In this document: positions 1 to 64,000 of the stretch, one piece after another | Numbering within the stretch: the first letter of the stretch is position 1 | How the letters are laid out: every line of letters starts with the position of its first letter | Assembly (NCBI GenBank): GCA_002633005.1 | Contig: NMRA01000680.1 | Span: forward strand, 145,095-209,094 | Source: Phoronis australis | Taxonomy: Eukaryota > Animalia > Phoronida | Direction of reading: 5' to 3' | Length of the DNA: 64,000 nt | Notes under the pieces: generated by a model | Databases searched by the model: none | Told to the model about the DNA's origin: nothing | What the model saw: the letters and a program-made list of their open reading frames with translations, nothing else | Position numbers and translations under genes: made by a program

Positions 1-673
1 CTATTATAAGCCTGCTAGAAAATTGGCCTGCCTGTTGTCATACCAGACAAAACACTGTGCTTGAAGTTAACAATGAGGCTAGATGTTATCACACGCTCAC
101 AACCCTCTACATGTACGTCTGGTAAAGTCACTGAACGGGAGAACGCCGTCATGGCTAAGGAGCACGTAGAGACCAATTGGATAGCACGTCTCCACAAAAT
201 TTATTGGAAGGCGGGTTCATAGCTGCCTTTAAAGTAATCGGCTTGGCCTGGCAAGAGTGGATTTATCAACTCAACTGTTAACTGGTGTTCCTGCATTGTC
301 ATTTTGAATGTTTTACTATGAATTGAAGAACCCTGTGGTCACGCTAACTATAGGAGCTCTGTTTTGTCTATTTAACAAAGCAAGTCCCTAATATTTTATG
401 CTATGTTTTACCTTTTGGTGAAAATTCTTACTAAGGTTTAGAGTACTAAACACCAACTAAAATAGCCAAAATCTCTTATTTCCTTGTTTCAAAGATTTGA
501 TGTATTCTGTCATTCTACTATGAAAATAAAAGAAAAGCCTGACTTACATTTTGTAAAATACTTTGTTTTGTTGAGATGTTTCGCAGATAATTTCATTGTT
601 CCATCCCCCAACTATGTTCCGACTAGAAGCTTGAAGTTCTTATTTTGCATTTGTCATTTTTCGTGATTTTTAG

Positions 674-832
674 GTGCGGTGCCAGAAACATCGATTTTTA
701 GGAACTTGTCAGCATGCCTGAAGTGTATGCTTTCCTGCCTAACCCCGTGCTTAATGTGTTGCTGCGGAGCTCGGACCTCTGAGCAAAGTGCTGCAATGTT
801 GTGCGATTTAGCAACATCGGACAAGTACAAAG
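674..832 (+). CDS. Penultimate coding exon of a short-chain dehydrogenase/reductase (RDH11-14/WWOX/DHRS-like)
   Basis: tttttag acceptor, gtaagg donor; reads GAVPETSIFRNLSACLKCMLSCLTPCLMCCCGARTSEQSAAMLCDLATSDKYK, matching the (P)GxVxTxLxR and (K/R)TxEQGA motifs of this SDR subgroup; phase 1 matches the next exon. Confidence 0.8.
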
Positions 833-1565
833 GTAAGGGACACTAGCTAACTAAATAATTTATGAAGAGAGCTCTCATTTGGCCGCCGGCTGTCCACTGG
901 AGAACTCTGTCAGAAGCAAGTTTTGAAAACACACCCATGTATAACCCATTGTTCATGATGCACTCTCACTTCGTTCTTTTTGAACGTTAACATCATTCGG
1001 ATAAGTGCAGTTGTGTGCTGCACAATTCAAGACCGCGTATTGCTCAGGCAGGTTAACTTGGGACATATCAACACAGGGACAGCAGTTGCAGTGCACGTTA
1101 TGTCTCTTTCTGTTGTTGTAGTTAAACGATTTTACCGTAACAAAAATGTTCAATTTTCCATGAAAGTTTTCGTGTTTATAGCCCACAGTGTCTTAAATGG
1201 CCGGGAAAATGTTGACAGGACGAGACAGTGGGTAGTTATCGCTGTCAGTCATCTCTGTTCCCTAGGCCCCAAACAAAAGGAGCAAAAAAGTCAACTGGCT
1301 ATTATTATCCAAACCAGTAAGAAACATTCGTAGTTTCCGGTTGGGGAATTAGATGTAGCACCATAGTATCTCAACATCGTTCTCCCATTTATGAGGCATA
1401 ATGTTCCAAGTTTGCTAAAATTTGATTTTTTTCTATATACACTTGCGCACTGGTAAGGGATGGTGATGCCCAGAAAGCTTGGTAACTTTCATGCATTTAA
1501 GTCTCACGGGAATCCTTGGGCAGAGTTAAAAATAAAGAACCATTCTCTACACGTTGCTTTTCCAG

Positions 1566-1741
1566 GAGTCACTGGTGCGTATTTCAGAGACGGAAAGGAG
1601 GCTACTCCCTCGCAGGAAGCATTACAAGAGGACATTCAAGAGAGATTATGGTCCGTCAGTGCGGACCTAGTACAACTCCAGCCCTCTGATAACCCACCAC
1701 ACAGCAGTGAGGACCCACTGTTATCCCAAAACAGCTATTGA
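1566..1741 (+). CDS. Terminal coding exon of the SDR
   Basis: ttttccag acceptor; GVTGAYFRDGKEATPSQEALQEDIQERLWSVSADLVQL matches the family C-terminal GxYF...PS..A....RLWxxS motif; stop at 1741. Confidence 0.85.
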
Positions 1742-2114
1742 ACCTAATCGTTGATTCTCCTGGGCCATTAATTTGAAAGTTTCTGGAAGTGTCACTCATC
1801 AATAATAATTGAATACACAGAAACAATTAAATAGGTAAAAACTGACCTAAACCAAATGTACTGGACAGCCATACGCATAAACTTCAATTGGTATAATATT
1901 TACTGTTTTGACTAATTGTTTCTTGTATTTGCATGCATAACATGAGTCAGAGCAATTTTTGCTATTTTTCTAGATCAGGAAAAAATAGTCACTTTGCTGA
2001 GAATTTGATCCGTCAGTTCCATTTAAGTTGATAAAAACAACGTACACAACATTAAGAACTGAATCTACATTTTAGTTGTTTGCTTTTTCCAGCAGAACAA
2101 CTGGGCTTACTGAT

Positions 2115-2120
2115 AATAAA
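2115..2120 (+). promoter_or_regulatory. Candidate poly(A) signal of the SDR gene
   Basis: AATAAA ~375 nt after the stop. Confidence 0.35.
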
Positions 2121-3213
2121 TCCATGAACATTACAATGACTGTAAGTGTAGTCGTTCATTCACACATGCACACACAGGGGCTTATAATTCTTCTATTCTC
2201 ACGTTTACTATTCTCAAGGAAAACAAGCTTTTCAACTTTATAGTAATCTAATACTTCTGTCTTGAACGTGGTCTGGAGTTATTGGGTTTTTGTTTGAAAA
2301 CATGCAACATAAACTATGGACATGTAGTTTAAAACAGATTCGTTAAAGTAATGTAATGTTTCAATTCTCTTTTGAACTTGACAAAACAAGGTGTGCTGCT
2401 ATTGGGTTTTTGTTTGTAAATATACAATGTATACACTTTGGGTTAAACAGATACTAGAGGTATTGCGAACATTGAATCAGTCTTTATAAAACCACTAAGA
2501 GTTTTGCTTTGGGTTGTACGGATACTTCAAAAACGCATTTCGACAAAGCCAACTTTGAAGAACAATTTCACCCAAAACATTTTCCATGAGCAACATCACT
2601 TGTATGAAAACATGATTTTGCTAACTTTTCAAAAATCAAATTTCTACGCAATTTTCATCGTATACTTTGAAATATTGCAATGTGGGATCAGAAATGTGTA
2701 GTTTAAGCCGGGGTGTAAATTATACCTCCAATAATTTGGTAAATGCTGCCCAATATTCAGATTTGGGCTCGTTTACGTCCCAGTGAACTTAAGATAACGC
2801 CATCTGATTTTGTTCTCCACGTTAGCTATATTTCCACAAGGCTCATCCAAATCGTTGAAAAGTGCTACCTTCTACTGTTTGAAAGTTAACGTGGATGCCA
2901 CTTTAAGCCTTTAATTGCCATCATGGTTTATTTATTGTTAATGCTGTTTCATTTCGCGTACTGTATTTTCAACGACCACAGTGGAAAAACGTTTCGTTTT
3001 GTTTCATCTGTTTTTCCACATCATACATTGATTTCTGTTTATTTCTGTGTGCTGATGTGGACAAAATAACTAAGCAGAACTGAACAATTCGGAAGTTCGG
3101 GTAGGCTCCACACACTAGGGCGCTATTTGACTTCTGTCATCCTCGTCCGCCATCTGTCCCCCACTCCCCTTGCTCATGTATGAAAATGAAACCAATGCAG
3201 TCGCTCACACCAG

Positions 3214-3219
3214 TTTATT
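3214..3219 (-). promoter_or_regulatory. Candidate poly(A) signal of the giant gene
   Basis: TTTATT on + (AATAAA on -) ~290 nt after the stop at 3505. Confidence 0.45.
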
Positions 3220-3504
3220 GTAGTCATTGAGGTTTACTTGCAAGTGATATTTTACAGTTTAAATGGCCAAGATCATTAATTCACTCATTCACTCCAGCTT
3301 ATTTCGATACTCTATAATTGTTTTCAAGTTGCACTCAAAACAAATTCAATATTTCACTCCAGTGTAGTCTAATACGTAAAAATTATTTAAAAATTCTCAT
3401 TCTCGGCAAAAATGCACAAAAACTCGAGTTTACTCTATTACTTTCATATACTCAATATTGTTTGGCAAGTTGCACTTCCTAAACGAAAGATAATTAGTTT
3501 ACGA

Positions 3505-3746
3505 TCACGCTTTGGTCTCATCCTCATACAACGGACCGACTTTATTCAAATAAGGCTTAACAACATTAAACGTTGGTATCTCAACAGCGTACGGGCGGAC
3601 ATGGACAATGGCATCTCGAGGAATGTCTTGTACTTTCGAGCGCTGTTTTGCTCGTCGGTGAAGAATGAAGAAAACCGTTAGCGCAGTCAACAGTGTTGCA
3701 AACACAACGGACAGTATGACGATCAACGTGGTGTGGTCTACGTCAC
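3505..3746 (-). CDS. Giant gene terminal exon: TM helix and cytoplasmic tail
   Basis: tttgcag acceptor; LIVILSVVFATLLTALTVFFIL then HRRAKQRSK (positive-inside); ends YEDETKA*. Confidence 0.9.
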
Positions 3747-3941
3747 CTGCAAATGACCAAAGAACTGACTTAGTAAACGTGCATTCTTACGTACGCCTCA
3801 TAGTTTTGAGACAAGTGAATCCATGTTTCTAACAGTAAGCATCATTTTACCAATACAAAACAATGTCTCAGATGAAAGAAAGACGCGGAGACGTGTATTT
3901 CTAAATTTTGAAATTTCAACCAGTTAAAAACAATTGAGTAC

Positions 3942-4017
3942 CTTCAATGATGAATGGAACGCTGATATGGAAGTCATCCTGAAGCAAATCCGCCTCAGCT
4001 TTTGAGCCGCACACGTT
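3942..4017 (-). CDS. Giant gene exon (end of ZP-C-like domain, hydrophobic patch)
   Basis: ccacag/gtactc; NVCGSKAEADLLQDDFHISVPFIIE; phase 0 to 1 fits both neighbours. Confidence 0.8.
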
Positions 4018-4677
4018 CTGTGGAGATGGAGATAACAAAAATAAACAGTAAAGTAGACGGCAATACACATTTCTTGGACAATTTTCAAACGCCTAATCAC
4101 GATTGATTTTCACAAAAAATCAAATACGCTACGTACAAACTTTCAAAACGAAAATTTAAAAATAGGTTTGTCGCCCTCAATGTGTTTACGATGGGTCTCG
4201 TAATCTAGGAACGGCAACATCATTAGCCTGGGGCGATTTATTTGGGGACTTTCACTTCTTCCGAAGTCCGCTGGTCTCACTACACGCAACCGGAAGTGTT
4301 TTCTAGGCGCACCCTAACGGCTGAAAGTCTCCCATTAACCACAACAACATGACGTGTATGATCTAAACCGGCAGATTCTAAGGTGCTCAAACCGGTTGAG
4401 TGTCCCAATCTCGACTCAGCTGACAGTAATGGTGTGGAAGCTTCAATGATAACGTCAACAGCAACAACAAGTGCAATTCATTACTACGATAATAGGTAAC
4501 AAAATTAAACATTTTAAAACAAATTATTGGTTACGGTTCTATAAAAAGTTCATATGAAACCAGCAATGGGAATTATGTCACAGAAATGATACTGGATTGG
4601 TAGCCCAGCTAGCTGACTTCTACTTCCGCTATACTAAGTGTATAACAACAAAAGTGTGAAATCGGTAATAAATGCAC

Positions 4678-4888
4678 CTTGATGCAAAAACTGTCATCAT
4701 TTCTTGTGCAAATTTTCAGTGTTAGAGAGTAGACAATGTCTTGTCTGGATCCTGGCATAACAACACCAACTGTCGATGCGTTGAAGGGCGGTGATATCGC
4801 CTTGAAGAAGCCCTCGTCTTCTTCGAATTTCGAAAATCCATCGCTCCTCGGCCAAAACGTGCGATTGGTCTCACTCAACAGTGGGCAA
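4678..4888 (-). CDS. Giant gene exon (ZP-C-like)
   Basis: ttgcag/gtgcat; CPLLSETNRTFWPRSD...SPPFNAS...IVYSLTLKICTRNDDSFCIK; phase 2 to 0. Confidence 0.8.
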
Positions 4889-5062
4889 CTGCAATGAATT
4901 TCCAATGCGTTTACTTTCATTCTGCTTCTACCAGTAACGGGAAATATTTAATTTTAACACCAGCTTTGGTTCTTCTTTCACTTAATTTACATTTTTTGAA
5001 AAAACGAAATTGATCAGAAATCGCAAAGGCTGTCGGTTTGACTCCAACTCTGAAATGCTTAC

Positions 5063-5101
5063 CCTATACCACTGCTCAGCACATTGGTATGATAAATGAC
5101 A
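5063..5101 (-). CDS. Giant gene 39-nt exon
   Basis: tctttag/gtaagc; VIYHTNVLSSGI(G); phase 2 to 2, creates GCP with the next exon. Confidence 0.7.
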
Positions 5102-6435
5102 CTAAAGAACACAAGATAATGTTTTAACTTAATCACAAGTTGGCCAATTATCACGCCATCGCAAAAACGAGTCTTAGTCAGGTAGAGCAATACACTGTAC
5201 ATCACGTAGCCACACTACTCTGGTTAAGGGAGACACTGAAAATGTGACGCGTACACAAACAGATGCCTTTATACTTAAATCGAAGAATTCACTTTCTGAC
5301 ATCATTAATTGTACTGCGTACGGTGAAACTGGAGTATTACACACAATTACCATGGGCCAAAAGTACACGTGATGACCATTTTTAAATAACGACACGAACC
5401 AATTTGAATGTAACATAGCCCTGTCATTTAAGTTATTGATGTTAATCAAGCCATCTCTGGTTTCTAGGACATCCAGTAGTCCAAGGGAACTCTAGTCTGA
5501 TGGTGTGCATGTTTTCTGTACATGATTCTTTCGCATTTCGCTTAATCGTCGTGCGGGACCGTCTGGAGTTGGTATATGGTGCAACTCGGGACGGTCTGGG
5601 GTCTACAGAAAACCACAGCTCAACTGTGACTCTACAACAATGTGATAAACGAGAGTAGTTCTACTTGCTGCGTCAGCTGCTGGTATGCTTATTTCTTTTA
5701 TGACACACAATGTGTGACTGGGAAAAGCGTTTTCAAAATAATTTGGATAAATCAGTGGAGTATGAGACCCCTGAGGTCCCTGTCAAGTCCTCACGGCAAT
5801 TTTACGTTATGCGTACGTCATTGAACGTACGTGAAAAACAATATCTAAACATTTTCAATTATGTTACTGCATTTGCACTCGTGCGACATCGAAGACGACA
5901 ATAATTGCTCATTATACATGTACTTGCAAAAACACGAAGCATTTTGAGTGTGCCCCGATTGACTTCATTCTCGCGATGGTTTCCGGGTGCATCAGTGATT
6001 GTCGTAAGGAATGCTGATAAAATCTTCAATGCAATGCTGTAAGGCTCAGTTCTGCCTTATTAGTAGACCTTTGGATCAGTGCATCTTCAGAATAGTGAGC
6101 TGCTCATCTGATGTGGTAGTGAACGTACAGTATGACTTAATTTATTGTGCATTTGTTACAATTAAAAGTAAAACCTCCATGAAATTAAGGTTTTGCTGGA
6201 TCATATGACTTTTTTTCAAAACATTAACAAAATATTGGGGAAAACGATTACACAGAATTTTTGGGAAAAAGAAAAATGATGTTTTGATCCACAAAGATTG
6301 GTCCAAATACGTTTTACTTTGCTTTTTCGCAACATGCCGTATAGTAAAAACAAACGTTTTAAGGAGGAATACGGACCAATCATTAGCGCATCTACCCCCT
6401 TTAACAGATTCTTTAGCAACAGTATACAAATTTAC

Positions 6436-6534
6436 CTGTCTCGCATGAGGCCTGTGGTGAACGCTGTGTCATTTTGTTTGGCCCACAATTCGACGGCTGT
6501 AATTCCATTGGCAACTTCAAGAGAAAAGGATGCA
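6436..6534 (-). CDS. Giant gene exon
   Basis: caaaag/gtaaat; ASFSLEVANGITAVELWAKQNDTAFTTGLMRD; phase 2 to 2. Confidence 0.6.
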
Positions 6535-7147
6535 CTTTTGAAATATACCAAGTACGACAGCAAATTGTAAAAAGTGATAGATTTGCTGCTCAGTAGTTAA
6601 TTGGTTAGACCTCCTTCTACAGCAGTGAAGTAATTCGATTCCGAAATCATGAAATACTTTAAAAGTCCAGGAGACTTTTTCTCAGTTTAAAGCATATTTC
6701 TTCAACAAAGTCTGCACTCCAGTGGGAAACTTCAAGGAAGCAATGGGGACTAATCACGTGGGATCAGTGACTTATATCGCCACCTACATGTAGTTGGGTA
6801 CCTGGAGTCACTTTGTTTTCGCATCGGGTAGCATATAGGGGAACAGTTTGACTTACCAAATGGACCCTTTTACACTGTATTTGATTAGACGTGACGATTT
6901 TTAATAAAAGATATAAAGTGACTCCTCGTCCACTAGGGGCCACTAATATCCGGTCCCAAGTGAACAGTCGCTATTAAAAGTCTCCCATTGGCCATCTAGT
7001 CAATGTCACGCAACCGCAAGTTTTACAAACGATGACCATTTCGGGGTCTAAAGGGCAGTTAAACAGATGGGCTAAGCGGAAGTGTACTGACTGCTTATAA
7101 GGACAGGACAATCTTCACATTTCAAAAAGATTAGTATAATCACGTAC

Positions 7148-7260
7148 TTGACGATTTCAACAGCGTCAACACTATCACTATTTTCTCGTCTTGCCTGGCC
7201 GTGGTCACAGGATCTTGCGGTGCGCTTGATCTGGCCACGTATGCTGAATACCCAGGTTGC
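7148..7260 (-). CDS. Giant gene exon
   Basis: tccacag/gtacgt; ATWVFSIRGQIKRTARSCDHGQARRENSDSVDAVEIV (phase 0 to 2); a second frame is also open. Confidence 0.65.
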
Positions 7261-8042
7261 CTGTGGACAAAGGAAGGGTTGTCATTTTATTTTTATTTAT
7301 TATTTATTTTATTATTGTGATATTTGAAATGAGGGTGGCCTCCTCAGTGATAGCATTGCTTTCCAAGAGGTCCTCATTCGTATGTTAAGAGGCCAATTGC
7401 CTTATCCTATGTGGTTTTAGGGGACACGGACCCCCTAGTTACATAAACAGCAAAAAATTAAAACAAAAAACAACAACGTCGGCTTTCCATTTTGGGGGCC
7501 TTCATGGAATTTTTACTCGAAAATTATGGTCTCCTGGCACTTAAGATGTCTTAGTTCCGCTTCACCATCCCAGGTCCAAATTAAGTGTAGAATTTTTATT
7601 CAAGCATATATCCACCTGTGAGCAAGGCAAACTTTGTAAAACCGTTTCAGACCCCCTGCCCTGTCGTCGTCAATTTCAACTGGCTTGTCATTATTTCGCA
7701 CGCAGTCTCCACCGACTTCCCTTAAGCACCCCCATGACGTCACCGAGTATTTAGTATTCAATCCGGTCACCACCATCAAAGCCTCTCAAAATTACCACAA
7801 GTGTGTCGATATTTCTGAACAAAGATGGTCTCATTTGCAACAGGAACAAAGCGCAATGCATCATGCATGTAGGTCTTCAGCAGGACCCACTTTACAAGAT
7901 ACTTTAACCTGCAGGGCTCTAAATTTCTACCACTTGGACTTGAAATGTGAACGATGAAACTGATGGTAAAGTATCACTGATCCCAGACCAGTAACAGGAA
8001 CAAGCATGGTGATTTAAGATAGGTATTTGAATTTCACTATAC

Positions 8043-8191
8043 TTGGCCCTTTGGATAGAGCTTGGGACTTCACTTAGGCACTCTTCGGTTCCACCTCCAC
8101 CGCAATTGACAACAAACATGGCATCACTTCCGGTCAGCTGACCAAAATGGCGGATCATGTAGAACTTGAAAACGTTTGGGTTTCCAGCCAC
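8043..8191 (-). CDS. Giant gene exon (end of ZP-N-like domain); donor uncertain
   Basis: tttacag acceptor; VAGNPNVFKFYMIRHFGQLTGSDAMFVVNCGGGGTEECLSE...; the link to 7260 is unresolved and may need another small exon near 7890-7960. Confidence 0.6.
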
Positions 8192-8723
8192 CTGTAAATA
8201 GATGTGCGTGCTAAATCCCGGTGCATTGGGGACTTGGGGAGCAGGATCCTGCCATTTCCTTCGGGTCAGCAAAGAAATTGGCTTCAAAGATAATCAGATA
8301 ATTGCTCGCCCACGTGATAACCTAGATACGCGCCAGTGCACATGTTGGTACTGCAACCTCAGGGATGATGTATGTATACTGTTTTCACTGCTACGCTTCA
8401 CATGGTCTATAGGCGGTGCGCCCATATAGCCCCCATTTTTCAGTCGGCTGCGCCGCCCATGGTATACAGATATTTTGCTTTCGAATTCGTTTTTTAACTA
8501 TGAAAACACTATAAGCAGTTCCTGGCTTCATCAAAATGAAAAGGCTTAATTTCCTTTCATGCTCTCGCATTAGCCTACACAGCCTAAATGTCCATCATTA
8601 CTTTGGAAGTGCCGTGAAATCCGCGGCATTTTGGCAACAAGTTTGATTTTGTTCGTGCTCGTTTTTCAAGTTTGCTTCCACTGAATCGATGGCACAACAC
8701 TCTCGCTCAAAATTGAAACTCAC

Positions 8724-8931
8724 GTGGGTCAGCGTGTTGCATCCCCTACTGGCCGTATTTCCAACTGTTAAACGAATCACAGTTTCGCTACCATCGATGT
8801 CGGTATAACATTTGGGTTGGGATAACATCGACATGCTATCTTCCTCATGCATAAAGAGTCTTGAAAATGGTCGGTTAGCGGTGCGAGGCCTGTACAAAAT
8901 GTCAACGCTGTCAACTTTCCCTCCGACTAGT
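8724..8931 (-). CDS. Giant gene exon (ZP-N-like)
   Basis: tgtgtag/gtgagt; LVGGKVDSVDILY...QPKCYTDIDGSETVIRLTVGNTASRGCNTLTH; phase 2 to 0. Confidence 0.75.
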
Positions 8932-9049
8932 CTACACAAGAACGTAACTAAAACATAATAAACACAGATATATCACTATCCCAACTGTTCATGCATACAT
9001 GAAATTTCGTTCAAGATACGATGAAAAAGTATTAAACAGTATGAAATAC

Positions 9050-9071
9050 CTTGGTGTTGTGTCCACGTTCT
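9050..9071 (-). CDS. Candidate 22-nt exon of the giant gene
   Basis: acgtag/gtattt; (E)NVDTTP(R) supplies the phase 1 to 2 link needed between 10047 and 8931; acceptor is weak. Confidence 0.35.
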
Positions 9072-10046
9072 CTACGTCAGGCCAATAACATCATTTTTAC
9101 TGTGAGGACAAGTGGCTTTGTTTTCCATCCATGAAACCAGTTTCAATTATATTTAGAGTATGTAAAAAGCCATGACCTGTCATGTACGCGAACCTGCCTT
9201 CCAGCAAAAATATTGAGACCGCTGTGTTACGTAATGCACTATGAGATACAGTGTAAAAGAGATGCGAAATGGCGCAAATTGTTTCAACATTAAAAGGGAC
9301 GAGTCCATATTTTAGTCCCAATGCACAAAGCGTGTAACGGCATAACCCGTACTGCATACTTAAAACAGACTGTGAAACGTCCATGTAAGCGAAACAGTTT
9401 TCCAAATTCAACCGCCAAGAAACACATTCTAGTTGCATTAAACCAGTCAAGTCCGTCTTTGGCAAAAGACAAGAATGTACTTTCTCAACAATAAAAAACA
9501 TCTACTTCACCTGATGCTCATGCAATAAGTAGGGTCGATCAGTTGGAAATGCTTTATTGGGGCAATGCCCAATATTTATGGGATTTGTAACAAATTTTGG
9601 CTGTGGACCTATGAATTTTACTTGTTGAGTTGTGTTTATAAAGCACACCAAAGAATTTTCTTCGAAAACGCATCATTTTATTCGGGCATACCAAAATAAC
9701 AAAAGCGCATTGTTATTGCAATGGCTGTACGCAACACGTATTCACAAATCACGCCTCTTGCATGACGCAAGCATGGGAGTACATGTATGTCTTCACAGGT
9801 ATGACATTTCATTTTTCTCATTTCTGAACTCGGATAATGTGATGTTTTGGCCCGAAAAAACAGACGGAATGCTGTTGTTTGAAACCAGAGGCTGGTGACT
9901 TGTCACCGCAGGTACTGGTCTCAAATGTAATGAGTTCTCTCTTATTTCCAAGACCAGAAATATCACCTTGAGAACAACGTCAAGTGGTCCTAAGAAAAAG
10001 TTCATAGCTGCTTGCATGAAAAATTTCTAGCACCATTTGAATGTAC

Positions 10047-10161
10047 CTTGCCCATCGGTACTTTCCCGAGCGTACATTCTGTCCTCATTAATCAAGCATC
10101 GGACTCTTTCTTCTGCATTGTTCCTTCCCTTTTCTTCACATGTCGTCCATGAGCAGTTAGT
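10047..10161 (-). CDS. Giant gene exon (start of ZP-N-like domain)
   Basis: ctttctag/gtacat; TNCSWTTCEEKGRNNAEERVRCLINEDRMYARESTDGQ. Confidence 0.55.
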
Positions 10162-11730
10162 CTAGAAAGACAATGGGATGACAACAAGGAAGGATAACTC
10201 TGAATCTTAGACAATTGATCATTTCTAAGATAGTCTGATACAGAGATTATTTACATCACATTGCAAAGGAACGTGGACTACCTGTCATCCAATGCAGACT
10301 GAAACCTAGTGATGAAAATAGAAGCCCTAAACCCACATTTCACGTAGAAAACAACTGATATTGTTGCTTTATAGCTTTAGTCAATAACTCGATGAAGTCC
10401 TTCCCATCCGACAATAACCACAAAAATGTATTTCAGTCCATAAAGCCAATAATGTATTTTAATTTCAGGGAAAACGGGGATAGGCCTATCTGGAAAATCA
10501 ACTTGAAACTCAGCAACCTTGGTAAAGGGAATGATATAACATGTGGTCAATTACAAAAAATATTGGTGTACACTGCTAAAGAAAGTTTGGACGGAGTGGA
10601 CGGCAAAATGAGAGCGGCTCTCCTAGCTTATTTATCGCCTGCCTGAAGGCGTGTACTGAAGATAGCCGCTTTATCCTGCGTCGGCAACGGGAAAATATTA
10701 ACTCTGATCTTATAGCCCTCAAGGCCGACGGGAACCAGCGATACAAAAAAATCCAAAATTCTGAAGAACCAAAAAACACTGATAGGCAAGTCTGAAACTC
10801 TACGATCCAATGGAAACGCTCAGGACCTCGTGACATCTGTTTATATTTGACACTCCGAGTAGAGTTCATTAACTGCCTCGCAGCTAGAAAAAAAACCTAG
10901 CCACAATCACGTGTTCTCATTAAAAATACACAGCAATATCTCAGATAATATCGTGAATTGTTGCTTTTTAGCGATGTCCTAGCGTTGGTCCTTGCGTTAT
11001 TGAACTCTTCTTTGATGTCATGGCGTTGAACTTGTTGTGTCACTCTGTCCACACGAGGGCGCTGCGACGGAAGGCTGCTTTTAGATATTTGCTGCTCTAA
11101 TTGATTTGGCATCTGTTTGTCTCACTGCCTTGTTTTGTGGTCTACATGTAGGAGTTTTTGAATCTATTTCAATCTGGTTTAATCTATAATTAAACTATGC
11201 TGCTGCAGGTTTCAGCTTCGACAGTAAAGAACATTTAAAGGAACAAGTGCAAACACCAACAATCAAATGCAATGAAGGCACAGAGGCATTTCAGGACCAA
11301 TGCCATCACCTCAGCGGGGATACACTGAGCGACCGTGGGGCCGCTCGCACTAAAATTTGGTTAAATTCCAGTCAATACTCACTTCTTTCAAACTTTCATG
11401 AAGAGCCACCATGGCGATCTGGGTGGGATACATCACCTGCTCAGTTAGTTCACGTTTTTTCCTGAAGGCTTGACGTGGCTTCCGCGTAGGTCTGGTATCG
11501 CACAACTACAAATAAAACAACAATGCATTCATGGCCGCTGTTGCTGGGTTACCGGACAGGAGGTTCGCTAGCCAGGTCATGGATCATGCGAACAGTTTGA
11601 TTTCCCGACGGTGTATTTTGACAATGACTTCTGCATTGTCTCTCTATGTGTTCAACATACAAATACAAATAAGCATTCAGCGAATTATTGTCATGTGTGG
11701 CAATAGTATAAATCGTTAATGTGATACAAC

Positions 11731-11831
11731 CTGTCCAACTACAGTGGTTTTAGTCCAGATCACGTCCTTCCCCAGATTGAAGTCATCACATGAATTACAA
11801 GATTCACACAATTCCTTCCATTCAGTGTCAT
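11731..11831 (-). CDS. Giant gene exon
   Basis: cttgcag/gttgta; DDTEWKELCESCNSCDDFNLGKDVIWTKTTVVGQ; phase 1 to 0. Confidence 0.7.
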
Positions 11832-12295
11832 CTGCAAGTATATAGGCATACAATTTAGGAAACACATTAAACCAACATGTAGCGCATCACTTTTACGAAT
11901 GCAACCGGTTTCAAAAAACTTGTCCAACGTTGAATTCTGTTACGAATCACATGCAGCTGACATTCTATGTTACACTCACTTGTCATTTACAAAAATACGC
12001 TGGTCCATATTCAAGAACCAAGCTCTTCGTTAGACCATTTACACAGCTGAAAACCTTTTTGGATGTTGCTTACGCGTATCCACTTGATGTCATGGCAAAC
12101 ACCTTCTTTCCATTTACCTGCCCCTGTTAATAAGACACTAGGCAACATCAGCAAGGAAATACGTACCATGCAGTCGTGACTCGAGTTTGACTAAAAAGCC
12201 AAAGCAAGGCACGCTTAATAGACCTTAACCGTTGTGAATCGAGTACGTGACTAAAGAAAAAATAGTTTCTGCGTGACTGAGAATTTCAACTATCA

Positions 12296-12985
12296 AACGC
12301 AATGTTTGCCTAAAATGTAGGGGGGCTCGAATTCTTGAGGACGTGGAACTTTTCCTAACATAATAAAAAACGGGGGAGGAAAAAAAGAAATGGGATACCA
12401 CGTTCGCAGCTGTGAATTGTTTGGTCACGCCTTTATAGTGGACTTTTGTATAGTTTTCTCAGATTTTTCGTTCATTTCGCTCAGTGTTTGAAGTCCAGTG
12501 TCCGTAAAATGGGGTACGTTTCTGCGGACGGCCACTTAACAAGTGTGCAGCAGTTTGTTTACGTTAACAGCTTCGCATTTGGTTTACTGCTGTGATAAGT
12601 CATCTGGCTGTCTGTGAGTGAAATGTGCCTGAACATTAGGTTATTTAAACTGTTGCATTATTCTCATTTAATTTTGAAAGTTGATTATGAGTTGTCGACC
12701 AGCGGAATGTTCTTGGTCACAATCGACTCACATTTGCCAAAGACACGCCTATAAATATCCATAAATAGTTCCATTGCCAAAGCAACACTGTCTGTGACCT
12801 GGCATACATATGGTGTCATCACCCTGGGTTGTTACCAGTTGTGTAAACCGACTGGATACTAGTGTTCTAATAAACTACCCCTACGGAATGAGTTCAGACA
12901 CTGAGCGTAATGTTCCTGTGATTCGGACTTTTTTGCCCCCTTCGCCACACGGGGGTATCGTTCAAGCCCCCCTGGGTGCGCGCAT
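12296..12985. mobile_element. Degenerate copy of a MITE-like family also at 39.0 and 56.2 kb (probably interrupted)
   Basis: Shares cctaaaatntagggggg-ctcgaatt (near 12310) and the terminal gcccccctgggtgcgcgcatg (12965-12985). Confidence 0.5.
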
Positions 12986-14004
12986 GTACATGGACCGCCA
13001 ACTTCGTATACTTTCAATGGACGAAATATGTGGTCTTTCGCACAAGCCCCGTTAGGTCATTCTGCACTAGCGACACCTGGCCAAATTATCTGGTCTTATA
13101 TCCGGCTAATCATGGCTGGCTGTTGTGTGGTCGGGTGGTAGTAGCATTGCTAAAACTACTCACGACATCAACAGTTCTATTGTTGGAAGACTTTGATATG
13201 CGCTTCAATCCCGAATTGTTATATTTTAGTTTTACTGGACTGTGGAATAGATGCAAGAATTTCCCGTAACAATACACTAACCGGAGTATGCACAAGATAC
13301 TTTAGGAGAGTGGCGCCACCTCTAGGAAAGTACACAAAAAGATGTCGGATTTTCGAATATGTTGTCTATAATCTATGGCTTGATATGCATAAAACGTTGC
13401 ATAGAGACGTCGGATAATAGAACCCTAAGACTATAGAAACGTCTACATTTTTATTATTTTCGTACTATTGAACCGTCGCATTTCTGAACCTTCGCGCTGT
13501 AGAACCTTTTTGTGTTGCTTAATGTTTTTTTAAATACTTTGGACTGTTGAAACTTCAGACTAAGGAATTCTTTAATCATTTAGACGCACCCATCTACCAT
13601 AGCCGTAGCATATTTTCAAGGTGTATTTTTGATAAGGAGTCGCTCCCCAGCAGGCTGTCCCATTGAATGTTACATCGATAAAGGATTTTGATCCAGGACA
13701 GGTAAAGAAACAACGAACAAGTGACCTCAAAATCAACGTGTTAGTACTAAACACGCAAAACTCGTCTAACTCCACCAAACGAAATAATGCAGCTCGCAAA
13801 GTCGATGATGTTTTCACGTAAACTTCATGTCGCACAAAACCAGGGAGATTTCAGGCACTAGAAATTTTTAATTTTCAACGAAACTATAAGCCAGACTATG
13901 CTATCAAGTGGATGTCCTTATGTTTCATTAGGTCCCAAAACGGACTGTTGAACAAAAGACCTCAAGGAGACAATGCGAGCCATACAGAGGAGGTACTATC
14001 TTAC

Positions 14005-14150
14005 CTGGGTCATAGAACATCAGAGCTGGAATTTGTCCCTCCCTTAAGGCTTCACGATCAAACGGAACGCTGACGTCAATAGGGTGAGAGAGCATTGCAT
14101 GGTCCTCAATAGGACTGATGAAGAACGAAGATCCGGTGTAGTCTTCAAAC
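14005..14150 (-). CDS. Giant gene exon
   Basis: aatcag/gtaaga; FEDYTGSSFFISPIEDHAMLSHPIDVSVPFDREALREGQIPALMFYDP; phase 2 to 1. Confidence 0.85.
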
Positions 14151-14570
14151 CTGATTTGAATATTATGATAAATGGATTGAAGTAGCGACTGGAACAACGT
14201 TAAAACATTAATGACGTTAAGTGTATCATTTTCGGGATTAGGCGTCATACTAAAGGAAATCTTTGGCAATCAGAACAACGATATTCTTCCACATCCATAT
14301 CTATTTCATGCATTTCTTGGTTTCTGCAATTAAACAAAATTTCAATCTTAAAGGCAGCACCTTAATTTAATTCCACGAAGATTAATTTTGAACGAATGGC
14401 CAACTGGATTTTTTACTAATTATTCCTTGTTGATGGCCAGATTAACCAGCTTCAAGTAGGATTTATCATTTTGCATTGTTTTGAAGGGGTTAAGACCCGG
14501 CTACTGTAATTAAGCAGCTGATTTACAAGGACCATAGCTTATGTTTTGACAGTTACTAAAATCGAGTTAC

Positions 14571-14718
14571 CTGCTTTTCAATCGTCTTGAACTCATCGTT
14601 TCCTCCCTGCTAGTTTCTGGATCTTGAATATACTGCTGGAATGTTACGGAAGCAGCGGAGCCGTATCGCGCTTTGACATCGAGTTTGTTTAATGTGCCCG
14701 CAATAACGGATGTATTGC
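14571..14718 (-). CDS. Giant gene exon
   Basis: tattcag/gtaact; GNTSVIAGTLNKLDVKARYGSAASVTFQQYIQDPETSREETMSSRRLKS; phase 1 to 2. Confidence 0.85.
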
Positions 14719-14981
14719 CTGAATAGCAAGAATTGTGACAGAAACCCAGAGTGAACTGCCAATTACAATTTTCCAATTCTTTCAGTTGCTGAATGTGCCA
14801 TGGTGCCAGGCTAATCATGTGCGCTTGATATGGTGTAAAGGTGTCTCAAAGGAGCTCGTGTTCTGCACAATGCAAAACAATTCAATGGTGTTTAATACAT
14901 GTTTAAACTATAAAAATGCCTTAGCAAACCGTAAAAAATAATTTTAAACGATTAAGTCAAATTGCTTACAAACGAACCTAC

Positions 14982-15098
14982 CTGTTATTTCGATTGCAAT
15001 AGGAGGCAAGGTTTTGGCGGAAAGGTCTGAAGACGGCTGTTCCAAGTTCATAATCGTTGGCTTTTCGACTTCAAGTTTGCGGATTATGTCGCTCTTTC
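14982..15098 (-). CDS. Giant gene exon
   Basis: cttttag/gtaggt; KSDIIRKLEVEKPTIMNLEQPSSDLSAKTLPPIAIEIT; only the phase-1 frame is open. Confidence 0.8.
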
Positions 15099-15366
15099 CT
15101 AAAAGTAAAGCAAAATAGTGCATATGTAGTTAGAGAAATTCATGGTGCTACATTTGTTCTGCAGACAGCCAATGGTCAAGGAAATTTCATTCTTGCTTAT
15201 GAAACCGTAAACCAATCTCCTTTGGGATTATACAGGTATCATTCAAATTTTCTGGCGGCAGCTTTAACTGTACTTTTGTTCTATGCAATATGTTAAGAAT
15301 TTTCTTTGCAATTTCAACTTCGGATTTTGTGTAACCCAAATCATGTTATCAAATGAACAAACGTAC

Positions 15367-15527
15367 TGGCCACACAAACTTCTCTCGTTGCAATATCAAG
15401 CTTTACTTTAGCCCTAGAAAGAGCAGTCAGTTTCTGGTAAGTGCACCTCCCAGGCTCCATACGGAAAAAGGTATCGCCTGCGTCTTCTGTTTCCGTTGTA
15501 CTGTTACCTTTAGGCACCACCGACAGA
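15367..15527 (-). CDS. Giant gene exon
   Basis: attgcag/gtacgt; LSVVPKGNSTTETEDAGDTFFRMEPGRCTYQKLTALSRAKVKLDIATREVCVA; phase 2 to 1. Confidence 0.75.
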
Positions 15528-16313
15528 CTGCAATAGGTAAAGTGTAATGATTTTTGTAGAGTAATAAGGCAATCCTGTGTCGATCATTGAGTGACACTTC
15601 TGAGTTGATCAAAAAGGGAGGCAAACACTGAAATAATATTTACCCATATTAATTTCTATGCGTGAGCAGCTTAGTAACTAAAAGTGCAAGAATGCAAGTT
15701 TGGCTGCAACAAAGTCATGGATTACATAATCATAATTGATATAGTGACTATTACATTTGCATCTGAAAAATTAAGCAGGACAAATGCTTGACACATGGTT
15801 GGTATTCTTGGTAAAGAACTTGAATTAGAGGGAAGGCTTACTATTTCTGAAGGGGCCGATGATATCAAAATTTAGTGTTTTCAAAATTATCTATGTCTAT
15901 GTAAAATTGATACTTGTCAACAGAGCACCGCAGTGTCCACTATAAAAATATAACGTATATGTACTTAAAGGGAAAAATTAACCTCACTAATGTAACCATA
16001 TTCTGGAAGAAATAATTAAGTACTTCATGACAACCGATATGCTCTGCTAAGAAGACAAAGTTTCATTCCCGCTTTTTTCCTGACTATACAATGTATGTTT
16101 CCAATAAAGAAGTGACATTGTACGAAGATCGTTAATGATGCGTTAAGTTAGATGAAGACCTTCCGAATTACACAATGAATTTTTAAATTAAAAGCGAAAA
16201 AATTAATTCCGTATGATTAGGGGTCTACATTGTCAGCATACTCAGTTGGTCACGCGAGTCTCTATCCTGTTGATGAATCAGCATGGATGTAGAAACAATA
16301 CCCATTATGATAC

Positions 16314-16443
16314 CTAAGAGTCTGGTTCATTCCCACATAATGCAGTGTACCGTCCGCAATTTCCACTCCACTAGATGTCTCGCTACCAGCCAGAATGGTA
16401 GGCAATATGTCCGAGACGTCGTTGTGGGAGCCTATTCCCCATT
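16314..16443 (-). CDS. Giant gene exon (last FN3-like repeat)
   Basis: cttgcag/gtatca; EWGIGSHNDVSDILPTILAG...; phase 1 to 2. Confidence 0.8.
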
Positions 16444-16834
16444 CTGCAAGTTAACGGAAGTCATTAGTAAAGCCATGTCAACATCCTCAGATTTTCTATA
16501 CGACCTCGAGTTCAACTTTAGCAGCACAGCTTAGTACACGTCAATTGTCTTGTGCGGCTTTGCATACACCTAGTTAGCTCGAAAAATCTTGTCGGACTAA
16601 CTGCGCACGCAATCTAATTCGGTTGCGTGCAACAGTCGAATACGAAAGTAGACTTCTGTACACGTGGTTCATTAAAAATTCGAAGTGTGTATACAAGGCT
16701 AAAAAACACTCGTATCAGTTGAATGTTTTATGTTAAAAATTAACTTGCAAGGTTCCCATTCTTACTGTGCATAAACAACAATAAGCTAAACTCATTTACA
16801 GGATGAGCCTACTAACGAAATTTGTAGAACATAC

Positions 16835-19800
16835 CGATAGATGCTGAAGTCTTGGTTTTAATTTTCCATCCAATCCCTGTGGTTGTCATGAAATCTGTTA
16901 TCAGGACTCCTTCAGGTAAACCTTTGATTGTTCTCGTATTTGGCAACTCAATGCTGATAACTTCAATGTCAGGCGGTTCGAAGTCAGTGGTTACATTACA
17001 CGAAGATCGGGAGCTTAAGCCGAGAACGTTAATAGCGTCCACGTTGAACCAGTACCTTTTTCCATGAAAAAAGTCTTTTTTGAATTTGTTCCTTTCAAAA
17101 ACAAATTCTTTAACAGTACCAACACTTTCTCTGGTCACAATGTCATCTAAACCTTCCTCTGAACCCACTGATAATACGTAAGTCGACACGTCTGATTCAA
17201 CGTCTTCACATTCCCAGTAGGCCCCGATACCTTCTTTTGAACCAAGATATTCTGTGGGTTCTGCCGTTGAGCCTTTGGGATCCAAACAGAGTACCTGAGT
17301 GCATGTAGGCGGTGTAGTGTCCACTCGCAACCCGTCACCAACTACTATAACCGAACGTGAAGCAAAATCAACCGCTTTGACGACCAGGTAGTAAATGTTC
17401 GGTTGAAAATAGTACTCATTTTTGTCCATTGCTGAACGACTTTCCGGAGGCAACAGTTTCATAGATCCAGGTGACAAGGTTAAGTCCACGAGACTAAAGT
17501 GGTGCACAATAAAGCCTTTCAGGCTACATGAGGGATCGCACGTCAAATCGCACGTGCTTTTGCAAGTTGCGCACGGAGTCTTCACTAATGATAACGGATA
17601 AACATCGCAACTAACGTTAGCCTGACTGCTTAGACCTATCCAGAGCTCCTTTATGTTACTGGCTTCATCATGAAACGCTTTACCAAACATACAGGGCTCG
17701 TCTCTTTCCAACGCAAGGGAAACTTCTTCGACAATTGCATTGGTTCTTTTAAGATCGGGAAAATAATCGTTTCTGTTCCAAACGCGAAAACCCACGTTCG
17801 CCGACTTCACTTGTTTTATTCCGTACAATGTTGCCACCTCCTCGCTAGAAATCATGAGTCTAGTATTCCACCTTTCGAATCCAGTAGACGCATCTTTGTC
17901 AAAAACAATGGAATATTTCATCGAGTTCTCAAAAGGGTTGTGCTCAAGTGTTACCCATTCTTTCATTATTGAATTGTCGACACCTACACCCCAGAACAAG
18001 GCAGGGAATTTTCCATTTCGTTTCCCTCCAATGACATGAAATCCTACAGCAGGTTGGAGATGTACCATTTCTTCTTCAGTTGCGGAATGGTTCCCTTGGA
18101 TATTGACTGTTGTGTTAGACCTTTGGAGATCGGTTGCATTTGACACGCTTGTTCCTGTCGTATTATATGTTGCATGACTCGTGTTCTCAAACACGAAGCT
18201 GTAAAACGGCATAAACTTCTCGTTACTGGACACGTAAAATGTTGTGATGACTTCACTCCCTTCAGCGGCTTTAAATACTGTTGTGTAGGCGCCTTCGAAT
18301 ATGGTGGTGAAAAGTTGGAAACCAGCGAGAGACATCGCCTTTCCCTCGTCAATGGTTTCGGCTACCAAGACGAGACTTCCGTTGTCGCCCGGATAAGTAT
18401 TTTCACTGTTATAAAATGCATATTTCCCGGTGAAATCTTCATCCTTACCAAGAATATTTATGGCATTAGAAACAGTATTACCGACAACAAGATCTACTCG
18501 TATATCCGTTTTGCAATCTGTCTGTTTTATGCCATGGTCTATAGCCACCATCGTGTCGATAGAATGCAAAGACGTTTGAAACAACAACGAATTTGTCCAC
18601 TCAGAACCATATTTTACAGAGCCTCCGACTGGCGGTGAATTGTCAACCATTACAGGAACACTCCAGCCAGTTGATGACAAGCCAGCACTGTTGGTGACCT
18701 CAACCATGACGTAGTATATGGTTGACTGCTGAAGAGATAAGCCTTCGAACAACGTAGCGTTGTCACGTGAGATGCGTACAGGAGATGCAATGTTCAGTAA
18801 CTGGCTTTCATGAAAAGTACGATCACTACACTCGTTTTGTTTATAAACAGACACGTCATAATAGGCAATTCCACTTTCTGTGTCACTGAATTGATCCCAT
18901 TCAACATAAAGACTGCTTTTGAGTGGTACAAACGAGATGTGGCCTACTGTGGTGCCATCAATACGAATGTTTCCAACAGACGGTGCTGTCAAATCGATGG
19001 TGACAGGAGACGATTGTACAAGGAGACAGTGGTCGGCAACATCGTGAGCCACAACAGTTACAAAATATTGAGCTCCGTGCTTTAGCGATAGATTTAAAAA
19101 TACTGTCACCGTGTCAAGTCCCACACTTTTCAAAGGAGACGTGTCAAATACTGAATAATTTAGGTTCTTGCAAGAACACGATGTAAGGGACGAAGATAAG
19201 CCGACGTCATATCGTAACAATGGTATGTGAGTACGGAAACTCGACCACGACGCCTTGAGCGAGAGTATATCCGACTGTGCGCTGTTTACATAGACAGTTC
19301 CAGCGGTAATAGAGTTATTATACCCCACAAGTATTCCATTGGATGAAACATACACGGTACTTCCTGCAGCACTGTGGGCCAACACTGTCACGTAATATCT
19401 CGTCGATATGGCTTGAAGATCAAGTTTAGTGAACATGTACTTCGTGCTTAGCCCGACATCAACAAACGAATGTATATTTGCCCTCCCGCTAAAAGTGCTT
19501 ACGTCATTCCCCACAGCAACTTCGTACTTCACAATTAGTTGACTAGGGTTACTACTTTCGTCGTCGCCAAACTTATACCACCTTGCTTGAAGTGTGTCGA
19601 GAGGCTGTTGATATTCAAGATCCATTTCATCTCCATCGATAACTACCCCTGGTTTGGGCGACTCTATGTTTACAGTTACTGTGTTAGTTTTTGCAACCAA
19701 TGTTCTTTGTAAGCTGTCCACTATTTCAACTAGAGCGTAATACGTTTTCGTATTTTCCAAGTTCAACTCATCGTTTACCAATACATTTCGTGGACTGGGA

Positions 19801-20166
19801 ACACTAACCATAGGTGCCACTACCTGCCCATCAATTCGGTATATACCCCATCTAAGACTTTCTACCGAGCACCCTCCTATCAATGTCCATGAGACACTAA
19901 CAGACGACAACGACATTTGGTATCTCAATTCTTGATCATGACTTCCAACAAACGCATGAAACTCAGGAAGCGGACTAACAGTTACGGGTTTACTGACAAC
20001 TGTGGAAAATAAGCCAACCATGTCAAAGGCTCTGACTGTTACGAACACTCGAGACCCAGGCTGTAGAGGACGTTTAGGCGTTAAACTAACGAAATCTTGG
20101 AGACCAATGCTAGTTGGAGAGAGAACGTCTTCTGTGTGTGGCTTAGTTCCTAGCAGAACATCGTAT
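16835..20166 (-). CDS. 3.3-kb exon: FN3-like repeats with an embedded GH16-like domain
   Basis: ORF 16812-20186; ttgtag/gtatgt; repeated DxTxPxxG...WxxFxDxESGIxxY...LxxxxxYxVxVxAxNxAGL. Confidence 0.95.
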
Positions 20167-20373
20167 CTACAATGATGATAATACATTTTAAGTGAACATA
20201 TTCTAATAGGCTGACAGTGACAGCCGACTTATACTCATGTGATTTACAGTTACAATAAACTCGAGTTCCGTCGATGAAACAAAATTTTGATTTGAACCAA
20301 TTAATCCAAATGGACTCGTCTGCATTTGTTCCCCCTCAGATGAAAAGTAATACGGTAGCACGGCTAAGCTTAC

Positions 20374-21791
20374 CTCTGAAGTCCAGACTGCCGGTCAACG
20401 AATCTTGAGATCTGGACGTTTATTTCGGTCATTGATATCTGGCATGGCGTCTCATCCTCACGTTTCCCACTTACGATTTGTACAGTGCCACCATCAGGCG
20501 GTATGTTGTCAACTTTGACTTCAGCAGATAGCCAAGTAAACTGATGTAGATAATTGCTCACATTCAAAGTAACATATACGGACGTCAGGGTTGATGTTTC
20601 AAGAACATGGTGCATATTAAATGTGCGCTTGTTGTTAATCGCGCTGCTTGGCGAAAACTGTATCAGATTATCAAATCCTTCCTGTTCCCCAACCCCAACA
20701 GCTAATTCGGAGATGAAACTCTCGTGTTCGTCTACCGCCCACTCACACGTGATCAGGGACTCCAACGGCGATACGTAGTCATTGCAACTCAAAGAAATTA
20801 TCTTAGGTTCAGTTGCATCAATCGTGAGTGGCGGCCAAGTTTTCTCAGCTAAATTGCCTGCTGCATCCATTGCCTCAACAGTCAAAAACCCTGTCTGCGA
20901 GTTGTTGATCGATAAATCGCCAGTAGGCAGCAGCATATTTACGGCGACAGTTTCTGCTTGAAAGTCCCTTTTTCCAGGAAGAGAACCATAGTGCCAAATT
21001 TGATGCGCAACATCCGATTCTTTGTCGGTACAATTCCAGGAATAGAGGCTCGTGTCAAAGTACTGGAGGTAGATGGCAGTTTTTTCATGTACATTAACAG
21101 TAATTTGAGGTGGCTCGGCATCGACAATAACGCCATCAGATGAGGAAACGATGAATTCCTCAGGGCAGCCATGCCCAGTAATAGCTCTGACTGTGCCATA
21201 ATACACGTGGTTGGTACTCAGTCTGATGTTGGATTGCGCTATTCCCGATGTTTCATTTTCCATCACAATGCCGTACGTTGAAAAGCCTTGTATATCTGAA
21301 AATCCTGGCTCTGATCCAATAGCCCATTCATAAGCAACTATTCCACACGCTTCACTTTCAAAGCCGTGGAAGTTGATGGCAAACGAAGACAAGTCATGCT
21401 GGTAGTTATCGTCCATTCCAAAATTTCGACCATCGAAAATTACTCCAGGAACATTGTCTTTCACGACAAATATTGGTTTTGAAGATATTGGATCAGAGAC
21501 CAACCCAGCACCGTTTACGCTTTTCACCGTGACGTAATAGAGTACGTGTGATATACTCCACGGCTGCAAATCTAGACCACTGATGTGGCCGTGCATAGCT
21601 ACCCCAAAGTCTCTGAAGCCACCGGATATCGAATCATCTCCTTCATTGACTCCTACAGCCACTTGGTAAGATACTATTCCACTGTGGTCGTCGTGTCCAT
21701 GCCAAGAGGCTAGGATGCGATTCTGCTCCAGGTGCTCAACTTGTCCGTTGTCGTTCACCACTTCCTCGTCCAGTGACAGACCCACGATAAC
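20374..21791 (-). CDS. 1.4-kb exon: FN3-like repeats
   Basis: cttcag/gtaagc; ASWHGHDDHSGIVSYQVAVG, FESEACGIVAYEWAIGS; phase 0 to 2. Confidence 0.95.
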
Positions 21792-22411
21792 CTGAAGTTA
21801 AATCACTTGGACTATTACGATAAACGTACTTGACACATACAAAAACACAGAAACGGTATCAAACATTAATCAACACTGAACAGCATTCATTGTTTTTCAA
21901 CAAAATTTAGTCATTCAGAAATTAAAATGTGGCGTAACATCACCATCAGCACTGCTTTTACTGACAAATGTCACAAAAAACACTCGAGCGGTAATTTTAG
22001 GAGTAACAACTTCATTTTGTAAGCCAGGGTTTCGAGGGCAAATTAGCGTGTGGACTAATTTAAACACCACCAAATGTATAAAAGCATCCACTTCAAATCA
22101 AAGGCAAGTTTCGCGAAACTTTCAGGCCGAACTCTGCTAAATTAAGACCATTCTGATTTAGCCTGCAGTAGTTTCAGAAAATTACTTGAGGCAAAAACCG
22201 GTCTTAGTTAAGACCGGGATTAGCTTGCTACGGAGTAGCCTCTGATAGGTTTCCGGGCGTAATGAATTGCTGTGATCGTTGATACTTTTGCAGTTGATAA
22301 AACGAAGCGCATATTTTAAGTGACATTATTCTAAGAACAGGACAAGATGAAAAAAGAGCCACCAACCGGATAAATGAAATGCTGCTAAAATTTAAGATAG
22401 TAGATACTAAC

Positions 22412-23094
22412 GCTGTCCATTTCAGGAGCAGTGGTGTCAACGCGAACGCCATCTGACTCGTGTGTAGTAGAGAGCTGTGCGTGATTGATTGCCGTTACTT
22501 TAACGGTATAACGGGCGCCGTCTATGAGTTCCATTGACATCGTGGTGTTCATTGGCTCCAGACCACCAGAGGGCAGCACAATGTCATCCTTTTGAACGGG
22601 CCATATTTTAGACTTGTGACCTTGGTAATCCATAAACACAGACACTCGGTATTGTGCTACTCCGGACTCCGAATCTTCAAATTTCCACTTGGCAAATATG
22701 CTGTCATCCTGTGTCTGATAAAGTAGCCCGTTTTCGCTGTCCACTAATAATATCAAAATAGGTGGAGACAAATCCACGGCATATCCATCAGACTTAACCT
22801 TCGTAATGCTACCTGCTCCATTCTTCGCACCAACTTCTATATTCACACGATCGCCATTTTCCAAAGCCATCGAATGCTCTTCAAATTTTGTTGACAACCC
22901 ATTTGTAAACGATTTTCGGAGTTCTTTATTAACGTACACGTTGACGATGTACTGCGCTATGTCACTTTCTAAGTCCTTAAAGCCTTCAAAATGAGCAGTG
23001 ATTTCTGACTGTTTGTGTGTGTAAGCAATGTCCTTTCCAGCCTCCTTGCCGTCTTTAATCCAACCTTTTTCAGGAGGGGTGATGTCAATCAAAA
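22412..23094 (-). CDS. Giant gene exon: two FN3-like repeats
   Basis: ctttcag/gttagt; IDITPPEKGWIKDG...FKDLESDI..., WKFEDSESGV; phase 1 to 0. Confidence 0.95.
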
Positions 23095-23880
23095 CTGAAA
23101 GGGTGACGACACATTTTACAATTACTTAAGTGGCATACAGCGCGATGACAAATATAGACCCTAATTGCTGTCGGCAAAATGGAATATCGTGACAATTAAA
23201 TGCCACATTTTCAGCTAACTTAGTGACCTTGAAGGATAGATTTTCCACAAATCATAAAGAGTAAAAAGGCAAACGAGCAGAAATTATCGTTATCTAACCT
23301 GGTCCTTTTTCTAAAAATCATAAGCCACAAAAACATGACACTTGTCAGTATGTATATCAAAATAATTGTCTTGCGAAAACCAACAGTCCTCTCAGTTCCT
23401 CCTATTGTTTCATTTTTCCATTTTTGCGAAGGGATTGGTTTGACATACATGTAAATGACCACCTTAACTGGTTTCTTTCCATAAATGAAGGTCAAAAACA
23501 AGTACGTTTCAAACTATGAAGACTACAGATCATGGATCCAAGTTCACTCGAAGTGAAATCGGCATGTGCCAAGTTATGATACTTCCGAAACTCTTCTAGG
23601 TAGACGATGTAGATGCTTTTCGTTGTCCCCAAGCCCGACCACCTTTAAATTTGTTGTTTGCCTGTTGCCAAGCAAGCCATTGCAATAGGCGTAAAAAGAT
23701 CGCAAGAGTCAACGCCCGATTATGACAGTTATGTTAAGGGCAGGTGCGCTTCTCATGAACGGATGCCCAGCGTTATTAATTTAGTTTTAAATGGGCGGAT
23801 CGTCGCATGGTCTTCGATTCAACTGAAATGTCAATTCATACACTGAAATACGTACGAACAAGTAATACATGAATACGCAC

Positions 23881-24065
23881 CGCCATCGGATGACGCCTTA
23901 GACTGTTTTGGTTTCAGTCCTCGATTTACAGCAATCACTGTGGCGTAGTAGGTCTGGTTATGCTCAAGATGACCCGAGTAACAGTACGATTTGGTTAGAT
24001 GAGATACGGAGTAAATAGCAAGTGCTGAGTCGCTGTCTTTATCGGCAGAGAAGCCTATCAGAAAT
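23881..24065 (-). CDS. Giant gene exon (FN3-like C-half)
   Basis: tttaaag/gtgcgt; FLIGFSADK...LEHNQTYYATVIAVNRGLKPKQSKASSDG; phase 2 to 1; missing from the ORF track. Confidence 0.9.
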
Positions 24066-24119
24066 CTTTAAAGCAAAAGAACAAGACATGGTAACAGATA
24101 CGTATGGATAAAACACTTT

Positions 24120-24255
24120 TTGAGAGAGACAGGGACAGTGAGAGGGAGGAGAAGGGGTAGATATCTGGAGAGTGGGGGAGAGAGGAACATCGGGGAAAAA
24201 GAAAAAGACAGTGAGGGAGAGGAATAGGGAATGAGGGACCAAGGAAGGAGGAATA
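24120..24255. repeat. GA-rich low-complexity tract
   Basis: gagagacagggacagtgagagggaggag... Confidence 0.7.
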
Positions 24256-24501
24256 TAAACAATAACCTTATATCATACAAAACATCCAACTATAAAAATT
24301 TTAAATAGTAATTAACAAACTCGGAAAAAATAATAATTTTCCAAATACAGTGCATGTAACAGATTGACACCTGCCCATATCCAGCTGGGAAGGACAGTCT
24401 AAACTTCAAGCTTAAATTGTTGGGTGGAGCCTTAAGAATTTGAAAACTCACAGAGTTTGTCTTCAAAATCACATTTGACAGTTGGTGTATCAAAAACATA
24501 C

Positions 24502-24679
24502 TCATTGATGCCTGTGTCTGGATCAAAGAAGTCTACCCAGTGAGCACATAATGTGGCGTTATCAGCTTGATACTTCCGGTTAATGTGAAGGTCAACACCA
24601 TCAAGAACTTTTCCCACTTCCGGTTTTGTCGAGTCTTTCAGAAGTGGCACCTCGGAGTGGGAAGCGGCAAACAGGAGCA
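24502..24679 (-). CDS. Giant gene exon (FN3-like N-half)
   Basis: ttttaaag/gtatgt; DSTKPEVGKVLDG...QADNATLCAHWVDFFDPDTGIN; phase 1 to 2. Confidence 0.9.
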
Positions 24680-25187
24680 CTTTAAAACAAACAATATGCC
24701 TGCTCAACAGGTTCTATTTGAAAGGTTATTTCCTTTTTACAAGAATACTTAATTCCGTTTTAATGATTTCAACGAATCCTCGTTGTCCCCTGCTATCGCA
24801 TCATTGGTTTTAACATTGGAAGGTAAAAGCAGAAACTCAAAATGCATGCTCCCTATGTCATAGATTGGATGTTATAGTTTTATGCTGGGTAGTTTCTTCT
24901 CATAGTTTCCGTGTAATTTGTTAAATGCGTAGATCCCGTTTAGCAGATTTTGAAAGTAGTTTTGAAGCTTTCCTTCAAACTTTTGGTGGTTGTAGGGAGT
25001 TAAAAGCATTGTTTTTTTTCAGAGAATTGGATGGCGAAAGTCGTTTTCAATAAATGCTAATAGGTCAAAACCGGGTTTGGTACCTTTGTAAAACATCTGG
25101 GCTCGGGGTGAAATCTTTGGACGATTAACTGAACTCAAGCTTGTCTTGACATTGTCTGTACTACTTTTGTATGAACATAGTATGTTA

Positions 25188-26058
25188 GGGATTGTTCTAA
25201 AACCCCCTCGACCACCAAACCCCAAGGCCCCTCGACCCACGATCCCCATGACCCACGACCCACGATCTGTGACCATAGACGTCTCTTTGCGCTTTTTACA
25301 TATTTCATAATCTTATTACGTAGCTGAGTGACTTTTCCACCAGACTTGTTTGCACGAATCAGCTCTGGCTCAAGTCTGGTGGTTAAAAACAGAGGCGTAA
25401 TAATGTCATCTGGAATGGCGGATTAGTGTGCTATCGCTGTCAGGGGAATAGTTTCACAAGCGGCTACCAATAACCTTGATCTACTAAAGTTAAGGAGAAA
25501 GTATGTTAGGGGTGTATACATATCATTTCACATTTTTATTATTTTGCTTTGTGTCGTAAACTCGTTTACAATATACTACGTGTAATTTTGAGATGCTTTT
25601 TGGTTAATAGTTTGTCTTTTCAAACTGCATTTACTGAAGAAATCACTTATTCGCGGCCTCCTCGGACTCTGTCAAAATAGCTTCAATCTGTCAACCACTG
25701 AAGAGCAGACGAGACGATTTCACTCTGCCGGGAACTAGACGAATTGAAATGTTGGTAGGTCTTCGATTTGATTTGATTTGGCTCTCATGCTTTGTTTTGT
25801 TTTTGGATTCTGTTTTGAATTGACTCTCTTAATTGCAAAAATAGGAAAAAGTCAGTCGCCTTCACTGCCAGACTCGTAGGACTTGCAACTCAGTGTTTGT
25901 TCTATGTTCAGATCGAGTTGAGCTTTTGTAAACTGTACTGTCACGTGTCGGGGGAGATTTGGGTCGCGGCTCGAGGGATTCGTGGGTAGTGGCTCAAGGG
26001 GGGTAGTGTGTCGAGGCGGTCGTGGGGTGTAAGGGTCGAGGGGGTTTAGAACAATCGG
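25188..26058. mobile_element. Non-autonomous TIR DNA transposon flanked by TA
   Basis: Left gattgttctaaaaccccctcgacc, right ggtcgagggggtttagaacaatc (inverted); subterminal cc(t/a)cgacc arrays; TA on both sides. Confidence 0.8.
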
Positions 26059-26453
26059 TATATTAGTCTGTGCTCCAGTACGATGTGGTTTTTGTAGATG
26101 AATCTCTAATTCTTGGTGATCCGATCATTAGTCCTAGTCAGTACTCGAAGTCTCGAGTTTTTAGTTCGAATATAGGTGTTAACTAAGTCTGAAGTTGAAC
26201 TTGACACTCAAATAACTAATCTATGAATACATTTGTATCAAAGAATGATTGGCAATGGCCTCAAGGTCGCCCAAAGGTAGCCTACATGCAGTACAGAAAA
26301 TGTTGTAAATGATTTCTAGTTCGAATTCGACTACAATGATCTAGCTTCTCTGGTTAATTTGAAGAGCTTGAACACGTTTCACCCTTTAAAATTCGTGACT
26401 CGTTCACTGGTGGTTTCTGTACATATTTTGATCAAAAGACGATGCCTTCTTCT

Positions 26454-27979
26454 ACAAGAGCAACGCGGAGCGTTGAAATGCGCCCACGAATGCATCGCAA
26501 ATGGTGTGCTTTTAGGGTTATTTATTTGCATCATAAAAATGGCCACTAGATGGCGCTAAAACGTACAATCCAGCCAAATATAGCTATGGATGCAAAACAA
26601 AACAACACAGAGCAACCACTAGGAGGCGACACAGTAGTCAGTCGCCATCATCAAGCGTTCTCTTCACACATTTAAGAACATTTCAATTTTCAAAACCATC
26701 CCTAGAAGGATTTGGTTGACCAGGGTTTGAAAACAGCAAAAATGGCCTCTAGGTGGCGCAACTTACCTAGATTTCATCCACAGACAGGAGCAAAGCGTCA
26801 TCTCTTCAATAGATGCCCACATTCAAAATTTTATGAAAATCTGTTTTGGACCTTTGAAGATACAGAGGTAAACGTAAACAACTAAAATTGACACTTGGGG
26901 GCACACGAGTGGTCAGATCCTCCGAAAGTCGTCGTTGTTCGTTGTCAACATCATATAAATACACTTGCTAAATCAAGTAAAGATCCTGCAAACGGTTTAG
27001 GAAATACAGCCATGAGCGCAAAAAAACTGCCAACAGGAGGCACTACAATAATCGATGTTGGAAAATCATCGTCATCCGTCCACTTCATAGTTAAAACATA
27101 CATGGCATTTTTCACAATTATCCTGAAAGCAGTTTGGTTGATAGACGAGTGGACGACAATCGAAAACAGTAAAAATGGCCACTAGGTGGCGCAAACTAGG
27201 TCGAATCCATCTGAAAATGGAGAGATAGCGTCACCTATTAACAGATGCCTGTATGCCAAATTTTATGAAAATACATTGAGGACCTTTGAAGAAAGAGAGG
27301 TAAACGTAAAAAAATAAAATTGCCACTAGATGGCACACCAGCAGTCAGATCTGTCTGATAGTTGTCATTCTGCGTTATTAACATCATATAAATGCACTTG
27401 CTGAATTTAGTAAAGATCCTGCAAATGGTTTAGGAGATACAGCCATAGGCGCAAAAATGCCACTAGGAGGCGCCACAGTAGTTGAAGTCGTCAGAAAACT
27501 ATCGTCAGCCGTCCACTTCATTGTAAGAACATACATGACAATTTTCGCAATCATCCTTTGAGCAGTTTGGTTGATGGAGGGATGGACGCCAGAAAACACA
27601 CTCGAAAGCAGTAAAATCGGCCACTATATAGGTGGAGCAAAATACATGTACGTCGAATCCATCCGAAAACGAAAGGATAGCGTCACCTCATAGATGCCTA
27701 TGTGCCAAATTTCATGAAAATCGGTTGAGGACGTTTCAAGATACAGAGGCAAACGTAAAAAATTAAAATTGCCACCAGGGGGCACAGCGGTATTTGGATC
27801 GGTACGAAACTCGTCGCCCTCTATCGTCAACCCCATAGGAACACACCAGCCAAATTTCAATAAGATCCTGCAAGGGGTTTAGGAGATACATCCGCGGACG
27901 CCGCACGCCTGACGCCCGGACGCCCAGACAGAGATGACGGCACTAAGCACCCACATATAAACATGTGGGCGCATAAAAA
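26454..27979 (-). mobile_element. Helentron-associated (HINE/DINE-1-like) element with internal ~430-450-bp tandem repeats
   Basis: Subterminal inverted atgcgcccac/gtgggcgcat; hairpins caacgcggagcgttg (26461) and cccacat..atgtggg (27950); GACG-type microsatellite (27895-27930); T-rich end; repeat anchors near 26849, 27281, 27730. Confidence 0.75.
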
Positions 27980-28175
27980 TTAGATCTCAGTACTTCCGAT
28001 AATCTAGATTTGGTCAAATTATTTGGCTGATCGACGGTCACTTTACAAGGTTGATGTATATGATTTTATCAAAAGAGATGAACTTTTCTAAAATCATATC
28101 AGTAGATCCAATCATTTTGATTCGGTCAGATTATTTGGTTAACGATCATTTAACAAGATATAAAAGAACAATTAC

Positions 28176-28709
28176 CGTTGTCGATGGCTCTCAATCTAAT
28201 CCACGCAGGTACGCCATCCTTCAGTCCCAAATTCTTAATAACAATATGTGTTTTTTCATTCGATTTGTGCACATAAGGCGAATATCCCCGCACGTTTACG
28301 TCGTACTTTGTGTGCCCAAGACCAAAATCAACTCTGGATACACCAGACAGGTGATCAGAGACATTGTAATAAAGGAACAGCGTATCGAACTCCTCATCGT
28401 AAAAGTAGCTGCCAACTGAGTGAACTTCCGGTTTTACAGTATCAATGACAACGGGTTTAGAGTGGCAGACTGTAGTTACAAGGGCTCCACCAAACACAAC
28501 GTTGTTAATTGCTTGCACGGTTACAAAGTATTGTCCATCTTTCAAATGCAACCCTGATGTCATGCCGTTGTGAGTCCAATATGAGCTATCTGAAAGGTGT
28601 TTGTGAGGGTCATCGTACGGACTGACGTCTTCTCCGCAAACTGACGTTCCAGCCGCCCACGTGTAACCCCAAATGCCTGTTTCTTTATCTTCAAACCCGT
28701 CCCAGTGAC
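28176..28709 (-). CDS. Giant gene exon (FN3-like repeats)
   Basis: cgacag/gtaatt; HWDGFEDKETGIWGYTWAAGT...LKDGQYFVTVQAIN...WIRLRAIDN; phase 1 to 1. Confidence 0.95.
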
Positions 28710-30227
28710 CTGTCGACCAAAAGACAATGAGTTTGATTAGTCAATAGAAGCCTTGGTTTAGAGATGTCAAAAAAAATTGAGAAGAAATGAAATTCAAGGA
28801 CGTACATGTAATATCGAATATTGCTCAAACGATACTTTTGAAAGTTACACATAGATTTAATTAAACGAATCAAATTGGGGAAAACAGATCTCATTGGTAG
28901 AACCATAGACTATAGTGCACACCGCTAATTACATTATTCTTTCAACGCACACGTTCTGCAATCTTGCGCACAACAATAGTGTAATTTCATTACTGGACAC
29001 GACGTCATTAATCACGCGGTTTCTAGTGTGATGGCACTTCCAGCAACTACATGTAAATACATGTACATGGTATGTTTACTGACGGGAAACGTAACCGAGA
29101 CTAGACGGTTCAGATCTTTGCTAGCCATAGAAATCGCGTCGAGTAACTTGGCCACGAAAGCTGCTCCCTCCAAACTAGTGCAATGGTAGTCTTTTGCATT
29201 TAGTGGACTTTTCATATTGGGGCTCTCTAGAGTAATGAGAGCAAGAGAGGCTGTTTGGTCACGACTCAGGTTTGGCGGAGCGAAATTCAATTACTACGTA
29301 CATGGCTGTTCGTTAATTGAAAGTCAGAGAAATAAGTCCCACTGGAAGACGCTCCTATTGTTTGACTAGCTTAGATGATTAATTTATGTTACACTGTATG
29401 TCAGATTTTAGTGTAGATCCTAGCATAATTCAGTGAACTCTACCCTGATAGCCGTCCGGCAGGTGAGTGAATTTCAATACTACTTGGCTTATTTAAAAGT
29501 CAGGTATCCCATGCTGATGTGAGCTGTGAAACAGAAACAAAATTATAATCTCATTGTCGGCGTATGTTGAGCCGATTTATCGCGTAACAAATGCGCAGAA
29601 CTGATGCGACACCTATGTCAAGCTGATTAACTTCCGAGAATACCACCTTAAAGCAACGGATTTTGTATCAGTTTAGATCGAACAGTTGCACTCGATAACT
29701 GCGAGTTAATTCCTGTTACCTGACACAAGTCAGCACTTTACAAGACGCTTACATGTACTTGTGTCAGCTCATTGCTTGACTTCGTCGTTTTACACCAAGA
29801 TATCGTCAAAGTTTGATTCAAAACCCTTCCAAATACATTGAGTTTCTAGGCAAACGAGATGTTTTATTTAGCTGTTACTGATTTTATTTGAACGTATCGC
29901 AGGTTGCAAAGTTCGGTGGACCTGTTTGGTGACAAATTTGAATTACTCTTCCGTAAAATACAGACAATAGGACACAGCTGTGTGTTGTAGTTTTAGACTT
30001 AGGATTTTTTCATTTCTAAGCACACATAACACAGTAGCTAAGAACCCGATCAGGCCGCTGAGGACTGGAGACATCACCTGCCGGGTTAGTCGGCTGCCAG
30101 AAAAAAGTTCCAGTCAAGAAAAGACTCGACTAGTGAACCAAAGAAATAAGGTGCGCGTGAATTGGCCACGAAATTGCAAATAAGGTTGCTCTTCCAGTGA
30201 ACCGCCAGGGCAAAAGTTACAATTCCA

Positions 30228-30313
30228 ATATATATAAGACATATACATATGCACATACATATACATAAATACATACATACGAAAAAACACACACACACAC
30301 ACACAAACACACA
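30228..30313. repeat. (TA)/(TACA)/(CA) microsatellite
   Basis: atatatat...catacatac...cacacacac. Confidence 0.85.
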
Positions 30314-31085
30314 CTACAGCTTTCTGTCTGCAGAATTCTGAATGAGCATGCGCTCACACGGCCTGGGTGCCCGCTCAATTAGAAGTGAACTTTAAGCTGT
30401 TAATGCAGTGTGATTTACTCATTGTTGGTTTCTTAAAACATTTGCATTCACGAACATGCGGATGGCATTACAAGTTGTATCCACTGAGACAGACTTTTAG
30501 TTACAAATTTACATGAACTTTTGTTAGGGGGACAATATTTGATTTTGAAATAGAACGCACTATAATAAAGGTCTATATGTACATGACTAGTTAAAATCAG
30601 ACACGGAGGTCTTTCACGCCCTCGTACTTGGTATTAACGACGAACTTTTCATTCTTTACTGCCACAATACATTTCCGAAGCATATGGGTTTTCAGACGAA
30701 ATAAAAAACGATATACCACTGACGTCGTTGCGTCGTGTACTCGTCTGTCTCTCAGGTTAACGCGACACTTGGCGAGGTAAACTCGACCGTATAGGAGGTG
30801 ATTTGGATATAGACCGATTAAGACGGTAGAACACGAATTAAATCGGGTGGCATTTACCGTTAAGAAAGTCAAGACGGACATGACCATGGCTATGTTTTCT
30901 GCTTGCACGAAGCCGAAAGCGCGCTGGATTCTGAAGCGAAGCTAACGAACCAAACTTTGAATCCATAACGGAAGAGAGCGGTGCCTCCTCTATAATTGCA
31001 TCGAAAAATATAGAAGTTGCTTGTCTATTGTCCATGATTTGCATGTATGGTAACATGACATACGCTTAAGGAGATATACATGTAC

Positions 31086-31180
31086 CTGAGATGTAGTTAT
31101 TGCTCATGGTGTACTCTAAATCGACTGTTTTCTCGTGACCATTCAAAATTGTGCTTGATCCAATTCCATCTTTTATGACA
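31086..31180 (-). CDS. Giant gene exon
   Basis: gtttcag/gtacat; VIKDGIGSSTILNGHEKTVDLEYTMSNNYIS; phase 2 to 1. Confidence 0.9.
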
Positions 31181-31405
31181 CTGAAACACGCCAAAATGAC
31201 CCCAGTCCAATTAAAGACGTTCAGGTGATGACAAAATTTTGATAACGAAGTTGCCTTCTGTATACGTGTGACTAACATCTGCAATGGGAGACTGGGAATA
31301 GAATGAAACACATATTTAGCACACACTCCCAGACTTTTTGTAATGATACTTTAACAGTGTTACCGATTCAATTGATAAAGTGAAAGGAGATGACTGATAT
31401 TACTC

Positions 31406-31565
31406 AGTGCTGTAGTGACAAGATTAGAGGTACTGTAAGTAGGCGCACAAAGCCCACCGTTTCACTTTGAGCACTAAACGTAACTTACAGCGCGTAGGCG
31501 CTACATGTTCAAATGCCAAAAGGTGATTGGCTGCTCCTACGTGCGCCTACGCCCACTACAGCACT
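31406..31565. mobile_element. Small MITE
   Basis: Perfect 12-bp inverted ends agtgctgtagtg/cactacagcact plus inner gtaggcgcac/gtgcgcctac. Confidence 0.65.
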
Positions 31566-31627
31566 AATTTTACTCATTCAGTCAAAGGTGTCGTACATGT
31601 ACTTCCCTCACTTATAAATCCTCTTAC

Positions 31628-32782
31628 CGGTGGTTTGGGTGCCATGTTAATTCCGTGCACCGTTGCGTAACTGACGCGTTACACCCATCATGTCGCAAGA
31701 TGTCCAGGCTTGCATTTGCAATGGGTCCAGGCTCAGGGGGAGTGAAGTCGACGACTGTGCCTTTCGACGACAAGTAACTCTCATAGCCTAATTCATTTGT
31801 GATATGAACATTAATGAAATACTCCTGGGAATGACTAAGTGGGAGGTCGTCGTACTCGAACATGTGACTATGACCAATAAGCCTTTGGTAATTGTGAAAA
31901 GCGCCGCTGTGTGTTAACTTGGAAAATTCGCCATCTATGGTGTTCTGCAAAAGACACTGTTCACTCTGGGGATTGTAATCGAAAGAAATACATTTTGTTT
32001 CAAATTTAATACATTCAGCCGCACATATCAGATCAGAAAATGCTTTAAAAGTACGAAATGCCTCCGAATCCAGCCTTCCACGCCTAGGGTAGCCAAAGTG
32101 TTTCAATTCGTTCGACATATCGTCGTTCTGTGTTATTGCTGATGGTTTGAACGGTTCCCAGTCTCTAATCGTGTTGCCAAATGGTCCCCGGCCAACGCCA
32201 ACAGCCTTGTACTGTATTGGCTCCAATGGAGAATCATCGTGTACGAACACGGTGGCACTTAATTTGTGGGGGTGACTTGAAAACTCGTACGAGGCATCCA
32301 CTCTTCCGTTTGGAAGCGTCATATCGTATGTCTTCAGTGAACACTGGGCAGTGCTTTCCAAACCCTGAGAATTCCTTACTTTGACAGTCCAATATAGTGG
32401 AATGCCGTGTTCCATCACCATCGGGATGACCACTGATGCTCCACCCATATCGGTCCAAGAAAGAATGTTTGTGCCGCCGACATGAGTGCCAATAGCAAAT
32501 CGCCTTTTAACGTCGCTAGTTTTATCAGATGCACTGACTTCTAACATGAAGGCGGGGTCTGTAGGTTCCCGGTTAGTCATTTGTGTTACTGTGCACCCGC
32601 GAATCTCTGGCGGTGCTGGGCACTTTTTTACCCGAGATTTGTCGAGAATAACTCTGTTGATGCTGGGGCAGGACAGGTCGAAGATTGTAATAGAAAACCT
32701 CGTTTTAAAGATGAAAAAGTTGAGCTCTAGATACGCAGACAGAACCAATCGAATGGGAATTAGCTCCAGGTGTATTTGAAAG
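31628..32782 (-). CDS. 1.15-kb exon: first FN3-like repeats and a PAN/apple domain
   Basis: ttttcag/gtaaga; CAAECIKFETKCISFDYNPQSEQCLL fits PAN C-x3-C...C-x-SF-x-Y...C-x-L; phase 2 to 2. Confidence 0.95.
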
Positions 32783-33021
32783 CTGAAAATACACGAATAC
32801 GTAATCTCACTTAAAGACTTTTTCTCCGAAAGTTCGTGTAGTCGTGTAGCTGTGGGGTTGTTGTAACAGTTTCTTATTTCTGCTTAACTAAGATACAAAT
32901 ATTTACCATGCAAATGAATCAATATGTTAAGTGTAAGGTACAAATAGTTTATCATCACTAGCCACGGTCTAGAATGTAGTTTATTGTAAACTACATGTAT
33001 TTTGAAGCAGTAAGAGCTCAC

Positions 33022-33179
33022 CGTGTATCGAGAGGAAACTTGTCGTATTTGAGAGTAACCGTAACTGGGAATTTTACAGTTAGAAGGTAACCAGTCAGTT
33101 CCATCCCTGCTTCTGCAATTATGATATTCAGGCTCACACGTCCCCACACTTTGGCTCCAACGGAAGGAGTGACCATACC
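33022..33179 (-). CDS. Giant gene exon (beta-rich region)
   Basis: tcacag/gtgagc; GMVTPSVGAKVWGRVSLNIIIAEAGMELTGYLLTVKFPV...KFPLDT; phase 0 to 2. Confidence 0.9.
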
Positions 33180-33837
33180 CTGTGATTGAAATTGGTAGAA
33201 CCTTAGGTTATTCAACCACCACGTGTAGCAAGAACTAAATGACAATGCCGCTTTAACTTCATCTACGCTAAACTAAAGTGAAATTGTATTCATCTACAGA
33301 TTGTAAATGTGAAAACAAACAATCTGTGTCAGAATAAATATTGATTATATAATTACTGGACTTAGTTACATTGAAGTTGCCCAAAATTTGTACATATGTA
33401 ACTTAAAAATCATGGGGTCAAACATATTTCTGGATACTTTTTGTGTAAACATGTGTTTAAAACCATGGGGACAAACGTCTTTACACCTACTTTGGAAGTT
33501 TACACGTTTACGTGCTCACATAGCCCCCATAATGCAGTGTTATTGCCCAGGACCACGTCACGATACTAAATATTGTTCAGATCGTTTTCGTCACAAAAAT
33601 CGTTCCTAAAAACCTTTGGCAATTCTCAACCTACTTCATATTATTCACAGCATCGCTATATGTTGTCTTTCTAATTCGACCAATACATTAATTGCAGAGA
33701 TACACTGTAAGGAATTAGCCTGCAAGTTCCATTTCAAAACAATCGTTTATTAGGCATCCCGAAGCATCCCAGGTCATCAAACACCACCTTCTAGTTACGG
33801 GTAGACGATCAAACTGTGTACGCATGTTTTTACTTAC

Positions 33838-33908
33838 GTGTGCGGTGTTACTTGCAAAACACGCTTTTAACTCGGCTGAAATACCCAGGACACCGCCAGC
33901 TCCAAATG
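33838..33908 (-). CDS. Giant gene exon
   Basis: ttctcaag/gtaagt; FGAGGVLGISAELKACFASNTAH; phase 1 to 0. Confidence 0.85.
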
Positions 33909-34104
33909 CTTGAGAAAACATAACGGCAAATCATGATACAACGTTTGGATACACCTTGTGACAAATGCTTGCTTTAAGCGGAGGGACATATAAGGTTCCG
34001 TGTATTTTTTGGCAGAAATATTTAGTTTTCTAACCTTAAATTTCACATATTTTCTATTAAGTTATATCTCTTTACAAAACATATGTGTAGGCCAAAAACA
34101 ATTG

Positions 34105-34175
34105 GAGGCAGGAACAGAGAGGTAGAGAGGGAAGGGAAGGAGCGAAGGGAAGTGGAGGAGGGAGGACGGAGAGAA
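34105..34175. repeat. GA-rich low-complexity tract
   Basis: gaggtagagagggaagggaaggagcgaagggaag. Confidence 0.6.
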
Positions 34176-35078
34176 TGCTCTACATGTACATTGACAGATG
34201 TTACAAAACGCTGTGGGTCATTAACAGACCGCCCTATGAACTGTTCATGCGACCTTCGCAAATTGGGAGAATTTACAATTTAAAAACGCTACTTTTAAAA
34301 AATGCCCTTATGGTTGCCCACTGAACCCATGTAGTATGAAATTATTTTCATTTAACTGAACCAGTTAAAAGAGCCACGTGACAGTCTCTTAAAACAAAAC
34401 ATCGATAAATATGATGACGTAAATTGCAGTAGGCTACTAGAAATGACGCCACCAGAAACAATTTCGATAACATAGAATGTGGTTATTGTAAACGGGCTAC
34501 GAAAACGGGACAAGTCATGAACAGGGTCGTACAATTTTAGAACCAGTTTGATGCCTATAAATCAGTAGAGATAAACCCGTCTAGTTCTCAAGCTGTAGGA
34601 TCCTCTAAGTGACTACAAAATAGGTTTCTACGTGTAGCTGTGCCCGCGTAACAAAATGGTAGTGTTCAAAATTAACTGTACAAACTTTAACAGACTGTCA
34701 AACTAAGATAAACAACCGCTCAAAATTAATTCGAAGTTTAGTCCAATTTGTGTCGTCACAAAATGGCGTTGAAACAGATTTTAGATAATGTGCGCACCCA
34801 GTGGAGGCTCTGGGGGGGGGGGCTCAAACGTGCCCCCATTTTGCAAAGTGGGCAAAAAGTTCCGTCTCAATTAAACAAAAAGTCCGGTGTGCGTATGTTA
34901 GATGTACATTTAGTCGCAGTTTTGTGCGCCAAAATGTGGCAAATGTTGTCGTTGACCTGTTTATTTGGAAAACTACTGAAATACTTATCTGCAGACAGGT
35001 TACACGTATGCATTTTTGCCAGTGAGGATTATTCAAGATCGACAGAAACGATCTTGTCATAGACAGATGACAACTTAC

Positions 35079-35244
35079 CAAATTTCAGTCCAACTGGTCC
35101 CAGCCAGAAAGTAAATGACGGTTCGTTCTTAAAAAAACTCAAATCCTTTTCTCGTGAAAAATCAAGAGCTGTCATACAGAAATCTTCTGTTGCAGGAAAT
35201 GCGTCCGATAAATTTTTTCTAAAAACATCAGGATTGGACATCAG
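35079..35244 (-). CDS. Giant gene exon
   Basis: tttgcag/gtaagt; LMSNPDVFRKNLSDAFPATEDFC...FTFWLGPVGLKF; phase 0 to 1. Confidence 0.9.
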
Positions 35245-36662
35245 CTGCAAAAATAAAGATTGGTTAATTATGAATCTAGAAAAGTACCCCAGACCTCCTG
35301 CTGTTTATATTTCTTTTCCACAGGAAAGTAGGTCGCAAGCAAGTCGCGGGGGTATCCATTGTTCACTTTGTTTTTTCTTTCTTAAAGTAAAAATAATGGC
35401 AATCAAAAATGATTTTTCGGTAACGGGCTGCTGTTCGGTACTATATCCATGCGACGTGTATTGTTATATCCATCAAAACATAGAAAAACAATGGAAGTGT
35501 CCTATAGGCGATAACCATGCGACGTGTTCCCTGAATTCGATGTTCCCAAACCTTAAGTCAACTTTACAACTCTTATTTATTGGGAGCGTTTATGTTGGGG
35601 TATGAACCCATGACACTTTTCAAGGAAGAGGAAGTGAGAGACAACCGTGGGGCACTTTTCAATGAACAAGGGGGAGCCAATTGCAAACTTGAAATGAGTT
35701 TCAACCAGGGAAGGCCCCGCTGTCCTTACCTAAGTAAGCTGAAGAAAGATGGGAGACAATTTAATCTTGACATGTCTTCCTGACAAAAACACAACAGGGC
35801 GATAAACTGATATTTAGTCTAAAAAGGCCATCGTCATGACGTCCCAAAATTTCGAATGAGCTCCATGGTTGAATTATTAGCCGAGTTACAATTACATTCT
35901 AGAAAAAGGCGGTTTTCTTAATGAAACAATGTAGCAGTACAGCAAAAACACACAAACTCTTCTTGGCGACGATAAAACTGTTGATGCAATTGACAAAAAA
36001 CTTTGCTCCTGTCGGGATCATGCCGACTAAATTATAACGGAGCAAGGCAACATCGAGTCCAAGAGGTATCAGCACGACGGAACACCTGCGCATTAAAACA
36101 GTACCATCATTTGTCATTTTCGTTCTCTTCACCGCAGGTATCCTCATCAACATCATTATCCATTATGCTCATAATCAAGCTTATCACCAGTATCTTCCAT
36201 GACTTCCATGTTGTTTTTGACATCATCATCACCATAACCGTCATTACCGTTATGTTTCGCCAACAGTCACTATCCAGAGTGCTTCCATTCTTGCTCAGAT
36301 TAGAAGGTGAGTCAAGGCAATGTTTGCCTGGCACATTGGAATTGATAAACGTCTATGCGCTATGAAATATTTACAGTTTTTTTCAAAATAGAACAAAAAC
36401 GTTCAAAGCTGTGTGAGCTAAGATAAAATGGGGGAAGTTCTCCTAAAGGACACTTTTCTCGGGCAATATTTGCACTTCAGTCATCTTTTTAAAATATCAA
36501 CTGTCTCATAATTTCGCCCAGAACACTGGGACAAGTGCAGCTCTTTATAAGGAGTTGCCCTTCAAGGTTCCAAACCGGCGAGGCAAATATGTAAGAAGCT
36601 GGATTTCCTGGCATATATTTCATCTCAGCAATAGGTAAAGCATATTTCGTACGTATACTCAC

Positions 36663-36805
36663 TGCTTCTAGAGTATCGGCTCTTAAATCGTTTAACAAAT
36701 CCAATAATGATTTTCTGTCACCCACGCCTGCTTCTAGGACGTTGTAGGCAAAATCTTCCAAATTCATGTTCAGCACTTGTTGTGATGCCCAGTCTGCTTT
36801 GGGGC
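36663..36805 (-). CDS. Giant gene exon
   Basis: tttgtag/gtgagt; PKADWASQQVLNMNLEDFAYNVLEAGVGDRKSLLDLLNDLRADTLEA; phase 1 to 0. Confidence 0.85.
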
Positions 36806-37521
36806 CTACAAAACAATAATTAAAATTCAACTGTTCGCTATAGCAAGTACAGCTGTACTTACATGTATCTGCTTTATCTAACATTTGGCAACGATTTAAC
36901 TTCATAATCGTCATTTGTGTTATTTTATATTTCAAATTAGCTGAAGTCAAGTGTACAATTCATGTATATTTTCCTTAGATCACAATGGTAAAGACATCTA
37001 TTATAGTTATAATTCATAAAAGAACTTTTGCACTGTCTTACATGTCTGCCTGTTCCCAAAGTTCATTGGACAAGATTAGTATTATATCTAGAGGCCGGGT
37101 CGCTGCCGAGTGATTCAGGTCTCACCTCCCTGACCAAACTCAAAGCACGTCAGTCAATGATCAAATGCCACATCCCTGTAGCGTTTCGGAGCGTACCGCA
37201 AAAAATCTCGATTTGGTTATGTATCGTGTACGGTCTCAGCAATTTCTCGTTTTCAAAAAGTCGTGACATTTCGAAAGGCTTTTCCCTTCACAATAGGAAC
37301 GAGCAGTCTAGTTTTCCCTTCCATAAAAACGCACTCTCATATTTCCAGATTGATAGATATCGCAGCAGTTAACAGTTTGGTGTTGGTTATTTTGTGTTAA
37401 CACCGTTGGTCTTAACATTATGTATCAATTCATAATTGAAGAAAAAATTATCCCTTAAAAGTTAATGGGTGACCTGATGCGACGGACAATTTTTCAACTA
37501 GATTAGTGTAAATATATTATT

Positions 37522-37610
37522 ACCACTACACTACCACAACACTTTCTCTACACTACCGCTGCCAATGTCACTGTCACCACCACCGCTGCCGCCACCACCA
37601 CTACAACTAA
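37522..37610. repeat. (CCA/CTA/CCG)n trinucleotide tract
   Basis: ccactacactaccac...ccaccaccgctgccgccaccaccacta. Confidence 0.65.
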
Positions 37611-37671
37611 AATCACAATGGCGTACTGTAGATACTTATTGTTTTCATTTTTGTGACACTCTTGGACTTAC

Positions 37672-37881
37672 CAGATACACAATAAGAACTGGTCTGCTTC
37701 GGAAAACGAATTCTGTCGAAGATCCTATGTACCTTAGCGCATGTAGGATAGTAAAGTGAACAAAGCTGGACATGAAGGGAAACGACGATGTCTTCCATAT
37801 TCAGTATTTCTATGGCACCTCGAGCTGTCATGTCACCAAAACCGCCAACAGGGAAGTCGAACTCTGATATGTGCACAAGAG
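37672..37881 (-). CDS. Giant gene exon
   Basis: tcaatag/gtaagt; LVHISEFDFPVGGFG...VSLHVQLCSLYYPTCAKVHRIFDRIRFPKQTSSYCVS; phase 1 to 1. Confidence 0.85.
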
Positions 37882-38498
37882 CTATTGAAAGACAAACATT
37901 GTTTCATACACAGCAAATTCTGTTGATGTTTTTATTTTTACGCATAAAGATTAGTACAACTAAAGTAAATGTAAGCTATAGTGACACAAATATAGCAAGT
38001 GATGTAAATAAGATGTTGTATAAATATTGCACTGTCTCTGTACACTTGTTGCATACCATCGTAAAACTCTGAATTTCTAATGAATTGCACCTCTTTGTAT
38101 CAAAACTCAGTTTAACACTTTAAGTAATCTTTTACTAAACAGCTATGAGAGGAAAGGAAAAGTTGCAGAGTTGGGCTTTCTCTGTCAGGCATCTAATCAA
38201 CGGCGGTTACTTCAGAGCCCATTTGTGTCAAATTTCATTAGCTTGCATACACATGAATATTTTCAAGGACTAAGTACAAAAGGCGAGTAGAGTCAACATT
38301 GGTGACAAACACAACACATAAAAGACCCAGCAGTGCATCGATGACCCTCAAGTACTCTATGCATGCAGCTGTTGGACACCTCTTTACTACCAAGGTCTGA
38401 CGTTGATTACCAATCGATATGAGACGTAGCACTCGATGATTTAAACAAGAATCCTTGCAAGTCAATAGTTACCAGGTTTGCTATGTAAGAGATGATTA

Positions 38499-38565
38499 CA
38501 TGGGCGGCGCATCACTGAAAAAGTGGAGGCTAAAGCCCCGCCACCCTATGTGGTGCACCGCCCAT
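38499..38565. mobile_element. ~65-bp mini-MITE
   Basis: catgggcggcgca...ggtgcaccgcccat inverted ends; related copies at 8408-8461 (reverse), 40308-40370 and 40377-40446. Confidence 0.7.
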
Positions 38566-39017
38566 AGACTGTATTGGTATAAGCACTGCGTGCGTTGATA
38601 ACCGTTAGTAGATACGTACATGTATCTGACTCCAATGATTGAACGTCTGTTCGCAGATCAGTAGACAGTGAGGAAGTTGTAGTTCATGATTGATTCGCAC
38701 GAATCAAGACAGGGCTACGTTGTTAACCATAATTTATAAAGAAATCTTAAATATTGAACGTTTACATTGACAGCTAACACATTATAATAGGTCATTTAAA
38801 TTCTGAATGTGTGTTGTGATGGCATGTGATGTTTTGCGAAAGACGAAAACGTGAATTTTCCAATGACATACAACTTGACATGATTAAATGAACAAACTAT
38901 ATAGACACATACTGTTACATTGACTTGTAGACTTTTAAAGTTTAGTTCTGAATTTAGTTATGTTTCGCCTGTATAACAGCAAGGAGTTGTTATGGCTGTT
39001 TCAAAAAAACCTTAGCG

Positions 39018-39288
39018 CATGCATGCACCCAGCCTAAAATATAGGGGGGCTCGAATTACTCGTTATGTGGACCTTTTACTGAACAAAATCTACGTGGATT
39101 AAAAATTTTAAAAAAGGATCACAAGGTTCAGGCCTACGAATTTTGCATCTCCGCCGATTTCCTGTGTCCTTTGTGGACTTTTGTGTTGTTTCTCTCGGAC
39201 TTTTACACCGAGGCGGACCTTTTTGCCCTATTCGCCAAACTGGCTCCTTCGAGCCCCCCCGAGACCCCCCCTCCTAGGTGCGCCCATG
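39018..39288. mobile_element. ~270-bp MITE
   Basis: catgcatgcacccagcctaaaatataggggggctcgaa...aggtgcgcccatg; homologous to 56186-56434. Confidence 0.75.
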
Positions 39289-39518
39289 TAGGTGTCAATA
39301 TTCCTGTGATTCCTTCACCAATAGCCCTTTCACGGCAATATACAAGGTAATACATGTATACGTATGGATAACTTGCTACCTACAGTACATGTATTGGGCA
39401 AAACAATAGCCAAGCAGAAGTCCGTGAGACGGACACAACGTCGCTAACTCAAGTACGTAAATTCCAGTATTTACCCCAATTTTTCTTTACTGTTGTAATT
39501 TGAAATTATTCCACTCAC

Positions 39519-39527
39519 GAATATGAC
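39519..39527 (-). CDS. Candidate 9-nt microexon of the giant gene
   Basis: ttttatctttaacag|gtcatattc|gtgagt; frame-preserving in a phase-1 intron. Confidence 0.45.
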
Positions 39528-40307
39528 CTGTTAAAGATAAAATTGTGAGTATTGCGGAATCTTAGTCAATGAATAGACACTATCAAACACTCAATTTGGC
39601 CTTCGTTCTCGTTAACAACCAGACGTAATCTTTTGATCCACATCAAATTGCTCTTCTCTTCAAGTATCACCTAATAACTACACTTGGCTTACCTCCTGTT
39701 TAGTAAGACTTAGTTCTAAAACCCGATGTAGCGATAATATTAAAACGCCAAAAGGCACCCAAGAACAAAACGCAGCAGCAACAGTTTTCAATTTAAATGT
39801 GTTATTTAAAATAAACAATAATACTCAAATGTTTAGTCAATTTAGTGAAACGACGATTGTTTTACGGTATTTGGCAAATTTGACGAACACCTTTGAGAAC
39901 AAACGACCCTTCAAATATGCACCTGTTTTTTATGTGCGTGTTTATTCCTTCAAGAACAAAATATTTCGTTTTAAATAATGTAACAATGTAAACGGAAATA
40001 TACGATTGTTCTCTGTCCTTATGTTCTATTTAAGCAAATATCGCAATTGACAAAACATACGCTAGCAAACGTTCAGTCTCGCAAACGTAGGTTACTTAAA
40101 ACTTAATTTCGACCTGCTGATCTTGAAAATTGAACTACGGTTTCATGTCATACCAGTACGAACATGTACAACCTCAACAAACCAAAAATGCGTTGGAAAA
40201 TGGTTGCTTTATTGGTGTTGGTTATAAATGAAATTCACAAGATGATAATCTGTGAATTTTATTAAAAATAGATCGTCAATCCACACAGCAATGACCATGG
40301 GATTGAT

Positions 40308-40446
40308 TGGGCGGCGCAGCACTGAAAAAATGGGGCTATAGCCCACTCAGCCCCCTGTGGTGCACTCTCCAAAGACCATGGGCGGCGCAGCACTGCAAAA
40401 AGTGTCGGGTTATAGCCCCCCAGACACCTACGGTGCACCGCGCATG
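40308..40446. mobile_element. Two tandem mini-MITE copies
   Basis: gggcggcgcagcactg(a/c)aaaa...ggtgcac twice; same family as 38499. Confidence 0.7.
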
Positions 40447-40559
40447 ATTGAGTGCATCAAGATGATAAACCTTGTTGTTCTAGTAACTGAGTCTTATCGA
40501 TTAGCCAAAATGAAACTGTGACATTCTAAGCACAAATGTTGGGACCAAACAGAACTTAC

Positions 40560-40763
40560 AGAGCAGGTTAAAACTCTGGACAGAGTCACCCAATGTCAGT
40601 TGAACCTTGTTAGCACATGCGTTGTAGGTAATGTCAAGTTTCACCACCTTTTGAAAGTAGTTATATTGAAAGACTACTCCGCAGGTCAATCCAAGACAGT
40701 CGCTGCGAGGTTTACAGAAGGTCCCATCGTCAGTATTGATTCTGTTTGCAAACAGAGGGCATT
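40560..40763 (-). CDS. Giant gene exon (Cys-containing module)
   Basis: atttcag/gtaagt; ECPLF...FCKPRSDCLGLTCGV...LDITYNACANKVQLTLGD; phase 1 to 1. Confidence 0.9.
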
Positions 40764-41300
40764 CTGAAATTGACAACAATGCACCCACTGATCGCTTACT
40801 TTTCCGTTTTTGATGACATGCAGTGAACATTGGTGCTACGAGATGTAAAGCTATTTAATGGATTTCATGCCAATTTTAGGCTTTGTGGTCGCGTGCTGCC
40901 ACCACTGCAGTGGCCATTCTCGCACACTACAAGTACTGTACATATTAATGCAATCATCATTATGATCCAACTAGATCTTCTGACAGGAAATCTCAAAAAC
41001 GAGAGTTGCATTAAAAAATCGTTCAGCGCAAACAAGAAAATGTTAAGATAGTCTCGATAAATGAAATAGACTTTTGATTTACCAGGAAAAAGTTTAATGC
41101 AGAATGCAAGAGACCCAATAGACCTTTATCATAAAAATGAAAGAAAGCAATTTCAGTCAGATATTGACAAAGTAATGACAAAGATTAGTGGTGAGGAGAC
41201 ATTTTCATATCCTGAGTGTAAACGAGAGCTTAAATGCACTTTTGTTTTTCATCACTAATGAATCTAACGCTAGTTTGAACTCGTGGAAACTACGTCTCAC

Positions 41301-41572
41301 CGTTTGCCTTCAACGACAACAACTGAAGAACCATCTGCTCAAATGAACCTCGAGGTTCAGTCTTCTTCGCTCGTAGCATACTTCGAAGTTTGCTTGGGCT
41401 GAACGTCATGGGGTGTTGGATGGGTTGGTCTTGAAGAGTTGCAGAGAATTCGGCCACTAAATCCATCAGTCTCATCTTCGTGTCAAGTTGACCTCCATCC
41501 TCTAAAATCTTGCTTATTTTGGCCAGCGTGAATTTGTTGACATTGAACGCGTCCAAAATATTTGGTGGGCGC
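41301..41572 (-). CDS. Giant gene exon (with SAP-like motif)
   Basis: gttttag/gtgaga; RPPNILDAF...SPSKLRSMLRAKKTEPRGSFEQMVLQLL; phase 2 to 1. Confidence 0.9.
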
Positions 41573-41750
41573 CTAAAACACAACAGTTGTCGATCAAAAT
41601 ACAATTGCAAATCAGCACTAAATTTACCGAAGTAGCTGATCAAACAGTGTAAGGCATATGACAATAACAAAGCATCATAACGAGAGATGGCGGAAGTACA
41701 AGTAAAATTAAATGGGTCAGACGTAAGAAACAGAAGCGCATACCGCTTAC

Positions 41751-42459
41751 CTGTCATTTTTGGAGGACATGGCATTATCTTTAAAATTTTTAAGTTTTCC
41801 CATAGTTGTCAAAATTTCAACTGTGCTCTTTTTCTCCTCTTCAATTGTTTCTTCAAGATTTGTTTTCGCCTTTTTCATCAAATCTTCAACTCCATTTTTT
41901 GCCAATTTCTTGAAAGACGAAATCTTCTTAGATACTTTAGATTTCAATTTTCCAGATATGGATTTGAAAAAGTTCGAAGTTTTAGGTTTTTTGGTGTTTT
42001 TACTACGACTTTTGTTTTTTCTCTGTTTCCAAGCTTTCTTTGCTTTCTTCAATAGCTTTTTGGGCAGGCCAAAGCGCTTTTTGGCAACCGTTTGTCCTAT
42101 GAATTCGAAAGACAATTCGTTACAATGCTCCGTCCAGCGTGGGAAGGGAACCAGTCTTTCCACAAATGGAGTCGGGTCCACGTATTTGTAATCGTCGTCN
42201 TCTCTTTCTTGTGCTTCCACTTCGCAGTCTTGGAAAGTTTTCGTGTGACAAGATGTATAAACTTCAGGTTGCATTCCGATTTCATGGAAAATCCGATCAC
42301 CTCTCCTTCCCCAAGAGTCACTCCGTCGTTGGTGATATTTTCGTGTGGTAAAATATTTGAAATGATGATTTCGTATTTTTTGAAGTTTGCGTCTTCCGGA
42401 TATATTACGACTTCATGGTTGTTTTTTCTTTTGACACAACCAACTACCGGACTAACAAT
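41751..42459 (-). CDS. Giant gene exon: C-part of M23/LECT2-like fold plus Lys-rich segment; frame break at N (42200)
   Basis: tttccag/gtaagc; IVSPVVGCV...GEVIG...FIHLV...YVDPTPFV; ORFs 42097-42558 and 41747-42274 join at the ambiguous base. Confidence 0.85.
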
Positions 42460-43470
42460 CTGGAAATAAAATTGCAGCCTCAGAATTGCTACCAGAATAG
42501 TCACAGCTACCGCTAGGCGATAAGAAATGAATAGTGACAAAACGTTGTGTTGTGGCAATTATCTGATAAAGAACTGGGGCGTTGCAAACACCATAGCACG
42601 CAAAAGAGATGTTTACATAGAAGTTGACAGTTCATGCTATTGTTCACTTGTTGACTATCACGCAGCAATGGCAACAGTTCCGATCTTAATTCCAGAATAG
42701 TCTAAAGTAGACCAAAACTGATTTGGACATTCTACATTCATCTACACCGAAAAAGCACCGATGTAGAAACATTTCCATTAGTAAAATATTGTGAGTTTTT
42801 ATTTTTAACTGTACGAAGGTGGTAGTCTGCCATTTAGGTTGGCAAATTCACAAATCGGTCTAAAGCAATGCTTTTGTCGTTGTGAATGTTTAAAAGTGCG
42901 ACTGATGACAACCGACTGGCAGTCCGTCATTGTGTTTCTCGGAAGGCTTTCCAGCCTCTTCACAGAGGCAGAAGCTCCGTTTTGCGACACATGTTTAATC
43001 AATAATTATAGAAAGAATCTTGGCGGCGATGTATAGTTTTACATGTGGATAAAAGTTGCCAGAGGCAAAAAGATTGTTAGAAGTGTTACAAGCTTGACTG
43101 GAAGTAACCCACGAACTGCCAATGATGCCTTCACAGCAAAACTCAAGCTCAGTCGGTATGGGAGAAGAAGGACCAACAATATAATCTCGCCTTTAAGGTT
43201 TGCAAATGAGCACTCATCTTGTAAGAAACAGCCTATACGTCAACGAAGATTAAATCAATGGTATGTTCTTAAATAGCGCAATTGTTCTTGCAAGTTTGCT
43301 GATCTTACTAAACTATGCAAGCGGACGTCGGAACGTGAATGTAATGTTACCACCTTTTTACCGTGTACTAGCAATGCATGACTGGAATGTTAAATAATGT
43401 AACTTCTTAATTTCCATGATACAAGAAACGACTGCGGCGACCAAGAGATAGTGAAAAACAATCAACTCAC

Positions 43471-43642
43471 CTTGCCGTCTCTTGGCGCCTCAACATCAAT
43501 ACCTTTAAGCCCGTTGATTGATTTTGAACCAAATACGCCATCAGCGCATCTGTGGACGTCGGGGTCGACACGGCGTGTAGGAAACTGAGCATTGAACTTG
43601 GGTCCAAAGGCCTTTCGTATTAGAGACCTGGTTTTATCAACC
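43471..43642 (-). CDS. Giant gene exon: N-part of M23/LECT2-like fold
   Basis: tttttag/gtgagt; VDKTRSLIRKAFGPKFNAQFPTRR...CADGVFGSKSINGLKGIDVEAPRDGK; phase 2 to 0. Confidence 0.9.
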
Positions 43643-43871
43643 CTAAAAAAGACGTACCCGTGGCGGTGCGCTAACTGAGCAGTGTGAATTTACACAAAGT
43701 ACATGTAATACTATGCAAACTAAATTAAACCAAGTTGATATACAAGTATGTAATATGCCACTCATCGTACAAGAAAAGATCTAGATTTGATTATGCTGGG
43801 TTCTGACGACATGCTAACACTGCGTTCTATTGTTAAAAGAAGCCGTTAGCCAGATGTTACCGCATACTTAC

Positions 43872-44038
43872 ACAGTTTTCAATTCCATGTATGAATTCTT
43901 GATACTGCGGATTGCGTCAAAAACTGATGTGTAAGCCTCAACAAAGGGATCACCTAATTCAGCTAACTCGTCCAATGGGTTGAGTGTGTCTTTCAGTATC
44001 TGGAGAAACCTTGAGACAATTTCTGCTTCTTGTTCTTC
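43872..44038 (-). CDS. Giant gene exon (amphipathic helices)
   Basis: tatttag/gtaagt; EEQEAEIVSRFLQILKDTLNPLDELAELGDPFVEAYTSVFDAIRSIKNSYMELKT; phase 0 to 2. Confidence 0.9.
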
Positions 44039-45242
44039 CTAAATAAAAGACCAATGCAACCACTATTATCACACAGCGTGATTCCTTTTGTGGCTTCCCC
44101 GTGATAAGTTCGATCTTCGTTTGGGATGAAATTAAAGAACGACCAGAATGCCTGAAATCGTTTTCGCATTATAACCCAGTTCTTATTCCCTGTTTTATAT
44201 ACACCCATATTTGGGATCATTCAAACATAACAGTCAATGAAGACACAATCGATGATCGGATCGCATCCAGTCACAGGTTACGCCTAGCGAGTCACTTGTA
44301 GAGAATTTAAAACGTTCAATTGATTACAAATTCTTATAATTGGGTATGTTTTCACGCAATCCAGACTTTATAGCGTAGTTTTGATTTATTACATACACTC
44401 ACAATGTTGTGTTGCTATTGAATTTTCAATTTTTTAGGTTGACCGAGTCAAAAGGGCGGCGATTAGGCTACGGGTTGCAACATTTGAAGGCGACTTATTT
44501 TGAAAATTGAGTTTCTAATATAAAGTTTTCAATGAAGTTGATTATAATTGCTTTGAACGAAAAGATCAAGCTGATATGTGTTGTAAAGTTTCCAAGTATT
44601 TTGCACCAAATTAAACGGCCTATTGTCGCCTATACCAATAGGGGAAACACACACACTCGACAGCTACCCGTATTCAAATCGCGTAGCATTCGCACCTGCA
44701 GCTTCAAAAAGACATGAATGCAAAGTTCCTAACATTAAAGTTTTTGTATCAAGCAAATTAATCTTTATAATAAACATTGTGAAATTGCTGATAACAATTC
44801 AACCGAATTTGTTTTTCCGACCGTTTCGACGGCCCCAGTCACACTCCCGGGGATTCCCATACATACGGGCCCGTATTAAAATATGTGCTAAGTAATTGAA
44901 TAACAAATTTTAAAGGTACTGATTTTGATCAATTTTAATATTAACTGATATGAAATGAAAAATTAATGTGTTTCCTTGATTTTCCACGTATTTTGCACTA
45001 AGTTAAATGGCCAGTCATCGCTGATTCTAATACTGTGGAGACACGGTGACAGCCAAATTCGTGGTAACGATGACGTCATAGACTTCCATTGGCGCGAGCG
45101 CCGTCTCAATTTTTTTGGCGCTAAATGGTTTTCGTGATGGGGCTACTGTATTGTCGAAGGCCTACTTCATTAACGACTGGGGTATGCTATGACACAGTAT
45201 TTTGATGTTTTTCATCAATAAATGTATTTTAGATGTAAAAAT

Positions 45243-45311
45243 AGTCATTTTGGCAACATACTTGGCCTTTAACTTCAGCTGTTAAAGGTCAAGTGTGTTG
45301 CCAAAATGACT
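45243..45311. repeat. Long hairpin (31-bp arms, 7-nt loop)
   Basis: agtcattttggcaacatacttggcctttaac-ttcagct-gttaaaggtcaagtgtgttgccaaaatgact; 29/31 Watson-Crick pairs. Confidence 0.9.
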
Positions 45312-46402
45312 GGGAGTACGTGCAGTTGCGACACCAATTTGTCAATCATAACCTTGTCACCTTCTCAGGATTCCGGCATTACTTGGTTGGCCTGTGTTTG
45401 GTTGTTTTAGTGTATTGCAGACGATAAAATGTAAGGCGTACTTAGCACTGCTTTGTGATTGGCCCATGTAATACAAACATAACGTATTCGGTGTTATTAC
45501 CCAGTCGTGTCGTCACACATACCCGGTCATGTGAGAATAGGTATTTACGAGGTGTTTTTGGAAGCTACATGTTATTATATGTTCCAAGAGCGCACTATTG
45601 GTGGTTGAGGCAACTGGGGACAAGCAAAAAGGACCAAGGGCAGTTCGTGTAAAACTTCGAAAGCAAAAAGTACGGAGAGGCAAAATTTTTTTATTTTACA
45701 TAAGGAACAGGTTAGGAATGACTGAAAAAATTATTATCAAGTCAGTTTTTGGAGAGGTGCAATATGGCTGTTACAGCGTCCCAAATTTGGCCGAAAATGG
45801 CTTCAGTAAAAACCTTCAAAATAGCCGTTTTTGCCATACAAACCAAATAATACAAAGTTAAAAATGAATGTTGAAAGTAGTGCCGTTAAATTGTTCAATC
45901 AACGTCCTTTTAAACCGTGTCACTAATTTGTTATCAGCTTACTACACATGCTTGTAAAATCCTTTCAAATACGTTTACTTCGACACCCAATTTTGTTGTA
46001 AAATGGAGATATAGGTCATAAAAAGAGATATAATGAAGGAAAGGCCTTAAAAAGCGAGATTTTTCTACATCCCACCCAACCAAACTCGTGTACTAAGTCT
46101 AAAAAAGTCTGTGATTTTGGGTATAGACTCTACTTGTTAGTTTTTATACCGAGTCATTTTTAAATAATTGGATGACATATTTTCACGGGGGAAAGTGAAG
46201 AAGTATTTGTAATGGAAATTCTTTGGAGAACAGCAACGATGTTTTTTCTTGGTTAGATTCGTTCGCGACCCGGGATTTTCGCGAAATTGCTTTTGTAGAC
46301 TTGGCATTAAGCTAACCATTGCGCTTTGTGAGGTATGCCAAATCCTATGTTAAAAGTACATAGAACTCCATAGTTTTCGCTACGAGGTTTCTTTTCCTTT
46401 AC

Positions 46403-46566
46403 CTGTGTAAGTATTCCGTCATTTAGCCCAACCTGTTTGTCGTGAAGTCCAGTCTTACTTGATCTTATTCTTTTGGATACGGCTGACACTTCGACGAAAG
46501 TAGCATTTATTTCATTCACAAGGTAAAACAACTCGTCGCCTGGGTTCATCCAGTAGGGTTTTTGAC
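46403..46566 (-). CDS. Giant gene exon
   Basis: catgcag/gtaaag; GQKPYWMNPGDELFYLVNEINATF...GILTQ; phase 1 to 0. Confidence 0.85.
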
Positions 46567-46786
46567 CTGCATGGAAATGATGAAAAAAATCAATGTCGCC
46601 ATTTGAAAACTCGATTTTGCGAAACTACCTAAATGCTCATCTCGCAAATTACTTCACCCAAAAACATTATTTGTGGTACTAAATTAGGACACAAACTAGA
46701 CGTTTCTTTCATAGCGATTGAACCTGGTTTCCATTTTCTATCCGTTAGTGTTGCAAAACAATCGTAGACAAACTAAAAGTACTTAC

Positions 46787-46857
46787 CATTTAAAAAGAAA
46801 CAATTTTCTTGTATTTGCTGTTTCGCTCCAATCAACAATGCAATTGACGTCTTAATA
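46787..46857 (-). CDS. Giant gene exon
   Basis: cttccag/gtaagt; IKTSIALLIGAKQQIQENCFFLN; phase 2 to 1. Confidence 0.85.
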
Positions 46858-47289
46858 CTGGAAGAACATACAACCAGACAACATATCGAATCGTTATTAC
46901 AGGGTGTCACATTGAAGAACGAAACTGTTGGCCACAGCTTTGAGTTCGACACGGGGCGCATTCCCATATCGGTATATTTTAACATTTGAAATTTCAATCT
47001 GGAACCATGATATTCAAACTACTGTTGATTAACTTGCTTTACAGTTTCATAGACCCCTATTTCACAAAAATACCATTGGAAATATGACGTCACAAATTAC
47101 ATGGAATACCCTACACACGGTTTGCTTTTTGAGCTTTTTATCGAAGTTTTAACCCAGAAATACATGAATTCTGGTAAAAAGTTGTTTTCCCGATCAATGC
47201 ATTTTTCGAAAATTAACTTCTTTGTCTGTTTCTTCTTCGAAGCTCCCGTCGATGCAATTTAGATGTTCATTCAGTCCTCTGGGAAAATG

Positions 47290-47700
47290 AAGCTGTCAAG
47301 CTCAACAGCTTTTTTGGAGATCCAGTGAGCTGGGCGATGTCGGGGATGTCGAATTCGGGCAGTTCTGCAGTAAATGTTCAGGTGTCTGGAGGTGAGTGTC
47401 ATACGGACTTCTTTTGCTGGTCTAGTTGTTATACATATATATTCTTCTTCAGTCCCTAGATTTAGGCATTCATTCCGGGCATTTCTCAATTGGCTTTGTA
47501 GGAAGTTCTTTGCTTCCCAATAAGATGATAATTTGCCTTAGAGAGTGTGGTTCTGCTTCCTCGTGGCCGCTGATACCGCAGTGGGAGGGAATCCATTGCA
47601 GCAAAACAGTGATTTTGCTGCTCGTAATGTGCAACCACTTTTGGCAAAAACGCATGCTCACGTGTTTACGGGAACTGTGTGTCACCAGTTACTTAGAAAG
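47290..47700 (-). mobile_element. Degenerate non-LTR retrotransposon RNase H fragment (I/Nimb-group-like)
   Basis: LQWIPSHCGISGHEEAE matches the RNase H W(V/I)PxHxGxxGNExAD motif; frameshifted downstream remnant. Confidence 0.75.
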
Positions 47701-47903
47701 AAGTCTAATTAGGGGTACACGTATTCATAGTAGTTTTCTATTCTCAATTTATCCAGGAGTTAAAAGTTGGACACGTCTTCATTAGCACCACCTACTGGAA
47801 GAGGAAATAGGAGTACATGTACGTGCATCAAATAGGAACTGGATCCAATCTACAAGTGATGATCATGTTAATGACAACTACAGACAGGAATAACGGTTCT
47901 TAC

Positions 47904-48046
47904 TTGATTACTGCTCGAATAATAGTTGAAATGGCCTCCTTGGGATTCACAGAAAGCTGTTGAACCATGGTTACGATGTCTTCAATTGCATCCAGAATCC
48001 GCTGAATTGCAAACGGCAACGTCACGGTTACAGCATCCACGACACT
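47904..48046 (-). CDS. Giant gene exon (amphipathic helices)
   Basis: ttttcag/gtaaga; SVVDAVTVTLPFAIQRILDAIEDIVTMVQQLSVNPKEAISTIIRAVI; phase 0 to 2. Confidence 0.9.
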
Positions 48047-50234
48047 CTGAAAAAGTTAAATACGCAGACGAAATTGTATAGACTTATGTCAAAAAACTAC
48101 GTCGTAGTGCTCGACGCTTAGCATGACGGGAAGCTGCATATGGTGACTTGGCAAAATCCGTGTTAGCGAAAACGCACGCAATGGTTGTCGACAAAAACGC
48201 CATTACCTTTTCCGGTCTCAGAATATGCCGCATGGTTCTTCAATTTCTCCAGTAAAATAAGCACCATTCAACCTCTAATTCACTTCCTCCTCTACCAGCG
48301 ACGCACGCAAACTATCGGAAGTGCGTTTCATGGTGCGATCTTGTCGATTTTTGCCGAGCAATTTCGATTTCATCCATTTAATTAAAAAGGTAATAAATCC
48401 AAGAAAATTGTTATTAACTTAAAGTTCGGAAGCCACCACAAATTTTGAAAAGAATATGGGGAATAATTGTCTAATGCTGATACTCGCTGCGACGACTTCG
48501 TGGCGTCTTGGCATTTTTCCTGGTCGTCAAGCAGAATCTGAAATCTCATTGGCGGCTTACAGGTGGCCAAATTGAGCACTGCACGGTATATTGTTCTTGG
48601 TCCTACATTCAAAATGTGTTTTTCTGGTCTGCATTACATGCATTCGGAACGCCTGCAAACTTGCGTTCAATTCTAAAAAAGAATTTATGATTTAGACCAC
48701 TTGCCGCATAAGTCTAGTCTCAACTACAGTAGCTCGTTAGTCAGGTGAGAACTGACTCTTATCATTCGTTGAGAGCATGCTGGACGCCTACAATGACTAG
48801 CAACTTGTAGAGTGACCAGTTTAACTACTGTAAGCAAAAATCTGATAACCGAATTCCATGGCTGTAAGTCGTCTATTCCATACTGTTTTGTGACGGAAGC
48901 CCGGTTTATAGCCGATTTCAAGGTCCCATGCATATTACCTTACGGTTGCAGGAGTGAAGACAAGGCGTACATCAATAATGCGCTGTTATCTTAAAATTGT
49001 TTCGTAATTGGCACATAGGTACACTTAAGGGACATTACTGGTTTTAGATCAAAAGATTTTGGTATCACTGTTAGATAGAAATACTTGTTGAAGTACTGTA
49101 AGTGGCTTTGACCAGATAAATAAAACATCAAAAAATTTTATCAAGTGTTCTTCGCTGCGGGCACCTGGGTTGCGTATATGTCAAAACAAACTATCGGGAC
49201 TTGTTGAATTCGTCACAAGTTTTTAACATTTTTACTCCAGAAAACCGAATTTTAGAACAAATCTTGTTGCTGCGAAGCTGTAAGGAGCGAGCTGTTTTTG
49301 AAACGGCCGCCCACACTTCTTTGTTACAAAAAGTGGCGAAATTATGCTAGAAAATGAAGTTTATTTAATTGATTTCCTCTTAAGCGGCTGCAACGAACAA
49401 GGTGAGTGTCGGTTGACTACTAGATCTTGCATACACCCTCGCCGGTCCGTTAGCTTTACATGTTGATGTAGCCTTAGTTTTTACGACGAAGTAACGGGCA
49501 TAAGTCAACTATACCCGGGTATTCAACGGGCTGTGTGGAATTTCCCTGTCTAACGGAGCTCAACACTCAGTGGCACGATAGCCTTCATACAGCTGAAGTC
49601 GGTAGCTAACCAACCTTTCAAGTTTACAGGGATGAGTATTGGCTGGCAGGTGGTTGGCTGAAGTCCACATTGCCCACGACAGCGACACACCAGTGTAAAT
49701 TGTTGATATGGACTGGTTGCACAGGCAAATTTTCGCCTGACGATGACGACGACTGGGTATCACTTTGTATTGCCTTGGCTTTAACAGGTATCCCTGTTGA
49801 CTCGAAATTTCACACTAAAATTTTTTATTCCAACAATATGAAGAACGCCACTTGACTGCACGCTAACACAGGACAGTGACTTTGCGCCCACCAAATACGT
49901 CACGAGAAGCAGCGCTCCAAGCGGTAATTTTTTAGCTTCGTTAGAGAATATTTAAGTTTACTTTAGATGTTGAATTATTGGTGAAATTAAACAACAACTC
50001 ATAGAAAACTATCCAAATTTTATTCAGAATACAATACAGTTCCCTTTTAAAGCAATGTCATTGAAATACACTTAAAGCGTTTGTACTTAACGGGTAGGAT
50101 TGTGGTCAGTGGCAAATCTTTCGGCTGCTTTTGGCGAATTAATAGGTTACGTTTATTGCATCTGCTAATTTCTACAAATTTCTTTTCTCGCCGAAAATGT
50201 CCCCATAAACAACATACTTACGTTTAATACTTAC

Positions 50235-50446
50235 ATTATAAAAGTCAACAATATCGCCCTTGACATCCTCAACAAAGTGCTTTACGCGGTAAATGACTTT
50301 CTTCACTGCTTCTATCCAAGGCAATTTGCCGTAATCACTTACGATCTTGGCAAACTTAATAATGTTCTCAACTATTTCTTTCAGTTTCCGAGGAAGTCCT
50401 TTGACGACATCAACGAGTTTACTGATTAGGCTGCGTAACCCTCCAT
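50235..50446 (-). CDS. Giant gene exon (amphipathic helices)
   Basis: cttctag/gtaagt; DGGLRSLISKLVDVVKGLPRKLKEIVENIIKF...VEDVKGDIVDFYN; phase 1 to 0. Confidence 0.9.
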
Positions 50447-51309
50447 CTAGAAGTACCAGCAAACAGCGTTAATTGTAATGCGACAGGGACACTGAAAACA
50501 AGACAAGACTACAGTCAACGAGTTCTGAACACACCTGCATCCACGGTGCGGCAAGGGGAGAAAAAGCCACCACCTCGTAAAATGCCNACGTTATGTATTT
50601 GAAAGTCCAAAAATAGGTTGTTGTCTCGTTGAATATTGGATAAGTTTTTGCGATTTCCTTTAGTTCTGTATCCTTCGCAGTTGGTGTGGTGAACTTAGGC
50701 AAGCATTCGTCCAAAAGTGCACGTACTTACACATTCATTGGAGCTTTAAGACTGTTTCAGTGGCATTTACACAAGCATGTGATAAACTATTTACCCCCCA
50801 AACAACCATCCGAAATTTGTAGATAAGTGCATTATGATACATAGGACATGGACAAACATGTATTGCGTATATTAGTGATACTATTTCACGCAGTGTCCGT
50901 TACTGTTAACGAGAGACAGCAGACGACATGTTTGCGATTGTTTTGTCCGGGTCTCGCAAAAGTCATGTAGCGTCAGTTTTTCTCTTTAGTAGAAAAACAA
51001 AAAAGGTTATGTCACGAGGGAAATTACAATAGTACAGAGCGATAATGTGTCAATTTCTCCGTGTGTCAAACTATCGCAGGACATTTGGATGGTGTGGCGG
51101 AATGGGCCAGTCTCCAAGAGCGGGTCAGTTATTAAGACAGGGTACTGTTGGCTGTTGATTCACAAGTGTTGGATTGGAATTTTTTACAAGGCAAATTTTA
51201 CAACTTTTATTTCACGGGTATGGGAAGAAGTATCCAGGTGACACATTGACATTGGAAATATGGGTTATATCTGGAACAGTATAATAGTAATACTAAACAC
51301 ATGAATACA

Positions 51310-51410
51310 AGCCCGCGCACAAACGTACACAAACGCGTGCACACTAAGGAGCACGCGCACGTGTACGCGTGGACACGCACGCACACACACACCAACACAA
51401 ACACACCTAA
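51310..51410. repeat. Degenerate (CA/CG) microsatellite
   Basis: gcacgcacacacacaccaacacaaacacac. Confidence 0.7.
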
Positions 51411-51790
51411 ACATTCCTTTTATAATTGCAGAACAAACACTCAGATGATAAATGTTGCCGCACCTCAAGAGTATCGCTTGATGATTCCGCTAGGAAGAAC
51501 TGACACGACAAAAATGAAGTTTTGTTAGGCTTGACAACACCATTTTAACAGACAATCGAAAGTTCATCAGTTCTATCATCAATATACCTGGAGTTGACAT
51601 TTTGTGCTTAGACTTCTACATGCATGGTGACACCACGAACATGATGAATTGCACTTTTATCGGCATAGAACTCGACACAACGTGCTTTTCCCAGAGGTAG
51701 AGTTTCGTCTCTGAGGATCACGCCCAGACATGCTTACCTCGAGTTAGCACTTATCTTAATTTTCAAGTCGAGCAGACACACTGGACTTAC

Positions 51791-51911
51791 CTTTAACAAA
51801 TTCCATCACTTTTTGAAATGCCTCGATAGTTTTGCTTATGGGGTCCACCACGTTGTCATGTAATTTGTCAAAAATAGTTGCCAGTTGTGAGATGTCATTG
51901 ATGCCAAAATC
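51791..51911 (-). CDS. Giant gene exon
   Basis: tttacag/gtaagt; DFGINDISQLATIFDKLHDNVVDPISKTIEAFQKVMEFVK; phase 0 to 1. Confidence 0.9.
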
Positions 51912-52024
51912 CTGTAAAATTTATGACGAAAGTGTGCCTTTGTTAATCGCTTGAATTTGGGTGCAAATGCAAATGTATTAAAATGAGTGTAGATAAGCTG
52001 TCACAAGGGAGTAACACAGCTTAC

Positions 52025-52170
52025 CTTCAATATGTTTAGGTTGTAGCTTATATCACCACGGTAACACGCCTTGGCGCGGAAGATGTCGAATTCCCAATTC
52101 ATGAATCCAACCAATCCCTGAACATATGCTTCGTTGTCGATATCAACCTCAAAAAATCCCGAAAGTGGCT
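52025..52170 (-). CDS. Giant gene exon
   Basis: tttttag/gtaagc; PLSGFFEVDIDNEAYVQGLVG...RAKACYRGDISYNLNILK; phase 1 to 0. Confidence 0.9.
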
Positions 52171-52542
52171 CTAAAAATACAGTAACTATACCAGTGAGAA
52201 TTCTGAGGAAAAAATCGTATGGGTTCAACTCAGTTATTCGTATTAGCTCAGTTGTTGGTATAAATCTGTTTTAATTTCAACACAATTTAATGTGAATGAT
52301 GGCGGGATGCAATTTTGCTGTATTTAGGACATTGCAGTCTGTCCGCCAGACGCGTTGCGTCCCATTGCAAGATATTGAGATCTTGTTAAAGTGCGTCTGG
52401 ATTTTGAAGGGGTTTTTAGTCAATGCACATCTTTCGTAACGAGATATCTCTGATGTGTGAGTCCTGAAAGACATTTGTAAAGTTAACGCAGTTCCTGTTT
52501 CATGTACTGCACAGTATGGCTCCAAAGTCTGCTTTCTCTTAC

Positions 52543-52724
52543 TTAGTTGCAGTCTCACGCCATTGCGTATGTTTAGACCAAAACTTGCGCCAATGGCTCT
52601 CGAGCCGATCTTTTTAGACCATTCAACGCCCGGTAGGTAAACTTTGAAACTCAGTGCTTTAAACAGTCTTGCCAAAAACCGCCTTTTTCTACTCTTCATA
52701 AGAAGGGGGTAGGTGTATGACTTC
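52543..52724 (-). CDS. Giant gene exon with RKRR furin-type site
   Basis: attttag/gtaaga; KSYTYPLLMKSRKRRFLARL...LPGVEWSKKIGSRAIGASFGLNIRNG; phase 2 to 1. Confidence 0.9.
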
Positions 52725-53294
52725 CTAAAATACAAAACGGACAATAATTGTAAAGTTACTCCGCAATACGTTTTATGACCTTATACAATGTTCTATAAGT
52801 ATTTGCAACTGTATCCGCTTTGTCAATTTTAGGACAAGTTCTTCGTGATGTTTAATAAAGAATTATAATTGTAGAATCCAGGTCCAAAACCCAGCTATTA
52901 CGTAAAGTTAACCCAGTTATTAGCTAATGAAATGTTGAAAAGTCCACTTACTTTAAAACGAAATCATCGGGCAGAGACCTACATGTAAGCATGACTTACA
53001 TCAAAATAAATTCATTCGCATCAAGCAGCGTGGGTTATGTGATATTTAGAATGCTAATTAAATCGGATTTAGAGGGTCTTACATAACAAAAAATCTGATT
53101 GTGATTTGTACAGCTTTCTTTGTTTCATCTGAGGGGATTCCAGGGCTTCAAAGAGCTGGGACAAACGAAACGCAGAAATCACTTTCCATTTGCGAAAGAA
53201 ACATGTTAACCGTTGAGTTGTTAGCATCTTTGACGAGGTTTATAGTAGCCTCAAATGTAATATTAAACCAGACCTTTCCAAAGAAAATACTTAC

Positions 53295-53425
53295 GCAAAA
53301 ACCATATTGAACTCGTCTGAGCTCACATTCCGTCGCATGGGGTGTTTTTCATAACGGTTGTGAGCTAACTCTCGCACAGTCTCGTAACGATCGTTCAGTG
53401 CCGTGTCCATGAGAACAGATGCGCT
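53295..53425 (-). CDS. Giant gene exon (LLT-like helical region)
   Basis: ctattag/gtaagt; SASVLMDTALNDRYETVRELAHNRYEKHP...; phase 0 to 2. Confidence 0.85.
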
Positions 53426-54745
53426 CTAATAGGTGAAATATGTGTAACATTTTAGTTAAAGCTTACCTGTAAATATTTTTTATAAAAATAGAAGCAACAT
53501 AAAACGACTCATTTACACCCGTTTCATAAAACCAAAGGTAGTGATGTGATTTGTTTTGAAGCCAGATTCAACACTAATTACTTGACGTTAAAACTGTTAA
53601 TCTCAAACTCCAGGTGCGTAGAAGAAATAATCCCAACCTATCCGAGAAGGTGGTTGCCCCAAAGTCGAGGCAGTTGAAAAGTCGAAGTCGTTAAGTCATC
53701 TCGTCGTATTCAAAACACCTAGAAATAGCCCCACCTAGAAAATATTGACCACAAAAGTTTTTAAAGACGTGTTAATCACACTGGATTCGGTTTTATTTTA
53801 TTTAAACTCATTCTTAGATTAGTTTAGTCTCCAGTGCTGACGTGCAATTAATGCGTGGGCTATAACTGATATTTTCTAATTCACGGCAGAGTAATCTGCA
53901 GAGACTACAGACAATGAAAAATTAACATCCATATTAAAGCTTTAAAAGACCCTAGAAATCTCTCCAAAATTTCGGAACATCATACAGATGTACAAATAGC
54001 TCGTCCGCTTTACGTCATGCTTTATTCTTTGTCTTCCAAAACTTCATTAGGAAGTGTTTTGAAAATGTTTGCAGGTTGGCCAATTGATGTTATTTAAATA
54101 AACGATCAATATGAATGTGTTGTGTCTTTTTTATGTAGAAAAACTATTGCTAAACATGTCACCTTCGCACGAATTAGAACAGAGCACAAAACATCAAAAA
54201 TTTATCTAGGGAAATTCTTGCATGGCTTTGACAACGAGTAATAGGAGTTCAATCAACTTGATATTTCACGCATCAGTCCTGATGCGAATTCGGGCATCGA
54301 GGCCTGCGTAATGTTTACTTCATTTTTATAGAAGATGCTTGTATCTGCTTCAATTGAACGCTAACCGGAAACAGAATCGGACATGACTGAAGTAGCGAAA
54401 ACGCAACAGTGGAATGGTGAAGCGGTTTCTTATTTTTTGTGAAAGGATTACCCCACTTCCGGTTACTGGAGTTATGAATGCGCTATAATATGTACCTGCC
54501 CATCATCAATTAATTGAAGTGGTAACAAAGGAAATACAGTCTTAAAGCGATAATTTGTGTGAAACAAAACAAGCCTATAACTCAGTCACGACTTTAATCA
54601 AAGTGAAACAATCTTAACATCTGATCTATAAAGGCTCGAAAATGACAAATTTGCGAAAACTAACCGAACTTTAGACCTGAAATTGGTTATATAGACGATT
54701 AAATTTACTTTATGCCAATTAAATTATAGCCCATATCAAAATTAC

Positions 54746-54963
54746 CTCTTTACATGTGTACCAGCGCAAAGCGTTAATAGCCGATCGACGCCATGATGAA
54801 TGACCTGCGTTTGGCTTGGCGTATGATATAATGTGACCAAGAGCGTCGGCATGACCTGTGTTCCCCAGCGCTTCGATCAACACCATTTTGGAGAGCACGT
54901 AATCGTCTTCCGTTTCGTTTTTCACATTAATCGACCTTCGAACACGTTGGCCGGTATGAAGGG
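54746..54963 (-). CDS. Giant gene exon (LLT-like helical region, RVRR site)
   Basis: gtttcag/gtaatt; LIEALGNTG...WRRSAINALR resembles the LxALGNxG...RxxAxxALR motif of vitellogenin/MTP/apoB superhelical domains; phase 1 to 0. Confidence 0.9.
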
Positions 54964-55115
54964 CTGAAACCATATAAGTGAACTTATTTAAAAAAAAATC
55001 GTTGTTTTCACGTTCGGTCTTGTAATCAAAAGGTCTTAGCGATGACAGGCAATCCTGAAAAATAAGAAATCACTAGTCTAGAATAAATCTTCTTGCATAA
55101 AGGTAGTACTCTATT

Positions 55116-55710
55116 AATGGGGCTATTCGGAAAACCTACAACAACTAGAGGGCGTGCGTGTACTAGTGGTGATAGATTAACAGCCTCGATATCGCGAGCC
55201 CTTTAAATACATGGTGAAATGGCTTGCAGCCGTGCCAACTGAATCTGAGATTGCGTAAAAAGGGTGCTTCTATGAGGGGAAGTAAGCACGACCTCATACA
55301 AAGGTAAGGTNCAGTGGGGTAACTGGTGGGGATAACATCACCGAACGATGTTGATAGAAACTGATTGCTAAAAACTTACCAAGTAATGTTGTGTAGTCTC
55401 CGAATGGAACTGCATAGTCATAGAGCTCACACGGGGCTTCAGCATCCACACACTTTTTGTCAGTTAGTTGACCCCGTTGACCGCAATTGTCCACGAATAT
55501 AGTAACCTTAGGTTTTTTTGGGAATTTGTGGCCACTGTCGAAGACTTGCACCAGGGAAATTAGCAGTAATAAAGCTTAGCGCGACGACGTATTTTGATAA
55601 AAATTCCATCTTTTACCAGTTGTTTACATGCAGACAGCGACGCATGCGCAATTCAATCACCACTAGTACAGCAGCGACACCTCGAGGAGAATTCTCCGAA
55701 TAGCCCCATT
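55116..55710. mobile_element. ~600-bp TIR element carrying an exon-like segment
   Basis: Perfect 16-bp inverted ends aatggggctattcgga/tccgaatagccccatt and inner pair gtactagtggtgat/atcaccactagtac. Confidence 0.8.
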
Positions 55711-56185
55711 GTACTGGTATATTCCAAAAGACTCGTGGGACTTTATAGTGAATTAAGTTTGTGACATGAACAATGGGGGAGCTGCACGCCCATTTCTGTC
55801 ATCAAGATCGCTACTTGAACACAAGCGTGGGTCATCCTGGTTGCAATTTTACCATGCGTTTTCTGTGGGTTGTGATTATATATCGTCGGTTTTTCTCAAA
55901 TTACAGGTCGCTAGTTACTCAGTTTTCGTAACCTGGTGTAACCGATAGATTGTGACTTTCAACTTATTTGAAGTATGGACCCAGGCGGTTACGTTGATTT
56001 CCGCAACTGGACGCGCAACATCAAAGCAGCTTCGCCTGAAAATGCACAGCAGTGTTTCTTTGTTGCAAGCCGAGGTTGGACGAGAGGGAATTGTTAGAGG
56101 TACCAGAAGTGCTTCGCACTTAAGTGCTCACTATAACGGCATACATGTATGTGGATGAAGGTTACTGGCAAACAAATTGGGGGTG

Positions 56186-56434
56186 CATGCGCGTACCCAG
56201 CCTAAAATTTAGGGGGGGGGGGGCTCGAATTTTTCGATATGCGGACCTTTTACTGAAAAAAGTCAACGTGGACTAAACAAAACGGAGCCACTAGGTTCAG
56301 GCCCACGTATTGTGCATCCGCGCCGACTTCCCTTGGACTTTGTAGACTTTTGTCTCGTTTATCCGAACGTTTTGTTTCACTGAGCCGGACCTTTTTTGCC
56401 CAATTCACCAAACGAGCCCCCTGGGTGCGCCCAT
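56186..56434. mobile_element. ~250-bp MITE
   Basis: catgcgcgtacccag...ctgggtgcgcccat inverted ends; homologous to 39018-39288. Confidence 0.75.
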
Positions 56435-56832
56435 AGGATGGGCTTTTCAACGAAACGTTTACGTTTCAATGTGAACATTTTGAAAAACCCGGGAAGGATG
56501 TTTAGTCGCACACACCTACATGTACTGTAGGACGAAAAATGCAGATCGGTGTGCCTTGTTTTGATGCAGATTTTGGAAACGCGGAAGTAATCTGTTCCAT
56601 TCCAATCGTGAAATATTCATTACGGAAGCATATTCTGATACTCAAAATACGAGTGCATGTTTCACAATGGCTTTATCAATTACAGCTTACCATCACTAAG
56701 ATAAGAGATTCCACAAATTCGATCAGTACATACAATTAAATACACGCGAGGATTGCGACCGGAACGACCTGCGACTAGCAATCGTAGTAGCGAAATAAAC
56801 GGTCATACATGAAAATAGCTCTAATTACTTAC

Positions 56833-56973
56833 CTCCGTCATGTCGGCCAACCCAAGTAGCTAATTCTAACACAATTTCTGTGGCGAGTGTCTTGTTTGTT
56901 TTAGAAATAGTCTTGGCCAGTCCTCCGAGAGTTAAACAAGCACTATGAGTCTGCTGGGATGTGTTGTGAAATC
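56833..56973 (-). CDS. Giant gene exon (LLT-like helical region)
   Basis: tattcag/gtaagt; FHNTSQQTHSACLTLGGLAKTISKTNKTLATEIVLELATWVGRHDG; phase 1 to 1. Confidence 0.9.
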
Positions 56974-58160
56974 CTGAATAAACCAAATGTTTTAGTGAGA
57001 CTCTAGTGACAATCAATGATGTTTATATGGCATTTACCGTTTAATACACCATAAGCTTATATACATTGTGCTGGCTTTTAGCCATTCTCTTATCAACATC
57101 ACACAAAGGAGACGATACAATACTTGAAAATGCTTTTTAGACAATTGTGTGAAATTCACTTCCGACCCCAATTCAATTTGTAAAGCCTATCGGCTTTTTG
57201 TTGTGCTGGGACCTCGCGAAATTACGCAATATGGCATGAAAAGACAGCTTCCCCTATCATTTTGGGGTTGCATTTTCTTATTTTCCTAAGACTTAGCAAC
57301 ATGTAAATGTAGCAGTAACTGGTTAGTCCAATACATCTAAAATATCAAAATTCCTTTGAAGTTCGGCTTTAACGGAATATGTACTGTACGTTGACCAGAC
57401 AATCAAGACCACCTATGAACAAAGATAAATTGGGGAGGAATCAGCCAGGCTTCTGTTCCATAAAAAGAGTTAAAGCAAACATTTGACTGTAGTCTCTACG
57501 CAAGTTTGTATACACATAGCTGTGAAATAAAGAGATGATTTTAACACAATATTTCTTGACAGTGACGTGATCATAAGTGCTTGACTAAGCTTTTTTCAGC
57601 TACAGTGAAGTGGGAGTGAAAGACCAGATTTCTGTCTTAAGTTTTAAATCACTTTCATGACACAGACCAAGGAGCTTGATCAACGTGTCAGCAGCAACAT
57701 GTCATACCACGCAAGATTTGATGGCGGTTGCGATAAGAATCGAGCTTCAAAGTGAAGATTGCACCAGGAGGTCGTATAAACATCCGTTACAACTGTAACG
57801 TGGTGCTGAACAGTTCAGCCGCGACCAATTTGCGGTGCGAACATTTTAAATTCTAGCTAAGCATAGACCAGGCCTAGGGGCAAGCTTGAAGTATAGTAGG
57901 GGTTGCATGTATCCTCAAAAATACAAGATACAATAATGTTTCTGCGCTCATCTTTAGGGCTCGTGATGTGAAATACACTAAAAACTCAAAACTGTTCACT
58001 CTTGTCTTAGAATTTTAGACAGAGGGAAAACAATTTGACAAGTCCTTCGATGTGTTTTCTGCTTTGCAAAACCCAGTAATAGCTGTTCTGTACCAACACC
58101 CCCCCCCCTTACAGTAAGATCGTGATCAGGCATTTAGTATTATAATTATCTTTCACTTAC

Positions 58161-58215
58161 CATGGTTCCTCTTGTCCTTCCCTAAACATAGTTCACGCAC
58201 GGCATTGACGACATC
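58161..58215 (-). CDS. Giant gene exon
   Basis: catttag/gtaagt; DVVNAVRELCLGKDKRNH; phase 0 to 1. Confidence 0.8.
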
Positions 58216-59139
58216 CTAAATGTTGATAAGAGAACTCTAAATGTTTGTTGCTAAACAATAAGTAGTTCAATGTATAGAAACTGGTTTGTCATGAGGTTTT
58301 AGTAATTAAAAATCTGACAACTTAAAGTTATGCAATGCGCTACAAAAATTCCAATTTTGGCCAATTTCGGAACATCGTATCTCAGATATGGCTTATTGGA
58401 TTCACTCGAAAGTTTCAAATACAGCGTCTCTTGCTTCATTCGCTGTTTTACAAAGCGCTGTAAGTAACCGCTTTTAAAATGTTCCACTTCTGCATGAGGG
58501 AATATCAAAAATAGGACTTCAAGAATTTTTATGAAACTGTTGCTTAAAACAAAACAAAATGATTTTTTAGAAAACTGTAACATTTTTTTAAAATGCTATC
58601 TTGAGCATTTGCATTATACTAAATTGGTTATTTTAGTGATCCTTCTTTTGCTATGGCTGCACCTTTACTTTGTGCTCAATTCTTCTTAAAAAGCAAGGTC
58701 ATGATAAACTTGGCGCAGGTAAGTACAACGTAAAAAACAAACTTTACAAAATTTCTACTATCAGAAAAATGTATAGTTTGGATGACTTAGAACCTACAGT
58801 TTTGTACATGTTTGGCTTAAACTACAGACTTGTCCATACGGTCCTACATGACTTTGAAGCGACAATAAGACCACGCCTTCTAAAGAAATAACAACTTCTG
58901 ATTAAGGCTGATGATATACGTACATACAAGTTTTCAAAATATCTCACCTCGTTTTTATTCAGGTTTAGAAATGACTGTTAATAGAATAGAATAAAATAAA
59001 ATAAAATAATTGCAGGCGATAGGATACACGTTGTACAAGACGTGCGCAGGCCGCGCATGTGGGCCCATTGCACTGATCACTTGGAACCATTTTTATGCTT
59101 CATTAATATATGCTTAAAACCGAGCTGCCGTGCTAGAAA

Positions 59140-59240
59140 TTTGGCTCATGGACTTAGCAGTGTGAGCCACTGGAACTCGAACCCACGACCTTGCGTAAAA
59201 AATGCGGGCACCAATCACATTAGCTCACACTGTCTCCTCT
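59140..59240 (-). mobile_element. Possible tRNA-derived SINE remnant
   Basis: ggaactcgaaccc is the reverse complement of a B-box (GGGTTCGAGTTCC). Confidence 0.35.
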
Positions 59241-59289
59241 TACTTTTAGCAGAATAACTGGCAAACAGTAATTATTCGTCAGGGCATTT

Positions 59290-60100
59290 GTTGTCTTGTT
59301 CATGGAGCGTTCGGATGAATTCCAGGCATTTTAATTCAGCCAAAGAATAAGAAAACGGTGAAGTTGCTTTGAATGATCAAATGCGCCTGCGAAGACCCCA
59401 AGACACGTTAACGTGATGGAAAGTATTATGTAACGAGTAAAGTATCGGATAAAGTTGTTGAAAATGCTTCTTACTAGATACGCTAAAGCGGCTGACGACA
59501 TGTTAGCCTATTTAGATAGGAATGAAAAAAATACTTGGATATCATCTGTTAGACATTTGCTATTAAAGCACGGTTTTTATGAAATTTAGTTGAATGAAGG
59601 GAGTGTCGCATGCAAAGGGTCGGTTTTAAATTTCATCGCTTAAAGAGTTAATGACTGATATGAGCATGGTAGTCGATCAGAAATAGAGCACAATAGAAAA
59701 CTTAAATACTACTGCGTTCTTAAACGTTTACTCGGAAAAGTTGTTCTTACCATAGGCTGCAAGTGGAAGTCGATAGGCATGAGAAAGTGCAATGTGACAA
59801 AAATTATGATCTATTTGCAGTGATGGTCTTGTAGAGGAAGAGTATCGGCTCCTGTTGATTTGCAAGAGATATTATCAATGTAGATCGTCACGTTTCATGT
59901 AAGAAGTTCAGTGGAACCATCCAACTCAAGAATCCTGTATACGTTTGCCAGCGAAACCAGATATGTATGCTATTAATTATGTGTATTGATGCCCTTACAA
60001 GAAGAGAACAAATCTCAAATGGGTTTACTGCGTGGGCAAATTTGCCTGCTTAATTTATGTTTACTGCACTTTGAGCCAGAAGCCTTTCATACAAATAACC
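59290..60100 (+). mobile_element. Degenerate 3' end of a non-LTR retrotransposon ORF2 (RTEX-like)
   Basis: Interrupted frames give TWISSVRHLLLKHGFYEI, KLKYYCVLK and ICSDGLVEEEYRLLLICKRYYQCR (CxxC..EDExH...C..Y...R relic) with stops. Confidence 0.7.
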
Positions 60101-60256
60101 GCATGAAGTATAATAATGCCAACGATAAACAACTTTAAATGATTACCTTTCTCAGTGACTGAACTGCTTCCGGAGTGTAAATTGTGTTTAAAACGGCTCC
60201 TGACATTGTGTACAAGCGACTCATGTTTTTGAAAATATCACAAAGACCCACTTTAC

Positions 60257-60543
60257 CTGGTTTGGTTGATCAAGACCAACAAACTGGAACAGAATACGTG
60301 CAACTTCCTCTTCGTTGGGATGCGGTCGTTTGAGCACACGCCTTACCAACAAAGACTGTACACCAGGCGTCGCTATCTGACACATCACGTCAATAATCAA
60401 ATAGCGATCATCCTGGCACCTGTTGTCGTGTTCAGAGCACGTGCGGTCTAGCAAGTCACTTCCCAGAGCAACCAAGTCTTCTGGATACAACTTCTTTAAA
60501 CTTTCTTTCAGTTGATGGACGCATTCAGTGCGGTTTGTTGCAT
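60257..60543 (-). CDS. Giant gene exon (LLT-like helical region)
   Basis: ttcgcag/gtaaag; ATNRTECVHQLKESLKKL...YLIIDVMCQIATPGVQSLLV...LDQPNQ; phase 1 to 0. Confidence 0.9.
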
Positions 60544-60767
60544 CTGCGAAAGAACTGGTCTTATGGAACGTCTGTTTAGAATTCCCTGCGGGTATCTCGA
60601 ACAAAATTATCAAAATCTACACGAACGTTTTTGGAGAAAGTCTCAATCTGCAAACCAGTGACACAAGTTCCCGCGTACATTAAAAAAACGCTGTTTGGGA
60701 AGTTTAAATCAATTTTACCGTGAGACTGACAAATACACACATGTTCCTTATGATGAAGCTCACTTAC

Positions 60768-60852
60768 ACTTGTCCTCGTATCTTTTGATGCACTCCATGC
60801 TATCGTTGATTTCAGCCGTCATATTGCTCAAGTGAAAGAGGCGAGGTGGTTT
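60768..60852 (-). CDS. Giant gene exon
   Basis: attttag/gtaagt; KPPRLFHLSNMTAEINDSMECIKRYEDK; phase 0 to 1. Confidence 0.8.
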
Positions 60853-60887
60853 CTAAAATCGGAGTTGTAGATTTTATGTACGTAATT

Positions 60888-60954
60888 ATGAGTGGTGTAG
60901 TGGTAAAGTCGGCGACTCGAAACTCTTGACGCCTGGGTTCGAATCCGGCCTCGG
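60888..60954 (+). mobile_element. tRNA-derived SINE head or tRNA pseudogene
   Basis: A-box TGGTGTAGTGG (60893) and B-box GGTTCGAATCC (60936) at tRNA-like spacing; no convincing acceptor stem. Confidence 0.6.
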
Positions 60955-61654
60955 TTATCTCACTAAATTTATAGGTTATTACACGGTTGTATCTGCCATT
61001 CGAGGCTAATGTTGTGGTATAAATATAAATATACGTGTATTTAAAGTTGCAGTTATGTGACAGAGAGGACGTTTGATTCAAATATGTAAACACAGACATG
61101 TTATGTGAAAATGTCAAATAAAATATGAAGTTAACGTGTTTACTATAGTCAATAATAATAAAAGAATCTTCACACTTCAATAACTGCTGTACAACTTGTC
61201 AGTTCCAAACATCAAATATTTTAACAGTTTTGTAAATTAAATTTGCTAATTTGGCTCATCAGCCAAGTAAGACTCGTGGCTGATAAAACGTGTAAGTAAA
61301 TACAGAAATTTCAAAGTACCGATGCAAAAATTGTGACCAAATAACCTAACATGCTGAAATGGTGATGGTTGACACTGAAATGTAATATTATACCAGAGCA
61401 ATGACTATTATATAATGTAAATCTGAAATTATGTTAAAGTACACTCAAGGAAATTGCAGAAATTCGAAGGGAACGTTCACCTGCCACGCACCTCATTTGG
61501 TGGCTATTTCTAACTGCACCATCGGATTAATCGTATTGTTTTCACCATCATCATAATTATGTTTGCTATTCGAGGACTATGAAATAAAATTCTCTGTCAT
61601 ACTCTTCCAAACGCTATGAAATATTGCATTGTTGTAAAGCGCCAACCACCTTAC

Positions 61655-61718
61655 CTCACGAGGTAGAATATCATCCCGTTTCAGATTTTCATGACCAGAG
61701 CTTTCCTTTACCAGGGGA
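61655..61718 (-). CDS. Most 5' exon of the giant gene supportable here
   Basis: ttttgtag/gtaagg; PLVKESSGHENLKRDDILPRE; phase-0 end fits 60852. Confidence 0.65.
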
Positions 61719-64000
61719 CTACAAAATGAGCATAGCGGTGATAATTCTTAGTTTGTTAGTTGTGTATTGACATTCCCTCGAAGCAAGGCAGCGCAGACGT
61801 TTGGAAGATCAAAAAAACATCTAAGACTACACGTACACAGTAAAGTATAAGTTGACCATATATTATTGGTTCATGTGTTTAATTTTTAATCATTGTCCCA
61901 AAAACTGCGAAGCCCATGACCATCGACATAACCTGGTTGTTGACCCAGGTGGTATTCAGATACCGCTAACTTTGTCCGGCACGTAATTTTACAGTTTAGG
62001 CATGATTTTGCGCAACAGATTATACGTTCCAAATTTCCCCCAAAGTGCTGTGCATGAATTGGAATTCATCATGATCAGATATTCAGATTTTTAAAGTGGA
62101 CTTGGCTACTCAGGAGAGCATGGTCATTCGAAAATTTTAAAACTCACCGACGCTTTTCAGTCGGTTATTTTTTCGTTTTATGACATCCTCAGTTAACATA
62201 TCAGAATATTTATCCATCAGTGAATTTTTCGAAACGGGAAATTAAGCCGTGCGCCCATACAGGGCGACACAATAACAAAACCAGTCTGTGTGTTTTGAAT
62301 GTAAAAGGCACATTATGCGTGAATTCGCGATTCAAATATTCTGCTGGTGGTGATTAAAATGAGTTTGTGAAAGAAGGAAACTAGAGATGACAAAATGATG
62401 TCAACGTACCAAACCCACACATTTATTTTAGACTCCGGCGTAAAAACTATTTACTGTACGTACAATGGTTACTCATAGCTATTGTGTATGTCTGACACCC
62501 CCACGCCGCTCCCACACGCACAGGACAATTAAAACACCAGACATTGTCAAATATCGGTTCGGCTATATAATATTTATTCCCGGGGTTAATTAAAAATATT
62601 TCCTCACGCTGTTGCTCCTTATTTTTGCGGCCACCAGAGGTGGAGGTTGACCTGCCCCCTAAATCTGCTTATGGGTCATCTAATTGGAATTAAAACTGAA
62701 CGAACATCTAATCCAGTTGTGTCGATTGTCATTTGTTGTTAACTGGTAGAAGCGTTTGGGTTTGTTACGCCGTTTTGTTACTTTACTGTACTAGCTTGAG
62801 CGATGAAAACGGGGGTTGGCTACCACGTTATGTTGAACATGCTGGTCATTTTTTACAAAAAGAGTATGATTAAATTGTTTTTAAGGCAAATCAATGCATA
62901 CAATTGTTTTTGATTACTGAAAATTCGAAAGAAAAAATCAAAGCAAGAATTTGAACCATCTGACAGCCATGTTTCTGTCCGCTCAGGATGGTTACTAATG
63001 GCTAAAGTCGTACGAAAGTCATGTTTGAATTGTGTAACAAACTGCGACAAATAGGCTGATGCATTGCTTTGAGACCTTCTGCAGGATCACTCTAACAAGC
63101 GGTGATTTATTTTCACCGCCCCGCAAGACCAGCTTACCTCCCTGCTTCAGGAATTTTGAAAGTATATGTACTGTTTTTGTTTACTATGCAAAATTGTAAT
63201 GGCGGCTTCCCGTAATATCCGCCATATTTCATGGTTATAGCGAAATTTTTTGTCTACACCAATGTGGTCAAGTTAGTTGGTATTTCACGTATAACCCGTT
63301 AGCCGCCCGCTGTTAGTTTTAAGGGCACCCTGTTCATATTTTCGCTGGTAGTACGGAACTTATTTTGCTGTCTTCACTTGGTTCTTTTTCCAAGAATATG
63401 TCTTGGGGTGTCGGGTACAGCAGATTGCCTTTGTCATCCTACAGGACTTCGAACGATGCATGGCTCTAGATGGGTTTATTAATTTCTTTGGCACCTTAAG
63501 ATGTTTTCACCGTTGTTGTCATTCTACCATTTTGTAGGTCGTTCCCTTTTGCGAAATATAAATTTCTTAACTGTCACATGCAGGACAGCAGTGGCGATAA
63601 GTTTCCGGTCTGGGGATGATTCACGGATCCGGAAAATTTAGTTGTAAGCCGGCACTTTGTGGATATTTTCATTCAACGTTTCTTTCGGAAAAATGCTTTT
63701 ACGTGCCCTTACAAAGTAATTGAATCGACATTTATGTCAAGGCGCTCATGTCACTAGTGACAATCGGATGAAAGCGCAGAGATGAGTGTAAATAACCCCA
63801 AAATATCGTACTTTTCCACAGAATGATGGTAATCCACCCAGTGACTACATTGCAAGCCAGTTCACAATCACCGTCTTTACTTATAAATGTGTCTGAGTTT
63901 TCCTGTAACATGTGGATAGAGAAGTATTTTTGACAGGACTCAATACTCACATTTTGTTCGTGAAAATGACCTTGACATTGGAAGAGCTCTGGATAACCGG

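Follow-up and report, generated by a model that had tools for sequence, protein, structure and literature searches.

A predicted membrane-tethered LLT protein with a degenerate M23 domain and a fibronectin type III stalk in Phoronis australis

According to PMC10799875, the LLT proteins comprise only the vitellogenins (Vtg), the apolipoproteins (Apo) and MTP, which act as soluble carriers (Vtg, Apo) or as ER loaders (MTP) and are thought to date from near the cnidarian-bilaterian split. Vtg, apolipophorin and apoB are soluble proteins in which LPD_N is followed by DUF1943 or DUF1081 plus vWD, while MTP (~890 aa) contains LPD_N only. The gene described here was found within a stretch of 64,000 nucleotides of the Phoronis australis contig NMRA01000680.1 (the window). 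Profiles and predicted folds of homologues suggest that its product resembles Vtg/lipovitellin, apoB, apolipophorin II/I and MTP in LLT barrel, helical domain and C-sheet, and it has furin sites as they do. What separates it from these proteins is a predicted insertion of a helical arm and an M23 domain into the C-sheet, an array of FN3 repeats and a TM anchor, whereas no match to DUF1943 or vWD was obtained. Compared to MTP, the Phoronis protein is also much larger (>4,680 aa) and composed of many domains.

The gene consists of 47 exons chaining in phase into a single ORF that ends with a TGA; the preliminary description of the window, made by a model from the letters, had counted about 50. 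All 46 introns are of the GT-AG type, and the chain needed one correction only, an N at position 42200 which breaks the frame. All four reads of RNA run X2 at this position lack two letters, which restores the frame. RNA joints (long-read RNA-seq had been proposed earlier to check the splicing) confirm 13 of the 46 introns among the joints listed, distributed between the M23 and TM exons, while the other 33 are without a listed joint; the mapping covered the gene apart from 23.3-32.7 kb and 52.3-61.7 kb, and 19 further joints exist beyond the listed ones. The gene is spliced and expressed in a strand-specific manner, with reads on its own strand in X2 and X3, i.e. in two of three RNA runs (X2, X3, X4) of one study. 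Intronic repeats of 433-449 nt were considered as cassette exons and rejected. Relatives carry a signal peptide and approximately 230-270 additional LLT-barrel residues. The corresponding part of the Phoronis gene lies upstream of the window, a search for an LLT barrel exon in 61.8-64 kb finding none, and the full product is likely a single-pass surface protein of ~4,900 aa.

Table 1. Positions of the features within the window (numbered from its first letter)
Feature	Position	Strand	Basis or remark
47-exon gene	3505..61718	-	4,681 aa inside the window, 5'-incomplete; exon chain, RNA joints, tblastn collinearity with homologues
LLT alpha-helical domain (aa 40-335, exons 2-7)	53312..60798	-	phmmer, Pfam and family profile; RVRR at 54946-54935
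Furin site RKRR (52690-52679), then predicted first C-sheet strands (aa 353-450)	52025..52690	-	homologues and P0004 model
Long helical arm (aa 451-756), predicted C-sheet insertion	43603..51911	-	P0004 model helices 666-964
M23/LECT2-fold domain	42143..43563	-	profile, VIA and motif tally; N-associated 2-nt frameshift at ~42200
Cationic segment (aa 926-990)	41888..42082	-	direct from sequence: 27 K/R, 0 D/E in 65 aa
Hydrophobic beta-meander (aa 1345-1490)	32644..35148	-	family alignment of 39 sequences and pattern
Array of 18 FN3-like repeats	16926..32559	-	own profile
PAN domain within the FN3 array	32076-31879	-	Pfam E 3e-5, above cut-off
Insert with GH16/ConA-like motifs	17706..18563	-	ExDxE and ExDxxE both missing
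Predicted GAIN-B/ZU5-like domain (aa ~4040-4275)	11395..15451	-	AlphaFold of Lingula homologue and VIA
Furin loop RKKR, before last strand PTQIAMVAL	11463-11452; strand 11427-11401	-	inside the GAIN-B/ZU5-like domain
Putative ZP-like base (aa 4318-4601)	3943..8947	-	cysteine and motif pattern only
TM helix (aa 4609-4627), 52-aa tail and stop	3505..3726 (TM 3726-3664)	-	hydropathy 2.69; RNA joint 3746/3942

The ORF terminates, as had been proposed, in one TM helix followed by a short tail with three Tyr residues. The tail is not conserved and, judged by eye, reveals no clear NPxY or YxxPhi motif. Among the introns without a listed joint is the one (10047/8947) leading into the ZP-like part. Together with the lack of a ZP-like base in any relative, this might indicate two genes, one of the family with its end near exon 40 and, behind it, a separate ZP-like TM gene. 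We regard such a division as very unlikely since exon 40 does not contain a stop, the splice sites are phase-matched and exon 41 possesses neither an ATG nor a signal peptide. Moreover, both parts lie on the same strand and show the same on/off pattern in X2, X3 and X4, and the relatives exchange their base at the same point.

The motifs from which an LLT-like head had been proposed (EALGNTG/RRSAINALR, RVRR at aa 231, RKRR at aa 353) are present in the spliced model, and the proposal holds. The window model matches the Haliotis homologue P0004 (phmmer E 1e-83), which passes Pfam Vitellogenin_N with 45.8 bits (cut-off 24). Homologues of Mizuhopecten, Littorina, Capsaspora, Salpingoeca and Bicosta also score above this cut-off, so the LLTP alpha-helical domain is recognized through homologues; a single exon of the window reached E 0.026. 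The family profile matched lipovitellin (E 7e-9) and MTP (E 3e-7), and a Foldseek search with the homologue model retrieved MTP (E 2e-13), lipovitellin (1.5e-11) and apoB (2.6e-11). All folds were taken from models of Haliotis and Lingula homologues, not from the Phoronis protein. VIA aligned residues 3-1131 of the P0004 model with lipovitellin (Z 21.5), and the N-terminal beta-barrel (N-sheet) seen in this model with the apoB barrel (Z 21.1); the barrel exons of Phoronis are situated outside the window. Barrel, helical domain and C-sheet are predicted components of the protein. The RKRR furin site is conserved in all eight LLT-bearing homologues listed and is followed in the P0004 model by four long strands. 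In this model, C-sheet strands are predicted to continue after the M23 domain, and the alignments to lipovitellin and MTP pick up again behind the helical arm and M23, which are thus predicted to be inserted into the C-sheet. The preliminary description had placed the M23 fold after the head, a position that the models do not bear out. A hydrophobic beta-meander, conserved as far as Capsaspora and the chytrid, is likely the remainder of the lipid-binding sheet and would close the predicted cavity. DUF1943, DUF1081 and vWD gave no Pfam match in 22 homologues.

The M23/LECT2-like fold, presumed dead from the outset, is supported by a match of the homologue profile to LECT2 (E 1.5e-5) and by VIA of the homologue model (Z 13.4, rmsd 2.4, 116 aligned). 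The catalytic His residues are replaced (LKGID at 43509-43495, FIH at 42261-42253), and the four motif positions read L-D-F-H instead of HxxxD and HxH. Judged by these residues, the domain is catalytically dead in the Phoronis protein. Degenerate M23 folds serve as binding modules, as stated in PMC9662197. LECT2 and the degenerate LytM factors EnvC, NlpD and DipM likewise have an M23 fold without the complete catalytic set. The M23 domain of EnvC also sits on a long helical stalk, and 8tzl was matched over residues 708-1104 of the model. Unlike these proteins, the Phoronis domain is internal to a giant eukaryotic surface protein, and some relatives keep the full motif. The segment behind the M23 domain is as cationic as had been noticed (Table 1).

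The stalk contains the FN3-like repeats in the number first estimated (~18), and 11 homologues possess 15-20 each; the PAN domain was recovered too. Less can be said for the insert described as a dead GH16-like fold. It is common to 25 stored homologues, and neither ExDxE nor ExDxxE, the GH16 catalytic motif, was detected in it by eye, while its fold was not confirmed. Neither the insert sequence of the window nor an 11-row homologue profile matched GH16, and a weak Pfam Glyco_hydro_16 hit (E 0.057) fell inside the insert of one of 12 homologues, so that the GH16 identity is weakly supported. If M23 and the GH16-like insert were to cut peptidoglycan and glucan, with the LLT head taking up the freed lipid, the protein would be a cell-wall-digesting enzyme for feeding or defence. 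Intact HxxxD and HxH motifs in six of 55 M23 domains of the family would fit such a function. The other 49 are degenerate, though, and with the altered positions in Phoronis and an insert devoid of ExDxE this function is highly improbable.

Close to the membrane, models predict a domain that the preliminary description had missed, a GAIN/ZU5-like fold around the RKKR at aa 4253. AlphaFold modelled residues 2040-2480 of the Lingula homologue P0002 (pLDDT 81; loop 289-300 of low confidence) as a beta-sandwich with an inserted last strand. VIA matched this model to ankyrin ZU5 (Z 9.7) and CD97 (Z 9.4 and 9.1), with rmsd 3.1-3.3 over 132-140 aligned residues and ends at 316-318, just past the strand 307-314 behind the furin loop. 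These Z scores are middling and, for another domain, tie with many cadherin rows. Common to the GAIN domain of adhesion GPCRs and PKD1, to ZU5 and to the Phoronis domain are a predicted membrane-adjacent beta-sandwich, the pattern W..W..C..C followed by a last strand T/S-x-F-A-V, and a cut site immediately before it. The Phoronis domain differs from GAIN by a furin loop in place of the HL|T/S autoproteolysis triad (M-Y-P-T at that site) and by the missing helical subdomain A, the Lingula model containing only short helices. It is also part of a protein with one membrane pass, and this protein belongs to neither of the two families that, according to PMC11697300, hold GAIN. The basal furin motif is present in 16 of 24 complete rows and missing in eight. 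PMC3321182 reports that the cleaved strand of GAIN domains stays bound. The location of the furin site inside the domain suggests that the cut ectodomain stays attached rather than being simply released; of the release proposed earlier, the RVRR/RKRR sites stand. Complex prediction for the pair of fragments that furin would make from the Lingula domain, run without alignment, scored 0.14, which is no evidence either way. This fold next to the membrane, and the cadherin-like and EGF domains ahead of the TM in relatives, would also suit an adhesion or mechanosensing receptor similar to polycystin-1, adhesion GPCRs or Notch, in which a pull on the stalk opens the clasp, the stub signals and the LLT domain is the ligand-binding tip. 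A single membrane pass with a short, unconserved tail, members without TM and the lack of GAIN subdomain A in the model make this improbable.

Of the ZP module of the preliminary description, a cysteine and motif pattern was recovered. Four plus four cysteines (4322, 4364, 4387, 4422; 4507, 4566, 4574, 4579), placed by eye, are in fitting order, with Leu at both the Cys5 and Cys7 positions. Loss of Cys5-Cys7 has precedent among ZP modules, as mentioned in PMC7456536. Profile and fold searches (Pfam, PDB, homologue, Atlas) on single exons of 25-74 aa, which are too short to exclude ZP, gave no match (best Atlas score 0.82, below the useful range), nor did a hand-made ZP regular expression on the model. 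Comparison of the base with 283 stored proteins and with the cadherin+EGF base of the family was negative as well, so that among these proteins it is peculiar to the Phoronis gene. It is putatively a lineage-specific replacement of the cadherin+EGF base. ZP-module membrane proteins (NompA, CUTL-28, endoglin) have a similar ZP-N/ZP-C-like cysteine spacing before the TM; the Phoronis base differs from them by the lack of profile confirmation, by the swap for cadherin+EGF and by its lack of a basic cleavage site ahead of the TM, RxK/RR not occurring beyond aa 4256. A structural protein of the apical matrix (mucus, cuticle, glycocalyx or egg coat), whose furin pieces form a lipid-rich coat anchored or polymerized by the ZP-like base, could account for the cysteine pattern, the 40 N-glycosylation sequons of the 4,681-aa model, several furin sites and expression in two of the three runs. 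We consider it rather unlikely because the ZP base is unverified and absent from all relatives, unicellular relatives share the same head, and the cleavage site that polymerizing ZP proteins use according to PMC7456536 is lacking before the putative EHP. Of the four folds for which searches had been suggested, LLT and M23 were found through homologues, GH16 weakly and ZP, in single exons, not by any profile.

The architecture is that of an old conserved family and not a one-off mosaic. No paper on this family was found in a literature search, in line with the earlier remark that no characterized protein of this architecture is known, but full-length relatives exist in molluscs, amphioxus, a hemichordate and echinoderms as well as in Capsaspora and a chytrid; choanoflagellates have head fragments. 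For the most part, the named carriers live as aquatic grazers, filter feeders or phagotrophs. All named members are annotated as uncharacterized, such database proteins bearing only the terms 'uncharacterized', 'hypothetical', 'Vitellogenin domain-containing' or 'Fibronectin type-III domain-containing'. XP_046569948, XP_060074374, XP_006820036, KJE92161 and KAJ3164071 belong to this family, with the Phoronis order of domains all the way from LLT to the FN3 array and different C-terminal bases. In a set of 72 stored proteins with at least 3,300 aa, 26 combine LLT and M23, and seven of these also have the FN3 array and a C-terminal TM in the same chain; the other 19 are without the TM, some of them being cut-off models. 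Tethering is not family-wide, since the Capsaspora and chytrid members and some paralogues terminate in other domains. Both trees (quick tree, FastTree) group the Phoronis gene with mollusc sequences (support 98 and 100), and no more. In the quick tree, the placement of Actinia, Oculina, Dendronephthya, ENA035 and Picozoa is meaningless because FN3 repeats served as anchors for their rows; cnidarian matches are to repeats only. As 26 of 150 representative hits were named, no absence is claimed for vertebrates, insects or nematodes.

Exon chain, TM and homologues support a single membrane-anchored protein with LLT head, dead M23 and FN3 stalk, as first proposed. In our opinion, with about an even chance of being right, it is a single-pass surface antenna, furin-cut yet tethered, whose predicted LLT head would capture lipid particles or microbes. 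Seated at the end of the 18-repeat FN3 stalk, the head would bind lipid, and furin would mature the protein at head and base. Cleavage inside the predicted GAIN/ZU5-like domain would leave the last strand holding the ectodomain on its membrane base, and the ZP-like base may anchor the protein in the apical matrix. LLT cavity, cationic run and the grooves of the dead M23 and GH16-like folds may be binding surfaces for lipid particles or microbial envelopes at an exposed epithelium, for feeding or defence; the loaded ectodomain might then be shed by force or further proteolysis, or the complex be taken up.

More tentatively, the family might represent an undescribed LLT branch older than animals, an extracellular tethered antenna for lipids or microbes with a GAIN/ZU5-type clasp in which furin replaces self-cleavage. 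It would then be a candidate for the way in which invertebrates and their unicellular relatives obtain lipid from particles, and a remnant of the protein ancestral to yolk and serum lipoproteins. A furin-opened GAIN/ZU5-like clasp, if true, would be a new way to a cut but tethered ectodomain. For the uptake of lipid vesicles by Capsaspora no receptor is known, according to PMC13171883; this link is only a lead because the Capsaspora member has no TM. The family is testable in Capsaspora, oysters, mussels and amphioxus. With members outside the animals (LLT module in Capsaspora, choanoflagellates and a chytrid) and a membrane anchor in several animals, this giant family would make the fold older and broader in role than is described.

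On the minus strand, the window carries long open reading frames. Exons placed by homologue-guided search and splice-site reading form a 47-exon model encoding 4,681 aa, with GT-AG borders in all 46 introns, the phase kept throughout and a single transmembrane (TM) helix at aa 4609-4627. The preliminary description, which had proposed about 50 in-phase exons forming one frame ending in a TM helix, was borne out in the main. The sole break of the reading frame coincides with an N, and the frame is restored by a 2-letter gap in all four reads of RNA-seq run X2. Since exon 1 begins mid-codon, the relatives possess a signal peptide and a barrel belonging to the LLT (large lipid transfer) module ahead of this point, and a profile of their N-terminal part found no barrel exon in 61.8-64 kb, the full-length protein is likely to comprise ~4,900 aa. 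RNA evidence came from four runs under one species label, covering 3.3-23.3 kb and 32.7-52.3 kb. In X2 and X3, exon reads came specifically from the minus strand; X4 had next to none. Among the splice joints listed, at least 13 coincide with model introns, spanning the M23 exon and the FN3-to-base junction (16443/16835) up to the TM exon. Joint 10047/8947, leading into the ZP-like part, does not figure among those listed. Short reads are unable to prove one continuous transcript.

Features of the window (positions in nt)
Feature	Position	Strand	Remark
Giant gene, 47 exons	61718-3505	-
Reading-frame break	42200	-	N in the assembly
Neighbour gene, final two exons	674-833, 1560-1741	+	Tail-to-tail with giant gene; presumably short-chain dehydrogenase-like; PDB search without match
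Three tandem units	26808-27925		Intron 27; spacing 433-449 nt, 65-80% alike; no continuous ORF seen
Dispersed repeats	5539-5811, 10892-10986, 12320-13380, 39018-39243, 45129-45440		Intronic; deep both-strand RNA reads, loose ends
Stretch with RNA reads	47088-47741	-	Intron 12; X3 depth 2.2, not explained by the model

The largest exon retrieved 100 long relatives, all with an identity of at most 36%. With the Haliotis head (P0004, residues 20-1150) as query, 273 representatives were obtained at E <=0.001, the best 150 of which were detailed. Among the 30 proteins given names, 26 of them from those 150, are ones from gastropods, bivalves, amphioxus, Saccoglossus, crinoids, Capsaspora (4,741 aa), the chytrid Geranomyces (5,052 aa) and choanoflagellates, the latter (Salpingoeca urceolata, Bicosta minor) with head pieces. 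LLT and M23 occur together in 26 of the 72 collected proteins of at least 3,300 aa. Seven of these 26 have a C-terminal TM helix, the remainder being truncated or provided with other C-terminal domains; the Capsaspora relative ends in somatomedin B and the amphioxus relative, judged by eye, in a C-type-lectin-like tail. Two rough trees group the gene with mollusc sequences. The family's beta-meander recurs in four large FN3-array proteins, none with a clear M23 (P0084 from Picozoa, P0035, P0037, P0095), so that the family may in part extend beyond opisthokonts.

The preliminary description had recognized an LLT-like module, and this identification held. Pfam Vitellogenin_N passed the cut-off in 3/10 proteins of one homologue set and 8/12 of another, and a 51-row head profile matched lipovitellin (E 7e-9), MTP (3e-7), LECT2 (1.5e-5) and an M23 peptidase. 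An AlphaFold model of the P0004 head (pLDDT 81.6, pTM 0.55) comprises a barrel, a helical domain and four long strands, besides a helical arm of 300 residues, the M23 fold and two further strands; its top 11 Foldseek rows are all LLT proteins. In the VIA fold comparison, lipovitellin 17-754 and MTP 24-705 align up to model residue 1131, so that the sheet resumes after M23, and the arm and M23 therefore seem to be inserted into the C-sheet. Next comes a hydrophobic beta-meander, conserved as far as the chytrid, which may complete the lipid cavity. A furin site lies between the helical domain and the sheet; all eight LLT-bearing proteins listed have it. The gene product has the LLT module in common with vitellogenin, apolipoprotein and MTP, yet it is none of these.

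That the M23/LECT2-like fold is apparently dead agrees with its catalytic positions, which read L, D, F, H; the intact H, D, H, H is found in 6 of 55 relatives. These six (P0007, P0102, P0105, P0110, P0115, P0200), of which the named ones are molluscan, are possibly active animal peptidoglycan peptidases. Geranomyces variabilis (P0234, P0262-P0264, aa 1041-1184) has a degenerate M23-like domain (family profile E ~1e-27); a 2022 review states that none had come to light in fungi (PMC9662197).

Our own profile counted 18 FN3-like repeats, in line with the ~18 of the preliminary description; in 11 relatives it counted 15-20. PAN exceeded the Pfam cut-off. At a length of ~4 nm per repeat, the stalk could hold the head some 70 nm away from the membrane. 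A 280-aa insert, found in 25 relatives, bears what we take to be GH16-like motifs. It lacks the catalytic ExDxE. For GH16, Pfam gave E 0.057 in one of 12 homologues, with the hit lying within the insert.

Ahead of the base, the relatives have W-x-W-C-C in common, together with a basic loop and a strand reading T/S-x-F-A-V; in Capsaspora the strand is present and the loop missing. In a Lingula model spanning this domain (P0002 2040-2480; pLDDT 81.1, pTM 0.77), RRKR lies in a low-confidence loop (289-300), followed by strand 307-314. Among 48,161 chains compared by VIA, the domain matched ankyrin ZU5 (Z 9.7; 132 residues aligned at rmsd 3.1) and CD97 (Z 9.4 and 9.1, ranges ending at 540-542); the other 47 rows were mostly cadherin-like, on the next domain. 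CD97 is presumably cut at 530/531, and the matched ranges thus end on the tethered strand. The furin motif, RKKR in the gene product, is present in 16 of 24 complete rows (28 in total, some near-duplicates). Retention of the cut strand is a feature of GAIN domains, as described in PMC3321182, and by the modelled fold the ectodomain would be cut but tethered. A Haliotis paralogue (P0106/P0253) has two GAIN/ZU5-like domains (aa ~4203-4435 and 4744-4870), the first without furin loop, and no TM.

In TM-bearing relatives, this domain is followed by two cadherin-like and two EGF domains. Their base profile found no match in the gene product, nor had its aa 4285-4605 any among 283 collected proteins. 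The cysteines of the proposed ZP-like module are compatible with ZP-N and a ZP-C lacking Cys5-Cys7; the absence of this pair has precedent in NompA and CUTL-28 (PMC7456536). ZP searches, with short single exons as queries, gave no match. On the cysteine pattern, the base is probably a ZP module.

As anticipated, no characterized counterpart emerged: the named relatives are all annotated as 'uncharacterized', 'hypothetical' or by domain labels. A literature search, with most subscription journals and supplements outside it, yielded no paper joining vitellogenin, fibronectin type III, peptidase M23 and transmembrane; six locus ids were not mentioned in the literature searched, and broader searches turned up nothing about the family. 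A matrix protein and a mechanoreceptor are the main rivals to what we regard, with about even confidence, as the most likely mode of working, a tethered surface antenna capturing lipids or microbes. The protein belongs to an old uncharacterized family, as a member whose base is odd.
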